From IMG/VR virus record IMGVR_UViG_3300044796_000222, positions 1 through 64,000 of that record: a stretch of DNA of 64,000 nucleotides, one strand, 5' to 3'. Shown here in pieces: positions 1 through 64,000 of the stretch. Numbering within the stretch: the first letter of the stretch is position 1; the number at the start of each line of letters is the position of its first letter. A program made the translations under genes and the position numbers. Below the pieces are notes generated by a model, which did not search any database, was not told the origin of the DNA, and saw nothing but the letters and a program-made list of their open reading frames with translations. The DNA is from a virus.

Positions 1-377
1 TGGCTTCCAAGAAACCCATCCCCGTCATCCCAGGTCGCCAAGGCGACGTCATCTTGATCGAGATCGACGCACTCCCCATCGGTCTTGTGCCAGTCCCGGC
101 AGACGCACGCGGTATCGTCATCGCCGAAGGCGAAACGAGCGCTCACTTTCATCGCGTCTCCGCAAAGAAGAAGGGCGACGTCGTCCTCCATCAATTCAAA
201 GACGCGCGCCACACCGACCGGGTGCTCGAAGTGAAGTCGAAGGGCACGGTCTCCGTCATCGGCGGCGGATCGAAAGAAGCGCCTCGCCACGCGGCTTTCA
301 CCATCGCGCCGGGTTTCTACCGCGCGCGAATTCAGAAGAAGAACGACGCCGGACGGGTGCGAGCCGTCGTCGACTGA
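1..377 (+). CDS. Small conserved phage protein (RQGDV / LAEGExxxHxH type), 5' end cut by the window edge
   Basis: Frame is open from base 3 (ASKKPIPVIPGRQGDVILIEID...IAEGETSAHFH); bases 1-2 (TG) may be the end of the ATG. This type of protein usually sits next to DUF6745 genes. Confidence 0.7.
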   Translation, partial: ASKKPIPVIPGRQGDVILIEIDALPIGLVPVPADARGIVIAEGETSAHFHRVSAKKKGDVVLHQFKDARHTDRVLEVKSKGTVSVIGGGSKEAPRHAAFTIAPGFYRARIQKKNDAGRVRAVVD

Positions 378-428
378 CCGCGCGCCCGATCGCATCAATC
401 ACCCAAACGAAAGAAGAAGAGCAACAAC

Positions 429-1742
429 ATGACCGCAAAGAAGTCACAGAAAAAGTCGCCAACGACCGCCCCCGCCGCCACCAAGGTCAAGCGCATCGAT
501 GCGCTCACCGACGAGCAGAGGGCGCAGTTCAAGCCGTGGGCCGACAAATGGACAGCCAACGCGATGTCCACCAAGCCCATGGATGACGAGGAGCGCGACA
601 TCTGCCGCACTGCCGTCAACGGCCTGTACGACGCAGCCAAGTTGCCACGGCCGAAGGCGATCGTCTTCGTCTCCTCGCCATTCGTGGCGCGGTTCGCGGC
701 TGGTTTCGCCGCAGCGATCTTGGAGGCGAGGAAGCGCGGGTGGAGGGACGCCGCCACGCGCGACGCCACGGACGCCGCCACGCGCGCCGCCACGCGCGCC
801 GCCACGCGCGCCGCCACGTACGCCGCCACGAGCGCCGCCACGTACGCCGCCACGAGCGACGCCACGTACGCCGCCACGGACGCCGCCACGCGCGACGCCA
901 CGCGCGACGCCACGAGCGACGCCACGTACGCCGCCACGGACGAAAAAAATCCGAAGAACATCAAATGGCATTCTGATATCGGCCGCGTCATGGCTCAGTT
1001 GGCGAAGGATCTCGGCGGCGAACACTCGGATCTTCTTTTGCGTTGCGCCGCCAACACGTACATGATGTGGTCCGGCGGCAACCAGTGGTCCGACTGGTCG
1101 TCTTGCATCTCCTTCTTCCGCCACGTCTGCAACCTGGACATCGATTACTCGAAGTGGGAGCATTTCGAGCGACTATCGCTACATTCCGGCCCACGATATA
1201 TGCACGCCGAGTTCTGCATCATCAGCGATCGGCCAGAGTTGCTGACGGTGGACGAGCAGAATCGCCCGCATGCCGACAATGGCCCGTTCTGCCGGTGGCG
1301 CGACGGTTCTTCGCTCTACTCGTTCCACGGCATGCGCCTGCCTGCGTGGGTCATGGACCAGCCAGAGTTGATCGACCTCAAGTCGATTCAGGCTGAGTCG
1401 AATGAAGAGATTCGTCGTGTGATGATCGAACGCTACGGCGTTGGCCGCTACGTGAATGACGCGCAGTTCAATTTGCTCGACGACGCGCTAGACCCGCTCG
1501 GACAACCGCGCCGACTCTACGGCAAAGGCGAAGATCGCGTCGTCGAAGTCACCAACAGCACCGTCGACGCCGACGGTACGCGCCGCGTCTACTTCGTGCC
1601 GTGCCTGCCGCAGCTCCGCCCCATGGATGTTGGTGGCGTTACTGGCGAGGTTGGCGAGCCGCAGGCAGACACCGCTCTAAACGCAGTTGCGTCGACTTTC
1701 GGCTTCCGTGGCGAAGAGTACGCGCCACAAGTCGAGACGTGA
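429..1742 (+). CDS. DUF6745-like domain protein with internal tetrapeptide repeats
   Basis: PHADNGPFCRWRDGSSLYSFHG and NEEIRRVMIERYG motifs; central xAAT/xDAT repeats. Confidence 0.75.
   Translation: MTAKKSQKKSPTTAPAATKVKRIDALTDEQRAQFKPWADKWTANAMSTKPMDDEERDICRTAVNGLYDAAKLPRPKAIVFVSSPFVARFAAGFAAAILEARKRGWRDAATRDATDAATRAATRAATRAATYAATSAATYAATSDATYAATDAATRDATRDATSDATYAATDEKNPKNIKWHSDIGRVMAQLAKDLGGEHSDLLLRCAANTYMMWSGGNQWSDWSSCISFFRHVCNLDIDYSKWEHFERLSLHSGPRYMHAEFCIISDRPELLTVDEQNRPHADNGPFCRWRDGSSLYSFHGMRLPAWVMDQPELIDLKSIQAESNEEIRRVMIERYGVGRYVNDAQFNLLDDALDPLGQPRRLYGKGEDRVVEVTNSTVDADGTRRVYFVPCLPQLRPMDVGGVTGEVGEPQADTALNAVASTFGFRGEEYAPQVET
747..938 (+). repeat. 16 x 12-bp tandem repeat NNC-G(C/A)C-GCC-ACG
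   Basis: Read directly; encodes DAAT/RDAT/RAAT/YAAT/SAAT/SDAT. Confidence 0.95.
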
Positions 1743-1936
1743 GCGCGCAACCATTCTTCGCCGTCGAATTCCGCCTCTCCACGCGCGCCGTCGGGCAGTG
1801 GCAGCGCGTCTGGTTCCACGGCGTCGGCGAGACGTTCCTGACGGCGGCGCTTGCGCAGTCGCAGATTGATGGACACTATGCGCCACAGGATCGGAAGTTC
1901 GCCCGCGTCGTGCCTGTTGAGCCGAGGAAGAGATGA
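1739..1936 (+). CDS. Hypothetical protein
   Basis: GTGA overlap with the upstream stop; part of a coupled gene chain. Confidence 0.55.
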   Translation: MSAQPFFAVEFRLSTRAVGQWQRVWFHGVGETFLTAALAQSQIDGHYAPQDRKFARVVPVEPRKR

Positions 1937-2226
1937 CACAACCGAACATCTGGCCGCCTGTCGAAGCGATGGTTGTGCTTAGGAAATCCGATCGCGAAGA
2001 ATTATTGGTCATCGAGCGTCCGCGCCATAGTAACGGCCAAATGTTCGTCGTTCAACGCGGAGGAACGTGGAACTACGAATGGAGCCGCGTATCGCTCGAC
2101 GAATTGATGCCCGACGATCGTAAGGAACGCATCGATCGCGGCGCTGCCCTGTTCGCTATCTGCGACGGCCTGACGCTGGAGCAAGTCGCTGCGGCGATCG
2201 ATGAATACAGGAGGCCGACGCCGTGA
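1933..2226 (+). CDS. Hypothetical protein
   Basis: ATGA overlap, GAGG RBS. Confidence 0.65.
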   Translation: MTQPNIWPPVEAMVVLRKSDREELLVIERPRHSNGQMFVVQRGGTWNYEWSRVSLDELMPDDRKERIDRGAALFAICDGLTLEQVAAAIDEYRRPTP

Positions 2227-2456
2227 CGCTCATCAGTAAAGATTCGTGGCGCCTCGCCGAACTTGAGGCGATGAGCAACCGAGATGAGCCGGTGCCGGCT
2301 GCCGTACTACGTGAAGTGCTCGAAGTGTACATTGCGTTGCTGAATAGGCCGGACAGTTGCGGGACGTGCCACGGAACTGGCAGGATGTATTCGCCTGACG
2401 TCTCATCGTGCGCGCTCGTCGCATGCTCAGATTGCCACCAGGGGAACGGGCGATGA
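2223..2456 (+). CDS. Hypothetical protein with DnaJ-type zinc-finger motifs
   Basis: CGTCHGTG ... CSDC; GGAGG RBS. Confidence 0.65.
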   Translation: MTLISKDSWRLAELEAMSNRDEPVPAAVLREVLEVYIALLNRPDSCGTCHGTGRMYSPDVSSCALVACSDCHQGNGR

Positions 2457-2710
2457 CCACCCGCCTGCGCCGCCGCGCGAAGGTGTATGAGCGCCTCCGC
2501 AACAATAGGAGAAGCCCGTTCCTGAAGACGTATGACGAACTGGTCGCTGGGGAGCGTCTTCCGTACTTCAGCCCAAGACCAGAGGATTACGAGCGCGCCG
2601 CCGCTGAAGAAGACGCCAGATTTGCGAAGGACGGGTACGGCATCGAGGCGCTCGCACCGGAGAACGAGTTTACACGCTTCATCATGCCGCGTACGGAATC
2701 AAAGTCATGA
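2453..2710 (+). CDS. Hypothetical protein
   Basis: ATGA overlap. Confidence 0.55.
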   Translation: MTTRLRRRAKVYERLRNNRRSPFLKTYDELVAGERLPYFSPRPEDYERAAAEEDARFAKDGYGIEALAPENEFTRFIMPRTESKS

Positions 2711-3012
2711 CCCCTCTCCGCCGCCTGCGTAACCTCTACTCGCTGTGCCGCCTAGTGTACGGCCCGACGTTTCAGTTGACGTACAGCGTCAAAGGCGACG
2801 GCATCGGCGTTTTGGATTGGGAATCGAATGACTATCCAGACTGGCCGTCATCGCGCGGGTCGAAAGAACTTGTCGACTCTGCGAACATGCGGACTGTCGG
2901 CCCGCTCGTGCAGGTCTGCCTAAGCGCTCTTCAGCATGCCGAGACGCTCGACTGGTCCGCTCGTTGCACGGAGGTCGAAGCCGGCGTGGAGGCGTTACGA
3001 TGCGAGGACTGA
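2707..3012 (+). CDS. Hypothetical protein
   Basis: ATGA overlap. Confidence 0.55.
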   Translation: MTPLRRLRNLYSLCRLVYGPTFQLTYSVKGDGIGVLDWESNDYPDWPSSRGSKELVDSANMRTVGPLVQVCLSALQHAETLDWSARCTEVEAGVEALRCED

Positions 3013-3242
3013 CCGCCGATGAGCGCACGCTTCTGAGGGCCGCATGCTCTGACGGCGTTCGCCCATTGACCGCCGGCCAACACCACGTTGCCGAAGCACT
3101 CACGCGTGACGGTCGGCTCGCGAAACAGCAGCACTACATTTCAGATCGCTTGTTCGTGACGGCGTGGCTGCCGACAGCGCTAAGCGAACTAGCCCTCCGC
3201 GCCGACGCGGCGACTCTCCCGGCATCGAAGGCAGCGCTGTGA
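3000..3242 (+). CDS. Hypothetical protein
   Basis: GGAGG upstream of ATG 3000. Confidence 0.55.
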   Translation: MRGLTADERTLLRAACSDGVRPLTAGQHHVAEALTRDGRLAKQQHYISDRLFVTAWLPTALSELALRADAATLPASKAAL

Positions 3243-3550
3243 CCGCCTGCGTCTTCGTCGTTGCGTTGCAGGGGTCTGAGTTGCAGTTGCACGCGATGAA
3301 CGAGCCGGCGCGTCGTCTGCTTGGCGAGCATGGAGACGAGTTTCAGGTGGAGTTGTGGGACTTGCGCAACACGTTCCACGACCATGTCATATCGAACGAT
3401 GACGGGTTGAGCTTCAGGGAGCGTGAGCCGCTGCCATACGGCGTCTTGCCGCTGTCATTGGTGCGCCGGATGATCGAGGACGCGCTGTCTGAACGGTTCC
3501 CAGACCGTGAGATTTTGTGCCTGAACCGCCGGTCTTGCTGCCGGACCTGA
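3239..3550 (+). CDS. Hypothetical protein
   Basis: GTGA overlap. Confidence 0.55.
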   Translation: MTACVFVVALQGSELQLHAMNEPARRLLGEHGDEFQVELWDLRNTFHDHVISNDDGLSFREREPLPYGVLPLSLVRRMIEDALSERFPDREILCLNRRSCCRT

Positions 3551-3623
3551 CGCTGCCGGTCGACGATCCGCTGCCGCGCTAGACTTCACCCGCACCACCC
3601 GACGCGAATCGAGGTGCGGGCAA

Positions 3624-3663
3624 GACGGGGACGCCTCCGATGTTCGGTGGCATCGTCGTTTTT
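3624..3663 (+). terminator. Possible intrinsic terminator
   Basis: Imperfect GC hairpin (GCC-T-CCGA tgt TCGG-T-GGC core) followed by TTTTT. Confidence 0.4.
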
Positions 3664-3754
3664 GTGCCTGGATACCGCTTGCGTAGAGTGTGGCCGGATG
3701 CCTCATCTGTAGAACCGCCTCGGGGCGTAGTTGCGGAGCGTGGTCGAATCGCAC

Positions 3755-3783
3755 TTGACGGACGCCCACCGTGGCAGCATGGT
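3755..3783 (+). promoter_or_regulatory. Sigma70-like promoter
   Basis: TTGACG-N17-CATGGT; ATG at 3792. Confidence 0.5.
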
Positions 3784-3791
3784 GGGCAGCC

Positions 3792-3974
3792 ATGGATGAA
3801 CCGAAACGTATCCCCGCCGCGAAGTTGAGAGCCATCGCCGTCGCAGCAGACTGTGACGAGCGCACGATCTTCCGCGTTTTTCACGACCCGTCTTCTGGAG
3901 AGAAGAACGCGGCGCGGGCGCGGGCGCTCAAGGCGCTCATCGAAGCGGGAGTCTTGGTTGCTGAGGTGGCGTAG
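3792..3974 (+). CDS. Small HTH (Cro/LacI-like) DNA-binding protein
   Basis: LRAIAVAADCDERTIFRVF HTH pattern; first gene of the replication operon. Confidence 0.6.
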   Translation: MDEPKRIPAAKLRAIAVAADCDERTIFRVFHDPSSGEKNAARARALKALIEAGVLVAEVA

Positions 3975-4255
3975 TGCCTCCGCGTAGGACGGGGCGCACG
4001 GCCAAGGTCGCGGCGCTCGATACGTTCGTCGTCGAGTTCGCCCACGACGATGGGCGTGGACTCGTCGAGTCTGTGACCGCGCCGTCTGCGGGAGATGCGG
4101 CAGCGATTGCGCTTCGCCGATGGGCAAAGAGCGGCGATGCGCCCACCGGCGCGATGGTGGACGTAATGTCAAGCCGTGGACGTATCGAGCGCTGGTACGC
4201 GCCGAACGCCTATCGCGTCGAATTTTACTCGTGCTGGCGTGCGGGAGGTGTGTGA
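3974..4255 (+). CDS. Hypothetical protein
   Basis: GAGGT RBS; TGATG coupling to the next gene. Confidence 0.55.
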   Translation: MPPRRTGRTAKVAALDTFVVEFAHDDGRGLVESVTAPSAGDAAAIALRRWAKSGDAPTGAMVDVMSSRGRIERWYAPNAYRVEFYSCWRAGGV

Positions 4256-5349
4256 TGTCTGCGCTGTATTCGCGCGTAGATCGCGGCGTATGGAACAGTC
4301 TCGACTTTCGTGAACTTTCGCGCGAGGCGCGTGAGTTGTGGCTCTATCTGTTGACGTGTCCGTCTCAGAACGCGTTTCCTGGCCTATTCGCCGTTTCGCT
4401 CGGCACCATCGCAGAGGACATAGATCGAACACGTGATGAAGTATGTGCGGCGCTCGCCGAGATCGAGTCGCGCGGGATGGCGAAGTACGACTCAAAGGCT
4501 CGGGTAATGTGGCTACCGAAAGCCGTGCTTCGTCGCGACGACGAGGCGAAGAGCCCGAACAACGTCAAAGGATGGGGCAACGCTATCAAGTCGATCCCGT
4601 CGTGTGAACTGCGCTCGGAGGCGTTCGCGACCGTCCGCGCGTTCCTCGAACAGCTCGGAAACAGCCAGTCAACGGAAGCCCTCGGAGACCCCTTGGGCTA
4701 CCCCTCCAGGAGGGCTCCAGGAGGGGTTGGTGGAGGGGTTGGTGGAGGGGTCGTCGAAGGGTCGGTGGAGGGGTCGGCGTCGGCTCAGGAAACAACCACA
4801 AAACAGCAAATTCATACCCCTCCAGGAGGGCTCCAGGAGGGGTTGGTGGAGGGGTTGGTGGAGGGGTCGTCGAAGGGTCGGGAACTAGGAAAGGATAAGG
4901 AAAGGAAAGGAGAGCAACAACAACAGCAACGCGCAGGGGCGGTGGTCGATGACTTGGTGACGGCCCTCGCGAAGAGTGACGAGATGCGTCATCACCCGAA
5001 CGTCGACCTAGCCGGGCTTGCGGCGATGATCCGAAAGCAGAAGCAGCCTCCCGTTCCCGAAATGGACGCCCACTGGATTGCAGCCCTCCCGATAGTATTC
5101 GACGCACTCGAACGCGCTCGTGTGAACGGCACGCTGAGCAGCGTTGCCGGGCTCGTTGGGTCGACGCTGCGATCGATCAATTCGCCAGCGATGATTCGTC
5201 AGGCACTTGCCGATCGCGACAAGCCACGCGAGTCCCGCAAGGCCAACGGTCGATCCGTAGAAATTATCAATGGGCGAGAATTGCCTGACATCAACGATCC
5301 GACCGTTCCGTACTGGCGTCCGTTCCCGAAAATGGAGACCGAGGAATGA
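4255..5349 (+). CDS. Phage replication initiator (lambda O-like)
   Basis: N-terminal VWxSxDFRELSxEARxLWLYLLT winged-helix pattern; internal DNA repeats; directly upstream of primase and helicase. Start reassigned to ATG 4255 (GGAGG RBS). Confidence 0.75.
   Translation: MSALYSRVDRGVWNSLDFRELSREARELWLYLLTCPSQNAFPGLFAVSLGTIAEDIDRTRDEVCAALAEIESRGMAKYDSKARVMWLPKAVLRRDDEAKSPNNVKGWGNAIKSIPSCELRSEAFATVRAFLEQLGNSQSTEALGDPLGYPSRRAPGGVGGGVGGGVVEGSVEGSASAQETTTKQQIHTPPGGLQEGLVEGLVEGSSKGRELGKDKERKGEQQQQQRAGAVVDDLVTALAKSDEMRHHPNVDLAGLAAMIRKQKQPPVPEMDAHWIAALPIVFDALERARVNGTLSSVAGLVGSTLRSINSPAMIRQALADRDKPRESRKANGRSVEIINGRELPDINDPTVPYWRPFPKMETEE
4699..4881. repeat. Two identical 67-bp direct repeats (4699-4765, 4815-4881); putative replication origin
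   Basis: Exact copies 116 bp apart, each with a CCCTCC-A-GGAGGG palindrome and GGAGGGGTTGGT sub-repeats; A/G-rich tract follows. Confidence 0.85.
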
Positions 5350-6410
5350 GCGACGACGCACGACGCATCAACGCCGCGCTCGCAGATATCGGCGTCGCGA
5401 AGTTCCTGTCAGCGCTGGGCATCAAAGGTCGAGGCAATGGCACGCGTGCCCGATTCGCGTGCGCAATACACGGCGGCGACGGCCTAAGCGCCTCGATGAC
5501 GATTCGCGACGGCGCTCTGGTCTGGCATTGTTTCAGCGGGTGTAGTTCAGGCGGAGACGCGCTGTCGCTGATCGCCTCGATGCGCGGCTACGACCTTCGC
5601 GAAAACTTTCGCGACGTGCTCGCCGAGGCCGCGTCGATCGCTGGCGTGGGTCTTGGCGAATCGTCGTTCACGCCGCGCCAACGCATCGCTCCGCCGCCAG
5701 AAGACCCGGCCGTCATCGCAGCGCGCATCGAGGCAGCGCAGGGCGTGAAGCGCATTCTCGCGGCGTTGCTCGAACTCGCGCCGCTGGAGGGCGAAGGGCT
5801 CCGGTACCTGACCGAAGACCGAGGGCTGACCAGGGCGACGTGCGAAAAGGCGCGCGTAGGCTACCTGGGAGACGCTCAGATGGCTCTTCGCGTCCTTCTT
5901 GCGTCCTTCCCGTATGAGGCACTGGAAGCCGCTGGAATCGTCTACGGAGGGCGCTGGCTGGCCCACGAGCGTCATCCACTGCTTTTCCCGATACTTCACG
6001 GAGGTGTGCCGGTCTACCTGCAAGGTCGCGCGCTCGGACCTGTCGCGAAGAAGCAAGATCGGTGGCGCTCGTGCCGTGGAAGCGTGCCGTCGCTTTACAA
6101 TCCAGACGCGCTTGAGCGTACGGATGTGCCCGCTTTGTTGCTAGAAGGGCCAATAGATACCTTGTCTGCAATGCAATGGGTCCCAGACGTTGCGCCCGTT
6201 GGAGTATTCGGCGCTGGTGGCTTCAAGGCAGAGTGGGCTGCGCCGTTGCGGGGTAGAGACGTTTGGGTCGCTCTCGATCCAGATGAGGCTGGCGAAAAAG
6301 GAGCCGTGGAGACGATGCGTGAATTGGTGAAGGCCGGCGCGTGGCCTCGACGTCTTGCGATGCCGCCCGGAATGGACATGAACGATTGGATGCTCGCGGA
6401 GGCCGCGTGA
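5346..6410 (+). CDS. DNA primase (CHC2 zinc finger + TOPRIM)
   Basis: CAIH...WHCFSGC zinc finger; LLEGPIDTLS and LDPDEAGE TOPRIM motifs. Confidence 0.9.
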   Translation: MSDDARRINAALADIGVAKFLSALGIKGRGNGTRARFACAIHGGDGLSASMTIRDGALVWHCFSGCSSGGDALSLIASMRGYDLRENFRDVLAEAASIAGVGLGESSFTPRQRIAPPPEDPAVIAARIEAAQGVKRILAALLELAPLEGEGLRYLTEDRGLTRATCEKARVGYLGDAQMALRVLLASFPYEALEAAGIVYGGRWLAHERHPLLFPILHGGVPVYLQGRALGPVAKKQDRWRSCRGSVPSLYNPDALERTDVPALLLEGPIDTLSAMQWVPDVAPVGVFGAGGFKAEWAAPLRGRDVWVALDPDEAGEKGAVETMRELVKAGAWPRRLAMPPGMDMNDWMLAEAA

Positions 6411-7933
6411 CTCACCCGATCGCGCTCGCGGCCATTCACGCGGAGCCGGTGTCAGCGCTTGACCGCGCGCAGCTCGTGGCTGCGTCCGACGACGCGGCGG
6501 AGCGCGCGGTGCTCTCGGCCGTCATCTTTCACGGCGCGCTCGACGAGGCGTTGACCGTCGTTGAGATGCGGATGTTCTATTCGCTCGCACACAAATCGAT
6601 TTTTCGTATCGCGTGCGACTTGACCAAGGGCGGCCAGCCTCTCGACGAGCAGACGATCGGGTCTGTCTTGCAACGCGAAGGCACGATCGAAAAGTTCGGC
6701 GGCTTCGAATATCTTACGGGGCTGCGCACCGCGACGCCGGACGCGACGCATGTCCGCGCTCACGCGAAGACAGTCGCGATGCTTTACCAGCAACGCCGCG
6801 TGGTCGAGACGGCGATGTCGATCGTCACCGATGGGCTCGCAAGCAAGTCGGACCCATCCTCGTACGTCGACCGAGCGCTAAAAAAGATCACGGAGTCTGT
6901 CGAGCGCCAACGCGGCACGCACCTTGTCCAAATGTACGACACGGTTCGTGCGAGGTCCGAGGCGTGGCGCAAGATGCGCGAGACCGGCTATGTCGGTGGG
7001 CTCAGGACGGGCATTGGTGCGTTCGATCAACATACGGACGGCCTGCCGCGACCCGGCGTGACGATGCTCGGAGCGGAGACGGGAGCAGGCAAGTCGATTT
7101 TGGGATGGAATATCGGAAACAATGTCGCCGACACGCCAGACATACGCGGCCGAGCGCAGGGCGTTGTTTACGTCAGCGGCGAGATGGATGACGAGGAACT
7201 TCACGACCGGGCAGTCTGCGCACGCGCTGGCGTATCACTCCGCAAGTTGAGGCGCGTGATGATGGGGGCATCGGCGCATCCGAACGAGCAGCCGATCAGC
7301 GCTGACGATGCACGCACCATCGAAGACAACGTGCTTGCCGCGATGCAATGGCTAGAAACGCGTCCGATCTTCACGTTCGCGCGGGTCGCAGACATTCACG
7401 ATATTCGCGGCGCCGTGCGCGACGCAAACCGCACACTTATCGACAACGCCGCAGATCCGCGCGATCCGCCGGAGGTGGCACTCGTCGTCGTAGACTTCAT
7501 GCAGATGATGCAAGTTTCCGAAGCCGACAGATTCGATCTGGCGCTCACGCAACTTGGCTACGCGCTCCGCGATCTTGCTGCCGAGAAAAAACTAGCGGTG
7601 CTCGCACTCGCTCAGAAAAACGATCGGTCGGAAAAGCGCGACGGCGGCGCGTTCAGCAACCGAGACTTCAAGCATTCGAGCGGCCTCGCCGAACCGGCCG
7701 CGCTCGCCGGGTTCTTGGACCGCCCCGTGCTTGGAATGGGCAAGCGATCCGAAGACGACCGGATGAAGTGGCGGAACTATTCCGAACTGCACTTCACGAA
7801 GGGGCGTCAAGTGGGGCTAGGGCGCGTCCAACTCTACTTCGACGGCCCTAGATTCCACATTCGCGATCCGAAAGCGGGCGAGTTTGCCGGCCTGTGGGAT
7901 GATCCGCCAACTGGCGGGAAGGCGAGACGTTGA
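6407..7933 (+). CDS. dnaB: Replicative DNA helicase, DnaB-like
   Basis: AERAVLSAV N-terminal domain; Walker A GAETGAGKS; VSGEM; VVVDFMQ; LAQ. GTG start at 6407. Confidence 0.9.
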   Translation: MTHPIALAAIHAEPVSALDRAQLVAASDDAAERAVLSAVIFHGALDEALTVVEMRMFYSLAHKSIFRIACDLTKGGQPLDEQTIGSVLQREGTIEKFGGFEYLTGLRTATPDATHVRAHAKTVAMLYQQRRVVETAMSIVTDGLASKSDPSSYVDRALKKITESVERQRGTHLVQMYDTVRARSEAWRKMRETGYVGGLRTGIGAFDQHTDGLPRPGVTMLGAETGAGKSILGWNIGNNVADTPDIRGRAQGVVYVSGEMDDEELHDRAVCARAGVSLRKLRRVMMGASAHPNEQPISADDARTIEDNVLAAMQWLETRPIFTFARVADIHDIRGAVRDANRTLIDNAADPRDPPEVALVVVDFMQMMQVSEADRFDLALTQLGYALRDLAAEKKLAVLALAQKNDRSEKRDGGAFSNRDFKHSSGLAEPAALAGFLDRPVLGMGKRSEDDRMKWRNYSELHFTKGRQVGLGRVQLYFDGPRFHIRDPKAGEFAGLWDDPPTGGKARR

Positions 7934-8060
7934 CCATGACCCAGCCCGAACGCATCGACACGATCCTGGCCCGCGTGATGGCGGAGCACCGGAAGCGGCT
8001 GGCGGCGCTTCCCCCTCCGCCATCGCCCGCTGCGCCGAGTGCAAACGTCTCCGACGCCTC

Positions 8061-8088
8061 TTGACATCGCAAGGATGATGGTGACGTT
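8061..8088 (+). promoter_or_regulatory. Leaderless-type promoter
   Basis: TTGACA-N16-GACGTT-N6-ATG(8095). Confidence 0.55.
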
Positions 8089-8094
8089 CACGCC

Positions 8095-8322
8095 ATGACC
8101 GACCCCACCAAGATCGATGGCCTGCTGAAGATGTACGAAGGCGCGCTGAAGGCCCAGGCCGTCACGAAACTCGCGGAGACCATTCTGCTCGCCGACAAGG
8201 GCGCAGGCTCGCACATCGAGAAGGTTAGGAGCGCCTTCGATACCGCCATCGCCTTCTACGCCGAACGTGACGCGCGCTTTCCGGCGCCGACGCTTGACGA
8301 CGTGCGACGCGAGGTAAAGTGA
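8095..8322 (+). CDS. Hypothetical protein
   Basis: ORF directly after the promoter; typical codon usage. Confidence 0.65.
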   Translation: MTDPTKIDGLLKMYEGALKAQAVTKLAETILLADKGAGSHIEKVRSAFDTAIAFYAERDARFPAPTLDDVRREVK

Positions 8323-8624
8323 TGGTCGAGCCCCTCCCTGCCACCGAAGCGGTCGCCAACGCTGACGAGGTGAAGCGCATCGGGCAAGCCGTGTGCGACT
8401 TTCTCGAACGAGAATTTCCGCATGCGCCCGACACACAGCAGGGCACGCGCAACTGCGCCGTCGCTCTGGTGCGGATGGCCGCATTCATGTCGGTCTGCAC
8501 CGGCATCGACTTGGTCAAGTTGGCGGAGTCGGAACAGCGGCTCGTTCGCGAAACAACGACGGTGAACGATAAGAACGAATTGGTCGCCAAGCATCGGGCG
8601 CCGCCGGATGGGATGGCGTCGTGA
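8319..8624 (+). CDS. Hypothetical protein
   Basis: Coupled ORF, GAGGT RBS. Confidence 0.6.
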   Translation: MMVEPLPATEAVANADEVKRIGQAVCDFLEREFPHAPDTQQGTRNCAVALVRMAAFMSVCTGIDLVKLAESEQRLVRETTTVNDKNELVAKHRAPPDGMAS

Positions 8625-8872
8625 TGCCAGAACCGAAATACGAATGCCCCGACCACCCGCCGGAAGCGCAGTGCTACCAGGAGGGGACGCTCTGCGACAA
8701 CTGGCGCCGCGTTGATGCGGTCGAGGTTCCGATTCCAGTCAGCCTTGGACTGCGGCTATCGCTGTACCGAGAAATCGACAAGCGTGTCGCCAAATACGTC
8801 AAGCAGGGGTATGGTCGCGCCGACGCATGGAACGTGGCGATCGGCGAAGTGCTTGTGATGGGAGAGGGATGA
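8621..8872 (+). CDS. Hypothetical protein
   Basis: Coupled ORF. Confidence 0.55.
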   Translation: MMPEPKYECPDHPPEAQCYQEGTLCDNWRRVDAVEVPIPVSLGLRLSLYREIDKRVAKYVKQGYGRADAWNVAIGEVLVMGEG

Positions 8873-9018
8873 TGACCGAAAAGTGCTGCGACCGCGACTT
8901 AGACTCGGACGGGAACTGCGATAGGCACCCGTCGATTCGTGGAGACGGATCGGACATCGCAAAATACGACCAGAAGGACATCGACGCACTCGAAGCGTAT
9001 CGGGCGATTCCGTTCTGA
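8869..9018 (+). CDS. Small hypothetical protein
   Basis: ATGA overlap; CCDRDLDSDGNCDRH. Confidence 0.45.
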   Translation: MMTEKCCDRDLDSDGNCDRHPSIRGDGSDIAKYDQKDIDALEAYRAIPF

Positions 9019-9081
9019 GGCTTGACGCCGCTGGAATCGTTCTTACTTTCCAGCACCGTTCGCACAACTAGAGGAGATCGC

Positions 9082-9477
9082 ATGGACCTGTCAACGCAGA
9101 TGAAGTCGACCGTTTCGAAGAAACTCCGCGTTCGGATCGCGACGCTGAAGAAGCAGAAGGCGGCGGCGGACAAGTTGTTCGCTGCCGAGTACAAGCGCTG
9201 GCAACTGGATATGGCGGCATGGTTGAAGACGGAGGGCGCCAAGCGGATCATGCTCATGTCGCCGCATGGTCCGAAGACGTACGGATCGCCGGTGCACGAC
9301 AGTCTGTTCTGGTCGGACGCGCCAAAGAGGCCGTCAAAGTCTGACATCGAGAAGAAAATTCAAGAGTGCCAGCGCATGCTCCGCCAACTCGGCATCACCG
9401 GGCAGGCGACGGTGAAGATCGGGCCGAGCGAAGTCGACAAATTCTTCGGCGTGCCCGATGCTGACGACGATGAGTGA
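9082..9477 (+). CDS. Hypothetical protein
   Basis: GAGGAG RBS; upstream promoter TTGACG(9022)-N16-TACTTT. Confidence 0.7.
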   Translation: MDLSTQMKSTVSKKLRVRIATLKKQKAAADKLFAAEYKRWQLDMAAWLKTEGAKRIMLMSPHGPKTYGSPVHDSLFWSDAPKRPSKSDIEKKIQECQRMLRQLGITGQATVKIGPSEVDKFFGVPDADDDE

Positions 9478-10621
9478 CCGCCCCATCGTCTGCCTGGTGA
9501 TGAACGCCAAGGTCGATCCGCCGACCATCGAGCGCGCGCTGAACAGCGTCAACGGCATCGTCGACCACTACGTCATCTCGACGACGCCCGGCGACACGTT
9601 GGAGCAGTATATCCAGCAGTACCTCCACTGCATGCGCAAGTACGGCATGACGTTCACGTTCGAGCGCGAGAACGGTGGGCAGATGAGGACGCGGTTGTTC
9701 GAGGAAGCAGCGATCTACGGCAAGCGGCATGGCGTCACGCACTTCCTGAACCTGGACGCTGACGACGAGATCGCGGTCGATCCTGGGTTCTCGTGGGACT
9801 TCGTTCACCACTTTCCGGTCTGGTCGATCCATGAGCACGCCGACGGGTTCACGTGGGACTTTCCGCGCATCTTTTCGACGGCGCACGAATGGCGATGGAA
9901 GTATCCGTTGCACGAGATCCCGGTGAGCGACACGTTCGACCAGAAGGACGTCGCGCGGGCGCCGAAACTTCGGTATGTGCGCCACCATGACGACACGCGC
10001 GGTCCTGGCTATTATCAGGTCCACGCCGACATAATCGAGCGATGGATGGCGGAGAGCGAAGAGAACGCGTCAGACCCGCGCATGACGTTCTACATGGCGC
10101 AGTCGCTCGAAGCGGCCGGGAAGAGCGACGATGCTGCGATGTGGTACGATTGCCGTGCCAAGATGACGACGGGTCTCAAAGACGAGGCGTGGCTGGCGTC
10201 CTACCGCGCTGCCAAGTTGCGAGCGATGAAGGCCAACGTCGAGCCGACGCCTGAGAAAGTGAAGCCGGTCATCGACGAGTTGGTGAGTGTTGGCAACGCG
10301 GATGGCCGCCGGTGCGAGCCGTTCGTCATCGCAGCGCAGCTCGCGCGGTTCGCGGGGCGGCACGACGTTGCGCTTGGGCTCGCCGAGCACGCGCTTCGGA
10401 TGCCGTTTCCGACGGCGCTACCGCACCTGGACATGCTCGCATGGGAATACGGGCGGGACGGCGAGTATCTGAGCGCGTGCTTTCACACCGGACAATTCCC
10501 GCAAGCACTCACGACGGTTGAGCGGATGCTGGCGAGCGGCAAGGTGCCTGAGAGCGAAGTGGAGAGGCTGACAATGGCTGCGGCGGCGCTGAAAGACATG
10601 ATCGCGGGGAAAGCGCCATGA
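9470..10621 (+). CDS. GT-A/GT2-like glycosyltransferase with C-terminal TPR-like region
   Basis: IVCLVMNAK first strand; LNLDADD DxD motif; PLHE; DPRMTFYMAQS TPR-like helices. Confidence 0.8.
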   Translation: MSDRPIVCLVMNAKVDPPTIERALNSVNGIVDHYVISTTPGDTLEQYIQQYLHCMRKYGMTFTFERENGGQMRTRLFEEAAIYGKRHGVTHFLNLDADDEIAVDPGFSWDFVHHFPVWSIHEHADGFTWDFPRIFSTAHEWRWKYPLHEIPVSDTFDQKDVARAPKLRYVRHHDDTRGPGYYQVHADIIERWMAESEENASDPRMTFYMAQSLEAAGKSDDAAMWYDCRAKMTTGLKDEAWLASYRAAKLRAMKANVEPTPEKVKPVIDELVSVGNADGRRCEPFVIAAQLARFAGRHDVALGLAEHALRMPFPTALPHLDMLAWEYGRDGEYLSACFHTGQFPQALTTVERMLASGKVPESEVERLTMAAAALKDMIAGKAP

Positions 10622-10780
10622 GCATGCAGACGACGCTTCAGAGCGCGACCGAAGGTTTCATGCCTAGCGGAGCCACCAAGGCGCGATGAATCTCATGGCG
10701 GAGTGGACCCGAGACGGCCTGGAGTGGAAGGCCGAAATCGCGAAGTTGGCGACGTTGGCGAACGTCCACGAAGACGCAAC

Positions 10781-10809
10781 TTGACGGACGCCTCGCCGGT
10801 GCTTACGGT
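10781..10809 (+). promoter_or_regulatory. Sigma70-like promoter
   Basis: TTGACG-N17-TACGGT; shares ACTTGACGGACGCC with 3753-3766. Confidence 0.55.
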
Positions 10810-10813
10810 TGGT

Positions 10814-10902
10814 TACGCCTAAAAAGCGTAGAGTTCGAGCCTCGTCTTCTTCGGCTCACGACTCCGACTCGCCTCTCGACTCCACGGGAGGCGAAGTTGT
10901 TT
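10814..10902 (+). ncRNA. Candidate small structured RNA (three consecutive hairpins)
   Basis: TACGC-CTAAAAA-GCGTA; GAGT..GAGCC/GGCTC..ACTC; TCGCCTCTCG/CGGGAGGCGA then TTGTTT. Lies between two promoters with no ORF. Confidence 0.45.
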
Positions 10903-10908
10903 CAGGGG

Positions 10909-10936
10909 TTGACATGCCGTATGTGAGGGTTAGGTT
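10909..10936 (+). promoter_or_regulatory. Leaderless-type promoter
   Basis: TTGACA-N16-TAGGTT-N6-ATG(10943). Confidence 0.65.
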
Positions 10937-10942
10937 GCGTTC

Positions 10943-11101
10943 ATGGGACAGCAGAAGGGCCGAATCTCCACGAACGTGTACCTGAATCCAGAGGAGCTGG
11001 ATCGCTTGCGAGCGCTCAGCGAACGCACGCGCGTGCCGATGTCTGCGTACATTCGCGAGGGCATCGACATCGTATTGAAGAAATACGGTGAGAAAAAGTG
11101 A
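10943..11101 (+). CDS. Ribbon-helix-helix DNA-binding protein (52 aa; absent from the ORF track)
   Basis: Hand translation: MGQQKGRISTNVYLNPEELDRLRALSERTRVPMSAYIREGIDIVLKKYGEKK. Confidence 0.85.
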   Translation: MGQQKGRISTNVYLNPEELDRLRALSERTRVPMSAYIREGIDIVLKKYGEKK

Positions 11102-11322
11102 AACTCGTCCAGCAAGACGAACTACTCCACTTCAACACGTGGTCGCTGCTGGCGGAACTTGGCAAGAAGGCAGTCGTCGTCACCAAGCATCCAAAGCGTC
11201 ACGCTGCGGCGCTCGTTTGGCGCGGGTGGGCGAAAGAAGTGAGCGACGGGGAGTTTTCAATTACTGCGACGGGGCGTGAGGCGTTGGCGCTCGGGCGCGC
11301 GAAAGGGCTTTTTATCTCATGA
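11098..11322 (+). CDS. Hypothetical protein (possible winged helix)
   Basis: GTGA overlap; ITATGREAL motif. Confidence 0.55.
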   Translation: MKLVQQDELLHFNTWSLLAELGKKAVVVTKHPKRHAAALVWRGWAKEVSDGEFSITATGREALALGRAKGLFIS

Positions 11323-11783
11323 AGACCATCGGACTCGGCGACATCGCTCGTGACAAAATGACTGGCCTAGAAGGCGAAGTGGTCGCGCACTCCACGTACA
11401 TCCACAACTGCGACCGACTCACGATTCAGCCGAAGGGCCTGAAGGACGGTCGGCCGTACGACACGCGCTCGTTCGACATCCTCGGGATGGAGTTCGTGAA
11501 GAAGGGGACGGCGAAGGTCTACGCACCAGTCGTGCAGCCGGTCGCGGCGTTCGGCGACAGCGTGAAGGACAGACTGACGGGCGCCGCTGGCGTTCTCGTG
11601 AGCCGGACGATCTGGTCGAACGGATGCTCGCGCGTCAGCGCTCAGCCGACGAAGTTGAAGGACGGCCTGCCTGCCGACTTGATTCACCTCGACGAGCAAG
11701 ACGTCATCCTCGTAAAGCGCGCCGCCGTCGAATCGAAGCCGGCGAAGACTGGTGGGCCGCGCGCGGAGCCGAGCCGTCGGTAG
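11319..11783 (+). CDS. Hypothetical protein with two tandem homologous beta domains
   Basis: GDxxxDxxTGxxG...C...QPxxLKDGxP occurs twice. Confidence 0.75.
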   Translation: MKTIGLGDIARDKMTGLEGEVVAHSTYIHNCDRLTIQPKGLKDGRPYDTRSFDILGMEFVKKGTAKVYAPVVQPVAAFGDSVKDRLTGAAGVLVSRTIWSNGCSRVSAQPTKLKDGLPADLIHLDEQDVILVKRAAVESKPAKTGGPRAEPSRR

Positions 11784-11785
11784 TC

Positions 11786-12232
11786 ATGCGCCTCATCCCG
11801 AACTTCATCGGCGCTGGCGAGATCGCGGCCCTCTCTCGCTTCGTCGATCGCCATGACTTCGAGCCTGGTCGACAGGGGACGGGTTACGAAAAGTTGGCGC
11901 TCAAATACGACGAGTGGCCGCTGGCGCGGGAGCGATGCCTTGCCGCGCTGGGCGTATCCTACGACACGGCGCACGACTGCTACATGCTTCGATACCAGGT
12001 CGGCGCATCGATTCCGGCTCACGTCGACGATGCGCCGCTTGCGAGCGAGCATCATCGCATCAACGTCTGCGTCGTCGAGCCGGTCGGTGGCGGCGTCCTC
12101 TATGTCGACGGCAGCGCGGTCCCTCTGCGCGCCGGTGACGCCTACGTCTTCCGTCCAGACGTCGAGGGACACGAAGTTGCGATGGTCACGAGGGGCGTTC
12201 GACTCATGTTCACCGTCGGGATTCTGCGATGA
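11786..12232 (+). CDS. 2OG-Fe(II) oxygenase (prolyl-hydroxylase-like)
   Basis: LRY...HVD...GGGxL...HEV...GVR facial-triad pattern. Confidence 0.85.
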   Translation: MRLIPNFIGAGEIAALSRFVDRHDFEPGRQGTGYEKLALKYDEWPLARERCLAALGVSYDTAHDCYMLRYQVGASIPAHVDDAPLASEHHRINVCVVEPVGGGVLYVDGSAVPLRAGDAYVFRPDVEGHEVAMVTRGVRLMFTVGILR

Positions 12233-12289
12233 CGACCACGAAACCCGTTGATGTCGAGGCGAAGTTCGGCGATACGCTCAGCCCAGACG

Positions 12290-12317
12290 TTGACAAGCGA
12301 CGCTGAGCGCTTACCTT
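12290..12317 (+). promoter_or_regulatory. Leaderless-type promoter
   Basis: TTGACA-N16-TACCTT-N6-ATG(12324). Confidence 0.65.
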
Positions 12318-12323
12318 CTCGCC

Positions 12324-12626
12324 ATGGCCTTTCTCGTTGCCTACGCGCTCATCGGCTTCTGCGTGTCGTCGCACAACCTCTGGCTGTACGTCAAAGCGTT
12401 CGACGATAAGGAGCAGAACAAACACCTCGGCGCGCTCCTACGTGCCGGAAGGGCGAAAGACGCTGCTGAGCATGTCGCGTGGCTGGACGAAGTGAGATCC
12501 ATCGAGCCGTGGCGAGAGGTGCTGAACGATGCCATTCTCGGCGTCATCTGGTTCGGGCCTCTATGGGTAAACAGGAAGGCGTACGCGAGATTGTTGGTGC
12601 TGAAGTGGCAGGAGTTTCGGCGATGA
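12324..12626 (+). CDS. Hypothetical membrane protein
   Basis: Hydrophobic N-terminus and a second hydrophobic segment. Confidence 0.6.
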   Translation: MAFLVAYALIGFCVSSHNLWLYVKAFDDKEQNKHLGALLRAGRAKDAAEHVAWLDEVRSIEPWREVLNDAILGVIWFGPLWVNRKAYARLLVLKWQEFRR

Positions 12627-12967
12627 CGGCTCGCCATAAGTGGTCCAAAGGCGTATGCTTGAGACACAAGGCCGGGCTCGTCATCGGCGCATGCCCAGCA
12701 TCGGAAAGCGGACGCCCGTGCGAAGCGTCAAACTGCGCGAATTGTGGCCTCCTCCGCAGGAAGGAGCGCTTCGTTGCTGGCCCTGAAGTCGGCGATGAAT
12801 TGCGAATCGACAAGCCGCGCTTCGAATACTTCTCCGACGTATTGGACGAGTATGTTATGCTCGATCACGTGCCGGAGTGCGTTGCGGTGCAACGTGTCGC
12901 AGCGATGAAGCCTGAATCCGAGAAGTCCGACTGGCGCAAGGCGGCAGAAGCGATGGGCCTAAAATGA
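12623..12967 (+). CDS. Cys-rich hypothetical protein
   Basis: ATGA overlap; several Cys pairs. Confidence 0.55.
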   Translation: MTARHKWSKGVCLRHKAGLVIGACPASESGRPCEASNCANCGLLRRKERFVAGPEVGDELRIDKPRFEYFSDVLDEYVMLDHVPECVAVQRVAAMKPESEKSDWRKAAEAMGLK

Positions 12968-13227
12968 GCGGCGTATTGACGGAACGTCAGATGTTTGTGC
13001 TCGACTTCGTGCGAGCGCGCGAGAGCGCCGATGGCGTGATCCCGGTAACGGCGGAGCATGAGGCTGACGTCGACGCCTTGGAGCGCATCGGGTGCCTTCG
13101 TATCGAGATTGTTGACACGCCTGAAAAGCGATGGCACCGATCGCGCCTGACCGACTTCGGCCGATTCGTTCTGAAACGCGCACGCTCTGGCAACTTCAAC
13201 ATTCCATTCGAGGTGACTGGTGGCTAA
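12964..13227 (+). CDS. Hypothetical protein (possible winged helix)
   Basis: LTERQ...ALERIG...RLTDFGR. Confidence 0.55.
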   Translation: MSGVLTERQMFVLDFVRARESADGVIPVTAEHEADVDALERIGCLRIEIVDTPEKRWHRSRLTDFGRFVLKRARSGNFNIPFEVTGG

Positions 13228-13423
13228 CCCAAAGCCGCGTCGAACCGTTCCGAACAGGGAGCACTTCTTGGCCCTCTCGCGCTTCATAGCCGAGTCTGGC
13301 AGCGAGGAGAAGGCCGCTCGCCATCTTGGCGTCGGCGGTTCGGCTGTTCGTCAGGCCATCGACAGCGGTCATGTTACGCCGAAGATCGTTGCAAGGCTGA
13401 AGGGTCTTGGGCGCATAAATTGA
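13220..13423 (+). CDS. Cro-like HTH protein
   Basis: GSEEKAARHLGVGGSAVRQAI. Confidence 0.65.
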   Translation: MANPKPRRTVPNREHFLALSRFIAESGSEEKAARHLGVGGSAVRQAIDSGHVTPKIVARLKGLGRIN

Positions 13424-13620
13424 AGGCGTTTCTAGATCGATGGTTCACGACGTTGGCGATGATCGCGGTGACGATTGGCATCGCGTTCGTTATTACAGAA
13501 GCGCGGAATTGCGATGCGGAGGAAAACCATGACGAGCCGTGAATGGGTGGCATTTTTCATCGGCATGCTCGTCGGATGCGGCTCGACGTCGTTCGCGATC
13601 GCGTGGACGTGGAGAGAGCG

Positions 13621-13833
13621 ATGACAGCCACGACCGCAGACTTCCTGCCGCTTGCCAACGTCGCCACGCACGGTTTCATCCCGTTGTCTGCGGTCGCACT
13701 GTTTGAATATGCGCGAGAAGTGCCATTGGACGCGATGACGAGGGTCGGCCGCGCTGCGGACGGTCGTCTCACGCTCGTTTGCGAGCCTCGACGGGTTGAC
13801 AAAAGCCGGCAGATGGCGACCATGAGGCCATGA
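13621..13833 (+). CDS. Hypothetical protein
   Basis: GGAG RBS upstream of ATG 13621. Confidence 0.45.
   Translation: MTATTADFLPLANVATHGFIPLSAVALFEYAREVPLDAMTRVGRAADGRLTLVCEPRRVDKSRQMATMRP
13796..13823 (+). promoter_or_regulatory. Leaderless-type promoter
   Basis: TTGACA-N16-GACCAT-N6-ATG(13830). Confidence 0.55.
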
Positions 13834-14075
13834 AACTCCGCGCCTTCACCAACGACGTCTTCGTGGTTGCGGCATTCGACATGCAGAACGCAATCAACCA
13901 TCTCTCGGTCGAGACCGGGCACCCCGACGAATACTGGCTGATGAAAGGCGCTGCGCCATGGTATGAGGCCGCGCCGACCGATAGGTTCTTCGATCGAGAG
14001 ATGCGAAAGACACCGACGATCCGAGAGATGCTGTCGGAATGCGACGGGCCGTGCGTACTGAGGAGGCTTGACTAG
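13830..14075 (+). CDS. Hypothetical protein
   Basis: ORF after the promoter. Confidence 0.6.
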   Translation: MKLRAFTNDVFVVAAFDMQNAINHLSVETGHPDEYWLMKGAAPWYEAAPTDRFFDREMRKTPTIREMLSECDGPCVLRRLD

Positions 14076-14368
14076 TGACCGAAATCGACGTCCTGAAGCG
14101 CGCTCGCGAACTGCTCTACCAGTTCCCGCATCCAGAATCGCTCTACTACCGCACGCCGGCAGGCGCGATTGTCGACGGAACGTATCGCCAGAAGAAGCGC
14201 GCTGACATCGTGTCGCTCCTTCGATGCGTGACGACGGACCAGAAACTCATCGGCGAATGCGTCACGCGCCTGCACTCGGTCATCGGAAAGGCGTCGCTGC
14301 TGACGTGGACGTCGCCTGACATCGCGCGAGCGCTGGAGTCGGCGGCGACCGTGGCGGGGGCCGCATGA
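14075..14368 (+). CDS. Hypothetical protein
   Basis: GGAGG RBS; coupled. Confidence 0.6.
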   Translation: MTEIDVLKRARELLYQFPHPESLYYRTPAGAIVDGTYRQKKRADIVSLLRCVTTDQKLIGECVTRLHSVIGKASLLTWTSPDIARALESAATVAGAA

Positions 14369-14646
14369 GTGACGCCATCGCGCCGTCGGAGCGGCAAGTC
14401 GCCGACTTTCTCGCGTGGCTCGACGCTCAACCGCGCGGCATCGGCAATATTGCGGTGACGAAAGGCAACAAGTTCGTCGTGTCGCGAGCATTCTTCGCGC
14501 CGGGCAAACTGTCGTTGCGGGCCGGCAAAGCAGAGACGGCTTACGAGCGGACTCCGGCAGCCGCTCTGCAAGAGATGGATGCCGTCAGGGCGTTCAAGTC
14601 GAAGCCGTACGAATGGCTTTCCGTGCTCTTGACCAACCGACGATGA
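14365..14646 (+). CDS. Hypothetical protein
   Basis: ATGA overlap. Confidence 0.6.
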   Translation: MSDAIAPSERQVADFLAWLDAQPRGIGNIAVTKGNKFVVSRAFFAPGKLSLRAGKAETAYERTPAAALQEMDAVRAFKSKPYEWLSVLLTNRR

Positions 14647-14665
14647 ACGGGTAGAGGCGCCGACC

Positions 14666-15154
14666 ATGAAAGCTGCCCTGCTTGCTCTGCTCGTCGCCTT
14701 GTTCCACGTCGGCGAGATGACGCCATCGATCGAGACTCGCGCCACTGGCGCCGCTCAGGAAATTGTCACCATCGTCAACGAGCGCTTGCCCGACGCTCCC
14801 ACCGAAGAGCGTTTGGGGTGGGCGAGCGTGATGTTTGTTTGGAGCCGATATGAATCGATGTGGTTCGCTGACCCAAGCGGCTATGGGGACGCGAGGCGCG
14901 CGTGCGGCACGATGCAGGTACATAATCCGCATAAGTATATCGACGGGGCGACATGCGAAAAGGTCCGCAAGGATCGCAAACTCGGTTTCCAGGTCGGCCT
15001 AGAAGTGGCGCTCTACCTCACGAAGAAATGCGGATCGCGCGGGTTGGCCATGTCGGCATACTCTAGCGACGGTTCGTGCCCGACGACCGTATTTCCGCTC
15101 GTCGCGAAACGGTGCAAGTTGGCTGGGCTGACGTCGCAGTGCGAAGTCAAGTGA
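14666..15154 (+). CDS. Exported lysozyme-like / lytic transglycosylase-like protein
   Basis: Hydrophobic N-terminus; RYES catalytic Glu motif; ACGTMQV motif; AMSAY. Confidence 0.6.
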   Translation: MKAALLALLVALFHVGEMTPSIETRATGAAQEIVTIVNERLPDAPTEERLGWASVMFVWSRYESMWFADPSGYGDARRACGTMQVHNPHKYIDGATCEKVRKDRKLGFQVGLEVALYLTKKCGSRGLAMSAYSSDGSCPTTVFPLVAKRCKLAGLTSQCEVK

Positions 15155-15165
15155 AGGAGAACGAG

Positions 15166-15561
15166 ATGACGTTGAACGAGTTGCGAGATGCCGCCTATGC
15201 CAACGCAGTCGCGAAAGGCTTTCACGAGAAGCCGCGCAGCGTGAGCGACGGCGTTTCTCTTTTGCATTCTGAGTGCTCGGAAATCCTGGAAGACGCTCGT
15301 GACGGCCACGCGCCGACGGACGTCTGGTATGAAGAGAAACGAAAGAGCGGCGACACGACCGTCATCACGCGCCACGCCAAGCAGCAGTTCATCGATGGCG
15401 TGCCGATGTGGAAACCGTGCGGCGTGGGTTCGGAGATCGTTGATGTGTTGGTGAGGGCGTTCGATTTCGCGGGCGAACACGGACTCGATCTTGACGCGCT
15501 CTACGCCGAGAAGACGACCTACAACGCCAGCCGGGAGCCGAAGCACGGAAAGAAGTTCTAG
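15166..15561 (+). CDS. MazG-like nucleotide pyrophosphohydrolase
   Basis: LLHSECSEILE...SEIVDVLVRAFD...KTTYNASRxxKHGKKF. Confidence 0.85.
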   Translation: MTLNELRDAAYANAVAKGFHEKPRSVSDGVSLLHSECSEILEDARDGHAPTDVWYEEKRKSGDTTVITRHAKQQFIDGVPMWKPCGVGSEIVDVLVRAFDFAGEHGLDLDALYAEKTTYNASREPKHGKKF

Positions 15562-15572
15562 GCGCACAAAAC

Positions 15573-15940
15573 CATGCCTATCCGGTTCCGTGACAATGAC
15601 ACACACACATCACTGTGCTACTGTAACTATAGGAGCTTGCCGAATGACCACCCCCGAGACCGCTGCCCTGCGTGCTCTGATACCGACATACAATCACGCC
15701 GACCCGCCATGCTGCTGTGGGCAACCCAAGAGTGACCACGATCTTGGAAAGATCGCCTTCGGAAATGACTGCCCTGGCTTTTGCGTCGAGGGTCCTCTTA
15801 CCCATGTGCTGGTTCCGATCGCGTTGCTCGCCGCAGTGATCGACCTCGCCGATGCCCAACAGGCATCACCGTCGACCTCATAACGGTTACAGTGCCACTG
15901 CGGTGTAGGTGTCGGATTGTCACGCAACCGGATAGGCATT
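15573..15940. mobile_element. 368-bp non-autonomous TIR cassette (cassette A)
   Basis: 55-bp imperfect TIRs (43/55; 23/24 over ATGCCTATCCGGTTSCGTGACAAT); perfect 8-bp flanking direct repeat CACAAAAC at 15565-15572 and 15941-15948. Confidence 0.85.
15644..15883 (+). CDS. 79-aa Cys-rich cargo protein of cassette A
   Basis: AGGAG RBS; fills the space between the TIRs; CCCG...H...CPGF motif. Confidence 0.6.
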   Translation: MTTPETAALRALIPTYNHADPPCCCGQPKSDHDLGKIAFGNDCPGFCVEGPLTHVLVPIALLAAVIDLADAQQASPSTS

Positions 15941-15951
15941 CACAAAACGGC

Positions 15952-15995
15952 AGAAGCCTCTCGCCCCGGCTGGGACGAGAGGTTCTTCTAATTTT
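15952..15995. terminator. Intrinsic terminator at the convergence of early and late transcription
   Basis: AGAAGCCTCTCG...CGAGAGGTTCTTCT hairpin, TTTT downstream, AAAA upstream. Confidence 0.7.
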
Positions 15996-16019
15996 GACGA
16001 TGTTAGAAGGAGGTTATAA

Positions 16020-16196
16020 TCACGCCTTCGGCATCGACGTAGTTTCTTCGCGCCGCCAGCACACGAGCCAGAAAACGATCCGCCCGCGTTGCTCCGCGGT
16101 CAGCGGAACGGGATGCTTCCGACGGCGCTCGTCGACGAGGCAGACGCGGCCAATGCGATCTTCGTTGCCTTCGATCGCCAGTTCGGTCATTGTCAT
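16020..16196 (-). CDS. Small hypothetical protein (58 aa)
   Basis: Hand translation MTMTELAIEGNEDRIG...; ATGA-coupled. Confidence 0.4.
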   Translation of the reverse strand: MTMTELAIEGNEDRIGRVCLVDERRRKHPVPLTAEQRGRIVFWLVCWRREETTSMPKA

Positions 16197-16348
16197 GGCC
16201 GGCGCGGAGGTTCGCTGCGGATTCGCTTCGGTGGGACCAGAGCGGCTCGCGCTAGCCTGAGCGCCGCCGAGACGGTCGCCCTACGCCGTTCCGGGTCAAG
16301 CTGGTCCAGGATCGCCTCTAGTTCCAAGCGCTCCTCTTGCTCGGTCAA
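16193..16348 (-). CDS. Small hypothetical protein (51 aa)
   Basis: TTG start overlapping the upstream stop; TEQEERLELEAILDQLDPERR... Confidence 0.4.
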   Translation of the reverse strand: MTEQEERLELEAILDQLDPERRRATVSAALRLARAALVPPKRIRSEPPRRP

Positions 16349-16590
16349 GGCTGACGATGCGCTCCACTGCGATTGGCGTCAGCGTCACGTCGCCCGCGCT
16401 CATAGGCCTCGTCCTGAACGTTACGCAGTTCCAGGCGCCTCACGCGTTCCACTAGGCCATCTTCACCATCGATTAGGTCGAGCGCCTTCGCGGACCGGAC
16501 GACGAAGCGGACTGCCCATGTAACGAAAGCCCCGGCGAGCGTGATGACTGCGGCGGCGGTGGCGATCATCGTCGACGCATCGGTGGTCAT
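16345..16590 (-). CDS. Single-TM membrane protein (holin/antiholin-like)
   Basis: N-terminal TM then charged coiled coil; downstream of the endolysin. Confidence 0.55.
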   Translation of the reverse strand: MTTDASTMIATAAAVITLAGAFVTWAVRFVVRSAKALDLIDGEDGLVERVRRLELRNVQDEAYERGRRDADANRSGAHRQP

Positions 16591-16790
16591 TGTCGTCGGC
16601 GCCTTCCCATGCGCTCGGCGAGTGTATGGTCTGCCCATGCGAGAATTGCGGTGAGCGTTCCGAGTCCAATGATGAGTCCAGCGACTACTGCCTCACGCGG
16701 GCCAATCGATCGGGTTGTGCAGTCGGCGACCCATCCAATCGATGCTACAGCCGCGACTCCAGAAGCGACGACTGGCCTTGCGATGCTCAC
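16587..16790 (-). CDS. Two-TM small protein, holin candidate
   Basis: Two hydrophobic segments and basic C-terminus RRRRQ. Confidence 0.55.
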   Translation of the reverse strand: MSIARPVVASGVAAVASIGWVADCTTRSIGPREAVVAGLIIGLGTLTAILAWADHTLAERMGRRRRQ

Positions 16791-17623
16791 GATTGGCTCC
16801 GTTCGGTTGTAGGCGCGTCATCGACGATTGGCGCGTCGACTGCGGCAAGTCTCTGCGATGACTTCGAAGTGGGCGTTCCTGGCAGCGTCGGCATCAGGCC
16901 GCTCGGATCGGTGTCAAGCTCTTCGTCGGCACGCAGAAGCGTCGCTGGCGTCTCAGGCTGCATCGCCTGTGCGGGCGGCATCTGGTGAAGCACGCCCGTC
17001 AGGAGCCACGCCTGGAACGCCGCTTCGTCGCCAAGGAACACGTCGCCATCGACGCGCGGGCTCGACGGAACGCCCGGTATCGGACCGCCAGCGCAATCGT
17101 CGCCACACCACTGCCAAGCAACCGCGTGAGTCCACGGCGCCGGGACATGCGGGCGAGTTACTCCGGTATGCGAAACCCATAGGTCGCATTCGGTGATCGA
17201 ATCGCCAGCCGGAATGCGCTGTTCCTCGATGAACGACGGGTACGAGTAGATGATGGGGCGCCGGCTCAACGCGCCTTCGATGAGTACACGAGCCGCCTTC
17301 ACGTCTGCGAGCGTGACGCCATGGAGTTCCCAATCGATGCTGGGCGGCAACTCGCTGTCGAGCAGTTCGCCGACAGTGTTGAGGAAGACCTGTACCTGCT
17401 GCGCGATCGAATGGCCGGGGACCAGCGCGAAGTAGAGGATCGTTGGCAATCCGAGCGCGTGGGCGCCAGCGCGATTCGCTTTGAACTGAGAATCGACGTC
17501 GAGGCCGCATGAGGCGCGGATGGAGACGAATCTGATCGCCGGGTCGACTTCGGACCAAACGGAAATTCCGTTGTTTGAGGAAATATCGATTCCCTGGATT
17601 CCGTCGATGGGCGCTTTTTTCAT
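16787..17623 (-). CDS. Endolysin, GH25 lysozyme
   Basis: GIDISSNNG; SIRASCG; IDWE; PIIYS; LWVS; WQW; VDGDVF. Start at MKKAPID. Confidence 0.9.
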   Translation of the reverse strand: MKKAPIDGIQGIDISSNNGISVWSEVDPAIRFVSIRASCGLDVDSQFKANRAGAHALGLPTILYFALVPGHSIAQQVQVFLNTVGELLDSELPPSIDWELHGVTLADVKAARVLIEGALSRRPIIYSYPSFIEEQRIPAGDSITECDLWVSHTGVTRPHVPAPWTHAVAWQWCGDDCAGGPIPGVPSSPRVDGDVFLGDEAAFQAWLLTGVLHQMPPAQAMQPETPATLLRADEELDTDPSGLMPTLPGTPTSKSSQRLAAVDAPIVDDAPTTERSQS

Positions 17624-17667
17624 GTCATCCCTGTTGCGCGTGCTGAATCGATGGCTATCACACCAGG

Positions 17668-18327
17668 ATGGGTCATGCAATCGATCGTGTCGGAAAGCGG
17701 TTCGGGCGCCTGGTGGTCGTGGAGAGGGGGCCGCAACTCCCATGGCGAACAACCACGCTCGTCCGATGGTGGTGCGTTTGCGACTGCGGTCAACGAACGC
17801 TTGTGAGATCCAGCAACCTGTTGAGCGGGCAGACCCGTTCGTGCGGATGTCTTACGAGGGAGATGTCTAGCCGCCGCAGCCGCAAACACGGCCTATCTGG
17901 CGCGCGCGATAGCAGTCGGATGTACTCCACATGGAGTGGCATGCGGCAGCGGTGCCGAGACAAGAACCACATCAACTATAACATATATGGCGGTCGCGGA
18001 ATACGAGTATGTGAAGCCTGGTCAGATTTCGAGGCGTTCGTAAAAGACGTAGGCCCAAAACCCAGCGCGCGGCATTCGCTCGATCGAATAAATACGGATG
18101 GCGACTACGAGCCTGGGAACGTCAGGTGGGCGACCGCCAAAGAGCAGTCAAGAAACATCAGGCGCCCGGTGCTGATTGAATGCAACGGCGTGTCGCTAAC
18201 GGCGCCTGAATGGGAGGAGCGCTGCGGTGTACGCTCAGTGTTGATTCGCGCCAGAATAAGGTTGGGGTGGACGGCGCAGGATGCGATGACGCGACCTCTA
18301 AGGATTACGAAGAGGAGCCGCCTTTAG
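17668..18327 (+). CDS. HNH-type homing endonuclease, antisense to the late operon
   Basis: WWCVCDCG...SCGC; WxxMRQRC; YGGRGIRVC; SLDRINxDGDYEPGNVRWAT. Confidence 0.85.
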   Translation: MGHAIDRVGKRFGRLVVVERGPQLPWRTTTLVRWWCVCDCGQRTLVRSSNLLSGQTRSCGCLTREMSSRRSRKHGLSGARDSSRMYSTWSGMRQRCRDKNHINYNIYGGRGIRVCEAWSDFEAFVKDVGPKPSARHSLDRINTDGDYEPGNVRWATAKEQSRNIRRPVLIECNGVSLTAPEWEERCGVRSVLIRARIRLGWTAQDAMTRPLRITKRSRL

Positions 18328-18360
18328 TCGTGGCCATCGCAATACGGAAGTCGGTGTTGA

Positions 18361-18591
18361 TCATGCCTTCCTCTTCACAAACTGGTGGGTCCGAATCGCC
18401 TCACTCACGGCAATCTGCACCAATTCCGCCTCACACGCCAGGCTCGCGCCGTCAAGCATCGGGTCGTCCAGAAGGATCGCGACCCTCTCGCGGCGCCAGT
18501 CCGCCACAACCGCGGGCCACTGACGAGCGGTCATCAGCGCGAAGTCTCGGTCCGCTTCTGCGCATGGCATAGAAAAGCCGCGCGTTCTCAC
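18361..18591 (-). CDS. Hypothetical protein
   Basis: Coupled ORF in the late operon. Confidence 0.45.
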   Translation of the reverse strand: MRTRGFSMPCAEADRDFALMTARQWPAVVADWRRERVAILLDDPMLDGASLACEAELVQIAVSEAIRTHQFVKRKA

Positions 18592-18716
18592 GGACTGCCT
18601 CGCACGGTCAGGCCGACCGCGAGGCCAATCCAGAAGACAGCCATGAGCACGATGATCGTGACCATGGCCAGTGGCGTTCCGACGTCATCGGGCGGAGGAT
18701 CGCTGGGGTAACTCAC
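18588..18716 (-). CDS. 42-aa single-TM protein
   Basis: Hand translation MSYPSDPPPDDVGTPLAMVTIIVLMAVFWIGLAVGLTVRGSP. Confidence 0.5.
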   Translation of the reverse strand: MSYPSDPPPDDVGTPLAMVTIIVLMAVFWIGLAVGLTVRGSP

Positions 18717-18874
18717 GTGAGCGTCGCAATGAGGTTTTGAGTGGAGACAGCCGTATCGGCGTTTGCTGGCTGCGTTCCGTCGTAGATTTCGATGAAGCCG
18801 GAGTTCAGCAACGGCGCCAACTGGTTCATCATCACGTTGCGGCTGTTGATTGCGAGTGACGGGTTTAGCGCCAT
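18713..18874 (-). pseudogene. Truncated virion structural protein (IYxGxQPAxAD family), 53 aa
   Basis: GAAGGAG RBS; MALNPSLAINSRNVMMNQLAPLLNSGFIEIYDGTQPANADTAVSTQNLIATLT-stop. Recalled relatives are about twice as long. Confidence 0.5.
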
Positions 18875-18898
18875 GTCAGCTCCTTCGGTGGGTTCGCG

Positions 18899-19234
18899 TC
18901 ATGGACAGTTCACGCCCGCCGTGCGGGCCTGCGCCTTCGTCGTCGCATTCGTCATGGCCGCAACGTCGACGGGAAGGATCTTGGCGAGGTTGCGCCGGTC
19001 GATTACGAGCGGACATTGCGGGTCTTGCCCCTCCGCGCAGCCGAGGAGCGCGAGCGTGGAACACGCCGCTGACGCGCTGGGCGACGCAGGCCCAGCGAAC
19101 GATGGCACGCCCGGCGCTGGCGTCGACGAGCATCGAGCGACGCAGCCTGCAAGCAGACCGATCGCGATGACGATGATCGAGCGCGTGAGCGGCGCGCATC
19201 GACAGCCCCACGATGAGCAGTCGGCGGCGGTCAC
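18899..19234 (-). CDS. Lipoprotein, possible o-spanin
   Basis: IIVIAIGLLAG-C lipobox; Pro/Cys-rich mature part; GTGA overlap. Confidence 0.55.
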   Translation of the reverse strand: MTAADCSSWGCRCAPLTRSIIVIAIGLLAGCVARCSSTPAPGVPSFAGPASPSASAACSTLALLGCAEGQDPQCPLVIDRRNLAKILPVDVAAMTNATTKAQARTAGVNCP

Positions 19235-20004
19235 GCTGCACCTTGGAGTGCTGCGAGCGCGGCCTTCATCGCCGCGCGATCGAAGCCATTGGGTGCCGTG
19301 TCGGCGGCGAAGAACATCGCGGAGAGGCATGCATACGCCTCGTCGCAGTAGCGCTCGACGAACGCCCACGTGACCGGGATGAGTTCGCCCCACGAAACGA
19401 CGTAGAGATAGTTCGCGTTGTACGCCACGGCGCAGACGCAGTGACCACCCCACGATCCGGGCGTGTCGTTGCCGCCCGCACCACCTTCGCCCCACGTTGT
19501 CTGCGACTGCACGGAGAGCGGGAGATCGAACCCGAGAATCAGGCCGCCAGTCTCGGCGACGGCGAGCTTCATCACGTCGCGCTCGCTCGGATGAATCGAC
19601 GCCCATCCCTCGATCTTAGTCACGCCGATGCCGATGTCTCGCCAGTATGCGAGGACGTCGGTGATCGCACTCCCCTGGTCTGTCTCCGGCTTGCTCGGGT
19701 CGTAGCCGGTGATCGCGGAATAGGCGGTGATGCAGTCGGCGGTCGTGACGACGCACTCGCCGCCTGCGTTCGCGGACCAGCACTCTGCGAGGTGAGCCGG
19801 TCCGACTTCAGCGCAGTCGCCGGCAGCGTTGTTGCCGAACATCGGCCACACCGCGACGGCCTTGCCGTAGTCGCATGCCTCGGGCGGTCCGGGGAGCGAC
19901 ACGAACGACGCTGCGCGGAGCGTGTCGAGGTGGATTTTCTTCGCGAGTTTGCCGAGTTTGCGCACGAGCGGCGGCGCGATCGCGGGCGACGGATCTGTGT
20001 CCAT
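19231..20004 (-). CDS. Papain-like (C1-type) cysteine peptidase
   Basis: GDC catalytic Cys; GGHCV His; VVSWG. Confidence 0.7.
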   Translation of the reverse strand: MDTDPSPAIAPPLVRKLGKLAKKIHLDTLRAASFVSLPGPPEACDYGKAVAVWPMFGNNAAGDCAEVGPAHLAECWSANAGGECVVTTADCITAYSAITGYDPSKPETDQGSAITDVLAYWRDIGIGVTKIEGWASIHPSERDVMKLAVAETGGLILGFDLPLSVQSQTTWGEGGAGGNDTPGSWGGHCVCAVAYNANYLYVVSWGELIPVTWAFVERYCDEAYACLSAMFFAADTAPNGFDRAAMKAALAALQGAA

Positions 20005-20549
20005 CACTTCGCGCTCGCCGACGCCGCCGGCGCCGCGTGAGAGGCCGCAGCAGCCTTGGCCTTCGCTTTGTCTCCAGCCATCGATTGCACCGTTGCGCCG
20101 TCGATCGCGGTACCGCCGCACTTCAGTGCGAGCTGCTCTGCGTCAGCCGCATTCAGCGTGACGAGATCGCCGATCGCTTCGGGCAGGTTGGCGTAAACGC
20201 ACGCCGCGAACTTCTCGGCGTCGGCGGTGAGGACTGGCTTGATCGACGACCAGAGCGAGCAGCCGGGGAGCGCGACGAGGGCGAGCATGGTCAGGCCCGC
20301 GAGCGGACCGATGAGCCGCGCCGGCCACTTGCCCTTGAAGAGCACGAGCAAGCCGTTGAGGATCTGCGGCACATTGATTCCGAGCCCGTCGACGATCGAC
20401 ACGAACGCCGCGAGTCGTGGCGACGTCGCGCGCAGCTTCGCGAGCCCGTCGGGCGTGTCCATCGCAGTCCACCATTTGGCGGCGAACGCGAGGCAGCCGA
20501 CGACGCAGAGTCCGATGAGTTGGTAGAGCCAGGTGGGAATCGTGGGCAT
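20004..20549 (-). CDS. Multi-TM membrane protein (holin/spanin-like)
   Basis: AGGAG RBS; several hydrophobic segments; internal LPG-C lipobox-like site. Confidence 0.55.
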   Translation of the reverse strand: MPTIPTWLYQLIGLCVVGCLAFAAKWWTAMDTPDGLAKLRATSPRLAAFVSIVDGLGINVPQILNGLLVLFKGKWPARLIGPLAGLTMLALVALPGCSLWSSIKPVLTADAEKFAACVYANLPEAIGDLVTLNAADAEQLALKCGGTAIDGATVQSMAGDKAKAKAAAASHAAPAASASAK

Positions 20550-20557
20550 GGGATCTC

Positions 20558-20824
20558 CTAGTAGAGCGTAAATGTCGGCCCCTGCGCGGAGCCACCGACA
20601 ACCGGCGGCGAGTAGTCAAGCGGGGTATATAAGACCACCCGTGACATGCCTGATGGGGACTGTTGCGTGATCGTCGTCGGGGGCAATGCAGCCATGATCA
20701 AAGGATGCGGAAGTACACGCGACGGCGCATCTTCCGCATCTTTGGTCGGAGTGCCCTTACATGCACAAAAGACCAAAGTGAGAGCGAGAATGGATCGAGT
20801 CAGTCGATGTGAGATCGCAGTCAT
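20558..20824 (-). CDS. Small putative lipoprotein
   Basis: ILALTLVFCA-C signal. Confidence 0.5.
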   Translation of the reverse strand: MTAISHRLTRSILALTLVFCACKGTPTKDAEDAPSRVLPHPLIMAALPPTTITQQSPSGMSRVVLYTPLDYSPPVVGGSAQGPTFTLY

Positions 20825-20831
20825 TTGACCC

Positions 20832-21926
20832 TTATTGTAACGTTAGATTGCGCAGGTACGGCACTGGCGGTGAACCGGAAAAGGCACTGTACATGAGTTG
20901 CACGATTTGCCCTGTTTGGCCGAACGGCACGTTAGGTGACAGGATCGTCGCAATTGGGGTGTAGTAGCCAGACCCAGGCCCTCCGTAGTCGAACAGAACT
21001 GTCGCCGTAGACCAGTGTGTGAGGTCGCTCGATGTCGCGTACCACCACGCCGTTGCGCCGCCGAATACCATAACCCATTTGCTCAGGCCGGCACTGTAGA
21101 CGACTGTTGGACAGCAAACGCCTTGCGCGGGCAGTGTGACAAGCGAGTCTTCCGCTCCGCCGACTCCCGGCGTGGACCATGTTCCGCCGCTGAGTTTGAG
21201 CCAACTGCCTGCAACCATGCCGCTCGTGATTGGCGATCGTGCGGCAAAGATGACGTGATTCGATGTCGCGCCATCGAGGAAGTCCATCGCGAAGACGTAG
21301 TTATACCCGCCTGTTTGCACGAGGCTCGGTAGCGCCGCACCGCAGATCGTGATCGTCGGTGGACTGACGGGTACGGCGGCGGAACTAGTGATCACCGCGC
21401 CCTGTCGAATCACTGTCCCTGCGTACCCGACGCCGCTCTGCGAATAGAGTACAATGCTTGTCACTGCGTCCACGCTCGGTGCCCATTGAGAATGGTTCTC
21501 ACCGTGCCCGATCCACAACAGCGAGCCTGGGTGCGCCGGGTCGGGGACACTCCCCGAGAATGCCGCATAAGCGGAATCCGGCGCCGTCGTGCCGCCTGCT
21601 GGACCAATGATGGCGATCGCGCTTCCACCGCTCTGCGAAATCGGCACGTAGCTCGTGCGATCCGCGTTGACGGTAAATCCGTACGTCGAACCGTCACCGG
21701 CGCCGCCAAAGGCGTACGTGGTGCCACCAGACGTATACTCGGAGTACTCGCCGTCGAAGAAGTTGGACAGGCCGAACGTCGACGGGAACATCGCAACGGG
21801 TGAGCCGGCGTCGACGAAGCCAGTGTGCTGGTGCGATGTCGCGACGAGAGCACGCGATACAGCATGCGCGCTCGCGCTGGTGAGTAGAGCGGCGCACGCC
21901 ATCAGCAAGACGGAAAAGCGTTTCAT
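20832..21926 (-). CDS. Secreted beta-propeller protein (glycoside-hydrolase-like fold)
   Basis: Sec signal MKRFSVLLMACAALLTSASAHA; WYATSSDLTHWS Asp-box-like motif; GHGENH. Confidence 0.65.
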   Translation of the reverse strand: MKRFSVLLMACAALLTSASAHAVSRALVATSHQHTGFVDAGSPVAMFPSTFGLSNFFDGEYSEYTSGGTTYAFGGAGDGSTYGFTVNADRTSYVPISQSGGSAIAIIGPAGGTTAPDSAYAAFSGSVPDPAHPGSLLWIGHGENHSQWAPSVDAVTSIVLYSQSGVGYAGTVIRQGAVITSSAAVPVSPPTITICGAALPSLVQTGGYNYVFAMDFLDGATSNHVIFAARSPITSGMVAGSWLKLSGGTWSTPGVGGAEDSLVTLPAQGVCCPTVVYSAGLSKWVMVFGGATAWWYATSSDLTHWSTATVLFDYGGPGSGYYTPIATILSPNVPFGQTGQIVQLMYSAFSGSPPVPYLRNLTLQ

Positions 21927-23641
21927 GTTCCCGCCCATGTCGCAGCAGACTGCACGAACGTATGAATCTGTGTTGCGTCCGTGCTGTTCAACGGGCCGAA
22001 GATAAACAGACCAGTATTGCCGTTCAGTCCATGCGAGCCGAGGCCCGCCTCATTGAATAGAGTAACCCCGCTGTTACCGTTTGTTCCTGGGTTGATGAAG
22101 CCACCACCCACCCCGTCTGCGTACACGACAGAGCTGCCCCCGCTGAATCCAAATAGCATCAGGTGTGGCGCTGCGATTATATCGACCGCAGTTGCGTCGA
22201 ACACCACAGAGCCAGCATACTCACCGAAAAACTTATCGGTAGAACCTGTCCACGCACCGGCCGTTTGCGTGCCCGCAGACCCGCCGAACAGCCAGTTGGC
22301 ACCCGCGGCGACGCCGCTCGTAAGTTGCCCGTACCAAGCGACAGACAACGGCTGCGACATCGTGGGCGTGGCCGCTTGCAAAGCGCTCCCTGTCGTCGCA
22401 ATCGCAGGTTTGCCGTTAACCCACGAGGAATTGATCGTTGGCGCCGTGAACGGGGACGTGACGGTGGCAACGAGCCCCGAGAAACAATCTGTCCATGCCC
22501 CTGTGCCGGCATTGAAACCAGAAGGCTCGTAGAAGACGTATTTCGCGTTGGTGCCGTTGAGGTAATAGGCTCCGTTTGCCAGCGGCACTGACGTGCCGCT
22601 CGTGGTGGTAACGGTTATCGAATAGAATGATCCCGCCGTGTTTGCAGGAGGTACAAACGTCACACTCGTGCCGGTCGAGCCGGTAGGTACCGCAGTGGCA
22701 GACCCCACAGTGACGAGCGATGCGCCAGTCATGCCCGTGCCGTTTAGCGTCCATGCCACGCCACCACCTGCCGCGGGCGCAAGAATCGGCAGTGCGGGCG
22801 CGGTGATCGTCGGCGCCGCAGTCGCATACGTGTATGCGCCCGCGAGAATGAGGGGGAGCCCCGTACCTGTGCCCGTGAAAACGACATCGCATGTGCCCGC
22901 AGCATGGGCCGGCGTCGTGAGCGACACACCCCAATAGGTCGCGCTCACGCCTGTAGCCACTGTGCCGCAGACAGTCGCGCCAGTCGCGCCCGCGATTTGC
23001 TCAGCGAGCACCGTCGATACAGACGTCCCACCCGAGAGCGGTCCACTCGTCGGCGTGATGGCGCTTACGAAAGCGCCGCTGTTCGGCGTGCCGACCGTCG
23101 ACGCGACGGGGAGCACACGCGTTTCGATTGCAACGCCAGCAGGACGGGTGATCGTCGCAGTGAGCACGTGCCCAGTCACGACGTAGGTAGCTGTTGTCGC
23201 GGCCAGCGCACTCGCGAGAGAGCTGCTCGTCGTCGCGTTCTGCGCGAGCGTGATCGACGTGCCGTTGTCCTGCCCACTCGCCGAGATCACGATGTACCCG
23301 GTCACACCAAGGCCACCGAGTTCACGCACTTCGATTTGGTCGGAGCGCGTGATCGTCTGCGCGCTGGTGAGCGTGACCGAGATCGCAGAGAGTGTCGTCG
23401 CCGCGTCGGTCGAGATGTCCTGCGTGGTCGACGGCGGCGACATCGTGAGCGTCGCAGCGGTGTCCGGCGACGTCTGCGTCAGCGCGTTGTTGCCGAGCGC
23501 GCCGGTGAAGGTCGAGCCGCCTCCGCCGCCGCCGCCAGAAAACGAGCCGCCAACGCGGTGTTGCTCCGACGGCGGCGCGCGATGGCATGCGGCGCCAAGC
23601 GTCAGCAGCATCGATAGGATGGCGCGAATTTTGTTCGTCAT
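21923..23641 (-). CDS. Lipoprotein-signal protein with IPT/TIG domains and a lectin-like C-terminus
   Basis: MTNKIRAILSMLLTLGAA-C lipobox; ITPTSGPLSGGT...TTPAHAAG and a second IPT-like repeat. Confidence 0.7.
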   Translation of the reverse strand: MTNKIRAILSMLLTLGAACHRAPPSEQHRVGGSFSGGGGGGGSTFTGALGNNALTQTSPDTAATLTMSPPSTTQDISTDAATTLSAISVTLTSAQTITRSDQIEVRELGGLGVTGYIVISASGQDNGTSITLAQNATTSSSLASALAATTATYVVTGHVLTATITRPAGVAIETRVLPVASTVGTPNSGAFVSAITPTSGPLSGGTSVSTVLAEQIAGATGATVCGTVATGVSATYWGVSLTTPAHAAGTCDVVFTGTGTGLPLILAGAYTYATAAPTITAPALPILAPAAGGGVAWTLNGTGMTGASLVTVGSATAVPTGSTGTSVTFVPPANTAGSFYSITVTTTSGTSVPLANGAYYLNGTNAKYVFYEPSGFNAGTGAWTDCFSGLVATVTSPFTAPTINSSWVNGKPAIATTGSALQAATPTMSQPLSVAWYGQLTSGVAAGANWLFGGSAGTQTAGAWTGSTDKFFGEYAGSVVFDATAVDIIAAPHLMLFGFSGGSSVVYADGVGGGFINPGTNGNSGVTLFNEAGLGSHGLNGNTGLFIFGPLNSTDATQIHTFVQSAATWAGT

Positions 23642-23681
23642 GGTGTGTTTACCGAGCGGTGCATCGTTGGAGCCTATTTGG

Positions 23682-26516
23682 TTACGGGCTGAATCCGTCG
23701 AAGACGCCAGACGCTGTTGCGGCGTATGGGAAAATCGCGAATCCGATACTGGCGATGGTCGCGCCGCCAGTGAGCGTGAACGTCGATTGCGCAGTCGCAG
23801 GCGTTGTCCAGTTGATCTGGTCATAGCTCCACGACCACGTGTAAACGCCGCCGCCAGTGTTGACGAATTGGAAGTAAACGAACGGATATGCGGCGTTCCA
23901 TCCCGCGCCGGCACTGATGGCAGATCGAGCAGTTCGGCTGGTCCACAACCCATCGTCGTAAATGCCGCCGAAGCCACCAATGGTGTGGATCGCGCCGTTG
24001 GAGTCGATGACACACGCATACGCGCCAGCCCCCGATGGGCTCATGCTCGACGTCTGAACGGCCAGTACATACGTCTTTGACGAATCGTACGCTGTCGAAG
24101 TCGGTACCGCCGTCGAAAGGACCAGCGTGCTGCCTTGGCTGATGCGCGAAAAGGTCAGTCCACCAGCGTTCGTCAGTGTAGAAGATCCGCTGCCTGCTCC
24201 GTCGACAACAGTCCACGACGCTGCTGGATCTGGCACCTCAATCGGCGCCGAGTATGGAGTGAGCATGTACCAGTCGGTGCCGTCACTCGCGTACTCACGC
24301 ACACAATCGGTGGGGTAGAAGAAGCCTCCGCCGCTCGCCGCAGGGCGCGATGCGAAAGGAGCTGGCGTTGCGAACCCTCCGCCACCTCCACCTGTGATCG
24401 TCGCGTTTGCGCCAGTAACGACGACGCGAGCACCGACGACGTTTGCGGTCGTTACTGTTGACGTCAGTCGAACGCTGTAAACGCGAGACCCGGCGCCGGG
24501 CGTGAACGTGGCGGAGAACGGCGCGACCGCCGTCGACGAACTGGTACCGAGCGTCGCGACAATCGCCGCCGCTGTCAGATCGTAGAGCGTGAGCAGCGCC
24601 GTACCAGCTGCACCTGCCGCGTAGTCGGCTGCAAATGTGAACGTTGGCGTGCCACCGTAGTTGCTCGGATTGAGAGTGATGCGACTGATCTCGGTGCCAG
24701 TGAGTGCGCCCGTGAGCGCCTGGATTGAGCAGTCGAGTTCAAGTGGAGGAAGCGTGCCAGTGGCGCTCGCCCCCGTGGCGCCCGTTGCTCCAGTAGAGCC
24801 AGTAGCTCCAGTAGGGCCAGTAGATCCCGTGGCACCGGCAGCACCAGTCGCCCCAGTGGCGCCCGCAGTGCCGGTTGCGCCTGTGGCGCCAGTCGCTCCG
24901 GCAGGACCGGTGGGGCCAGCGGGTCCGGTCGGGCCTGTTGGGCCTGTTGGGCCGACGCCGCCGAACGCCTTCGCGTACTGCAACACGACACCTTGACCAA
25001 CGTTCGCAACGTAGATCGAGTCGCTGTCGATCGACAACTTGTCGAACGTGCCTGGCGACGTGACCGAATCGATCGTCGTGATCGGGCCGCCACCAATGGG
25101 CATCTTGCGGATGTCGGACGCGGCAGCTCCGGTGCGCGTCGAGACCCAATAGATGTACGTCGAGTCGATCTGAATGTCGTTGATCGTGTCCGTCGACGAG
25201 TAGACCGACGCCGACGATGCCGTGCCGATCGTGGCCTGGTAAATGTGGCACGGCGAGTTGTTTGCCGCGGCAACAGCAATCGTGCCATTCGTCGCGACCG
25301 CGCCCATGTTCGCAACGCTCGCGAGGTAGATCGTGCGCGAGCCGCCTGCGGTCGTGGCGCTTGCCCACGACTCGGCGATCGCGGCGCTAGCTGCACCGAC
25401 AGCCGTCCATGTGACGACCCCGCCAGCGACCGCGATGCCGACGCCATTGCACGCGCCCGTCACTGCGTTGAGCGCGATCGTTGTCCATGATCCGCCACCG
25501 ACGGGGATCTTTGCGACGACGATCCCGGTCGAGGTTGTGACCGTCGTAAAAGTCGCATAGACATTGGTATTGTCGGTCGCGATCTGCGCGAGGCCAGTGA
25601 TGCCTGACGACGGAGCAGAGCCCAGCGATGACCACGATCCCGAACCGCTCTCTAGGTGCCTGTAGACAGTCTCCGTCGCGCTATTCAGATAGGCGTTGGT
25701 GCCGTCGACGAGGACGTCAATGCCGTAGCCGGATGGGATGCCGGATGTCGAAAACGAGGACGGCGAGCCGCCGCCTTTTGCGATAAACGCGAGCAGCGAC
25801 CCGGATTCGGCATACGCGACTTTGCCAGCGCCGTCAGGCGTCGGACGACCGATGACCGCGCCCGTCGCGAGCACGAGTCCGGGCGATGAACCGCCACCTC
25901 CGCCGCTTGGCCCCGTCGGTCCTGTCGGCCCAGTGGTGCCGGCTCCAGTGGCTCCAGTGGCCCCCGTGGCTCCAGTCGGCCCCGTTGGCCCTGTTGCGCC
26001 GGTCGTCCCCGCACCAGTCGCTCCGGTAGCGCCGGCTGGACCTGTCGCGCCTGTAGGGCCTGCCGGTCCCGTCGGTCCCGTTGCGCCTCCACCACCACCG
26101 CTTCCGATTGCGGCGATGGCTGTGTTGAGATCGCCAAGCCACCACTGAACGCCATCCCATTGGGACGTTTCGCCGGGGGCAAACAGACGGAGGCCGTTTG
26201 CTGAAAGTACGGTGATGGACCATACGCTTGCTTGCGTCGCATCGCCGTTCGGCGTCATCGTAATAGTGTATGTGCCGGCGACGTCCAACTGGCCAAGCGT
26301 TGTCACGTACGGGTATAGCGGCGACGTCAGCGCCAGTGCGCAAGTCGATCCAAACGGCGCGACGAGCGCGTACGCGATCGACGTGATGCCGTCCGTCGAC
26401 GACGGCGAGATCGTTACCGCCGTAGTGTTGAGCGCGAATGTGCTATTGCCCTCCGTGCCGAGCGGGCGCGCGATATTCGCCGTCGGGGAGACGCCAACGA
26501 GAAGGGCTGCGCTCAT
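23682..26516 (-). CDS. Tail fibre with two collagen-like GXT tracts and a beta-propeller
   Basis: (GPT/GAT)n twice; repeated IxxDxTxxYW blades; lectin-like tip. Confidence 0.85.
24763..24960 (-). repeat. Collagen GXT repeat tract 2 (approximate limits)
   Basis: 9-bp periodicity. Confidence 0.85.
25903..26088 (-). repeat. Collagen GXT repeat tract 1 (approximate limits)
   Basis: 9-bp periodicity. Confidence 0.85.
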
Positions 26517-26890
26517 TGCTGTACCAGCGAGATGAACTGAACGTAGTTGCCGGCGCTTCCGGCTGACTGATATGTAACGCCCGTCTGGAAGTAGACACGC
26601 ACGCCCTTCAGAAACATCGCAACAGGCACATCATTCGACGCCGCGCTCGCGAAAGAAGGGGTTCCCTTCACGATTGCGATCGGCGGAAAGTCTGGGATCG
26701 TGCCGTTTGCGGGCGCCGCGTCAGGCGTGCTGAGGTCGTAGATCAGCAAGTAGCCCGACGCAGGGCCTGTCGAGTCCAGCGTTGCGTAAATTTGGAACAG
26801 GATCGCCGTCTTGTCCGTTGTCGCGCCAGAAAGTTGCGCGTGGTCTTCCAGCGCCGCCGACTTGTACTGATAGAGTCCGGGGAGTGACAT
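26513..26890 (-). CDS. Putative virion protein
   Basis: In the tail module; beta-rich. Confidence 0.65.
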
Positions 26891-26898
26891 GGCCTACC

Positions 26899-28257
26899 TT
26901 ATCGCGGGCGGTTTGGGAAGAAGGCTTCGACGATGATCCAGTATGACGAGATGACGCCGCCAGTCGCAGAGCGCGTGAATCGCAGCGCCCCGGTCGTGGC
27001 ACTGACGTAGAGCCCGAAATAGTGTCCGGTCGTTGGCGCGATCGTTGGCGTCGTCAGGTTTGCTGGGTTCTGCGCGATGTCTGGGCTCACAACGCCAGCC
27101 CAAAACTGCGACGTCGTTGGGCCGGTCGACGCGTTCGGCGTCGTTGCGACAAACGAGTTGCCGGTGGTGAGGTAGACCGTTGTGCTGAGCGACCCGCTTC
27201 CAGTGTCGTGTGCCGTATATGGCATCAACTGACGCGTATATGCCGTGTTCGCTGGGTCTTCTTCGGCGAAGTTGTCCGCGGCTGGGTATGCGCCAACGAT
27301 AAACCGAACAAAGAAGTCGCCATTGCGCCAGTCGCGTGTGTCGTCCACGTCGAAATCGCCGGATGAGTGTGCGGTGTCGGCCGGGATTTTGATCGACTTC
27401 ACAACATATTCTTGGTCGGAACGACCTACAGCCATGGGCGTCCCGCTAGTCGGCGAGATAAATTCAAGGCCGGATGCGTTCGAAAATGGCCCACCGCCGC
27501 TTACCATTGCGGCGATGGAATTCGCTGCCGCCGAGTAGGCTCGCGTTGACTGGGCGAGCGACTTCTGCGATGACGGAACGAGGTGTCCCATCGAAAAAAC
27601 CTGGTTTCCACCACCGAGGTTATAGAACCCGACAGGCCCAGAAATCAAGCGGTGATTTGACAGACTCGCGGTGCTGACGTTCACAACATAAATCAACGGA
27701 ACGACCCATGTACCAGATGACGATGCTGGAATGGAGGCGATGTTCGGTACCGCGGTGCCTGTCGAAACGTATGTAGGCGAAGTTGCCCAAAACAACGACG
27801 CGACCGTTCCCTGCGCCGGAATCGATGGATTCACATATTGAATGAGTCCGCACAGCAACTCTACGCCCCATTCCGATGATGGCGCTGTCGGGACAGCGAT
27901 CGTTGTTGCCGCATCGATCGTTGCCGATAGGAGTGCGCGTGGGGTGCTTGAATTAATCGAAGAGCGGATTAGGCGCACTGGATTGACGGTGACGACGCCA
28001 GATGAGACGCTCGCCAAGAGCCCCGGCTGTTTTGCGCCAGGCGCATGTGTGACGGGGTTATATGTTGATGGCCAGATCGGGCAGTACCCCACGGCTACGT
28101 TAGTCGCGGATGCGGCTGACGGCGGTTGAAGGCAGAGCAGTTCATAAAGAGCGTCGTCGTCGGCCGACGTTGTGAGGTCGACTTCGCCGTTCGGTTGCCC
28201 AGGCGGAAGCGCCGTTCCCGTCGTACGCGTGTCCGAAAAGTTGATATTGCCGCGCAT
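26899..28257 (-). CDS. Putative tail/baseplate-attached protein
   Basis: Position after the gp48-like gene; S/T/G-rich. Confidence 0.65.
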   Translation of the reverse strand: MRGNINFSDTRTTGTALPPGQPNGEVDLTTSADDDALYELLCLQPPSAASATNVAVGYCPIWPSTYNPVTHAPGAKQPGLLASVSSGVVTVNPVRLIRSSINSSTPRALLSATIDAATTIAVPTAPSSEWGVELLCGLIQYVNPSIPAQGTVASLFWATSPTYVSTGTAVPNIASIPASSSGTWVVPLIYVVNVSTASLSNHRLISGPVGFYNLGGGNQVFSMGHLVPSSQKSLAQSTRAYSAAANSIAAMVSGGGPFSNASGLEFISPTSGTPMAVGRSDQEYVVKSIKIPADTAHSSGDFDVDDTRDWRNGDFFVRFIVGAYPAADNFAEEDPANTAYTRQLMPYTAHDTGSGSLSTTVYLTTGNSFVATTPNASTGPTTSQFWAGVVSPDIAQNPANLTTPTIAPTTGHYFGLYVSATTGALRFTRSATGGVISSYWIIVEAFFPNRPR

Positions 28258-29513
28258 TAGAGGAGTCCTGTTCCGAGCGGAGATGCCGGAGGCACCGTGG
28301 TTCCGAGGATGAACGGCGAGTCGACTCCACCGCCAAGCACATCAATCGTCGTCCACGACGACAAGATTGGGCCGAGCAGTTCCTTGGCGAGCAAGATGTC
28401 GGTAGGCCGAACTGAAGTGATGATGGCCGTCATCGTGTGGAGCGAGCAGAGCGGCGGATCGGTCGGTAGCACGCCGATATTGAACGAGGTGCCGTTGTTC
28501 TGGCCGACGTAGGCGAGCAGCGACGTCTGCCCGGTCGTGGTCGAAAAATAGTAGTTCACGGCAACGGCGCCATAGAGGAGCGACGTCGGTCCGACATTGA
28601 TGGACTGGCCGAGCGTAATCGCGATCGACGATGCTGGCGATGAAAACCACGACTGGCCGCTCGAATCAACGTACGCGACCGATACGGCATAGTTGCCAGC
28701 CGGCAGAGACCCGCCAGCCCCAAACGCAGTCAACGATGGCGCTGGCGGCGCTGGCGGATTCATCGCGACGCCGGTCGGCAGGTTCGTGATGTACAGTCCG
28801 TTTGTTGGCGTGAACACAAAATTTGAAACGAGCGCCAACGTCGTCAGAGCATTGACGGACGAAGACATGTAGACGTTTGTTGAAGCCGCACGCGGGTTGA
28901 TGCCTGTCGGTAGAGCGGCCGTGACGGCTGTATTCGCGCCGCTGAGCGTGACGACCTGCGGTTGGCTCGGGAACCCCTCGTTGCCGTACTGGTCAACCAT
29001 CGTCACGGCAAAGGCGTACTGGCCGGCCGCAAGAGAGCCGCCGCCGAGCAGGATCGTTTCGATCGATGCGATCGGAGTTAGACGTTGCTGCACTTGTGGA
29101 GTTGTGCCGGCAACGACGTGGGCGAACGGATCATTCAACGCGGCTCGCAGGACCGCATTCAGAACATCACGCCATGGAACGCCGGAGGCTTGCGCCTTCG
29201 CGAAGATGACCGCACGCCGCTGCGGGATCGTGGCGCCCGATGGCGGAGCGATCCCAAGGTGCTGCTCCCAAAGCGGGATCGACCAAGTTGCCAGTTGTGG
29301 GAGCGCGTTGTTCACCGCTGCCGCGTTCTGCGCCTGAGCGCGTGAGATGGCGCAAGCGATGACCTGATTCTCAATATTGAGAAGCGTCCCATCATCGTTG
29401 TTGATGAAGCCCTGCCCAGCGCCATCCTTCAATGACTGATAGATCGAATTCTCTTTCGACGGACCGCCGCCCATCGCCATGGGCATCCGGCAGAGGCCGC
29501 CCATGCGAGACAT
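28257..29513 (-). CDS. Baseplate protein, Mu gp48/YmfQ-like, with two inserted beta domains
   Basis: IPLWEQHLGI...TIPQRRAVI motif; GGSLxAGxYxxxV repeated twice. Confidence 0.7.
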   Translation of the reverse strand: MSRMGGLCRMPMAMGGGPSKENSIYQSLKDGAGQGFINNDDGTLLNIENQVIACAISRAQAQNAAAVNNALPQLATWSIPLWEQHLGIAPPSGATIPQRRAVIFAKAQASGVPWRDVLNAVLRAALNDPFAHVVAGTTPQVQQRLTPIASIETILLGGGSLAAGQYAFAVTMVDQYGNEGFPSQPQVVTLSGANTAVTAALPTGINPRAASTNVYMSSSVNALTTLALVSNFVFTPTNGLYITNLPTGVAMNPPAPPAPSLTAFGAGGSLPAGNYAVSVAYVDSSGQSWFSSPASSIAITLGQSINVGPTSLLYGAVAVNYYFSTTTGQTSLLAYVGQNNGTSFNIGVLPTDPPLCSLHTMTAIITSVRPTDILLAKELLGPILSSWTTIDVLGGGVDSPFILGTTVPPASPLGTGLL

Positions 29514-29983
29514 CAGTTGTTGACGATCAGCACGAACGAGGCGTCCGCGCTCAAGTGGACCGTGATGGCCGTTGGGGATGCGCCGCCGACGTTCAGGACC
29601 GTTCGTTGAACAGTCGCGGCGATGTCTGCGACACCAGGCGGCGTACATACCTGAGCGATCGCCATGACCGGGATGACGCTGTAACCGGTATTCAATGTAA
29701 CGACTGGAGCGCCAGCCGTCCCAAGAATGCTGACGAGCGATGACGGGATGCCGCGGCAATTCGTGATCGTGTATGTGCCGAAGGCATATTGAACCTGAAT
29801 TGTGCAGGCCCACGCCGACGCTTCGATCGCCTGGATCTCAGCTCGTGCTTGGTTCCAAGCGGCTGCGTCCATCTCCACTTGCGGATTCGTGAGCGCGCGA
29901 TCGTTCGCGAGGTCAGGACCCATGTTGGTCGTGACCGACCTGATTTGCGGGAAGTTCGGCGTCGGCGCGACAGGTGTTGCCAT
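29513..29983 (-). CDS. Putative virion protein
   Basis: Between baseplate genes. Confidence 0.65.
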   Translation of the reverse strand: MATPVAPTPNFPQIRSVTTNMGPDLANDRALTNPQVEMDAAAWNQARAEIQAIEASAWACTIQVQYAFGTYTITNCRGIPSSLVSILGTAGAPVVTLNTGYSVIPVMAIAQVCTPPGVADIAATVQRTVLNVGGASPTAITVHLSADASFVLIVNN

Positions 29984-29987
29984 TTGG

Positions 29988-31631
29988 TTAGGTGCTCGAA
30001 GGGCAGACGATCACTGTGCTCAACGTCAACAACCAAGGTGCCTGCCCTAGCACTGGCCCGGACGGGACGGTAGGGGTGAAATACGATCCGGTAAACGGAG
30101 CGATCGAGGCGTCGTTCGCGTCCGTGGCGTCGAGGATGGCGCCGGTGAGTCGCCCGGTAACATCGGTGGGCCACGAAACCGTTCCTGTCGCTGGATCGAT
30201 GTCGGTTGGGCGTGGGAAGCGTCGACGGCGAACGACGTCATCGGCCGTCAGTGCAGTCATCTCGCCCGGCCCGAGCCCGGCGAAGTAGGTCGGAATTGCG
30301 CCGGTGAGAGCGAGCGATGGCGAAAGCGGGGCGCCGGCCAATGCGTACAGTTGTGAACACCACGGAGCAACCGTTGCGCCGCCAGCCGCGATCGCGGCGG
30401 CGGGCGTTGCGTACGTGGCTGACGGGGGGAAAGGAACTGCGGCTTCAGTCGGCGCACTACCGTCTGACGCGGACCACGCGCCGACCGTGATGGCCCAAGT
30501 CGACATGCCGCTAAATGTCGCAGTGGCCGTGTATAGGATCTGCGCGTAGCAGAAACCTTTGCTCTGGAAAAATACGCCGATTGTATTCCCGGCGACAGGA
30601 GCCGTGGGCGATCCGCCGACCGGAACGAGCACGTAGAATTGGCTCAGGCCGGTTGAGCCGACCACAGCGTACCACGTTAGCGGGTCCGATCCGCTGATCG
30701 TCGCCGGCCAAACGTCGAACGGGTTATTGACGCTCGCCTCATAAGAGAGGACGATCGTTGTCGGCTGCGGGTTGACGGCGTTGACCGACGTGTTCTCAAA
30801 CACATCGTCTGGAATTCCTGGGATCATGACGCCAGACGATCCTTGGATGCCGGACTGAATTGCTCCCACCACGCGCGAGAGGAGCGTGGTTCCGGCTACG
30901 CGCGTTGCAGAAGATGCGCTTGTGGTCACAACGACATCCAGCGTGCCTGGGCCACGAAGCGCTGGGTACGGGAATGATTTCTCCACGCCAACGCATGAAT
31001 CGCAGAGCGCCTGGATCTGTGAGATGTTCCCGGCGGCTGGACGTGAACGGCGGACTTGCAGAATTGACTGCGCCCACTGAGCCGGCGTTTGCGGGTCAGC
31101 CCCGCCGCCAAGCGAGATTACGATCGCGTTGACGTTTACGCCGGGCGGGGGGTTCGACAGCGTAAGCGTCGTCCCGTCGTCGACATCGTAGCCGGCCCCG
31201 CTCGCCGAAGCGACGACGTTGATCGTGGCGGTCAATGAGGGGAGCGTGATGCTGACGGCGCCAGCGGTCAGGTATGTGTTGCCCGTCGTCGGGTTCACAA
31301 GGATCGCCCCGCTCCCGATCGTCTGCGGATAGGATGCGGTAACAGTCGCTTGACCAGACGAGAACTCAGCGCCCCCCTGCGCGACGCCATCGATTGCGGC
31401 GTGGAGCGGCAAGTAGACGTTCGGATCGCAGGTGTCAGGGAAGATTTGTTTCGATAGATACGTCGCGTTCGAATACGCTGGCGCAAGCGTGTTGGCGATC
31501 ACCGAATAGCGAATCCATGCGTCCTTGCCGGCCGTAGTGTCAACGGACGGCGCCATGACTCGCTGATCGCGCAGCATCATGTCGCGGAGTTGGTCAGTTG
31601 TGAAGACAGTGAGCGAAGGTGTAGCTGCCAT
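29988..31631 (-). CDS. Baseplate J / Mu gp47-like protein
   Basis: QIFPDT...LxLHAA; GGADP; RPAAGN; YPxxRGPGTLDV. Confidence 0.9.
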   Translation of the reverse strand: MAATPSLTVFTTDQLRDMMLRDQRVMAPSVDTTAGKDAWIRYSVIANTLAPAYSNATYLSKQIFPDTCDPNVYLPLHAAIDGVAQGGAEFSSGQATVTASYPQTIGSGAILVNPTTGNTYLTAGAVSITLPSLTATINVVASASGAGYDVDDGTTLTLSNPPPGVNVNAIVISLGGGADPQTPAQWAQSILQVRRSRPAAGNISQIQALCDSCVGVEKSFPYPALRGPGTLDVVVTTSASSATRVAGTTLLSRVVGAIQSGIQGSSGVMIPGIPDDVFENTSVNAVNPQPTTIVLSYEASVNNPFDVWPATISGSDPLTWYAVVGSTGLSQFYVLVPVGGSPTAPVAGNTIGVFFQSKGFCYAQILYTATATFSGMSTWAITVGAWSASDGSAPTEAAVPFPPSATYATPAAAIAAGGATVAPWCSQLYALAGAPLSPSLALTGAIPTYFAGLGPGEMTALTADDVVRRRRFPRPTDIDPATGTVSWPTDVTGRLTGAILDATDANDASIAPFTGSYFTPTVPSGPVLGQAPWLLTLSTVIVCPSST

Positions 31632-32090
31632 TTATTCGCTCGGGATCTGAACGACGCCGGTGGGATTGAATTGGATCGCATTCAACGAAGCGACCGTGCC
31701 GTTGATGTTGGCGAACGTCGATTGAACGGCCAGGTTCGCGATCGTGCCAGCGTCCAACATCGGTTGCAGCGCGGCCTGAATGTCGTTCTGCGCATTCGTG
31801 GCGCTGGCGGCCGTTCGGATCGTGATCGTAGTCAGGAGGTTGCCAACGGTTGCGTCGACGAAGGTGCCTTGAACCGTGGCGACACGGAAGAGCGCTTCTT
31901 CAATGATCGGATCGCCGCCCAGGTAGTCTCCGCTTGAATCAAGCGCGTAGTCTCCGTCGATGATGGCTCGGCACGTCGCAACCCCGTTCGTCGGCGCATA
32001 CGTCGGCGGCCACAGGACTTCGCCAATGCCGCCGCATGCTCCGAATCCGCACGGGAAGAAGCCGAGCGTGGAAATGGCGGGAGGGCTCAT
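31632..32090 (-). CDS. Baseplate wedge, Mu gp46-like
   Basis: Position; DIQAALQPMLDAG. Confidence 0.65.
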   Translation of the reverse strand: MSPPAISTLGFFPCGFGACGGIGEVLWPPTYAPTNGVATCRAIIDGDYALDSSGDYLGGDPIIEEALFRVATVQGTFVDATVGNLLTTITIRTAASATNAQNDIQAALQPMLDAGTIANLAVQSTFANINGTVASLNAIQFNPTGVVQIPSE

Positions 32091-32482
32091 GGCGTGGCTC
32101 CGGTTGCGTTGGTCGCGTCAGGGCACGGCGGGGTCGCTGGTAGCGTCGGAATCGTCGGGATGACCGGGATGTTCAGCGGGAACGGCGGCTGCGGCAGAGG
32201 GGCGACAGGGACAGCGAATGGGAGCGCGCCAGCGAAGGGTACGGGCGGCGACGGTGGGAGCGCGGGGATCGCCGGCAGCGGAGGAGCGCCAAGCGCCTGA
32301 GCAAGACCCGCTGGCGTCAGCGCGGGGATGGCTGGAACCGCGAAGGGTAGCGCGCCGGAATATGGAACCGGCGGTAGCGCTGGCAGCGTTGGGATGACGG
32401 GGAGCGGTGGGGCGCCCAAGGCTTCGGCGATTCCGGCCGGCGTGAGAAGCGGGAGCGTCGGAACCGCGAAGCCGCAACTCAT
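32087..32482 (-). CDS. Proline-rich protein with an internal duplication
   Basis: LTPAGxAxALGAPPLP...GALPFAVP twice; starts MSC and ends ...PPCP... Confidence 0.65.
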   Translation of the reverse strand: MSCGFAVPTLPLLTPAGIAEALGAPPLPVIPTLPALPPVPYSGALPFAVPAIPALTPAGLAQALGAPPLPAIPALPPSPPVPFAGALPFAVPVAPLPQPPFPLNIPVIPTIPTLPATPPCPDATNATGATP

Positions 32483-33267
32483 GGCGTTGCCTTGATCGTT
32501 GAGCTGCCAGCGGGCGTGAGTGCGAGCGGAATCGTTGGGGGAGTCGTAGGCGAACCTGCGGCGGCCGACGTATGGAAATGCAGATTGAACTGCTGCGTCA
32601 ACGAGGCAACAAGCGCCGCCAGATACGACAGTGTGATCACCGGATCGGACGCGTTCGCTCCGATATTGACGGCCTGCGCGTTCAACTGGACCATCGAGCC
32701 AGTGATCGTCGCCGTGCCGCCTTCGAAGTTCGCCGAGCATCCGCCGGTCGAGGATGACCAACCGATTCCGGTCGGCGTCATGGTCAGCCACGGGGCCGCG
32801 GCACCAGCGCTCGCTGGAATCCCGGTGAGCGAAAGCGTCGGCGTCGATGCGGACGTGTCGAAGAGAAACGAGCCGCCGAACGCCGCGATCCCGACCTGCT
32901 TTTGCTTGAAGAAGGCGCGCGAACCGAACGCGTTGAAAAGCGCGGACTCGCCAGCAAGAAGGTCGGCCGCGTATTTCGCGAACCGCGTGTCGCGCATCGC
33001 AACGGAAATATTCTCGTCACCCATCTGCGCGACAAGCGCTTCAGCGGATGCTTGGATATTCCCCTGCGCGTCGGTGGTGGGGACGGCAGGGACCGCAACC
33101 AGGCACCAAGGCCCAAGAGCATCATCCATCGGCGACTCGGAAGTCCCTGGGATGCCAGGAATTGTGTCAGCCGTAGCCTGGATTTGGAGCGTCTTCGTCG
33201 TCGGTGTGAATTGAGACCCGACAACGGTTGCCCATCGCATAATCCCGGCGTCGTCAGACTTGCGCAT
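32479..33267 (-). CDS. Baseplate spike, Mu gp45/gpV-like
   Basis: DxR...LxAGESALFN; C-terminal HFH metal site followed by PTTPP. Confidence 0.8.
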   Translation of the reverse strand: MRKSDDAGIMRWATVVGSQFTPTTKTLQIQATADTIPGIPGTSESPMDDALGPWCLVAVPAVPTTDAQGNIQASAEALVAQMGDENISVAMRDTRFAKYAADLLAGESALFNAFGSRAFFKQKQVGIAAFGGSFLFDTSASTPTLSLTGIPASAGAAAPWLTMTPTGIGWSSSTGGCSANFEGGTATITGSMVQLNAQAVNIGANASDPVITLSYLAALVASLTQQFNLHFHTSAAAGSPTTPPTIPLALTPAGSSTIKATP

Positions 33268-33269
33268 CG

Positions 33270-34877
33270 CTACGCCTCATTGACGGACGCGTCGGTTGGG
33301 GGGCCAAGCACGATGGAGTTCAGCGGGATCAGGTCGAGAATCGTGTGTGTGCCGCTTTCTTTCGATCGCGTGAACGTGCGGCTGATGATATACATCGGCC
33401 CCTCAATTTCGCCAGCGGGCCACACGACGTTCGCGGTGGTGTCGATCGCGTAGACGTATCCGTTCTGTGCGTGACCGCTCACCATCACGCGAACCACGTC
33501 CGCCGTCTGCCTTCGGATGCAGAGTTCGTAGTTGGCGCGCTGATCGGCGTCCGCCTTCGTTTTGCATGAGTTGTCATGTATCGTGATCGGACGATAGAGG
33601 CCCATCGATTGAATGAACGGGTCGAACACGACGGAATGGATCGGCGACCTCGCGAAGTCGCCGCCGACGCTGTGCCCATAGACGTGGATCTCTGACGGCC
33701 TATGCTCGATATTCTGAACCCTGCCGATCGACTCGCAGTTGTTGCCGTATGCCGCATCGCCCTGCTGGCAGATGAAACTGAACAGTGGGTCTTGCGTGAA
33801 GTTCGGCTTGCCGAACACGATCTTGCCGTCGGCGGTGCCCCAGATGAGCAGGTTGTAGCGGATCGCATGCCGGTGCAGGAAATCGTAGACCGATTCACCA
33901 GCGTGCGGCTTGGCCTTCTTGACGTCGATCGTGTTCAGCGCAGTAGTGGAAATGTATCGAGGTTTCTCTGCCGGGATGCGCGTAAAGCCAACCGGGACGT
34001 CAACGCCAGCTTGTGAAGCTGGAATGTATGCTCCGCTCGTCACATCGAGTATGTAGCTTGATTCTACGTCGACTACGATTTCGCCGCTGACGGCATCGAA
34101 ATGCGTAGCGCTCGCTTTCGTGCCAGCGTGGCCTGGTGTGGCCGGCGTGTCCGTCGACTGAAGCACGCCGGCCGCAAATGGCGTCACCTGATAGCCTGGA
34201 AACGCTAGCGGCGTCGGGATGTCGGCCCCAAGCATGCGAAGCCGAGCCTTCGCTTGCGCATTCTTGAGGAGGTCTGGTCCAACGATCGGGATCGCGGCGA
34301 TCGGGGCCGTAACGGACGCATCACCATCGATCAGCGCTTGTGCCCGCGCTTGGGACGGGTCACGCACCGTTGTCGTTGTCGACCCGCGCCCAAGTAGGAA
34401 GTTCCGGTTTGCCGCGTTATCGATCAAGATGTCGGATTCAGCGAATCCGAATGGCGCAAGAACCTTCAGGATGACGTCACGGAATGTGACGTTGTTGAAG
34501 ACGAGTCCCGGCATCACGTCAGAATCGACCAACGGGCGCATGTGGTCGTAGCCGACGATGTGATATTCTGTGCCGTGATCCTTGCTTGACTCGATGGAAC
34601 TTCGGTAGATACGCCCGCGCAACTGCAACGCTTGTCCATTTTGCGTTTCTACCTGCAAATAGATCGGCATCGCCATCGTAAGACTGCGATGCGAAATCGT
34701 GTCGCGCAGGCCGCCCGCTGCGCTTGGTGCCGGCTTCCTGAACTCGAACGAATCGGACGGATCGAGAAGATCGGACTTGATTGTATATGTTTCGTAGTCG
34801 GTAAACGTGTCGTCAGGGTCTTTCGACCGCAGGACGGCAATGCAGTCGTTCGGGCCGAACTGCCAGTTGTCGCTCAT
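33270..34877 (-). CDS. Baseplate hub, Mu gp44/gpP-like
   Basis: YTIKSDLLDPSDSFEF; GYD...LVDS; GESVYDFLxRxA...WxTADG. Confidence 0.85.
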   Translation of the reverse strand: MSDNWQFGPNDCIAVLRSKDPDDTFTDYETYTIKSDLLDPSDSFEFRKPAPSAAGGLRDTISHRSLTMAMPIYLQVETQNGQALQLRGRIYRSSIESSKDHGTEYHIVGYDHMRPLVDSDVMPGLVFNNVTFRDVILKVLAPFGFAESDILIDNAANRNFLLGRGSTTTTVRDPSQARAQALIDGDASVTAPIAAIPIVGPDLLKNAQAKARLRMLGADIPTPLAFPGYQVTPFAAGVLQSTDTPATPGHAGTKASATHFDAVSGEIVVDVESSYILDVTSGAYIPASQAGVDVPVGFTRIPAEKPRYISTTALNTIDVKKAKPHAGESVYDFLHRHAIRYNLLIWGTADGKIVFGKPNFTQDPLFSFICQQGDAAYGNNCESIGRVQNIEHRPSEIHVYGHSVGGDFARSPIHSVVFDPFIQSMGLYRPITIHDNSCKTKADADQRANYELCIRRQTADVVRVMVSGHAQNGYVYAIDTTANVVWPAGEIEGPMYIISRTFTRSKESGTHTILDLIPLNSIVLGPPTDASVNEA

Positions 34878-35863
34878 GACGGCAAGTAGTAGTTGATGTC
34901 CGAACCCTGCGGAACTACGTTCCAGTCTGGGACATTGTTTAGTTTGATCAGGTCTGCCGGCGAGCACTTGGTCGCGGTGGCGATGGCGACGATGTTGGTG
35001 TCAACCTTTGTCGAATAAATGCCGATCTGGCGCGCGTTCAGTATCTGGAAGATCGCGTTCGACAGATTGTCGTGGACGATAACCAACTGCTGATAGATCG
35101 GCCATTCCGAAGTTGACTTCAATGAGCCGGGCTGCTGCAATATCGTCGAGATCGCGCCGAGCGTCAGGTTGGCTTGCTGGACCGGCAGCGATAGGTTGTC
35201 TTCGATGACTTGCAGGTTCGCCAGGATCGTATTGATCGCCCCGAACCAACTCGCGATCACGTTGCCGCCGGAGTCCGTGAACAGTTGCGGCGTTGGGATT
35301 GGCGCAAGCTTGAACATGTTGTCCAACGTCTGCGCTTGCTGAGGCAGCGAACCGACGGCGCTTGGCAGCGGGAGAACCGACAGCGCTGTTGAGTTGTCTT
35401 CCCAGAACTGAATTGTGACCATCGCGCCATCACGCGCCGTCGCGATATAACTTTCATTGACCTTGATGACGGCCTTCGGGATGGTGCCGAGCCCAGCCGG
35501 CAGAACAAGCGCTTGGCTCTTCTGCGTCTGGGCGGCATCCCTCAACTTCGCAACGTTGCCAGGCCAGAGTACGTTTTGCGACTGAACGCCGTGCGTGATC
35601 ATTCCTACATAGAACGGTGCGACGATTTGTCCGGTCGTCTGCTCGCGGCCAGTGTATTCAGCGTCGGCGCCGGGTCGATACGGGTACTTGTGCCATGCGA
35701 CCTGAGAACCGCTGTAAATCTGGAACGAATGAACCGGGATTGTGATCCCGGCGTACGAACAGATCGCCGCATTCGAGAACAGGTCATTCTGCTTGCCGCT
35801 GGACGCTTTTGCTGTACCGGCGCCGCCGCTGCCGTTGGACAGCCCAGACGAAGTGTCTGCCAT
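34874..35863 (-). CDS. Mu gpN-like DNA circularisation/tail protein with LysM-like C-terminus
   Basis: SYAGITIPV...HKYPYRPGADAEYTGR; DLIKLNNVPDWNVVPQG. Confidence 0.8.
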   Translation of the reverse strand: MADTSSGLSNGSGGAGTAKASSGKQNDLFSNAAICSYAGITIPVHSFQIYSGSQVAWHKYPYRPGADAEYTGREQTTGQIVAPFYVGMITHGVQSQNVLWPGNVAKLRDAAQTQKSQALVLPAGLGTIPKAVIKVNESYIATARDGAMVTIQFWEDNSTALSVLPLPSAVGSLPQQAQTLDNMFKLAPIPTPQLFTDSGGNVIASWFGAINTILANLQVIEDNLSLPVQQANLTLGAISTILQQPGSLKSTSEWPIYQQLVIVHDNLSNAIFQILNARQIGIYSTKVDTNIVAIATATKCSPADLIKLNNVPDWNVVPQGSDINYYLPS

Positions 35864-35865
35864 GG

Positions 35866-37080
35866 CTACGATCCCAGCGGAGCCGAATAAATGTTCGCCG
35901 AATAATGGCCGTCTGGTTCAAGTTGCGCGAAGCCTTGCCAGATGAGCCCTTCGCCGACCAACTCTGGCGCAAGCGGTTGAGGATAGGCTTGCGACTGCGC
36001 GATCGACGTGACAGGAGCGATTGACGCGAACCCGTTGACGGATGGGCTTACGATGATGTTTTGACCGGCACCGAAGCCTGCCGGGTTGCCGTAAAACGTC
36101 GCGATGAAAGGGACTGTGAGCGACCCAGTATCATCGGACGTGAGCGATTCCGTTGTTGTGAATGTGTAAGATGGGAATCCGTTCCAATACAGCGCAGTGC
36201 CGATCGGCAGTGCGGTGCGATTGAGCGCGGCAACGGTTACGGTAGGAGCGATGGCGTTCGTCGACGGGCTCGTGCTTATGACATTCAACGTTTTTCCGAC
36301 CGAAATCGAAGACGCGTTGTCGCTAGTGACCCACACGATCGGCACCGTATCGGTGACGGCTCCTGTCACGCCGACCACCGTGCCATCGATGATGAAGTTG
36401 GCGACAGTGTATTGTGCGCCTGTGGCCGGGTCTTCGAGCAACGCGGTAGTGACGCCGCTTGTGCCAACAAGTTGTTGCACTGTTGCTGTCGTCGATAGGC
36501 CCGACACGGGCGAAGTGAACGTCAATTTCGAACCAAGCGTCACGTTGCCGGCGACGCTGGAGGAAGCCTCGCCGACGGCGACGGTTTGAAGGCCAGCCGT
36601 CGTGAGCGACGCTGTTGCCGTCGTGAGATACGCCTTCCCGCTGAACGGGTCCTCCAACTGTGTCCCGATCGGCAGGTTGCCGCCTGGCGCGACATATATT
36701 TGGAACTGCACCGTCTTCGCGAGTCGGCCGGTGAATGTCACGGTTGGCTGCGCGCCGCCAGCGGAAGCCGCCAGTTGGAAGAAGCCGGACAACTTCGGCA
36801 GCGGCGGCACGTCCGTCGCGGCAACCTGCATCTGCGTGATGCCTTGGCGACCGTCAGGCGCCTGCGAAAGCACGCGCGCCTTCACCATGCCGTTCGCAGC
36901 AGCGCTGACGCTCAGCACTTTGATGTTCGTTGTTGGGGCGCCTGTGGCGATCGCGTTCGCGTCAGTCGGGAGCGCCGCCGCTGCTGCTGCAAGATACGTT
37001 GCCTGGATCGAGGCCACGCCGGTCGCTACCGCCGCGCTCGCATCATCGTACGTTGCGTAGAACGATCGATAGAACGGCAT
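35866..37080 (-). CDS. Putative tail/baseplate protein
   Basis: Follows the tape measure gene; LPIGT... repeats resembling baseplate-J N-terminal domains. Confidence 0.65.
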   Translation of the reverse strand: MPFYRSFYATYDDASAAVATGVASIQATYLAAAAAALPTDANAIATGAPTTNIKVLSVSAAANGMVKARVLSQAPDGRQGITQMQVAATDVPPLPKLSGFFQLAASAGGAQPTVTFTGRLAKTVQFQIYVAPGGNLPIGTQLEDPFSGKAYLTTATASLTTAGLQTVAVGEASSSVAGNVTLGSKLTFTSPVSGLSTTATVQQLVGTSGVTTALLEDPATGAQYTVANFIIDGTVVGVTGAVTDTVPIVWVTSDNASSISVGKTLNVISTSPSTNAIAPTVTVAALNRTALPIGTALYWNGFPSYTFTTTESLTSDDTGSLTVPFIATFYGNPAGFGAGQNIIVSPSVNGFASIAPVTSIAQSQAYPQPLAPELVGEGLIWQGFAQLEPDGHYSANIYSAPLGS

Positions 37081-37081
37081 C

Positions 37082-39625
37082 TTACCTACTGAATCCAGGC
37101 TTTAGGAATGTCGCAGAACTTGCGGCATCTTTCGCTGCGGCCGTGAAGATCGCAAGGGCGTCAGATGCCTTTTTGAGCGCGACGACCTGATCGGCGATCC
37201 CTTTCTTCAAGGCCGCCTCGTCCTCGCCTTTGCCTGACGTGTCAACAAGATGAGGGCGCGCGATGCCGTCAGCGGGCGCAGAATCTCCGAGCAGCGTCTT
37301 CTGAATGTCGGAAAGAGGCTTACCTTTGCCACTGTTGATTTCGCCCATCACGCTATCGCGTAGCCACTCGTCTTTTTTCGCGCGCTGTTCTGGCGTGGAC
37401 GAATCCAGAACATCCAGCATGCCGCTTTCTCGGCTGCTGCGATCGTTTGCAAGGAATCCAAGATTCGCAGTGTCACGACTGTCGGCATCGCGACCGTGTA
37501 CGCCGCTATCGACATAGGAGCGGAACTCCTTGTTGTGCGTCATGGCGTAATAGAACGCGCCGATGCCGCCAACCGCAAGAGCGCCGCCAGCCAAAGTGAG
37601 CGCCCCAGCACCAGCACCACCGACCGCACCAGCCAACCCAGCACCACCAAGCGCTCCGCCCCCACCGCCGCCAAGGCCGAGCGCTGCGCCCACGGCGCTC
37701 CCTGCGCTCCCGCCAAGACCGAGGGTCGCGATGCCGCGGATTGTTCCGCCGACGATTGCTGGCAACGCCGACATGAAGCCTGAGAACGCAAGCCCAGCCG
37801 CGATGAACGCCCTCGGCGATTCGGCGAAGTCTTTCACGAGGTCCGTCAACGAATTGGCGAGTTTGTCCCAATCAACACTGTTGATGAGTTTTTCGAATGC
37901 CGCTTCCAGTTTCGGGAGATTGTCGGCCAACTTGTCGATGAGCGGGCCGGCGACATCCTCGATCGAGTTCTGGAACTTCGCGATCGCTTGGTGATATTGC
38001 TGCTTCTTGCTTTTCGCGAGTTCGGTATCTTGGGTGTTGATATCAGCGATGCCGCCTTCGGTTGTTGATATTTGGTTGCCGAAGTATTGCTGGATCGCCT
38101 GCATGCGTGCGGCGCGATCCGTCTTGGACGCGCGATCGGCGACGTCTTCAAGAGATAGCGCGACCTTGCCTCCGCGCGATGGCGAGTAGACAGTATGTAG
38201 TTCTCTGCGTTTGCTTGGATCTGTTGCTGCGGCAACTGACTCCATCATCACACTGATTGCGTTGCTGCCTTCTGTTTCGACGCCAAGGTGAGCGAAGTGC
38301 TTTGCGTTTGCGGCGCCGCCAGGACCAGACATCGCGGCCATCATTGCCGTAATGGTCTGTGGGCCGCCACCGGACGTCGTCTTCGCCATCTGCAAAATGG
38401 CTTGGTATGCTCGCGCGCCAGCAAGCGGATCGATGCCGCCACGAAGTTGGCCGGCGAAGATCAGTTCTGATCTGCGAGCCATGTCTGACACTTCAAATGC
38501 GCCGCTTTGGCCAGCGAGCGTGTATGTCGACATCAACTGGTCTAGGTCTGCGCTGGAATACTCTTTCCCGCTTGAGCGGCCGGCTTGACGTGCGGCTGCG
38601 CGCATTTTCGCGATGTCAGACATCGAGGCGCCGGAGACGCGCGAGAACTTTGCGATCGTGTCAAGATCGTTCGCCGTCTCCATGCCCTGACCCATCGTGC
38701 GGCCAGTTTTGATGGCCGCGCCAACGTCGCCCATGTCAAGGCCGTACTTGGTCGCTGTCGCGCGGGCGCTCTTGTAGACTTGCCCTTCATCGAATCGCTG
38801 CCCGAGCCGACGAGCTTCAATGGCTGCGCGCGTGATCTCCTCTTGCGCATCAAGTCGCTGGGAGATGACTGAACCGATATCCATCGCGCGATCGAGGCCG
38901 GTGCCGGCCATCATGCCGCCAGCAGCACCGCCGAGAACCCCGCGAACGACACGCTCGCCAGATCGAATGACTCCGCGAGCAAACGATGACCCGATAGGGC
39001 TGACGATCCTGGCCATGCTCATGCGACGACGGATGCCGGCAGCCTCAGCGCGATCGTTCGCGCGCTGCTGGGCCGTATCAAGATCCTTTTGCTTCTTGTC
39101 GGCAGCGCGCTGGTCGGCTTTATCCTTGCGATCGGCAATGGCGGCAGACTTGTCGGCCGCACGCTGCTCATTCTTGATCTTTTCGTCGGAAAGGCGCTTG
39201 TTCATCTCAAGCAGTTTTTCGTAGTGCGCCTTCGCCTTGTCGAACGTCTTTTGCTCTGCGTGAGCCTTCTTGTCTTCCGCCTTCACGGCATCGTCTGCCG
39301 CCTTTTTCTGCGCGTTGCTGGCCTTCTCGGCAGACTTTTCCGCTGCCCGGTCGGCGCGCTCCTTCGCCTTTGCGGCACGCTCTGCTGCGCGCTCGGCATC
39401 TTTCGCGATCTTCTCTGGGGAAGGCCCGCGTGGTGGGCGTGGAGTGAAGGAAGGCGGCGCACCAGGGGTGCCAGGCGTCGGCTGAGCGCCAGCGCGCAAC
39501 GTCGCCATCATCTCGCGGATCTTCGCGGCCGTTCCCTCGATCTGCCCCCGCACCCAATCCATGTCAGTAGCGAATGATCCGCGATCGACGCGAATCTTGA
39601 ACGCCGCTTCACGATCGGGCACCAT
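37082..39625 (-). CDS. Tape measure protein
   Basis: 847 aa, Ala/Gly-rich and helical, directly after the chaperone. Confidence 0.85.
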   Translation of the reverse strand: MVPDREAAFKIRVDRGSFATDMDWVRGQIEGTAAKIREMMATLRAGAQPTPGTPGAPPSFTPRPPRGPSPEKIAKDAERAAERAAKAKERADRAAEKSAEKASNAQKKAADDAVKAEDKKAHAEQKTFDKAKAHYEKLLEMNKRLSDEKIKNEQRAADKSAAIADRKDKADQRAADKKQKDLDTAQQRANDRAEAAGIRRRMSMARIVSPIGSSFARGVIRSGERVVRGVLGGAAGGMMAGTGLDRAMDIGSVISQRLDAQEEITRAAIEARRLGQRFDEGQVYKSARATATKYGLDMGDVGAAIKTGRTMGQGMETANDLDTIAKFSRVSGASMSDIAKMRAAARQAGRSSGKEYSSADLDQLMSTYTLAGQSGAFEVSDMARRSELIFAGQLRGGIDPLAGARAYQAILQMAKTTSGGGPQTITAMMAAMSGPGGAANAKHFAHLGVETEGSNAISVMMESVAAATDPSKRRELHTVYSPSRGGKVALSLEDVADRASKTDRAARMQAIQQYFGNQISTTEGGIADINTQDTELAKSKKQQYHQAIAKFQNSIEDVAGPLIDKLADNLPKLEAAFEKLINSVDWDKLANSLTDLVKDFAESPRAFIAAGLAFSGFMSALPAIVGGTIRGIATLGLGGSAGSAVGAALGLGGGGGGALGGAGLAGAVGGAGAGALTLAGGALAVGGIGAFYYAMTHNKEFRSYVDSGVHGRDADSRDTANLGFLANDRSSRESGMLDVLDSSTPEQRAKKDEWLRDSVMGEINSGKGKPLSDIQKTLLGDSAPADGIARPHLVDTSGKGEDEAALKKGIADQVVALKKASDALAIFTAAAKDAASSATFLKPGFSR

Positions 39626-39639
39626 TGGCTACTTGCTCG

Positions 39640-40299
39640 CTATTCCGAAACGGGCTCGGAGGGCGGCGTCACCGGCGCTTCCGCCGCCAGATCGCTTTTC
39701 GAGAACCCTTCGACGAGCCATGTGGGCAATGACTTGCCCATCGCTGCATCGACAAGCAGGTTTGCCAAAGTATGTTGAAAGGTCACTCGAAAACTTCTGG
39801 CGGTATAGACTAAAGGGTCGCTGTTGGCCTCCTCTGCCAACTTCTTGAGGAGGTCGTTGAACGAACCTGGGTCTTGAATGCCGTATGTGATCGGCGACAT
39901 CTCGCGCTCGAAGTCGTCGTATGCGCGCCAAAGCCAACTCATGTCCTCGGCAGGGAGACTGCGCAACTTCGCGCTGCCGGCGAACGGGGCCGGATCGCCG
40001 TTCGGCAACTTCGCCCTCGGGTCGGCGTCCTTCAGCGCACGAACGAGCAGTTCCACCTGCGTTGCGCTTTCGAGCATCTCGCTGCGCGCCTCTCGCAGCG
40101 GAGACTCCTTCTCGCGACGGTCGACGTGGGCGATTGCGCTCATGCGCGCATCCTCGATCTGCTGCTGGCTGAGAAGCGACAGCATGACCTGATCGCCGCG
40201 AATGGTGAACTGGCCTGTCTTCGGGTCTTTGACGCGCCTCGGCCAAAGCACGATTTTCGTCGCGTCTGTCCCCTCGGAGAGTTGGTCTAGTGTCGCCAT
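39640..40299 (-). CDS. Tail assembly chaperone (G); -1 frameshift product ends at 39629
   Basis: Between tube and tape measure; in-frame C CCT TTA heptamer. Confidence 0.8.
   Translation of the reverse strand: MATLDQLSEGTDATKIVLWPRRVKDPKTGQFTIRGDQVMLSLLSQQQIEDARMSAIAHVDRREKESPLREARSEMLESATQVELLVRALKDADPRAKLPNGDPAPFAGSAKLRSLPAEDMSWLWRAYDDFEREMSPITYGIQDPGSFNDLLKKLAEEANSDPLVYTARSFRVTFQHTLANLLVDAAMGKSLPTWLVEGFSKSDLAAEAPVTPPSEPVSE
39811..39817 (-). other. Programmed -1 frameshift slippery site C-CCU-UUA
   Basis: X XXY YYZ phased in the G frame; the -1 frame reads PFSLYRQKFSSDLSTYFGKPAC... to the stop at 39629. Confidence 0.75.
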
Positions 40300-40303
40300 C
40301 GGA

Positions 40304-40699
40304 TCAACTGAACGTGGTCGGTGTCGCGTCGATCGCGCCAGAGACGGTGATCGGCTCGTCTGCGGTCTTCGCTTCGCCGAACGAACGGGAGAGCGTCTTG
40401 GCGATGCCTGTGACGGTGAAAGTCCAAGCGCCGCAGATTGCGACGATTTGAATCGGAGTCGTGTTGGTCACAGCGTCGACAAGATCCTGGCCGAACGAAG
40501 CGAAACCGATCTTCGGCACCGACCGCGTGACGGTGATGTCGCCCATCAGCGCGCCCTTACTGAAGCCAGCCCACCCGGCATCGATCGTGAGCACGTCGCG
40601 CGCGTTGTTGTGGATAGCGACAGAGCCTTCCGTGACTTCTCGGCTGGGACTGCCGTTGATCCAGATGTCTCCGCGATCGAATTCGAGAATGATGGCCAT
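40304..40699 (-). CDS. Tail tube protein
   Basis: 131 aa after the sheath; GWAGFSKG motif. Confidence 0.75.
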   Translation of the reverse strand: MAIILEFDRGDIWINGSPSREVTEGSVAIHNNARDVLTIDAGWAGFSKGALMGDITVTRSVPKIGFASFGQDLVDAVTNTTPIQIVAICGAWTFTVTGIAKTLSRSFGEAKTADEPITVSGAIDATPTTFS

Positions 40700-40785
40700 G
40701 CTGCGCTCCGTCTGCGTGAAAATGGAAAGCGGCGCGACCGTCGGCTATTACGCCAACTGCCGCGCCGATTCCGTGTGCTGAGTTG

Positions 40786-42369
40786 TTAGAGCAGGGTGAG
40801 TTGCTGGATCGCCGCGCTGAACTGCACCACCCACTGAACCGGCGTGATCGGCATCGTGGCATCCACGCGGCCTGGAACGGTCGGATCGAGGTTGAATACC
40901 CAGTTCGCGTAGTCCGCGTCCACGTTCGTGATCCACGGCCGCGCCTGCTTCGCGAGACCATTCGCTATGACGTGATAGTGGACCTGGATGAACTGCGGGT
41001 AGACGGTGCCGGGCGGCAATTTGTCTGCGCCGGGAGCCGGGTTGTCAACCAGCGTCGATTTGCCGAACGACTGCGGGAAGTCGGACTGGATCAACTTCGC
41101 GAAAGCGAACGGCACCGACACTTGGATCGTGTCAAGCGTGCGCGCATCTGGGTTGCTGCTCGCGTCTTGATAGTGCGACGTGATCGAGCGGACAATGAGG
41201 TTGTCGCCAGCGCTCGTCGTCATGATCGGCGTGAGGCCGGTATTCAAGCAGGTGATGATCTGCGTGGTTGTCAAGTAGAGCGACGATGCCGACGGAGCCG
41301 CCGAAATCGCAGACAGATCGGTCGCGGCCGGGTTGAACAGCGTCTCCACCGTCGTCGGGTCGGCGCCTTCGAGAACGGAGCGTTGCGCGGCCCAGCCAGC
41401 GCCGAGCGTGAATGCGGTCGTCGGTAGGTTGCTGAAGACCACCTGAACGACCGGATCGTTGATCGCTGACATGAGCGCGACAGCAGACGAAAGGTTCGTC
41501 GCCGTATTCGATGCGGCCGATCCGTTGAAGCAAACGATGCCTTGGCCTGGCAATCCGACGGTCGCAGTGTATTGCGTGTCGAGATACGTTTTGAGCAAGC
41601 CAAGGTTCGTTGAATCCTGCGAGCACGCGAACACGATGTCGTATTCAGATGCGGCGGCCACACCAAGGATGGCGCTCAGGCTTTCAACGCCAGAGCCGCC
41701 CGTAAGGGCTGCCGTGCCGGAAAGTGCGATCGTGAGGCCGAGCGTTGTCGCGGCGACCACGGAGACTGGCACTTGGTTGCCAAGCGAGCCGTTGTGGTTG
41801 AACGTGATGGTGACGATCGGTTGCGTGCTCGACAAGCCGGCGGCTGCGGTGACGCAGAGGTTGTTGACCGACGAGTTGATCGCGTTGGCGATCGCGGTCG
41901 CAATCGACGGGTTGCCTGCGACTGCGGTGCCGGCCTGTTGGCCTGACGCGATGCCGACAGTAACAGGAACGCCACCGATCGTGACGGTGACATTGCCGCT
42001 TGCGGTTGCAGGCGTTGATGCGACCGTTCCGACGTTGATGATGCAGGTGGCCTTGGCGCCGCTCAGAATCGGCTCAGCCGGGAAGCCGAGATAGAGATCG
42101 ACGGCCGGCGCCATCGTATAGGCCGCTTGGGCCATCAGGTACGCCATCGAGTCGAGGCCGGCGAACGTCTGCGCGTCGGACAGGCCATTGACGCAGTGAT
42201 AGATCGTTGTATCGGCGATGCCGCTGCCCGTGCTCATCTTGAAGCCGAGCAGGAGACATTTGAGCGGTCCGCCGCCAGCGCCATTCTGGCTCGCGCCGAA
42301 TGCGATGGAGAGGAAGACTGCCGGGATACGATTGTTGGCGGCGACGCCGGTTGCTCCGCTGCTTGCCAT
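40786..42369 (-). CDS. Contractile tail sheath protein
   Basis: RIPAVFLSI; LLLG; GSLGN; LNTGLTP...IVRSITS. Confidence 0.9.
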   Translation of the reverse strand: MASSGATGVAANNRIPAVFLSIAFGASQNGAGGGPLKCLLLGFKMSTGSGIADTTIYHCVNGLSDAQTFAGLDSMAYLMAQAAYTMAPAVDLYLGFPAEPILSGAKATCIINVGTVASTPATASGNVTVTIGGVPVTVGIASGQQAGTAVAGNPSIATAIANAINSSVNNLCVTAAAGLSSTQPIVTITFNHNGSLGNQVPVSVVAATTLGLTIALSGTAALTGGSGVESLSAILGVAAASEYDIVFACSQDSTNLGLLKTYLDTQYTATVGLPGQGIVCFNGSAASNTATNLSSAVALMSAINDPVVQVVFSNLPTTAFTLGAGWAAQRSVLEGADPTTVETLFNPAATDLSAISAAPSASSLYLTTTQIITCLNTGLTPIMTTSAGDNLIVRSITSHYQDASSNPDARTLDTIQVSVPFAFAKLIQSDFPQSFGKSTLVDNPAPGADKLPPGTVYPQFIQVHYHVIANGLAKQARPWITNVDADYANWVFNLDPTVPGRVDATMPITPVQWVVQFSAAIQQLTLL

Positions 42370-42371
42370 GA

Positions 42372-42920
42372 TCAGCCTTCCGAGGTGGAATCAGCCACCG
42401 GAATCGAGGGGTCGGCTTCGGGAGCCGGTGGGACGACAGGGATCGGAGCGGGAGCCGGAGCCCCAGACATTGCAGCGATCGCTGCTTCGGCCTTCGTGCG
42501 GTCGGCGTCAGCAGCGGCAAGACGAGCCTTGTCGGAGGCGTCCAGCGCGGCGGCGGAAGCGGCGTGCGCAGCGGCGGCCTTGGCGCGCTTCAACATGTTC
42601 GCTGTCGTGGCTGCAACAAGCGCAGGATCGCGATGCGTCTTTGCATTGGCGCCGGTACCGACGACCGTTTCGACATAATCGAGTGCGCCGCCAAGAATGT
42701 TCTCGCGGATGTGAGCGTCGCGCGTTTCGGCAACGAGGTCGGCTTCCGGCGAAACCGTAAACGAATAGACCGGCTGCTTGTCTTTCTTTCCGAAGACCTG
42801 CGTCTCGCCAGTTTTGGTCTTGGTGTGGCCGACAATGCGATGAGTGACGTTCAGATTGACGGCATCGACGACGTGATAGCCAGCGACGGCCTTCACTCGG
42901 AAGAAAACGGGGTTTGCCAT
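42372..42920 (-). CDS. Hypothetical protein (pre-sheath)
   Basis: Operon position. Confidence 0.65.
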   Translation of the reverse strand: MANPVFFRVKAVAGYHVVDAVNLNVTHRIVGHTKTKTGETQVFGKKDKQPVYSFTVSPEADLVAETRDAHIRENILGGALDYVETVVGTGANAKTHRDPALVAATTANMLKRAKAAAAHAASAAALDASDKARLAAADADRTKAEAAIAAMSGAPAPAPIPVVPPAPEADPSIPVADSTSEG

Positions 42921-42924
42921 TCTG

Positions 42925-43785
42925 TTATGCCTTCGCGTCGATGGGGACCTGGAAGGACGGCGTTTGCGTTCCGTCGCCAGGCAGGAGGATGGTTGCGTAC
43001 AGGTCTTCCAACGCTTGATTCGGGCCGATGGCCGCGATCGTTGGGATTCGGCCGGGCGTCCACGTGATCGTCGAGAACTTGATCTCGTGGCACCACGCCT
43101 GAATTTTCGTCTGCACTTCGCGAGACGATTCTGGATAGATGATGTCTGACATCACCGACGCATCGAACATGTAGGAGGTGCATGCATCGACAGTGTTTCC
43201 GAGGTCGATCGGTCGCGTGCGCTGCCCTTGGTTGTTCGACATCCACAGACGCAGCGCCCATTGATACTTCAACTTGTTGCTGCGAATGCCGCCGCCCGGC
43301 GCCCATTGATAGCCAAGGAAGTGGAGCGTTGCGACAATCGTCCCCTGCGTCAGCATCTCTTTGAGTGAGGCTTCCGTGTTCGGAAGCGACGTACCCCAAG
43401 CGGCGGTGCTGATGAGATTGCCTGGGCCAGCCGCGAACATGGTTGCGACTGTGCCCGTTGCGGCCATGCCGGTCGGCGGCGACTGCCACGTCACAATCAT
43501 TCCTGGCGTGACGGGAGCGAAGTTGTTGACGCCGAACGTGGCGCCAAGCAAGTCGAGGCGAGCGAGGGACGGCGCGGAACTGGACCCGGTACTATAAACC
43601 CAGTTCGGCTTGCGAACTCGAATCACGCGACCGTCAGGCAATGTCCCGAGAAGACCCTTGGGAACTGCGAGGGGCGCCGATTGCGTGCTGACGATAGTGA
43701 CGGTGCCCTGCGTGGGCGTGTTCATCGCGTCCGAGAGGTTGTCGAGGATTTGCCCCGCGCACTCGGAGATGAAACTGGTCGACAT
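42925..43785 (-). CDS. Putative tail terminator/completion protein
   Basis: Synteny with Mu gp37; inference only. Confidence 0.5.
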   Translation of the reverse strand: MSTSFISECAGQILDNLSDAMNTPTQGTVTIVSTQSAPLAVPKGLLGTLPDGRVIRVRKPNWVYSTGSSSAPSLARLDLLGATFGVNNFAPVTPGMIVTWQSPPTGMAATGTVATMFAAGPGNLISTAAWGTSLPNTEASLKEMLTQGTIVATLHFLGYQWAPGGGIRSNKLKYQWALRLWMSNNQGQRTRPIDLGNTVDACTSYMFDASVMSDIIYPESSREVQTKIQAWCHEIKFSTITWTPGRIPTIAAIGPNQALEDLYATILLPGDGTQTPSFQVPIDAKA

Positions 43786-43787
43786 CG

Positions 43788-44246
43788 CTAAACGCCTTCG
43801 ATGTAATCGATGATGTCTTTCTCGATATCGTCGAGAATGTCGTCGCCAACATCGATGAACGTGCGCGCTGGAAGCGTTCGGTTGTTGTATGAATAGCCGC
43901 GATCCAGCGCGTTCGCTGACGGGTGGCCGTCAGGCGCACCGACTTGGGCGCTCTCGTTGTCGTGTTCACGAAGCGATGTCGCCGCACGCCGTAGGGCGCC
44001 ATCGCGTTCTAGGATCGGATTGGTCGCGCCGTATCCTAGCCGGGCGCGATCTCTCATCGTTGAGTCGGCCAGCGCTTGCCAGCCGCCGCCGCGCGCGTCA
44101 GATTCCGAAGCGAAGTTGCCGTCGATTGCGCTGGCAATCTTCTCTTCCGCGCGCTCCATGACAGGCGTCAAGTCTTCGGCGCGATCGGCCATCGCTTTGA
44201 ATTCAGAGACAGGGCCAGTGACGTCCAATTCGAACTCGAACGACAC
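43788..44246 (-). CDS. Virion morphogenesis protein, Mu gpG-like
   Basis: DLTPVM...NFxSE...WQALADST...ILxRxGALRR...LPARTF. Confidence 0.85.
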   Translation of the reverse strand: MSFEFELDVTGPVSEFKAMADRAEDLTPVMERAEEKIASAIDGNFASESDARGGGWQALADSTMRDRARLGYGATNPILERDGALRRAATSLREHDNESAQVGAPDGHPSANALDRGYSYNNRTLPARTFIDVGDDILDDIEKDIIDYIEGV

Positions 44247-44248
44247 GC

Positions 44249-44773
44249 CTAGAAACTCCCGCGATTGAAGCCGCCATCACCAGCGCTCGTCGACGAGAAG
44301 TACATGCCCGAATCGTCTTGAATGCGATCTGGCGCGCTGTTGGTAAACTGGCCGCCAACGTTTGCTGGCGTGATCTGAACCTGGTTTTGGAGGCGGCGCT
44401 TGTCGAGGCGGATCTCTTCACACCGCTTCAACGCGCGCGTGTACGCGACTTCGTAGAGCCCAGGCGCGTCCTTCGCGGACGGTTGGTACTCCACGCGCCG
44501 AATGGCAGCGCGATACATCGTGAAGACGCTGGCGATCTCCACGATTGCGCCATCGTAACCACCGCTCGGAAGCGGCAGGAACGGCGTGACATACACAACG
44601 CCGAGGAGTTCGTCGAGTTCCGCACACCCGTCTGCGATGCCAGCGGCCACCGCGGTCGGGTCTGCGGAACTGCTATACGAACCGCCTGGCTGAATGACGG
44701 AGAAAACCTGCGCCACGCGCTCCACGCCGAAGCGAGCTTCGAGGTCGGATTGCGCAATGTAGGCGGTCGCCAT
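44249..44773 (-). CDS. Head-tail adaptor, Mu gp36/DUF1320-like
   Basis: YIAQSDLEARFG...IADGxAELDxxL...YxxALK. Confidence 0.8.
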   Translation of the reverse strand: MATAYIAQSDLEARFGVERVAQVFSVIQPGGSYSSSADPTAVAAGIADGCAELDELLGVVYVTPFLPLPSGGYDGAIVEIASVFTMYRAAIRRVEYQPSAKDAPGLYEVAYTRALKRCEEIRLDKRRLQNQVQITPANVGGQFTNSAPDRIQDDSGMYFSSTSAGDGGFNRGSF

Positions 44774-44780
44774 CGCTTAC

Positions 44781-45428
44781 TCAGGCGTAATGCGAGCCGT
44801 ACTGAAGTTCTTTCAGAACTCGCGCCGGCAACTTGTCGCCGACCTTGAATTCCAACCGCTTCGGCCGCCTGTTGCTGTCGAGGACAACGTTGCCTTCCTC
44901 GTCGCGCTCGGTCGTTGAGATGAGAGTCAACGCAACGCCCTTCGCGCCCGGAGGCGTGACGCCGTGCTTGACGCCCTTCCCGTCGATTGCAGCAATCGCT
45001 CGCGGCCCGCGTCGGTAGTGAACGCTGGCGGTAAGGCCGACGAGGTCGGCTTCATCGACGACCTCCTCGATCTTGTACTCGTGGCGCACACGCTGGCCGG
45101 AGGCATCCGCCTTCATCCCCATGATGCGGGTGAGCGCGTACGCCTTGGTGTCGACGCCTTCGGCCGCAGGCGCCGTCGGTGCGACAGGGATGCCATCGGC
45201 GCCGATGACGGGCGCCAGATTCGTTTCCGGCTCCGTCTGCTTGGCAGCGTAGATGACGTTCTTGGCCGCATCGGGCGCGATGTGCTGGAATCCGGCGTCC
45301 GTCGCGTCCCTGTCGAGCGCGCTTCGCCCATCCGAGACGATGGGCGCCGTGCGCGCGGCGAGATCACTGCGATCTCGCTGCGTGTTCGGATTCGCCATCG
45401 GGGGCGGTTGTTTTTGAGGGTTCGCCAT
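44781..45428 (-). CDS. Hypothetical head-associated protein
   Basis: GAGG RBS; start MANPQKQ. Confidence 0.65.
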   Translation of the reverse strand: MANPQKQPPPMANPNTQRDRSDLAARTAPIVSDGRSALDRDATDAGFQHIAPDAAKNVIYAAKQTEPETNLAPVIGADGIPVAPTAPAAEGVDTKAYALTRIMGMKADASGQRVRHEYKIEEVVDEADLVGLTASVHYRRGPRAIAAIDGKGVKHGVTPPGAKGVALTLISTTERDEEGNVVLDSNRRPKRLEFKVGDKLPARVLKELQYGSHYA

Positions 45429-45436
45429 CTTGCCTC

Positions 45437-46570
45437 TCAGGTGATCGTGGTCGACACGCACTGGTCGATGAGCGCGCCGGCATCGTTCGCCGTAACCTGC
45501 TCGATGTCCGAGTGCGCGACCTTGAGGTGCGTCGCGCCGCTCATCCCGACGCGCGGATCGAAGACGCTGCTGAACGTGAGCGGGTAGTGGCGGAACGTCT
45601 TGCCGTACGCCAACTCGTTCACCGAAGCGCCGGGGCGCTGCTTCCAGAGGCCGAAGCCCTTGCCCCAGACGTAGTCGTAACTCGCCGTCGAAGCGTTCGG
45701 CGTCGTGTCGTACTTCGCTTCGCCGACGTGGATGGCGCCGATTTCGAGCAACGCAGCGAGTTGCGCCGGGCGAACGATGCGCTGGTCGGTGAACATCGTC
45801 GGCGAAACCGCCGCGACCGAGCTGACCACGTTGCGGTTCTTGCTGAGCGCGTCGAAGACGGGCCGCGAGCAACCCGCCATGTCCGGCTGCATCGCCATGA
45901 AGCGCTTCGCGCGGAGGATGTCGTTGATCGGGTCCGACGAGCCGCCGCCAGCCGCGTCCCACTGGTTGAGGCCAGTGAGCGTGATGGTGTTGCCTGACGC
46001 GTAGTTGCCCGTGCCCATGAGCACGGCGGCCACGCGGTACTCGCGTGACAACTCGATGTTCATGCGGAGCACGTTCGAAGCGCGCTGAAGGACGTTCAGG
46101 ACGGCGTCTTCGTTGATGAGGACGTCCTGCGGGATCGGCATGCGCAGCGCATACGGCTTGACCGTGTATTGCGTGTCGCTGAAGTCCTGCGGGACTTCCG
46201 CCGGCATCGCGAGAGGCGAGACGCCTGCATCGACGACGCGGTTGATGTCACGACGCGACCAGACCACGAAGAGGTCTTGCGCATGCTGGACCTTGACCCA
46301 CGGCAGTACCTTGTCGGCGATGAGATACTTCGAGAGGTCGGCCTCGAAGTAGTCGACGCTGAACGTATCCATGAGATACGGGACGTGGACGTCAGACGGC
46401 GACAGCGCCATCTTGTGAACGGCCGCCGGGTCTGCGCCGCGAAGGCGCATGAACTCGGAGACCTTGAGATCGCCGCCGTGGACGGACGAAAGCGCGTCGA
46501 TCGGGTCCGAGATGATCTCGACGCCGGAGGCGCGAGCGTTCTTGTCGAGCACCATGCTGGGGGCTGCCAT
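45437..46570 (-). CDS. Major capsid protein
   Basis: IADKVLPxVxV; REYRVA; QW...SDPINDI; AGALI near the C-terminus; AAGGA RBS. Confidence 0.85.
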   Translation of the reverse strand: MAAPSMVLDKNARASGVEIISDPIDALSSVHGGDLKVSEFMRLRGADPAAVHKMALSPSDVHVPYLMDTFSVDYFEADLSKYLIADKVLPWVKVQHAQDLFVVWSRRDINRVVDAGVSPLAMPAEVPQDFSDTQYTVKPYALRMPIPQDVLINEDAVLNVLQRASNVLRMNIELSREYRVAAVLMGTGNYASGNTITLTGLNQWDAAGGGSSDPINDILRAKRFMAMQPDMAGCSRPVFDALSKNRNVVSSVAAVSPTMFTDQRIVRPAQLAALLEIGAIHVGEAKYDTTPNASTASYDYVWGKGFGLWKQRPGASVNELAYGKTFRHYPLTFSSVFDPRVGMSGATHLKVAHSDIEQVTANDAGALIDQCVSTTIT

Positions 46571-46602
46571 GTTCGTGTTCCTTTGATTGGGTTGCGCCGC
46601 GA

Positions 46603-47049
46603 TCACGGCAGGCTGTTGGTGATGGAGAGGCGGACGACCATCGTCTGACTGTCGACGCCTGCGGTCATCGCGTAACCGACGAGCACGAGGCCGGCCGAAG
46701 CGCCAAGTGCAGTGGCCCAGCCGAGTTTGCCAGAGGCGACGCTGACGGTAACGGGGCCGTCGATCGCGATCGTGCCGTTCGACATCACGACGACGGTATC
46801 GCCATCGCTGTTGAGCGTATCGAAGACGTCGCCGGGATTTGCGTCAGTGTACGAGAAACCGGCGTACGTCTTCAACGCGGTGTCAGCCGTCGTCGGAGCG
46901 CGAACCGCCGGCTGCGAGCGCTGGAGGCCGGTCGTCGAATCGTAGACGAGGAAGATGCCCGCCGGGATGACGAGCGTCGACGTGTTGCACGCACTGATCT
47001 TGTGCGTGTTGGTCATCGGGGTGAGCAGAGCTGCGCTGGGAGCGGCCAT
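46603..47049 (-). CDS. Capsid decoration/cement protein
   Basis: Between protease and capsid genes; VGYAMTAG pattern. Confidence 0.65.
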   Translation of the reverse strand: MAAPSAALLTPMTNTHKISACNTSTLVIPAGIFLVYDSTTGLQRSQPAVRAPTTADTALKTYAGFSYTDANPGDVFDTLNSDGDTVVVMSNGTIAIDGPVTVSVASGKLGWATALGASAGLVLVGYAMTAGVDSQTMVVRLSITNSLP

Positions 47050-47085
47050 GGTGTTGTTCTCGCTTTGAAGTGGTGGTGAGTGGGA

Positions 47086-48834
47086 TCAGGCCCGCGCGGC
47101 GGAACCGTTCATGACGGCGAAGAGCGCCTGAGACCGCGAAACCGTCTGGTTCTTCGCCGACATCTTCGCGATGTACGCGTTGATCTTCTGGTCGACGGTC
47201 GCTTCCTTGCCGCCTTCGCCACCAAGCGTGGTCTCGCGGATGCTCGTCGGGTCCGGCGCGACCTGCGTGAAGTCGGTCGGGCGATCGCCGGCTGCTACGC
47301 CGTCAAAGATGGCTTTGAAATTCGCATCGAACGCCTTCGGCGCGTGCTTCAGCATCGTCAAGAGGCCCTCGCGAGACTCCGGCGTGTCGCTGAACTTGAA
47401 GCCGTAGGTCTCGCCGCACTTGATCACGACGTTGACCTTCGCGTTGAGGGCGATGTCGTCGCGCTTGGTGATCTCTGCCTTCGCGGCATCGAGATCCGTG
47501 CGGAGAGTCGTGATCTGCGACTCCGCAGCTTTCAACTCGACGACCTTTGCAATGACGTCCTCATCGGTCGCGGTGGCAGGCAAGCCCATCGCCGACTTCG
47601 CGGTGAGGAGCGCCTTCTGAGCCGCAGCGCCAACGGCAGCGGTAGCAGCGGACGCCTTGAGCGCCGTGACGGCAGCCACAGCAGCGGTTTCGTTGGCAGA
47701 CTCGTTGAGTTCGAGTGCGGTCAAAAGCAGTTTCATCTCAGCACCACCTTCCATGGGCACGTAGTCACGTTCGACTTGTGTAGCCGTCGCATCCAATTCA
47801 ACGTCGCCACCATCGACGACCTTGAATCCGATCTTGAACAGCCGATCCTTGTGGTTGACGATCGCGTAGTCATCGAAGATTTCGACGACCCGCGCGTTCC
47901 AACCGAGCGCGTCATAGACGTGCTCACAAACTTCTTGGCAGATGTCACTGAGCGAGATATCGCGCAGTTTGATGAGCGCGCGCTTATCTGAGCACGCGAG
48001 GCTCTTCTTCACGGCGTCATCGACGAACACGCGGCGCATCGCGACGTTTCGCGCGCTCATCATCCCGGCTTGCTCGTCGCCACCCTCATCGTCGCCGAGG
48101 TCGCCGTCGCACTTGACGCACTTGGTAGCGTCCTTCGTGTTGACGGTGCCGCACATCTTGCACATCTTGTAGACGTTGCTGGCCGCAACCGGCGCGACGT
48201 CATCCGTCGCGGCCACAGCCGCAGCATCGTTCTTTTTCGCCATCGCGATCGCCGCCTCCGCTTGCTTCGCTGTCACCCGATCCATTCCATCGAGGAACGG
48301 TCGGTTGGTGAGGGCGACGCTGGTGAGCATCGCTCCAATCTTTTTGCCAGTCACTCGATCGCGCGCAGCGAACTGGACGGCCGGCGAGATGTAGCGATAC
48401 TCGCCGCCGCGCACGTATTGGCAGCCTTCGCTGTTCTGGTTCCACTCGACCAGAGCCTCCATGCGAAACTCGTCGTATCGGAGTTCGATGATGAAGCCGC
48501 TGGCGGGCGCACCGTGCTGATAGACGCCACCGTCAATCGCTTCGCTCGCGTGCTCGAAGTCGAGCGGTGGTTTGCTTTGCTGAGAGGCGAAGTTGTCCGC
48601 CATCTCTTTGTATTGCTTGAGGCCGAACTCAAACTCGCCAGCCGGGTGCCCCTTGTAGACGCCCGTCTTCGCGACCTGAATCCACGTCTTCGGCTTGCCG
48701 ACGAGCGCCTTGTCCGCGCACTGCACGATCAAGTCGTCGCGGACGCTATCGCCGATCTCTTGATTCAGTTCCGGCGCCAGATGCCCGGTGATGAATTGCG
48801 CCTTAGCTGCCATCGTCGATATCCCCAGCGCCAT
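47086..48834 (-). CDS. Mu-like prohead protease (gpI) with scaffold
   Basis: WIQVAKTG; LDFEH; APASG; EYRYISP; LTSVALTNRPFL. Confidence 0.9.
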   Translation of the reverse strand: MALGISTMAAKAQFITGHLAPELNQEIGDSVRDDLIVQCADKALVGKPKTWIQVAKTGVYKGHPAGEFEFGLKQYKEMADNFASQQSKPPLDFEHASEAIDGGVYQHGAPASGFIIELRYDEFRMEALVEWNQNSEGCQYVRGGEYRYISPAVQFAARDRVTGKKIGAMLTSVALTNRPFLDGMDRVTAKQAEAAIAMAKKNDAAAVAATDDVAPVAASNVYKMCKMCGTVNTKDATKCVKCDGDLGDDEGGDEQAGMMSARNVAMRRVFVDDAVKKSLACSDKRALIKLRDISLSDICQEVCEHVYDALGWNARVVEIFDDYAIVNHKDRLFKIGFKVVDGGDVELDATATQVERDYVPMEGGAEMKLLLTALELNESANETAAVAAVTALKASAATAAVGAAAQKALLTAKSAMGLPATATDEDVIAKVVELKAAESQITTLRTDLDAAKAEITKRDDIALNAKVNVVIKCGETYGFKFSDTPESREGLLTMLKHAPKAFDANFKAIFDGVAAGDRPTDFTQVAPDPTSIRETTLGGEGGKEATVDQKINAYIAKMSAKNQTVSRSQALFAVMNGSAARA

Positions 48835-50383
48835 CGCGGTTGTCGTCCTTGCCGTTGTCGCTACCTTCGCCGCCCTCAGCCGGACTCTTCGGGCGCGTTT
48901 CGCCTTCGGCCAGCGCAGGCGGCCCGCCGTTCGTGCCCTGAGCCATTGGATACAAGTAGAGTTGCGTCTGCTTGCCAGCGGGGCGCGGCGCCATCGTGAA
49001 GTGGCTTCGCATCCAATCGCACTCGATCTGAAGCCCGCGATCGATTAGACCAACAGTGCGCGTGTACTCGCCCTGAAGGTCGTCGCTCGACGCCGGATAC
49101 AACTCGAACGTCGGGCAGTAGAGGTCGCAGAGTTCCTTGCCGAACTGCTTGCGAATGAGCGGCTGAAGGATGTAGCGGTGGAACGTCTCCGACATCGCAA
49201 CGCGGTCGTCGCGCGCAATGTCGTCACGAACCCTGTCCTGCACCTTGCCGAGCGCGTGCGTGCCGTGACCAGGCGCTTCAGTCGTGAGCGTCTGCCCCAA
49301 GACCGCCTTCGACATCGCGGCGTCGAGATAGGTTGTGAGCGTGTGGTGGACGGTGTTGTGGCCGTCAGGCTGCACCAACTCGAACTTCGCCGTCGCCGGG
49401 AGTACCGCCGTCGTCATCGACGACATACGGTCCAACATCTTCTTCGCGAGTTGAATGTCCGCCGCGTCCGCGTTCTTTTCGAAGTACGCAATGCGCCACG
49501 GCTGGCCGAACAACTCGCTGAACTTCATCCAGTCGCGGACGGTCCAGATGCTAAACATCGAATAGAACGTCAGCACACGACCAAGACCCTGACGCGTCGG
49601 GATCTCAGGACCCATCGGCTTCGGGGTATGCACCGCGAAACGGTCAGGCCACGTGGCGAAGATGTCTACGCCGGGGAAGATGCCGAGCTGCGGATCGTAC
49701 TCGTTACCTTGCTCGTCCCAGAGGTGAACGCGCCAACTGACGGTATAGGAGAGGCGCTTCGGCTGAATGCCGTACAACTCCTCGACGCCGATACCGAAAC
49801 GGTCGCGCTTCCACTTGATTTCGACAGCGCTGGCCGGGTAGTAAATACCGCCGGCAAGATGTCGAAGCGCCATGCCGAGTTGCGGGATCTCCGCAATTCG
49901 CATCTGCGCATACTCGTTGATCTTGTTCGCGACCTTGACCGAACGCTTCGAGCCGCCCGGATACTTCGGGATCGTGCGCCACTTGCATCCGCTGATCGCA
50001 AGCTCGCGCGTCGAGAGAACCGCGTGGAGGTGAGGGACCTTCTCGCGCTGCTCAGTGAGCAAGTCGCAGAACTGAGCCATGTAGCCCAGGTTCGCGCGGT
50101 AGAGCGCCTGCGATACGCTTGCAGGGTCCATCGACGGACCCTGGATGTACGGCATCCGGGCGATGTACGGCGAGTCCGCCGCAACGGTGCCAGGCGTCGA
50201 CCGAATCGGCTCACTCGGCCACTGCGGTCCAATCGTGCGGGACAACGCAACGATCGTGTCGTGGATTTCCTGCTTCGTCAGGACCGGGCGATCGGCCGCC
50301 TCTACTTCGGCTCGGCCGCTCTCACGCCACGCTTGCGCGACCGCATTGAAGGTTGCGGACGCACGCTCGCGGAACGACGCCAC
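48803..50383 (-). CDS. Portal protein, DUF935 / Mu gp29 family
   Basis: HLHAVLxTR; WxxFxExFGxP; MSKAVLGQTLTT; HALGxV. Confidence 0.9.
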   Translation of the reverse strand: MASFRERASATFNAVAQAWRESGRAEVEAADRPVLTKQEIHDTIVALSRTIGPQWPSEPIRSTPGTVAADSPYIARMPYIQGPSMDPASVSQALYRANLGYMAQFCDLLTEQREKVPHLHAVLSTRELAISGCKWRTIPKYPGGSKRSVKVANKINEYAQMRIAEIPQLGMALRHLAGGIYYPASAVEIKWKRDRFGIGVEELYGIQPKRLSYTVSWRVHLWDEQGNEYDPQLGIFPGVDIFATWPDRFAVHTPKPMGPEIPTRQGLGRVLTFYSMFSIWTVRDWMKFSELFGQPWRIAYFEKNADAADIQLAKKMLDRMSSMTTAVLPATAKFELVQPDGHNTVHHTLTTYLDAAMSKAVLGQTLTTEAPGHGTHALGKVQDRVRDDIARDDRVAMSETFHRYILQPLIRKQFGKELCDLYCPTFELYPASSDDLQGEYTRTVGLIDRGLQIECDWMRSHFTMAPRPAGKQTQLYLYPMAQGTNGGPPALAEGETRPKSPAEGGEGSDNGKDDNRDGAGDIDDGS

Positions 50384-52060
50384 TTAGAATCCGCGACCCT
50401 TGCGCTCGTACATGGAGAGAACACCTTCGGGAGCCCAGCCATCCGGCGCGGTCGGCTTGAACGCTTCTGGAACTTCGTCGCCCACACGCTCGACGCCACC
50501 CTTGGTCATCGATCCTGCGGCGTACTGGTCGTAACTGGTGCGGGCGCCGGAGACCTCGATCGTGAAGTCGGCGCCGCCGAGCGCGTCGTAGGCCCAAGCC
50601 ATCGCGTCGACTTGATCATCGTGAGGATCGCTAACGCCAGTGAAGGCGAGAACCTCGGATTGGAACTTGTCGATCCACTCGTACTGCGCAGACGCTGACT
50701 CATCCTCGATCCCATACCGATCGCCTTCTGGCGACACGCACGGGTTGGGAAGCAGAATCAGCCCAGCATTCCAGGCCGCCGCAACCGGCTGGGCGCGGAC
50801 GAACTTATCAGAGCGCGTGATGTCGATCTGAAAGTTCAGCGATGGACCGGAGTATGACTTGGCTTCGCCGCGACCGCGATTGCCGTCGACGCCACCGAAC
50901 TCAGAGTCGTCGTCCTTCGCGTTCATCAGGTCGAGCGAGCCGGCCTCGACGCTGGCGACGTAGCCGCCGATGCGAGCGCTGGGATACTCTCGACGAAGGC
51001 CGCGAAGCACGGCCCTGAACTGCGGAGTCGCCGCGTGCATCCTGATAACCTTCAGGACGTAGTAGATGCCTTTGTGGAGCATCATCACGACTGCGGCGGC
51101 GTAGTCGGATGACGTCTTCGCCGAGTAGGCCAGGTCGCACCCGATGGCGATCCTGAAACTGTCTACAGGTAATTCGTTGGCGGCGTATAGAGCGACGCCG
51201 TTGAAAACGGAACCACCCTTTCGACGCGGGCGACAGTCGTATAAGCACGCCCACTCGTATTCTCCGATTTTAGATCGGATTGTGGTAAGCGCTTTGACTG
51301 GCCATCGTTCGGGCCAGAGCGATGTCCCTGCCTCTCGCCCTGTCGGGTCGTCCTCGCCAGCGATTGCTGGCAAGCAGATCGTTTCCCAATCTCCGTCGCC
51401 GCTCTTTATCTGCCTTCCCTGGAGATCGTCGTCATGCCATCTCGTGTGGCACACTATAACGGAGCCGTTTGGCTCTCGACGCGTCAAAGCCGTCGACTGG
51501 AACCATTCGCTAACTGCTTCGCGCTTGATCGCGGACTCTGCGGCGGCTCTGTCTTTGTGGGGGTCGTCGACAAATATGCATTGTGCGCCGAAGCCTGTCA
51601 GGCTCCCACCTACACCCACAGCAATCACCCCCCCACGATTCGAGGTGCGCCACTCGCTTTTGGAGTTCGTCTCTTTCGAGAATTCGACCCCGGCGAGCCT
51701 GGCGTACTCCCGCGCCTTCGATGACTGGAATAGCGCGAGTTTCGATGAGTAGGACGCGTATGCGATCGTCCAGTCCGAATGGCTGACGAGCAGCCACGCG
51801 ATTGAATGAAGCAACGTCTCGGATTTTGAAAAACGAGGCGGCACGCTGAGCAGGGCGAATACTTGCTCGCCGGATCGAATGCGCTCCAACACGGAAAGTA
51901 GCGGGGCCAGGTGGAGTGGTTTGCTAAACTTCGGCGAAATCCTAGGAATGAAGTCCGCCAGCGACTCCGAAGATCCACGCGTCGTCTGAAGTTGCGTCTC
52001 GATCTGCCTCTTGTGAGGTTCGAGAACCTCATCGAGAATGCTGCGCTTGCCACCAGCCAT
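50384..52060 (-). CDS. terL: Terminase large subunit
   Basis: PPRFSKS Walker A; LTGFGA; FVDDPHK; TRWHDDDL; CDLA; HDDQVDA. Confidence 0.95.
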   Translation of the reverse strand: MAGGKRSILDEVLEPHKRQIETQLQTTRGSSESLADFIPRISPKFSKPLHLAPLLSVLERIRSGEQVFALLSVPPRFSKSETLLHSIAWLLVSHSDWTIAYASYSSKLALFQSSKAREYARLAGVEFSKETNSKSEWRTSNRGGVIAVGVGGSLTGFGAQCIFVDDPHKDRAAAESAIKREAVSEWFQSTALTRREPNGSVIVCHTRWHDDDLQGRQIKSGDGDWETICLPAIAGEDDPTGREAGTSLWPERWPVKALTTIRSKIGEYEWACLYDCRPRRKGGSVFNGVALYAANELPVDSFRIAIGCDLAYSAKTSSDYAAAVVMMLHKGIYYVLKVIRMHAATPQFRAVLRGLRREYPSARIGGYVASVEAGSLDLMNAKDDDSEFGGVDGNRGRGEAKSYSGPSLNFQIDITRSDKFVRAQPVAAAWNAGLILLPNPCVSPEGDRYGIEDESASAQYEWIDKFQSEVLAFTGVSDPHDDQVDAMAWAYDALGGADFTIEVSGARTSYDQYAAGSMTKGGVERVGDEVPEAFKPTAPDGWAPEGVLSMYERKGRGF

Positions 52061-52593
52061 CAGTGCGTAGTGGCCGCGTCGATGTCCGCGAGAACGCTGT
52101 CCTGCGTGATCGTCTCGGACTCGTCGGCGTCAATCTCTTGCGCGCGGGTCATCGCGGTCATGATCCGCTGCATCAACTGCGGCTCGTTGGCGAACTCACT
52201 GCGGAGTGCCACGACAAGCCCGTTGAGCGTGGCCTTCAGGACGGCGCGCGTGTTCGGGTGGAACTCTTGCGGCATCTGCCGTTCGATGACCCAGCACGCC
52301 AACTTCGTGTCGAGCCCCGCCGGGTTGTCAACGTCGAGGCCCGCTTCGATCACATCGAGCGCCTTGTCAACGAGAATTGACTCGGCCCTCTGCGCCCTCT
52401 CGAAGAACTGCGCGAACGGGCTATCGCCTTGGTCGGCGAGTCGGCGCCACGTCACCCATCGAGCGGGCGTGACGCCGAGTGACCGAGCGGCGCGAGCAAG
52501 CGGGACGCCCTTGGATGACTTCTCGATGATCTGGCGCGCAAGCTCCTGCGTCAGACCGCATCGAGTCACCCACTGAGCATCGCCGCCGGCCAT
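52060..52593 (-). CDS. Terminase small subunit (putative)
   Basis: N-terminal HTH; WVIERQMPQEF motif; TGATG-coupled to terL. Confidence 0.7.
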   Translation of the reverse strand: MAGGDAQWVTRCGLTQELARQIIEKSSKGVPLARAARSLGVTPARWVTWRRLADQGDSPFAQFFERAQRAESILVDKALDVIEAGLDVDNPAGLDTKLACWVIERQMPQEFHPNTRAVLKATLNGLVVALRSEFANEPQLMQRIMTAMTRAQEIDADESETITQDSVLADIDAATTH

Positions 52594-52596
52594 CGC

Positions 52597-53679
52597 TTAC
52601 CAGTTCGCGAGAACGTACGAGAGCGTCGAGGTTTCCGTCGCCGACGAGTCAGCGAAGACGAGCGAGCCCGTGCCGGCGCCAGTCGTCACCGTGCAAGACA
52701 GGTTGCCCATCGTTCCAACCGCCGCGAGACGCCCGTAGCCAAGGCCGTCGCCAGTGCGAACGAAGAGGTTCGCGACGGTAACCGCGCCGCTCGACAGCGC
52801 CGCCGTGGTGCCCTTCTCGACACGCGGGTACCAAGCCGTCGACGTCGTGTCGATCACCACCGCGCCGGTCGTGGTCATCTTCCATTCGGACGACGAGTAG
52901 CGCGTGCCTTCGCTGACCTGGACGAGCATGCCGTTCAGGGCCGTGGCGCCAGTAGCATAGCCGGCAGGACGCGTGAGAGGCGCTGTGCCGGTCGTCACTG
53001 TGCCGACGACGTAGAGGCCGTTCTGAGACGCCGTCGTCTGCATCGGCAGAAGGACGATGTCGCCAGCCACGTTCGTAACGTCGTCGTTTCCGGCGACCGT
53101 AAAGGAACTCAGGGACGCGACGTTCGCGGGGACGATGTTGCGAGCCTGGTTCGTGAGGGAGACGGCTGCGGGGCTCGCGCCAGTGGCGGCTGGGATTGAG
53201 AACTCGACCCAGACGCCGAACGTCGTGTCGACGCTTTTGATCTTGCCGGCGATGGGGCGCGTGCCGCCGGCACTTGTGAGAGCCACGGTTTGGTCATCAA
53301 CCACGTAGCAGTAGGCGCCGATGTTAGCGCTTGTAATCGCGTCGGCCCCGGCACTGTTGGCCATGGGGAAGGCAGAGGCGCCCCCTACGACGGGGCACTG
53401 GATTGCGCCTGCGCCACCCGCCGTGTTGTCGGCAGTGATTGCGGCGCAACCGATGATGGTTAGCGTGTTGAGCGCGGTTGCCCGGTTGAGGTTGCCGCTC
53501 GCGTCCAAGCCAACCATTCCGGTGGCGATGATTTTTGTGCTCGCAGCGACGGGGAAGCCCTTCACCTGAGACGCCGATCCGCTAACCACGACCGTGGTTG
53601 GGTTGACGTACTGTGCAGCCTGAAACGGCGGCCAAGCGTAGAAGGTCGTTGAACTACGGGGCGATACGATTGCGCTCAT
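52597..53679 (-). CDS. Putative head fibre/decoration protein
   Basis: PVAASTKIxxxxMV cement-like N-terminal domain; VLLxxQTTASQNGLYVV fibre motif. Confidence 0.65.
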   Translation of the reverse strand: MSAIVSPRSSTTFYAWPPFQAAQYVNPTTVVVSGSASQVKGFPVAASTKIIATGMVGLDASGNLNRATALNTLTIIGCAAITADNTAGGAGAIQCPVVGGASAFPMANSAGADAITSANIGAYCYVVDDQTVALTSAGGTRPIAGKIKSVDTTFGVWVEFSIPAATGASPAAVSLTNQARNIVPANVASLSSFTVAGNDDVTNVAGDIVLLPMQTTASQNGLYVVGTVTTGTAPLTRPAGYATGATALNGMLVQVSEGTRYSSSEWKMTTTGAVVIDTTSTAWYPRVEKGTTAALSSGAVTVANLFVRTGDGLGYGRLAAVGTMGNLSCTVTTGAGTGSLVFADSSATETSTLSYVLANW

Positions 53680-53789
53680 GGTCGTGCCTCTCGTTCATGG
53701 AGAACGCGGTCTGGTGAGACGTGGTGCGGATAGACCCGCGAGATGTTGGCGAGCGCCTGCGGTCCTGGACGCGCGGAGCTGCGAGCGTA

Positions 53790-53911
53790 CCTATCTTGAA
53801 CGTTCTACCTCGCGAGGCAATCAAGATGTCTCAAGAGAAATCCATTGAAATTCTTCTGATTCAAGTTTTCTCACTTGCGATCTACGCTGTGGCCGTCTAA
53901 AACCGCGCTTC
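53790..53911. promoter_or_regulatory. AT-rich divergent control region
   Basis: Between the leftward late operon and the rightward block; ATCTTGA/TCAAGAT inverted pair; TTGCGA-N17-TAAAAC. Confidence 0.55.
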
Positions 53912-54157
53912 ATGGAGCGACTGCCAGATCCGAAGGGGCCATACGTCGAACGCGTGAAGGAGAAGTTGCGAAAGGGGGAGCGACCTGACGTTGTGCGGTG
54001 GAAGGGCGTCGCCGCAGCGCTGAACATGTCGGAAGACGCACTGCTGCGGATGCGCCGGTCCGGTCGCGCGAAAGAGATTCCAGTATTCCGCCAGCGCAAC
54101 GGGGTGCTTGTCTCCTTCGTGGAGATCATCCTCGTTTGGGCCTCAGAGGAGCCATGA
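53912..54157 (+). CDS. HTH DNA-binding protein (excisionase/MerR-like)
   Basis: WKGVAAALNMSEDALLRM...IPVFR. Confidence 0.6.
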   Translation: MERLPDPKGPYVERVKEKLRKGERPDVVRWKGVAAALNMSEDALLRMRRSGRAKEIPVFRQRNGVLVSFVEIILVWASEEP

Positions 54158-54440
54158 TCTACTTCATCCAGGCTGGGCACGTGCCGCTCAGAAGGCTCAG
54201 CCGTCGTTCGCTGAGAGCGACGTGGAGGGCGCCCGTGCCGCCGAGCGCCTGAAGGCCGCTGGCGAGCGCGACAAGTTGCGCGCCAAGCACTACGAAGAAA
54301 CACGGAATCACTCGAACGTCTTGTGGGAAGAACGAGAAGTGCTGCGCGAAGCGAAGGCTGAGATCGAGCGCCTCCGCGCTTCCCTCGCGCTCTTGACGCC
54401 GCCGAAGTCGTTCTTACCATCCGAGCATGACCGTCGCTGA
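54154..54440 (+). pseudogene. Possible deletion junction: GIY-YIG-like start fused out of frame to a headless coiled-coil ORF
   Basis: GAGGAG-ATG MIYFIQAG, then the coding-like sequence continues in another frame. Confidence 0.35.
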
Positions 54441-54792
54441 ATCCAACGTCGTCTGGTGCTACTCCGATCAGAAGAACCCCGACTCGTGGCCGAACCACGC
54501 CGACACGCGCGAGCAGGCTATCGAGATGGGTCGAGAGACCTACGGGCACGACGTCACGTTCTGGATCGCGATGGGGCATCGGCAGGGCGCTTCCGGTATC
54601 GCGCTCGACGCTGACGGCTACATCGAAAACATGCGCGACCACGCCGCCGAGGAGTGCGAGGACGGCGCGGAGTTCGTCGAAGTGAAGCCGGGCGGCAAGG
54701 AAGCGCTCGACGCTCTACTCGCGACGTGGCTCGCTCAATACGTCGAGGTGACCTACTGGATCGTCGACGGCGAGCAGGTGCAAATTGACTGA
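54427..54792 (+). CDS. Hypothetical protein
   Basis: Strong codon bias. Confidence 0.7.
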   Translation: MTVAESNVVWCYSDQKNPDSWPNHADTREQAIEMGRETYGHDVTFWIAMGHRQGASGIALDADGYIENMRDHAAEECEDGAEFVEVKPGGKEALDALLATWLAQYVEVTYWIVDGEQVQID

Positions 54793-55147
54793 CCGCCGCC
54801 TCACCATCGTCGTGGACGCCGACCAGAATCCTCCCATCGATCCGATCGCATGCGCCCTCATCGCGCTCTGGCGATCGAATGGCGCCGTGACCGCCGACGG
54901 TGCCGAGTGGTTGCTGAAGTCCAGCACTGGCATGCGCCATGAGTGGCTCGCTCGTGATGCCGAGCATGTTGCCCCGCTGGTTGCGTGGATCGAAACGGTC
55001 GTCCGCGCGAAAATCGAGGCGGAGAACGCTGCCCGTGTCGCCTCCGACAAGGCCGCACTTCGCGCCGTATTCCACGAACATCGCATGGCGTCACCGGCTG
55101 TCGGCGGCATGCTCGGTACCGCTTCCGAAGTGCGAGGGCCGCGATGA
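54785..55147 (+). CDS. Hypothetical protein
   Basis: Coupled ORF. Confidence 0.55.
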   Translation: MTDRRLTIVVDADQNPPIDPIACALIALWRSNGAVTADGAEWLLKSSTGMRHEWLARDAEHVAPLVAWIETVVRAKIEAENAARVASDKAALRAVFHEHRMASPAVGGMLGTASEVRGPR

Positions 55148-56157
55148 GGGTCGGCCTGAGCCCAGAACTCGATGAGGCCGCATTGGCCTACTGGCGAGCC
55201 AACAGGCGGCCAGGACGCGTTACCGTCGCACCGAAACTCGACCTAAGAAGTCAGATGATGGCGATTGGGCCAACATTGGCCAAGGGCGTGTCTGGAGATG
55301 ATCTGGAAACGTTCGTTGCCGGTGTATGGTCTGTCGACAAAATTAAAGACCCTATCGTCGGGCCGATGCTCTCGATGCCTGGCTTCAGGTCGTTCGCTGG
55401 ATTCGCTGCGAGGTGGGCAATGTGTGGATTCCCAGCAGTGTCCGTTGGCCACAGGCTGACTGCGTCGCTGATGTCTACAACCGTGTCACCTGACATCATC
55501 GGCGAGATCGTGTTCCCATGGCCAGCGTTCTCCGTGAACATCCCTCATGGGCTGATCTCGACCATCAGCCCGCAAAGCGGGTTGGCTGAAAGCATCAGCA
55601 ACGCCTGCATTCACAGGTACGTCGACGCTGCCGGCGATGTTTGGTTCGACCTGATCTGTGCCGCCGACACGTGTGAACTTCAGAGCGTGAACGTAAGAGC
55701 GGACGTGTTTTTTCGAGATGATTCGCGAGAGTCGCTGGCCGACGGAGAGTTCTGTGTTGGAGTGGACGAATCAGACGAGCGCGCGCTACTGCTCGTGCGT
55801 AGACTGCTTGTCGGTGTGTGTATCGAAATGAGCGACCGTGCGAATTCGAAGCCTCAAAACAAGAAGGCGCGCATGGGATGCCATGGCGTCATCGATAGAA
55901 ATGCGCCGGGCATGTCGCTCTGGCTTCTGACGCGAGACGTGAAGATCGATGCTCGTGAGGCATGCCGAGAATTCGTGAGCCATGGAGGAAGGTCGCCGGC
56001 CGTTCAATCGATGGTGCGTGGACACCACAAGCGTCAAGCGCATGGTCGGAACGGTTCACTTCGGAAGTGGATTCACGTTGAACCTTACTGGCGCGGACCA
56101 GAGGATGCGCCGATCGCGGTGCGCTCTCACCGACTGGACGACGGTGCTGCGTCATGA
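55144..56157 (+). CDS. Conserved phage protein with VRGHxxxQ...WIxxxxRG C-terminal motif
   Basis: VRGHHKRQAHG...KWIHVEPYWRGPEDAP. Confidence 0.7.
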   Translation: MRVGLSPELDEAALAYWRANRRPGRVTVAPKLDLRSQMMAIGPTLAKGVSGDDLETFVAGVWSVDKIKDPIVGPMLSMPGFRSFAGFAARWAMCGFPAVSVGHRLTASLMSTTVSPDIIGEIVFPWPAFSVNIPHGLISTISPQSGLAESISNACIHRYVDAAGDVWFDLICAADTCELQSVNVRADVFFRDDSRESLADGEFCVGVDESDERALLLVRRLLVGVCIEMSDRANSKPQNKKARMGCHGVIDRNAPGMSLWLLTRDVKIDAREACREFVSHGGRSPAVQSMVRGHHKRQAHGRNGSLRKWIHVEPYWRGPEDAPIAVRSHRLDDGAAS

Positions 56158-56468
56158 CCGCCAACCCCACCAGAGGCGCCTGGCTAGTCCGCCGCGCCAC
56201 CCTAGACGAAGAGATCGCGCGCCTGACGAAGCGCCTCGCGGAGCCGTCGGATCGCAGTAGCCCGCACAATCGCCTCCTAGACTTCGAATCGCGCCGACGT
56301 GCCCAAGAGCGCCTCACAGTCGCGCTGGCTGAACGCCTCGCCCACGGCAGCGATCCCGGCCCCAACGCCGTCGAGTTCGGCTTCGACTGGCTCGCTGGGC
56401 ACACGCGAAGGATCGCGAAAGAGCGTGATGTCGCGCTGGCGAAGTTGAAACGAATGGGGGCGGCCTGA
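56154..56468 (+). CDS. Hypothetical protein
   Basis: ATGA overlap. Confidence 0.55.
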   Translation: MTANPTRGAWLVRRATLDEEIARLTKRLAEPSDRSSPHNRLLDFESRRRAQERLTVALAERLAHGSDPGPNAVEFGFDWLAGHTRRIAKERDVALAKLKRMGAA

Positions 56469-56899
56469 TGTTCATTTGCGACGACTGCCGAAAGAAGAAC
56501 TGCGCCAACGAACGCGAATTTATGACGTCGTGGGGCACGTGCGAGTTCTGCAAGGCGCAGGCGTCGTGCTCTGACATCCATCACTCGCGGCTGCGTCTGA
56601 GGCTACCCGCGATCGACCCGATCATGCGCGAGTTGCTGGCCATCGTGGCGACGATGGAGGACGCGTGCGCCGACAGCCACCTGAACGCCAACACGCTCGC
56701 AGCCGGCGCGCGACGCGTTGATACGCACCGCGATCGCTACGTCGGCGACATCGCGGCACTGGAGTCCGTAGCCGCGCATATCGAAACGATCGTTCGTGAG
56801 AAGGTCTTTCGCGAAATGCTTGCCCGCAAACTGAAAGAACTGGCGCCAGCGTTCGAGGCGGACTTGGCTGAAGCGAAGAAGGGTGGAAGCGATGTCTGA
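56468..56899 (+). CDS. Hypothetical protein with N-terminal zinc finger
   Basis: CDDC...CEFC. Confidence 0.65.
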   Translation: MFICDDCRKKNCANEREFMTSWGTCEFCKAQASCSDIHHSRLRLRLPAIDPIMRELLAIVATMEDACADSHLNANTLAAGARRVDTHRDRYVGDIAALESVAAHIETIVREKVFREMLARKLKELAPAFEADLAEAKKGGSDV

Positions 56900-57257
56900 C
56901 ACAACGATCAAGATCGAACCATCGACAGCGGACTTGCGCGAAGCCGTCTCCGAGTGGGCGACCAAGCGCTTCGGCGCGACGTTCGGCCAGGACAGTGGCG
57001 GCGCTTGCCGAGCACTTCCCAAGTCGGCTCGCGGCTTCTTCGACGCCATCAAGAAACTCGTTTCGCACCTTCCGACTATGACGCTCGACGTGACGCACAC
57101 GCTGCCCGCTCGTTGGGTCGCCGTCGCTTACGTCCATCAAGGTCGCGTCAAGCGCTACCAACTGAGGCATGAACGGAACCGCAAGGTCCGCACGCGAGTC
57201 CATGACGTCACGTTTCGGCGAGACGGGCAGTCGATCGTCGGCGACGGGTGGGCGTGA
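56892..57257 (+). CDS. Hypothetical protein
   Basis: Coupled ORF. Confidence 0.55.
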   Translation: MSDTTIKIEPSTADLREAVSEWATKRFGATFGQDSGGACRALPKSARGFFDAIKKLVSHLPTMTLDVTHTLPARWVAVAYVHQGRVKRYQLRHERNRKVRTRVHDVTFRRDGQSIVGDGWA

Positions 57258-57508
57258 TGACTTGCGCCACCATATGTCGAGCATGCCACCAAATGACGCC
57301 GGCCGTTTCGCCGGTCATCCTGGCATTCGCGCCCGTCTACACCAAAACGTGCGCCAAGTGCCAGGGCATCAACGCGACGAATCGGATGCCGGAAGGCTCA
57401 GTCGTCGATTGGGGATACGAGGCAGAGGCTAAGCCGACGCCCGGAACCGTCAATCACACGACCGTCGACGGCAAAGGCGCTGTCGCGAGGCTGCGGAGGA
57501 AGCGATGA
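57257..57508 (+). CDS. Hypothetical zinc-finger protein
   Basis: CRAC...CAKC. Confidence 0.55.
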   Translation: MTCATICRACHQMTPAVSPVILAFAPVYTKTCAKCQGINATNRMPEGSVVDWGYEAEAKPTPGTVNHTTVDGKGAVARLRRKR

Positions 57509-57726
57509 CCGACATCGAGAAACTCATCGAACTCATCATGGCGCGCACAACCACCGTCGCGTGGGTCGGTTTCGCGCGAGACTTCAACTACTTCGTCATC
57601 CTCTACGGGCGAGCCGTCAGCGACGACGACGTTGCCGTAGCGAAGCGCTGCGTCTGCGACGTCTATCCGAAAGCCATCAACCTGGACGTGATTCGCGCTC
57701 GCGTGAGGTTGGAGGACCTGTCATGA
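57505..57726 (+). CDS. Hypothetical protein
   Basis: GGAGG RBS. Confidence 0.6.
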   Translation: MTDIEKLIELIMARTTTVAWVGFARDFNYFVILYGRAVSDDDVAVAKRCVCDVYPKAINLDVIRARVRLEDLS

Positions 57727-57932
57727 CCGACGAAGAAATCAAGACGCACAACGACGCAGTAGAAGCCGAATACGCAACGATGCTCACAACGCTGCCTGCC
57801 GAGGAGCGGCGCTTTGCGTTCGATCTTGCGCGCGAACTCTTACTCAAGAGCGAATACGCCTCGCCGGTTGACTCGTTGCGCAAAGCGACGTGGTTCCACT
57901 CCGAGGCGAAAAGGCGCGGGCTACTGATATGA
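57723..57932 (+). CDS. Hypothetical protein
   Basis: GGAGG RBS; ATGA overlap. Confidence 0.6.
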   Translation: MTDEEIKTHNDAVEAEYATMLTTLPAEERRFAFDLARELLLKSEYASPVDSLRKATWFHSEAKRRGLLI

Positions 57933-58039
57933 TCGCCGTCGTATGCGGCTCCCGCGACTCCCGAGATCGCGACGGCGTCTTCGCTGTGCTCGATCGCATC
58001 CACGCCGAGACGCCGATTACGCCTTGCCTATCCGGTTGA
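57929..58039 (+). pseudogene. SLOG (DUF2493/YspA-like) gene truncated by cassette B
   Basis: MIAVVCGSRDSRDRDGVFAVLDRIHAETPIT runs into the TIR and stops. Confidence 0.65.
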
Positions 58040-58049
58040 CTCCCTCCCC

Positions 58050-58079
58050 TTGACACCTTCCCTACTTCTGGTGTACGCA
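58050..58079 (+). promoter_or_regulatory. tnpB promoter (probably leaderless)
   Basis: TTGACA-N18-TACGCA; ATG at 58086, no SD. Confidence 0.45.
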
Positions 58080-58085
58080 TTCAAC

Positions 58086-59447
58086 ATGTCCGCTGAGAAG
58101 ACCCACCAGCGAATTGTTCGGGAATTAGACCCAAACAACGAGGTGCTGACGTCTTTTCGCAAATACGCGGGAACCAAAAGGCTTGTCTACAACTTGTACT
58201 TGGAGGCCGCCCAGACGCTCTTTCACTCGTGCCAAGACAAGGTACGCTTCCTCAAGAAGAACGACTTCAAGCGGGAGTTCACTGCGCGTAGGCACTCAGA
58301 CTTCCCTTGGATGGACGAAATCCCATCCAATCTCATCGAACTTGCTATCGATGACGCCGATCGTGCCTATCAAAACTTCTACGCCGCTCGCAAGAAGGCT
58401 AGGAAGGTGGGACTCCCTCGTCGAAAGAAGAAAGGCAACGCACGAGACTCCTTCCGCTTCCGAAACGAGCTAGTCAAACTTCTAGACCGTCGGCATATAC
58501 ACGTCTCCAAGATCGGCCGGGTCAGACTCAAAGAGCCCCTTCGCTTCATCAAAGACCAACGGGTCGTAAGCCTCACAGTCTATCGCGAAGCCGATCGCTG
58601 GTTCGGATCGTTTCTGGTCGAAGAACCCTTGGCCACACCTGTTCCGCCTACTAATCCGATCGTGGGAGTAGACCTCGGGGTCCTCACGTTCGCGACCGTT
58701 TCGGACGGTTTCAGCTACCAAAGAGTCGCTCACACCAACGCTCTCAAGTCCTCATTGAAGCGTCTCCAACGTCTTAGTCGTCAACAGTCACGAAAGGAAA
58801 GGGGCTCAAACAGCAAGAAGAAAGCCACCATGAAGCTCGCCCGACAGCATAGGCGAGTGAAGAATATCCGAGAGACGCAGATCCACAAGCTCACCACGAA
58901 GCTGGCGAAAACCAAGTCAGTCGTCGTGATCGAGGACCTCAACGTCTCTGGGATGGTGAAGAACAAGAACCTAGCGCGATCCGTCATGGATCAAGGGTTC
59001 GGGATGGTCCGACGCCAGTTGGAGTACAAGACCAAGAAGTTCGGGTCTCGCCTCCTCGTGGTCGATCGGTTTTTCCCGTCCTCGAAGCTGTGCTCTGTGT
59101 GCGGGTTCAAGTGCGAGAAGATGCCTCTTAGTGTGAGGCGTTGGAGTTGCGTCAAGTGCGGCGCAACCCACGATAGGGACGAGAACGCCTCGGAGAACCT
59201 GAGGCAAGAAGGCCAACGCATGTTGGCTAACGATTTAGTACCCCAAATGCTGGGGGAATTTACGCCTGAGGAGATCCCTCTGGGGGTGGACGGCACGATG
59301 ATGGGGTGCACTGGAAGCACCCCAGAGGCGTCTACTGCCCATGGGTCGTTGAACCAGGAAGCGGGCTCAACGTGTGGGAAGTCCTCACGTACGGTAAGTC
59401 CCGTCAATGCCGGAGGCTCCCCACTCGTGGGGGAGCCTACCGGATAG
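58086..59447 (+). CDS. tnpB: RNA-guided endonuclease TnpB (IS200/IS605/IS607 type)
   Basis: RuvC motifs GVDLG, IEDL, DRDENA intact; CSVC/CVKC zinc finger; FPSSKLC. Confidence 0.95.
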   Translation: MSAEKTHQRIVRELDPNNEVLTSFRKYAGTKRLVYNLYLEAAQTLFHSCQDKVRFLKKNDFKREFTARRHSDFPWMDEIPSNLIELAIDDADRAYQNFYAARKKARKVGLPRRKKKGNARDSFRFRNELVKLLDRRHIHVSKIGRVRLKEPLRFIKDQRVVSLTVYREADRWFGSFLVEEPLATPVPPTNPIVGVDLGVLTFATVSDGFSYQRVAHTNALKSSLKRLQRLSRQQSRKERGSNSKKKATMKLARQHRRVKNIRETQIHKLTTKLAKTKSVVVIEDLNVSGMVKNKNLARSVMDQGFGMVRRQLEYKTKKFGSRLLVVDRFFPSSKLCSVCGFKCEKMPLSVRRWSCVKCGATHDRDENASENLRQEGQRMLANDLVPQMLGEFTPEEIPLGVDGTMMGCTGSTPEASTAHGSLNQEAGSTCGKSSRTVSPVNAGGSPLVGEPTG

Positions 59448-59450
59448 GCA
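59230..59450 (+). ncRNA. Putative omegaRNA overlapping the tnpB 3' end (limits approximate)
   Basis: The tail after RuvC-III reads GEFTPEE...SLNQEA, typical of omegaRNA-overlapping tnpB ends; hairpins at about 59370-59390 and 59410-59443. Confidence 0.55.
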
Positions 59451-59587
59451 TGGAAGACGCGTGCCGCTACATCGTCGCCTGTCGTCGAGACGGCGCCGCC
59501 CAGCAGGCCGAGTGCGTCCACGGCCGCTCCGACGGCGCGCTCGCTCTCGTCGCGAAGGCGCTGGCGGCGCTGGGTATTAGGGCTTGA
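59450..59587 (+). pseudogene. 3' remnant of a gene right of cassette B
   Basis: EDACRYIVACRRDG...LGIRA-stop; the only ATG comes from the TIR. Confidence 0.4.
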
Positions 59588-59641
59588 CGGGCGCCGCATC
59601 ATGCTCATGTTGACGCCTTCCATCGAAGGAGAGCCGAGAAG

Positions 59642-60766
59642 ATGATCGACAGGCTGTGCATCCAAAAGTTGCTCGACGAGCGCGGTTTCGACGAAGCGTT
59701 CCTCGTCTCCAACTACGGCATCAAGGCGCGCGTCGATCGCACGCACCCGAACCTCGTCCTGTTCAAATACGACCAGATCGCGTCGCCGATGGGCGAGAGA
59801 ATCGTACAGGAGTGTCGCGGTGTCATCCTCGACAAGTCCGACGGTTGGTCGGTCGTCTCGCGCGCCTTCGACAAATTTTTCAATCACGGTGAAGGCCATG
59901 CCGCACCGATCGATTGGTCCACGGCGGCGGTGCAAGAGAAGCTCGACGGGTCGCTCTGCGTGCTCTACGCCTACGACGGCAAGTGGCGCGTCGCGACCAC
60001 TGGCACGCCTGACGGCTTCGGCGACGTGAACGGATTCGGCATCACGTTCGCCGACTACTTTTGGAAGACGTTCAACGCGTGCGGAGGCCGTCTTCCGACG
60101 ATCGACTCGACCGGACGTCATCCATCGCAGTTCTTCTTCGAACTGTGCGGCAAGTTCAACCGCGTCGTCGTGAGGCATGAAACGGATCGCGTCGTCGCTC
60201 TCGGCGCCCGTCACGAAGGCAAAGAAGTCGGACCGCACTTCGCCGCTGACGCCACCGGCATCGCGCCCGTCCAATGCTTCTCACTCCAGTCGTTCGACGA
60301 CATCGCCGCGACCTTCGGCGCGCTCAGTCCGCTCGCACAAGAGGGCTACGTGGTCGTTGACGCCGACTTCCGACGCGTGAAGGTCAAGCATCCCGGTTAC
60401 GTCGCGCTTCATCACGCGAAGGACGGACTTGGTCCGAAGGCGTTTCTTCAGATCGCCCGCTCCGGCGAGACATCCGAAGTCCTGTCCGCCTTCCCAGAGT
60501 TCCGAGAGCACATGGAGCAGGTGAAGGCGAAACTCGACGCACTCATCGCCGAGACGGATGCCACCTACGCGGCGCATCGCCACCACGAAGTTCAGAAAGA
60601 CTTCGCGATCGCGATCAAGGATTCGCCTGGACGTGCAGCGATGTTCTCGATCCGATCTGGACGGCATCGCGACGCTCGGCACTACTACGCCGAGACGCAG
60701 ATCGATCCGTTGATGCGACTGCTTGGCCTGAAGGCCGAACAGCAGGCCGAAGGAGACGCGACATGA
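59642..60766 (+). CDS. RNA ligase, T4 Rnl1-like
   Basis: ECRGVIL; FDKFFN; EKLDGS; FFEL; EGYVV; RVKVK. Confidence 0.9.
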   Translation: MIDRLCIQKLLDERGFDEAFLVSNYGIKARVDRTHPNLVLFKYDQIASPMGERIVQECRGVILDKSDGWSVVSRAFDKFFNHGEGHAAPIDWSTAAVQEKLDGSLCVLYAYDGKWRVATTGTPDGFGDVNGFGITFADYFWKTFNACGGRLPTIDSTGRHPSQFFFELCGKFNRVVVRHETDRVVALGARHEGKEVGPHFAADATGIAPVQCFSLQSFDDIAATFGALSPLAQEGYVVVDADFRRVKVKHPGYVALHHAKDGLGPKAFLQIARSGETSEVLSAFPEFREHMEQVKAKLDALIAETDATYAAHRHHEVQKDFAIAIKDSPGRAAMFSIRSGRHRDARHYYAETQIDPLMRLLGLKAEQQAEGDAT

Positions 60767-61725
60767 GCGAGTTCCACGTTGAGGTCGTGCGCCTCGGACC
60801 AATCACTAAACATCCGAACGCGGACACGCTGTCGATTACGATGGTCCATGGGGGCTATCCGGCGATCGTGCGAACGGGCGACTTCAAAGAGGGCGATCTC
60901 GCCGTCTACGTTCCGGTCGACGCGATCGTGCCAGAGACGCCGCGCTTCTCGTTTCTTGGCGTCCACCGTCGAATCAAGGCGAAGCGTCTGCGCGACGTCT
61001 TCTCGATGGGCCTTCTCATCGCCGCCGATCCCGGCATGGTCGAAGGCCAAAATGTCGCGGAAGCGCTCGGCATCACGAAATGGGAACCCGACAACCCGAC
61101 GGAGGGAAGCGCTGACGAGCCTGATCGCGGCGCGATGCCTTGCTACACCGACATCGAAGGTCTGCGCCGTTGGAAATACGCGCTCATCGAAGGTGAGGAG
61201 GTCGTCATCACCGAGAAGATCCACGGCGAGAACTTCCGCGCCGTCCATGACGGTGAGCGCCTCTGGGTTGGCTCACGAACACGCTTGAAGTTGCCAGTTG
61301 AGAACGACGGCAAGTGGTGGTCGGCGGCACGGCGCGCTGGCGTTCCAGAGGCGTTGGCGAAGATGCCAAACGTCATCATCTTCGGCGAGTCTCACGGCTA
61401 CACCGGAGGCTTCCCGTACGGTACCGGGCGGCAACCGACGCTGCGTCTATTCGACGCGATGGACGCGAAGACGCGGAAGTACCTCGATTGGGACGACTTC
61501 GTTCGCGTGACAGACGAACTGTCGTTGCCGCGCGTTCCGGTCCTCTATCGCGGTCCGTGGAATGCAGAGCTGGTCGCGTTGGCGGAAGGATCGTCGACCA
61601 TTGACTCCTCGCATGTCCGCGAGGGCATCGTTGTGAAGCCCACGCGCGAACGATCCGGCGAGCAGATCGGGCGCACGATCCTGAAGATCCACGGCGAAGG
61701 ATTTCTCACCAGAAAAGGCGCGTAA
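60763..61725 (+). CDS. RNA ligase, DRB0094/Rnl5-like with N-terminal OB domain
   Basis: HPNADTL; EKIHGEN; FGE; LFD; REGIVVKP. Confidence 0.9.
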   Translation: MSEFHVEVVRLGPITKHPNADTLSITMVHGGYPAIVRTGDFKEGDLAVYVPVDAIVPETPRFSFLGVHRRIKAKRLRDVFSMGLLIAADPGMVEGQNVAEALGITKWEPDNPTEGSADEPDRGAMPCYTDIEGLRRWKYALIEGEEVVITEKIHGENFRAVHDGERLWVGSRTRLKLPVENDGKWWSAARRAGVPEALAKMPNVIIFGESHGYTGGFPYGTGRQPTLRLFDAMDAKTRKYLDWDDFVRVTDELSLPRVPVLYRGPWNAELVALAEGSSTIDSSHVREGIVVKPTRERSGEQIGRTILKIHGEGFLTRKGA

Positions 61726-61742
61726 GCGAACGGGAACCACAA

Positions 61743-62288
61743 ATGCCAAGACGATGGGCGCAAGAGTTGACGGCGGAGATGATCGGTCTGAATCCGACGA
61801 TCGTGAAGCGTTTCTGGGCGCAGGTCGCGGAGCCAAATGAGCGCGGGTGCCGGCTGTGGACCGGAGCGCTACGAGGCAAGACCGGCTACGGCTGCATGAA
61901 GGTCAACAAGAAGGTCTACGACACGCACCGCCTCGGCTTCGTAATCCGATTCGGAACAGTCAGCGCCGGCAGAGTGGTGCGCCACTCGTGCGACATCCGC
62001 CGCTGCGTAGAACATCTTCTGATCGGCTCTTCGGCCGACAACCATCGCGATATGGTAGTCCGTGGGCGCGCCGTAACGCCAGCGCAGATGAGCGCGAAAA
62101 TGAAGGCGCTTGGCCATCGTCCGCCACCGCCGAAGCGAACACTCAACCCAGAGCAGGTTCGGCTGGTTCGGATGCGGGTCAAGGCTGGCGATACGCACCA
62201 ATCGATTGCTGACGATTTCGGCATTTGTCGGCAATCGATCACGATGATTGTCGGCGGGAGAACCTATACGGATATCGCGAGCGCGTGA
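61743..62288 (+). CDS. HNH endonuclease with C-terminal HTH
   Basis: CRLWTG...GYG...THR...VVRHSCDIRRCVxHL...DNxxDMxxRGR. Confidence 0.85.
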   Translation: MPRRWAQELTAEMIGLNPTIVKRFWAQVAEPNERGCRLWTGALRGKTGYGCMKVNKKVYDTHRLGFVIRFGTVSAGRVVRHSCDIRRCVEHLLIGSSADNHRDMVVRGRAVTPAQMSAKMKALGHRPPPPKRTLNPEQVRLVRMRVKAGDTHQSIADDFGICRQSITMIVGGRTYTDIASA

Positions 62289-62300
62289 ATCAACTAACCG

Positions 62301-63488
62301 TCACGCAACCTTCGGACACTTGCAGTACCCGCACAAGGCCGTAGCGCTCGGGATTCGCCCCTGTCGAATCTCGCAAGCGCCGCGCAGCCCTCGATCTACG
62401 ACCGCGCCATAGCAGACGTCACCGATCTCGTCGCCCTTCCCGCCCTGCACTTGGTCATCCTTGAAGCGCGAGATGAGGTAGCGCGGCTTGATGAATAGGT
62501 CGGCGTCGGGCCTATCGCCGTCAGGCTTCTTCTTCGCGAGCCGCGAGTCGTCTGGATTCAGGTCGACCGCCATCAACAGGTCGCGCAACTTCCGCCGAGC
62601 CGCCGCAACTTCCTTCGCGACTTCGCCGGCCACGAAGCGGAGGTGAGCGTGGAGTGCCTTCTTCCGCCATTCCTGCTTGACAGCGTCGTCCTCTTTCACC
62701 TGCTCTTCGATCTCGTCGCGCTCGTCGAGCGTGAGCGCCGATGCGCGGAGTTGATCGCGTAGATCATCTCGCACGCGCCCATCGGCGTTCGACACGATTT
62801 CAGGCCACTTCACGGCGTCGACGTCGGCTACCACCATTCCTGTTGGCAGGTCAATCCTCACGTCAGCGTCGCCCCTGACGCCACGCGCGAGCGTCTGCGC
62901 GCTCATCAACGTCTTGCCTGCGAGCGTGCCCGTGTAGTCGACGTAACACAAAATGAGCACACGAATCTCGACGTCTGTCAAGCGCTTCAGCACTCGTGCA
63001 AGCGCTGTGAGGTGCGGGTCGGGTGTCGGCAATCGGTGGACGCCTTCGCCACGCGTTGTGCGCTCGCCGACCATGTGAGGTACGCGCGGGACGAGCTTGT
63101 CGCAGTCGGGTCGCCATGCTCGGAGTGCCTCGATCTCATCGCGCCATCGCGAGTCTGGGTCGCGAGCTGCGCGCTTGGCCCATCGCTGGCGCATTCGGAC
63201 GAGCGGCGACGTCTCGTCTTCATCCTTCCCCTTGCGATCGTTGGCGCGGACGGCGTCGGCCTCGACCGCCATCGAGAGGAGCGGGACTGCGATGCCTTCG
63301 ACTAGGAACGAGTCGAGTTCTGCGACGGCGCCAGCGATCTTGTGGACCTTCGCCATCGCCTCGGTGTCGGCCTTCGCACGGGCGGCAAGCGCGTCGAACG
63401 CCTCCTCATTCGCCTTGGCGAGCGAGTGTGGGCGCCCCTCGATCTGAGCGCGCTCGATCGTCTCGGCGGATGTCTTGCGGCGGCCCAT
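62301..63488 (-). CDS. Hypothetical protein, possible transcription regulator
   Basis: Start MGRRKTS; LKRLTDVEIRVLILCY and AARRKLRDLL resemble sigma region 4 flanks; C-terminal Cys cluster. Confidence 0.6.
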   Translation of the reverse strand: MGRRKTSAETIERAQIEGRPHSLAKANEEAFDALAARAKADTEAMAKVHKIAGAVAELDSFLVEGIAVPLLSMAVEADAVRANDRKGKDEDETSPLVRMRQRWAKRAARDPDSRWRDEIEALRAWRPDCDKLVPRVPHMVGERTTRGEGVHRLPTPDPHLTALARVLKRLTDVEIRVLILCYVDYTGTLAGKTLMSAQTLARGVRGDADVRIDLPTGMVVADVDAVKWPEIVSNADGRVRDDLRDQLRASALTLDERDEIEEQVKEDDAVKQEWRKKALHAHLRFVAGEVAKEVAAARRKLRDLLMAVDLNPDDSRLAKKKPDGDRPDADLFIKPRYLISRFKDDQVQGGKGDEIGDVCYGAVVDRGLRGACEIRQGRIPSATALCGYCKCPKVA

Positions 63489-63676
63489 CACGCGCTCCGC
63501 TTCTGCTTCACGTCGGCGTGCCGCTTCATCGCTTCGAGGCAGCCGATGCACGCGTCCATGCGATTCGCAACGATCGTCGCAGGCCCGTGGACCGTCACCG
63601 ACGCCAGCGCGCGACCGCAGTAGGTCCGGTTCAACATGCTCGGTTCGACGGCGTGGACAACGTGATACTTGCTCAC
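63488..63676 (-). CDS. Small zinc-finger protein
   Basis: H...TYCG...CIGC. Confidence 0.55.
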   Translation of the reverse strand: MSKYHVVHAVEPSMLNRTYCGRALASVTVHGPATIVANRMDACIGCLEAMKRHADVKQKRSA

Positions 63677-63861
63677 AAACGAGAGCCCTTGACAGACAGC
63701 ATCGTCCGAGACGGCGTCCCGATGGCGATGATTGCCCGCATCTGGTGGCAGCCATCGCAGATCGAAACGAGTCCGTCAGCGCTCGCGACACCACCTAGTT
63801 TGTGAGACGCGTTCGGCAGGCAGTCAGCGCACAGTTGGACCTGAGTTTTCGGTTCGTTCAT
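63673..63861 (-). CDS. Small zinc-finger protein
   Basis: CADC...CDGC. Confidence 0.55.
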   Translation of the reverse strand: MNEPKTQVQLCADCLPNASHKLGGVASADGLVSICDGCHQMRAIIAIGTPSRTMLSVKGSRL

Positions 63862-64000
63862 CGCATTCGCTCCCGGCCCTTATAGGACATCCACTGCCAC
63901 CCGAGCATCGAGCAGACGCCGGCCATCGCGATTGCCTGCCTCACGCCGTCGGGCAGAAAGTAGCAGACGATTGATGCGACGAGGCACCCAATTCCAGCTT

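Follow-up and report, generated by a model that had tools for sequence, protein, structure and literature searches.

The MIC231 cassettes of IS231 in Bacillus cereus lack a transposase, keep the ends of the insertion sequence around unrelated passengers and are moved in trans. A comparable arrangement involving TnpB, the RNA-guided nuclease of IS607 and related elements, has been known in principle since 2023, when Altae-Tran et al. (2023, PNAS, PMC10691335) published DDE-associated TnpB branches (DDE-1 to DDE-6) with inverted ends and solo TnpBs lying between the same ends; the main text of that study names IS630 as the one partner family and does not contain the term IS1595. IS607 elements (e.g. 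ISXfa1) pair a serine recombinase, TnpA, with a TnpB and its reRNA and, in the account of PMC6188088, have neither terminal inverted repeats nor target duplications, whereas the IS1595 family makes 8-bp target duplications (PMC8101967). In eukaryotes, Fanzor1/Fanzor2* represent IS607-derived TnpB-type nucleases captured by cut-and-paste transposons (PMC10711439; Bao and Jurka, 2013, PMC3627910), and the guide-RNA scaffolds of Fanzors have inverted repeats and duplications built in (Yoon et al., 2023, NAR, PMC10711439).

The window analysed here, a stretch of 64,000 bp from the 93,013-bp record of a peat phage, holds two discrete elements, A (15573–15940; 368 bp) and B (58023–59452; 1.43 kb), which are probably non-autonomous members of a single DDE-type cut-and-paste family, most likely IS1595, with ISSod11-like ends. 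The 12-mer TGCCTATCCGGT, reported in the initial annotation as four copies in two inward-facing pairs, occurs exactly four times, at 15575(+), 15927(−), 58025(+) and 59439(−), a count that holds for the window and the entire record alike, and no further copy with up to one mismatch was found in either. Shuffles of the sequence gave on average 0.22 matches, none of 100 gave four, and matches with 2–3 mismatches were at chance level across the record (51 observed vs approximately 73 expected). The shared termini of A and B extend over 14 bp, (C/A)(A/T)TGCCTATCCGGT, beyond which end alignment found nothing in common between the two elements. The flanking octamers, each 2 bp outside its 12-mer, do lie at the boundaries as had been described, being perfect in A and matching at six of eight positions in B, and the cargoes are indeed unrelated (a TnpB in B vs a 79-aa ORF without family in A). 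Both elements are lower in G+C (57% in A and 55% in B) than the phage (62%).

Element A is bounded by two identical copies of CACAAAAC (15565–15572, adjoining the 14-bp end, and 15941–15948), both read directly. Its ends form an imperfect inverted repeat (15573–15627 on the plus strand, outer 14 bp CATGCCTATCCGGT; 15886–15940 on the minus strand, outer 14 bp AATGCCTATCCGGT), delimited by a gap-free end alignment and, on the left, also by the 12-mer match. At approximately 55 bp, this repeat is longer than had been reported initially. The insertion point lies 11 nt past the stop codon of a MazG-like pyrophosphatase gene from the ORF list (15076–15561, plus strand; phrog_3301, 2.1e-31), and removal of A together with one copy of the octamer leaves the stop codon, 11 nt and then a GC-rich hairpin followed by TTCTTCTAATTTT (15952–15989, plus strand; RNAfold −21.7 kcal/mol). 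This hairpin, not flagged by a strict terminator scan, is probably the terminator of the MazG-like gene, parted from it by A. The 79-aa cysteine-rich ORF within A (P0002; 15644–15883, plus strand), known from its translation, had no Pfam or PHROG family and no relative among 5.8 billion proteins (best Atlas score 0.75), and its G+C by codon position (0.64/0.51/0.64 vs approximately 0.6/0.45/0.74 in phage genes) gives a weak coding signal; it is an orphan ORF whose status as a real gene is uncertain. In being short, with inverted repeats, a perfect 8-bp duplication and no transposase, A resembles a MITE, but not in copy number, as it is single in the record and a 23-mer of its repeat had no match in viral contigs. 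The region of A is identical letter for letter in two assemblies from different studies, which makes an assembly artefact, named at the outset as a case that would refute the reading, unlikely.

Element B opens with the inverted repeat CTTGCCTATCCGGTTG (58023–58038, plus strand; 14 of 16 positions matching the right end), followed by ACTCCC and TTGACA, and closes with CATGCCTATCCGGTAG on the minus strand (59437–59452; 12-mer match and end alignment). The putative duplications at its flanks are GATTACGC (58015–58022) and GAAGACGC (59453–59460), and the chance of at least six matches in eight is approximately 0.004. The left end of B cuts a SLOG/YAcAr (DUF2493) gene, of which the N-terminal 32 codons are left (57929–58024, plus strand; positions 4–30 of the PF10686 profile, 7.5e-05). 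This fragment was the sole match in the record to three phage SLOG proteins (tblastn), the remainder of the domain being absent, and because of that missing remainder the SLOG reading frame stays broken when B is removed under the 8-bp rule. With a duplication of six in eight and the frame unrestored, the site of B is therefore no clean simple insertion.

The tnpB gene of B (58086–59447, plus strand) encodes a protein of 453 aa (P0001), in which residues 6–383 make up the TnpB fold and the last 70 form a tail. The protein matches the OrfB_IS605 and Cas12f1-like TNB families of Pfam (PF01385, 3.9e-24; PF07282, 6.2e-20) and phrog_506 (7.5e-98), and has the RuvC D-E-D residues (D196, E283, D363 and D365) and the zinc-finger cysteines (C336, C339, C355 and C358) in invariant columns; together with a conserved 3′ guide-RNA region these are the features of a TnpB. 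The TnpB of B is intact, and it is a member of the IS607-associated clade: it shares 41% identity with copies on Xylella plasmids, and a serine recombinase gene directly precedes tnpB in several of the metagenome relatives whose upstream flank was read. Its tail is an open frame running across the guide-RNA region, non-coding in look (G+C by codon position 0.59/0.59/0.65), and the TAG stop codon (59445–59447) falls inside the right repeat. The nearest TnpBs (P0003 and P0004, 53–55% identity, and P0006) keep this tail and have Gly-stop in the same alignment column, which is consistent with a GGATAG lying in the same kind of end. A solo tnpB from a metagenome (L109) has ends similar to those of B, AATGCTTATCTGGA, and no motif recurs in the sequences lying to the left of A, B and L109.

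Just upstream of the right repeat, B contains the conserved core of an IS607-type guide-RNA (reRNA/ωRNA) scaffold (59340–59413, plus strand; GGGTCGTTGAACCAGGAAGC through GGTAAGTCCCGTCAATGCCGG), including GAAxCAGGAAGC. The region, which matched no Rfam family, has a fold z-score of −4.5. When compared by eye, without formal alignment, with 19 relatives, each read from the common GAAGCAGGAAGC motif, most of the extractable scaffolds of these relatives finish in GGAACGG or a close variant, without an inverted repeat. B extends 39 nt past this usual end, through a predicted 34-nt hairpin (59410–59443, plus strand; RNAfold, 13 pairs and one bulge) that is absent from the IS607 relatives compared and whose 3′ strand takes in ACCGG of the right repeat.

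The ends themselves point to a transposon family. All four read nnTGCCTATCC, which puts G in position 4 and TATCC in positions 7–11, then TTGAC-like bases, and were judged against 80 fetched phage-borne DDE_Tnp_IS1595 loci, 17 of which have boundaries fixed by perfect 8-bp duplications. Of the 17 elements validated in this way, 13 have TAT at positions 7–9, and the validated element L183 reads AATGGGGTATCCACTT; the register agrees with the ISSod11-group end consensus of ISfinder (nnnGcnTATC, DR = 8). The transposase-bearing IS1595 elements L212 and L215 of other viral contigs, with GGCGATTATCCGGCAC then TTGAC, and the validated element L265, with GGCGACTATCCCCTGA (compared as GGCGACTATCCCC), have G at 4 and TATCC at 7–11 in the same register as A and B. 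A and B also share with IS1595 elements the 8-bp duplication (perfect in A, six of eight in B), a −35 box resembling TTGAC immediately inward of the left end, and a tolerance of passengers, L212 holding a passenger ORF of 275 aa. A consensus scan found no promoter in the A or B region, where promoter-like sequences had been proposed at the left ends. Unlike IS1595 elements, neither A, B nor the record contains a DDE_Tnp_IS1595 gene, and the ends of the 80 loci are related, not identical, to those of A and B: the first three bases are CAT, AAT or CTT vs GGN in the validated elements, and the nearest real end, that of L212, shares approximately 8 of 16 positions.

The absence of a transposase noted for the window extends to the whole 93-kb record for five profile families: no DDE_Tnp_IS1595, Zn_ribbon_IS1595, DDE_Tnp_1, Resolvase or Y1_Tnp match was above cut-off, and the lone DDE_Tnp_1 match was 12-bit noise within a helicase gene. 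With no IS1595, IS4-type, serine or Y1 transposase in the record, A and B would therefore be moved in trans, although the record is 87% complete, so the transposase could be in the missing part. An IS1595 transposase carrying or recognizing exactly these ends was found neither in the record nor in 29 other viral records, and none of the 80 fetched IS1595 loci is a transposase-bearing element with near-identical ends. The viral and metagenome collections yielded no empty-site allele and no third copy, and two runs showed no polymorphism; the further repeat pairs, different cargoes, empty sites and DDE transposase with the same ends that the initial annotation had looked to for support did not turn up.

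Since other DDE families too generate 8-bp duplications, A and B could be cassettes of one of these, known or undescribed, with a superficial likeness to IS1595. This reading, which we consider unlikely, draws on the lack of the outermost GGN, the approximately 8 of 16 positions shared with L212 and the lack of any IS1595 transposase found with such ends. Against it stand the TATCC(GG) block, which keeps the register that L212, L215 and L265 show relative to their 8-bp duplications, and the TTGAC-like bases that come next, as in the left ends of these three; the end motifs of IS6, IS66, ISL3 and IS256, moreover, are different. The assignment first proposed, to mobile insertion cassettes of IS231 moved by an IS4-type transposase, started from ends beginning CATGCC or AATGCC, like those of IS231, and from the unrelated passenger genes that such cassettes bear. 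The duplication here is 8 bp vs 10–12 bp in IS231, the likeness does not go past CATGCC, no DDE_Tnp_1 match above cut-off (noise only) was found in the record and the IS1595 register fits better, so that membership of the IS4 family is extremely unlikely.

The clade of its TnpB would also allow B to be an ordinary IS607/IS605-type element, with the 12-mer part of its own RNA or target biology (scaffold, TAM or target) and A a by-product such as a PATE-like derivative, and the right 12-mer does pair, over its inner half, within the guide-RNA region's 3′ hairpin. This is very improbable given that the fetched IS607 relatives lack the 12-mer, that A and B share their termini only, and that the perfect 8-bp duplication of A is made by neither serine nor Y1 transposition. 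Apart from the TnpB clade nothing in B is IS607-like, there being no Resolvase match in the record and the element having the symmetrical inverted ends and octamers that IS607 elements lack in the description cited above (PMC6188088). IS200/IS605 membership fares no better, with no Y1_Tnp match, inverted repeats and duplications present, and no motif shared by the three elements A, B and L109 in their left flanks. Inverted pairs bracketing discrete segments, one of them intergenic where an invertible switch could act, might instead be crossover or binding sites for a recombinase or regulator of the phage or its host (invertible segments or operators) and not transposon ends. Inversion leaves the direct 8-bp repeats outside the ends unexplained, the record holds no Resolvase-family recombinase, two independent assemblies have one orientation only, and the segments are of lower G+C than the phage and in one case hold a classic mobile-element gene; this alternative is accordingly very improbable.

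Under the preferred reading, A and B are cassettes most likely of IS1595 type, whose common 14-bp termini would be bound by a transposase supplied from outside the phage, by its host or a co-resident element; this enzyme would cut the unit out and integrate it at a target opened with a stagger of 8 bp. A would be a MITE-like miniature that landed between the MazG-like gene and its terminator hairpin. B would be a ‘solo TnpB’ cassette, in which a tnpB and scaffold of IS607 lineage, minus the serine recombinase and IS607 ends, now lie between borrowed inverted repeats. The new 3′ hairpin would bridge the original end of the scaffold and the right repeat, which probably places the start of the guide in the flanking DNA past the repeat or duplication, as described for Fanzor. 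Of the cassette model originally put forward, the transposase-less design and shared ends stand; a ‘gene-delivery family’ loading cargo goes beyond the evidence, as there are two elements only, the ORF in A is an orphan with a weak coding signal, and neither an empty site nor a third cargo was found.

Set beside the described systems, B agrees with the solo TnpBs of Altae-Tran et al. (2023) in its symmetrical inverted repeats, in a tnpB 3′ end lying at most 250 bp from the end of the transposon (its stop codon being inside the repeat) and in having no transposase in cis, with mobilization presumably in trans; it differs from those presented there in combining a TnpB of the IS607-associated clade with IS1595-like ends, and in that its phage also holds a miniature that has these termini but no TnpB. 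With IS607 elements it shares the TnpB clade and scaffold core, but it lacks tnpA, its inverted ends are symmetrical, 8 bp appear to be duplicated at its flanks, and its scaffold has the 39-nt 3′ extension. MIC231 embodies the same concept, with a different IS family, duplication length and end sequence. B recalls the captured Fanzors as a non-autonomous element in a virus with an IS607-derived TnpB-type nuclease, and with an inverted repeat, possibly also a duplication, at the expected 3′ part of the guide-RNA scaffold; unlike them, it is prokaryotic, in the phage of a peat microbe, its TnpB is ordinary in size and domains, and its guide-RNA end is predicted from sequence.

More tentatively, peat phages might share a pool of transposase-less IS1595-type cassettes with single exchangeable passengers, one being a lineage of IS607-derived TnpB with its scaffold fused to the right repeat; this nuclease would recognize the sequence immediately flanking the insertion and aid a DDE cut-and-paste element in persisting or homing, as a prokaryotic counterpart of Fanzor arisen in viruses. 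We put this forward as a possibility that we ourselves doubt. The cassettes are small, each occurs once and neither was seen to move, so their practical weight is modest. If the preferred reading is true, a single borrowed transposase would serve two kinds of element in one phage, a bare miniature and a cassette with an RNA-guided nuclease, and the junction of scaffold and repeat would bear on how a programmable guide is kept when the transposon end is fixed. In prokaryotic viruses TnpB would then have exchanged the serine recombinase of IS607 for a DDE cut-and-paste system as its vehicle, the step that is thought to have yielded the eukaryotic Fanzors.

Two transposase-less elements of this phage, A (15573-15940, 368 bp) and B (58023-59452, 1430 bp), share inverted ends built on the 12-mer TGCCTATCCGGT. 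As claimed in the initial annotation, this 12-mer occurs four times, at 15575(+), 15927(-), 58025(+) and 59439(-), and no further copy with at most one mismatch was found elsewhere in the 93-kb record; in 100 shuffles the mean number of matches was 0.22 and none (0/100) reached four. With two bases added outward the four ends start CATGCC, AATGCC, CTTGCC and CATGCC, giving a 14-bp terminal form, (C/A)(A/T)TGCCTATCCGGT. The reported 8-bp flanking repeats are indeed located directly outside these ends: A has CACAAAAC on both sides, B has GATTACGC on the left and GAAGACGC on the right. The inverted repeat of A is present as well, though imperfect and, at about 55 bp, longer than had been described; a 23-mer of this repeat was absent from viral contigs. 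The promoter-like site proposed at each left end was not recovered by a simple consensus scan of either region, and a terminator scan flagged nothing in the region of A or B. A site at 64779 with two mismatches to the 12-mer has no inverted-repeat-like surroundings and was discarded.

The record (93,013 bp, estimated to be 87% complete, with the window as its first 64 kb) comes from peat metagenomes and represents a myovirus-like phage encoding tail sheath, baseplate, TerL and DnaB proteins. No close relatives were detected in phage, viral-contig or genome collections, megablast included, the identity of TerL to its best relatives being at most 40-43%, and no syntenic relatives were found for the neighbouring genes. 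The G+C content of A (57%) and B (55%) is lower than that of the surrounding phage DNA (~62%).

Upstream of element A lies a MazG-like pyrophosphatase gene (phrog_3301), whose stop codon precedes A by 11 nt; 4 nt downstream of A is a GC-rich hairpin (-21.7 kcal/mol) followed by a T-rich run. Removing A together with one octamer restores an ordinary gene-then-terminator order which, with the perfect 8-bp direct repeat, is the hallmark of simple insertion by a staggered-cut transposase. Patterns joining the flanks with a gap of 0-30 nt gave no empty-site allele of A or B in viral contigs, and none of A in metagenome contigs. Contigs from two peat runs of different studies (one DNA and one RNA library) are identical over 14800-16700, with A present and no joints, a comparison that is uninformative on rare variants or expression. 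That both runs keep A unchanged argues against an assembly artefact and does not demonstrate mobility. The sole ORF within A encodes a 79-amino-acid protein (P0002) with no family in Pfam or PHROG, no relatives among 5.8 billion proteins and no result from the protein atlas. Its third-position G+C bias is weaker than in the genes of the phage, and it is a possible gene rather than an established cargo. MITEs and passenger-carrying IS1595 forms are already known kinds of element; A is MITE-like by structure, yet single-copy.

Element B contains an intact tnpB ORF (58086-59447), recognized by PF01385 and PF07282 above their cut-offs and by phrog_506 (7.5e-98). The RuvC D-E-D residues and four zinc-finger cysteines of its product (P0001) are invariant alignment columns. 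By sequence comparison the relatives of this protein are of IS607 type: it shares 41% identity with Xylella plasmid copies and 37% with an annotated IS607 TnpB of Rhodothermus, and among the metagenome relatives with their upstream flank read, a serine-recombinase tnpA gene ends directly upstream of tnpB in five loci (L124, L168, L105, L107 and L120). The right end of L124 has a look-alike of the 12-mer that falls within the neighbouring MFS gene, such matches occurring at chance frequency, and GCCTATCC in another locus (L250) has no partner copy. IS605 elements lack both inverted ends and duplications. The same is stated of IS607 elements (PMC6188088). Neither a serine recombinase, nor a Y1 transposase, nor an IS4-type DDE enzyme was found in the 93-kb record.

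The IS607-type relatives of B have a guide-RNA core in common (..TCGTTGAAGCAGGAAGC..). Of the 19 scaffolds that could be extracted, most stop at GGAACGG or a close variant, past which the sequences diverge. B shares this core (59340-59413, with ..GGTAAGTCCCGTCAATGCCGG at its end) and extends 39 nt beyond it. A 13-pair hairpin (59410-59443) occupies the junction, its 3' strand including the ACCGG of the right 12-mer, with the remainder of the repeat after it. An Rfam search returned just a noise match of 15.6 bits, and a 4-bp CTGG/CCAG pairing noted by eye in L109, a solo tnpB locus, was too weak to serve as covariation for this hairpin. Over its final 70 codons (59235-59447) the TnpB ORF is an open frame spanning the guide-RNA region, with a flat G+C content by codon position and a non-coding look, and the stop is a TAG within GGATAGGCA. 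All three closest proteins, P0003 (55% identity), P0004 (53%; Polyangiales MAG) and P0006, retain this tail and finish in Gly-stop at the same alignment column as P0001; gene callers thus over-extend these TnpB proteins. Judged from the protein tails only, they would end in a repeat of the type seen in B. A search using the tail alone matched only the query.

The left end of B cuts a SLOG/YAcAr gene (DUF2493, DprA-like; 57929-58024) after codon 32. The rest of this domain was found nowhere in the 93-kb record, the right flank of B gave no match to the SLOG profile in three frames, and excising B by the 8-bp rule yields a frame without SLOG likeness. The 75-amino-acid product of an in-frame join of 58024 to 59453 shows no more than a faint HG..GA likeness, and this join was set aside. 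Possibly, then, the gene was already truncated when B inserted; it is also possible that insertion came first and was followed by a deletion beside the right end of B. The octamers of B match at 6/8 positions (chance ~0.004), and under this second history the apparent duplication would be partly luck. The gene directly to the right of B (59642-60766) has relatives with 51-52% identity in two viral contigs, where it is preceded by a terminase-like gene and not by a SLOG gene, so that the neighbourhood is not conserved.

Assignment of the ends to IS231/IS4, as originally proposed, does not agree with an 8-bp duplication. In the ISSod11 group of ISfinder direct repeats are 8 bp and ends read nnnGcnTATC, a pattern that CATGCCTATC fits. 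A text search of the literature for the IS1595 end motif gave nothing relevant. Using DDE_Tnp_IS1595 genes from archaeal genomes as queries we obtained 80 phage-borne loci. Boundaries were fixed by an 8-bp duplication (matching at least 7/8), which gave 19 candidates, and 17 elements were kept after removal of the doubtful L184 and L248. L212/L215 has perfect 16-bp ends (GGCGATTATCCGGCAC; duplication TCATCATC; element at L212:1691-3567) enclosing a 322-amino-acid transposase and a 275-amino-acid passenger ORF without assigned function; its left repeat is followed by TTGAC, in a promoter-like TTGAC...TATAAT stretch. Ends and duplications of two others are GGCGACTATCCCCTGA and AAGATTTC (L265), and AATGGGGTATCCACTT and TATGTTAA (L183). 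TAT stands at positions 7-9 in 13/17 of these elements. In the A/B ends position 4 is G and positions 7-13 read TATCCGG, with TTGAC following in the left end of B. This common register gives an IS1595-type assignment real support, not proof: the outer three bases of the A/B ends differ from the usual GGN, and the best IS1595 match agrees at about half of 16 positions. No IS1595 transposase was detected in the 93-kb record or in 29 viral records, and no transposase was found between ends of exactly the A/B type.

L109 (2462-3744), in a 14.5-kb metagenome contig, holds its solo tnpB between ends like those of B (right end AATGCTTATCTGGA, left arm matching), with no serine recombinase upstream and no clear duplication. 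In L113 (59-1399), another metagenome tnpB, with 44% identity to P0001, is bounded on both sides by perfect 16-bp inverted repeats (AATTCCCGGAGACCTT) of a type unlike the A/B ends, and its flanking octamers agree at only 5/8.

We propose that an IS1595-type DDE transposase, provided either by the host or by some other element, would bind the shared termini and move A and B, each insertion creating an 8-bp duplication. B would have arisen through the enclosure of a tnpB of IS607 lineage, together with its guide-RNA module, by IS1595-type ends, the 3' hairpin bridging the old scaffold end to the right repeat. The transcript may extend across the repeat, and possibly across the duplication too, so that the guide is drawn from flanking DNA, a course demonstrated in eukaryotic TIR/TSD transposons for Fanzor1 and Fanzor2* (PMC10711439). 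A fixed guide within the cassette seems unlikely, as the guide would then be a self-paired hairpin.

The principle of such trans-mobilization by a DDE enzyme is already known: Altae-Tran et al. 2023 (PMC10691335) describe six DDE-associated TnpB branches with inverted terminal repeats, and solo TnpBs between nearly identical ends taken as mobilized in trans. The only partner family that its main text names is IS630, and our literature search found no link between TnpB and IS1595 ends. What this phage adds is a TnpB-less miniature, A, sharing identical termini with a TnpB element, a hairpin tying the guide-RNA scaffold to the repeat and, if our reading is true, what would be a clear switch of TnpB from an IS607 to a DDE vehicle.

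What the first reader, a model, noticed from the sequence alone, without database searches (positions are those of the whole stretch)
58015..59460. Intact TnpB packaged between TIRs instead of IS200/605/607 ends, implying a fixed internal guide
Seen: all three RuvC acidic residues and the zinc finger are intact, there is no tnpA, and the stop codon TAG (59445-59447) lies inside the right TIR. The omegaRNA-like region appears to end near GGTAAGTCCCGTCAA (about 59407), leaving about 45 bp inside the element, folded as CCGG-AGGCTCCCC/GGGGAGCCT-A-CCGG. Known: in IS200/605 and IS607 the guide comes from DNA flanking the right end. Inference: here the guide would travel with the element, so this TnpB could be domesticated (anti-competitor or regulatory) or serve a DDE-type element. 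I found no match to the candidate guide elsewhere in the window.
Basis: partly seen in the sequence, partly recalled or inferred. Interest (0 to 1): 0.8.

Follow-up and report, generated by a model that had tools for sequence, protein, structure and literature searches.

The report
TnpB riding an IS1595-type cassette
An intact RNA-guided nuclease gene (TnpB) in a phage sits between the inverted-repeat ends of a DDE (IS1595-family) transposon instead of its usual IS607 ends, but its guide RNA still appears to read its target from the DNA just outside the element, not from a fixed internal guide.

Summary
An intact 453-aa TnpB (58086-59447) lies between 23-nt inverted repeats (58022-44 / 59431-53), with no tnpA in the element or the 93-kb phage record.

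The repeats are not chance, and they are not IS607 or IS605 ends. Their tip, CATGCCTATCCGGT, is the terminal repeat of an IS1595-family insertion sequence common in phage contigs. Autonomous copies encode DDE_Tnp_IS1595 transposases, and 14 of 20 inverted pairs have perfect 8-bp target duplications. A second, 368-bp cassette with the same ends and a perfect 8-bp duplication lies at 15573-15940. The tnpB cassette (58023-59452) has a 6/8 duplication (GATTACGC / GAAGACGC).

The protein itself belongs to the IS607-associated TnpB clade: 57 of 85 relatives have a serine tnpA upstream.

The "fixed internal guide" reading is not supported. In relatives the guide-RNA scaffold ends in a 4-nt tail that pairs with a 5' hairpin loop, and the tail covaries with the loop in 7 sequence classes. 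Here the loop is AATGC and the tail is GCAT, at the very tip of the right repeat. The scaffold therefore runs to 59453, and the guide starts in flanking DNA at 59454.

This is a new variant of a known kind.

The parts
58015..58022 (.). Left copy of the putative 8-bp target-site duplication (GATTACGC)
   Evidence: 6/8 identical to 59453-59460 (chance of at least 6/8 is about 0.004). The 8-bp length was set beforehand by cassette A and by 14/20 related cassettes with perfect 8-bp duplications.
58023..58044 (+). Left terminal inverted repeat (CTTGCCTATCCGGTTGACTCCC), IS1595-family type
   Evidence: It matches the consensus of 136 ends from phage contigs (CATGCCTATCCGGTTnnnnCCCA) except at position 2.
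58086..59447 (+). tnpB, 453 aa, catalytic residues and zinc finger intact
59241..59255 (+). 5' hairpin of the omegaRNA scaffold (CCCCA AATGC TGGGG). Loop 59246-50 is the pseudoknot partner. Followed by the conserved anchor ACGCCTGAGGAG at 59262-73.
   Evidence: It is homologous to the CCGxx-AGTTC-xxCGG hairpin plus ACGCCTGTGGAG anchor of relatives.
59410..59443 (+). Terminal stem-loop of the scaffold. Its 3' arm is the inner part of the right TIR.
   Evidence: Relatives have a variable stem-loop at the same place, often over the tnpB stop codon.
59447..59453 (+). Scaffold tail GGCATGG, the homologue of GGAACGG in IS607 relatives. GCAT (59448-51) pairs with loop ATGC (59247-50).
   Evidence: The ISDra2 structure places the pseudoknot at -6 to -2 before the guide (PMC10097598).
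59431..59452 (+). Right terminal inverted repeat, ending ...ACCGGATAGGCATG
59453..59460 (.). Right copy of the putative target-site duplication (GAAGACGC)
59454..59470 (+). Predicted guide (AAGACGCGTGCCGCTAC...), flanking phage DNA. The length is assumed from ISXfa1 and ISDra2 (16-17 nt).
   Evidence: Inference. It has no other close match in the 93-kb record.
57929..58021 (+). N-terminal fragment of the interrupted phage gene (YspA/SLOG-like, PF10686 positions 3-31)
59453..59587 (+). Downstream ORF fragment (EDACRY...GIRA*). It may be the C-terminal part of the same SLOG gene.
   Evidence: It has no Pfam hit and no homologues were found. The link to SLOG is my reading of the motif only.
15573..15940 (.). 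Second cassette with the same TIRs (368 bp, 79-aa ORF). Perfect 8-bp duplication CACAAAAC at 15565-72 and 15941-48.

Best explanation
The stretch 58023-59452 is a transposase-less cassette of an IS1595-family (DDE) insertion sequence. It resembles a 'mobile insertion cassette', and its cargo is a TnpB gene with its omegaRNA.

The TnpB descends from the IS607-associated clade, but in this lineage the serine-recombinase ends have been replaced by IS1595 terminal inverted repeats. The right repeat has been built into the 3' end of the omegaRNA scaffold. Its inner part forms the 3' arm of the last stem-loop. Its tip (GCAT) forms the pseudoknot with the 5' hairpin loop, which has changed from AGTTC to AATGC to match.

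Transcription therefore runs through the repeat and takes the guide from the DNA beyond it: first the target-site duplication, then phage DNA, from 59454 on.

Shown:
- family identity of the TIRs;
- 8-bp duplications in the family;
- clade of the TnpB;
- loop-tail covariation;
- positions of element ends in multi-copy relatives.

Inferred:
- that the RNA is made and processed this way;
- that an IS1595 transposase supplied in trans moves the cassette;
- that TnpB cuts cassette-free copies of the locus, for example in co-infecting phages, so that the cassette is copied back in by recombination.
For: 1. TIR family.
- The 14-mer CATGCCTATCCGGT hits more than 118 phage contigs.
- 20 inverted pairs lie 250-2300 bp apart, and 14 of them have perfect 8-bp flanking duplications.
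- Five members of about 1.5-2.1 kb encode DDE_Tnp_IS1595 plus Zn_ribbon_IS1595 proteins, E 1e-32 to 1e-37. About 20 contigs carry the transposase.
- IS1595-family elements are known to make 8-bp repeats (PMC12561309).

2. The same record holds a second cassette with a perfect 8-bp duplication. The tnpB cassette has 6/8.

3. 57 of 85 TnpB relatives have an IS607-type serine tnpA directly upstream. The best NCBIfam hit is IS607_TnpB.

4. In multi-copy relatives the right end falls exactly 2 nt after a 4-nt tail: GAAC-GG or TAGC-AG.

5. The tail is complementary to the 5' hairpin loop in 7 loop classes. The own-loop complement is present in 22/22 loci, against 10/132 for other classes' complements. 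The window has loop AATGC and tail GCAT-GG at 59448-53.

6. Of 80 relatives with a predicted right end, only the window (14/16) and more weakly L033 (11/16) carry an inverted copy of the right-end tail upstream of tnpB. L033 has the same loop and tail pair.

7. The ISDra2 cryo-EM structure puts the pseudoknot at -6 to -2 relative to the guide. For ISXfa1 (41% identical TnpB), RNA-seq shows the guide starting at the element boundary.
Against: - No RNA data.
- The tnpB cassette is a single copy. Its duplication is imperfect (6/8), and the left TIR differs from consensus at position 2, so it may no longer be mobile.
- None of the other 20 cassettes carries a TnpB, and none of 85 TnpB loci carries an IS1595 transposase. 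The association therefore rests on this element plus the diverged L033.
- Under the 8-bp duplication model the two halves of the interrupted SLOG-like gene do not join in frame, and the middle of the domain is missing. The insertion history is not simple.
- For single-copy loci the tail position was located through its complementarity to the loop. That part of the test is partly circular. The multi-copy families and the cross-class control are not.
Confidence: 0.74

Rival explanations
1. One reading: the scaffold ends near 59407 and the 45 nt up to the right repeat are a fixed guide that travels with the element, making this a domesticated or regulatory TnpB.
For: The tnpB ORF and its 3' region lie wholly inside the repeats, and there is no tnpA.
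Against: - The 45 nt fold into a 13-bp stem, which is not guide-like.
- Every relative has a stem-loop plus tail at this place before the element end.
- Pseudoknot covariation puts the last scaffold nucleotides at 59447-53.
- The candidate has no target in the record.
- The catalytic residues are intact, unlike the known domesticated TldR proteins.
Confidence: 0.03
2. An ordinary non-autonomous IS607 element. On this view the inverted repeats are the subterminal TnpA-binding repeats that IS607-family elements are known to have.
For: - IS607-family ends carry imperfect inverted repeats near the termini (PMC6188088).
- Relatives with defined ends show 12-16 nt subterminal repeats.
- The TnpB is of the IS607-associated clade.
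Against: - The repeat is terminal, 23 nt long, and its tip is identical to the TIR of more than 100 IS1595-type ends.
- There is no GG on the top strand at the left junction.
- Flanking 8-bp repeats are present, whereas IS607 makes none.
- 78 of 80 relatives lack an inverted copy of the right-end tail.
Confidence: 0.04
3. Nested elements: an IS607-derived TnpB element with its own ends inserted by chance into a pre-existing IS1595 miniature element. The repeats would then have nothing to do with TnpB function.
For: - Cassettes of this family carry many unrelated cargoes, such as Mom and RNA ligase.
- Only one tnpB cassette was found.
Against: - The only GCAT-NG tail complementary to the loop lies at the tip of the right repeat, and the last stem uses the repeat as one arm.
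- L033, only 39% identical, has the same loop and tail with diverged repeats of the same type.
- P0005, P0006 and P0008 keep the Met/Cys codon that encodes the ATGC loop, and all end in Gly-stop as expected if the ORF runs into CCGGATAG. This last point is inference from protein sequence.
Confidence: 0.08
4. A dead relic: the cassette and its guide are no longer functional, and the ORF is intact only by recency.
For: - Imperfect duplication and a left-TIR mismatch.
- No promoter-like site was found.
- No transposase in the record.
- The host gene is already degraded.
Against: - The 453-codon ORF is open, with every catalytic and zinc residue intact.
- The scaffold fold scores z = -3.6, and the pseudoknot pairing is intact.
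Confidence: 0.1

Closest known systems
DDE-transposase-associated TnpB branches and solo TnpBs mobilised in trans (Altae-Tran et al. 2023, PNAS, PMC10691335)
   Same: - TnpB lies between inverted terminal repeats of a DDE element.
- The tnpB 3' end is within 250 bp of the element end.
- Solo TnpBs lie between ends like those of transposase-bearing copies.
   Different: - The main text names only IS630 among the DDE partners. IS1595 could not be checked because no supplement is held.
- Here the TnpB sits inside the serine-recombinase (IS607) clade and in a phage.
- The loop-tail covariation shows how the scaffold was refitted to the new end.
Fanzor1/Fanzor2 in eukaryotic TIR/TSD transposons (Yoon et al. 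2023, bioRxiv 10.1101/2023.08.09.552727 / NAR)
   Same: - An IS607-derived nuclease captured by a cut-and-paste element with TIRs and TSDs.
- The TIR (and TSD) forms part of the stem-loop next to the guide.
- The guide comes from flanking DNA.
   Different: Here the setting is prokaryotic, in a phage, with an IS1595-type partner. The TnpB has the ordinary active-site layout.
IS607 family, e.g. ISXfa1 (TnpB 41% identical)
   Same: - Same TnpB clade.
- Same omegaRNA plan: 5' hairpin, ACGCCTGTGGAG anchor, AAGCAGGAAG motif, terminal stem-loop, tail.
- The guide starts at the element boundary.
   Different: - No serine tnpA and no GG crossover dinucleotide at the left junction.
- Terminal rather than subterminal repeats.
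- Flanking 8-bp repeats.
- Tail GGCATGG instead of GGAACGG.
IS1595 family and transposase-less cassettes between IS ends. The 'mobile insertion cassette' concept (MIC231 of IS231) is from my own knowledge.
   Same: - TIRs identical to autonomous copies.
- 8-bp duplications.
- Cargo genes without a transposase.
   Different: The cargo is an RNA-guided nuclease whose RNA is fused to the right TIR. The hosts are phages.
TldR, nuclease-dead TnpB-derived repressors with fixed guides (Wiegand et al., bioRxiv 10.1101/2023.11.30.569447; listed, not read here)
   Different: Here the nuclease residues are intact, transposon ends are present, and the guide position is at the element boundary. The description of TldR rests on my own knowledge.

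Membership tests
TnpB (RNA-guided nuclease, OrfB_IS605 / Cas12f1-like TNB) | RuvC D-E-D triad and CxxC...CxxC zinc finger | tested here: met
   D196, E283, D365 and C336/C339/C355/C358 are invariant columns. Pfam and NCBIfam hits. ISDra2 TnpB structures match at E 1e-57.
TnpB (RNA-guided nuclease, OrfB_IS605 / Cas12f1-like TNB) | omegaRNA overlapping the 3' end of the gene, with a pseudoknot just 5' of the guide | tested here: met
   Conserved 5' hairpin and anchor, terminal stem-loop, and a tail complementary to the loop. This rests on sequence and covariation only; there are no RNA data.
IS607 family | Serine-recombinase tnpA in the element | tested here: not met
   Only 64 bp separate the left end from the tnpB start. 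No Resolvase hit in the 93-kb record.
IS607 family | Same crossover dinucleotide (usually GG) at both junctions and no target duplication | tested here: not met
   The right end is ...CATG|G. The left junction is ...TTACGC|CTTGCC, with no GG on the top strand between 57976 and 58033. 8-bp flanking repeats match 6/8.
IS607 family | TnpB of the serine-recombinase-associated clade | tested here: met
   57 of 85 relatives have a serine tnpA upstream. IS607_TnpB is the best NCBIfam model, though below its cut-off.
IS200/IS605 (including tnpB-only IS1341 type) | Y1 TnpA in the record | tested here: not met
   No Y1_Tnp hit in the record.
IS200/IS605 (including tnpB-only IS1341 type) | Asymmetric ends with subterminal hairpins, insertion 3' of a TTAC-like motif, no duplication | tested here: not met
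   The ends are symmetric. The TCAA at 59404 is part of GTCAA; TTGAC occurs twice in the left end (my reading). Conserved scaffold features continue 46 nt beyond 59407.
IS1595 family, non-autonomous derivative | Terminal inverted repeats of the same sequence as transposase-bearing copies | tested here: met
   CATGCCTATCCGGT(T) forms the tip of both ends, with one mismatch on the left. Copies with DDE_Tnp_IS1595 transposases carry the same tips.
IS1595 family, non-autonomous derivative | 8-bp target-site duplication | tested here: inconclusive
   6/8 for the tnpB cassette (p about 0.004). 8/8 for cassette A and for 14 of 20 related pairs.
IS1595 family, non-autonomous derivative | A matching transposase available in trans | not testable with these tools
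   None in the phage record, which is 87% complete. The host genome is unknown.
TldR-type domesticated TnpB with a fixed guide | Inactivated RuvC site, loss of transposon ends, guide no longer at an element boundary | tested here: not met
   Catalytic residues are intact, both TIRs are present, and the tail is at the TIR tip.

The most novel reading that the evidence does not exclude
A lineage of IS607-clade TnpB (this phage copy, L033, and probably P0005, P0006 and P0008) has switched partner to an IS1595-type DDE transposon and re-tailored its guide RNA to the new end. The transposon's terminal repeat now supplies the last stem and the pseudoknot strand, so the guide is read across the repeat tip and begins with the target-site duplication. 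This would be a prokaryotic, phage-borne counterpart of Fanzor capture by TIR transposons. It would also be a natural example of a scaffold pseudoknot being rewritten by compensatory change.
Probability: 0.55. Interest if true: 0.65.

Novelty: new variant of a known kind. Interest (0 to 1): 0.58.

Why it matters
- It shows at nucleotide level how an RNA-guided nuclease can change transposon partner. The guide-RNA scaffold absorbs the new element's terminal repeat, and the pseudoknot partner mutates to match.
- This is the step thought to underlie the spread of TnpB into eukaryotic TIR transposons (Fanzor). Here it is seen in a phage.
- It suggests that the 4-nt pseudoknot of this TnpB clade can be reprogrammed, which is useful for engineering.
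- It uncovers a widespread family of IS1595-type cassettes that shuttle accessory genes (Mom, RNA ligase, small ORFs, TnpB) between phages.
- For a cut-and-paste element with loose target choice, it raises the open question of how the TAM requirement is met.

Tried and rejected
Searches that led nowhere:
- Rfam scan of 57500-60000: no hit.
- blastn of the region against phages: no match.
- TnpB protein against viral contigs: no close relative.
- Genome-contig scan: only 30-34% relatives.
- First metagenome scan: nothing.
- The genome search 'relatives' is not available for a virus record.

Search for an empty site in related phages:
- Via the RNA ligase neighbour: relatives are only 52% identical and not syntenic.
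- A degenerate pattern for the left-flank peptide: no hit.
- Homologues of the right-flank ORF: none.

Boundary models I considered and dropped:
- A host palindrome split at CCGG.
- A GG 58034/35 x GG 59447/48 IS607-type crossover. This was prompted by a 1.7-bit better SLOG score.
- An AGACGC direct repeat as crossover, with the right end at 59459.
All three fell once the pseudoknot register and the IS1595 TIR family were found.

Other negatives:
- A pattern for AATGC-loop scaffolds in viral contigs: no hit.
- No sigma-70-like promoter or intrinsic terminator in 57900-59700.

Full report
**What is there.**
The window is part of a 93-kb IMG/VR phage record with about 62% G+C. ORF 58086-59447 encodes a 453-aa TnpB with OrfB_IS605, TNB and HTH domains. 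In an alignment with ten relatives, the RuvC residues D196, E283, D365 and the four zinc-finger cysteines fall in invariant columns. The protein aligns to the solved ISDra2 TnpB at E 1e-57.

A 23-nt inverted repeat, 20/23 complementary, lies at 58022-44 and 59431-53. It was not reached by any of 300 shuffles. The stop codon sits in the right arm. A 13-bp stem (59410-22 with 59430-43) precedes it. The record has no serine recombinase, no Y1 transposase and only this one TnpB.

**Which TnpB.**
The best NCBIfam model is IS607_TnpB. The best annotated plasmid relatives (37-42% identity) sit directly downstream of IS607-family serine transposases. One of them is ISXfa1, which has been studied experimentally. 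Of 85 relatives with DNA in hand, 57 have a serine tnpA just upstream. The protein therefore belongs to the IS607-associated clade.

**Where the scaffold ends.**
The relatives share one omegaRNA plan:
- a 5-bp hairpin with a 5-nt loop, mostly AGTTC;
- the anchor ACGCCTGTGGAG;
- the motif AAGCAGGAAG;
- a variable stem-loop near the stop codon;
- the tail GGAACGG.

Families present in several contexts show that sequence identity stops exactly after this tail: GAAC-GG in most, TAGC-AG in one family. The four tail bases are the reverse complement of loop bases 2-5, and they change together:

| Loop | Tail |
|---|---|
| AGTTC | GAAC |
| GGCTA | TAGC |
| AGAGC | GCTC |
| GGCTC | GAGC |
| GGTCA | TGAC |
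| GGGCA | TGCC |
| AATGC | GCAT |

In a cross test, the complement of a locus's own loop followed by NG was present in 22 of 22 loci. Complements of other classes were present in 10 of 132. This agrees with the ISDra2 structure, where nucleotides -6 to -2 before the guide form the pseudoknot (PMC10097598).

In the window the hairpin is CCCCA-AATGC-TGGGG (59241-55) and the anchor is at 59262-73. The only matching tail is G-GCAT-GG at 59447-53. By homology the scaffold runs to 59453 and the guide starts at 59454, in flanking DNA. For ISXfa1, RNA sequencing showed the same arrangement.

**What the repeats are.**
Among 80 relatives with a predicted right end, only the window (14/16) and more weakly L033 (11/16) have an inverted copy of the right-end tail upstream of tnpB. 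The repeats are thus not a clade feature. Autonomous IS607 relatives have only 12-16-nt subterminal repeats, as the literature describes (PMC6188088).

The core TGCCTATCCGGT occurs four times in the record. The second inverted pair bounds a 368-bp cassette at 15573-15940, which has a perfect 8-bp duplication, CACAAAAC. I found the four copies myself. A first-stage note (e1-6034508) had seen them too, and it led me to read the flanking repeat as 8 bp rather than 7.

- Twenty inverted pairs lie 250-2300 bp apart, and 14 have perfect 8-bp duplications.
- Members of about 1.5-2.1 kb encode proteins with DDE_Tnp_IS1595 and Zn_ribbon_IS1595 domains.
- About 20 contigs carry this transposase.
- Shorter members carry other cargo, such as a Mom-family protein and an RNA ligase.

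IS1595-family elements make 8-bp repeats (PMC12561309). The tnpB cassette, 58023-59452, has GATTACGC / GAAGACGC, a 6/8 match with chance about 0.004. It is therefore a transposase-less IS1595-type cassette whose cargo is TnpB.

**How the two fit together.**
The right repeat is also scaffold. Its inner part is the 3' arm of the last stem, and its tip GCAT is the pseudoknot strand. The loop has the matching AATGC instead of the clade's usual AGTTC.

L033 has a TnpB only 39% identical, in AT-rich DNA, without tnpA. It has the same loop, the tail GCAT-TG and diverged repeats of the same type. Its right-end tip matches the consensus in 11 of 15 positions by my hand count on the sequence.

The closest proteins keep PQM, PRM or PEC at the loop position. 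These codons spell ATGC. P0005, P0006 and P0008 also end in Gly-stop, as expected if the ORF runs into CCGGATAG. This is inference from protein sequence only.

These points argue for a standing association with compensatory change, not a chance nesting.

**Likely working.**
This part is inference. An IS1595 transposase supplied in trans would move the cassette. TnpB, loaded with an RNA whose guide is the duplication plus the right flank, would cut copies of the locus that lack the cassette. Such copies could be in co-infecting phages, and recombination would then copy the cassette in. How a TAM is provided at loosely chosen DDE insertion sites is open. For IS607, selection of TAM-bearing sites after promiscuous insertion has been proposed.

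**Unexplained.**
- The cassette interrupts a YspA/SLOG-like gene, of which only profile positions 3-31 are recognisable.
- The downstream ORF fragment has no Pfam hit and no homologues.
- Under the 8-bp duplication model the two coding frames do not join.
- The left repeat has one mismatch to consensus.

The copy may therefore be old, or a deletion may have followed the insertion.

**Comparison with what is known.**
TnpBs linked to DDE transposases, with inverted terminal repeats and solo copies mobilised in trans, have been reported (PMC10691335). So have Fanzors in TIR/TSD transposons with the repeat inside the scaffold. No paper in the library links TnpB functionally with IS1595: a search for the two terms found nine papers, none about such a link judging by title and abstract.

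I rate this a new variant of a known kind.

**Limits.**
- There are no RNA data and no DNA for the three closest relatives.
- The tnpB cassette is a single copy.

Noticed in passing
window 15573-15940: A second IS1595-type cassette of 368 bp, with TIRs of about 28 nt and a perfect 8-bp duplication CACAAAAC. It carries a 79-aa Cys-rich ORF (about 15645-15884). It sits between a stop codon and a terminator-like hairpin.
   Followed up: partly
L110, L131, L151, L158, L216 (autonomous); L115-L211 (short cassettes): A widespread phage-borne IS1595-family element with tips CATGCCTATCCGGTT. Many transposase-less derivatives carry unrelated cargo (Mom-family protein in L185, RNA ligase in L162, small ORFs). 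Several duplications look like GTTnnAAC.
   Followed up: partly
L095 about 1440-1610 and L068 about 3530-3640: In two TnpB relatives the last 25-32 nt of the omegaRNA (ending ...TGACAG) are repeated 2-3 times at a period of about 65-70 nt, with different sequence between the copies. This looks like a mini CRISPR-like array downstream of tnpB, possibly a transposon-to-CRISPR intermediate.
   Followed up: no
L017 2127-2480: In a Geoalkalibacter plasmid, the gene upstream of a related tnpB is annotated as a MerR regulator. It is in fact the N-terminal DNA-binding part of an IS607 TnpA (66% identical over residues 1-85), so the transposase is truncated.
   Followed up: no
window 57929-58036 and 59453-59587: The interrupted phage gene matches only the first half of the YspA/SLOG profile. 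Its two fragments are out of frame under the duplication model, which suggests a further deletion or an already decayed gene.
   Followed up: partly
window 59585-59645: An alternative frame through the right flank stays open to a TGA that overlaps the ATG of the RNA-ligase gene (ATGA at 59642-45). Its composition looks non-coding.
   Followed up: no
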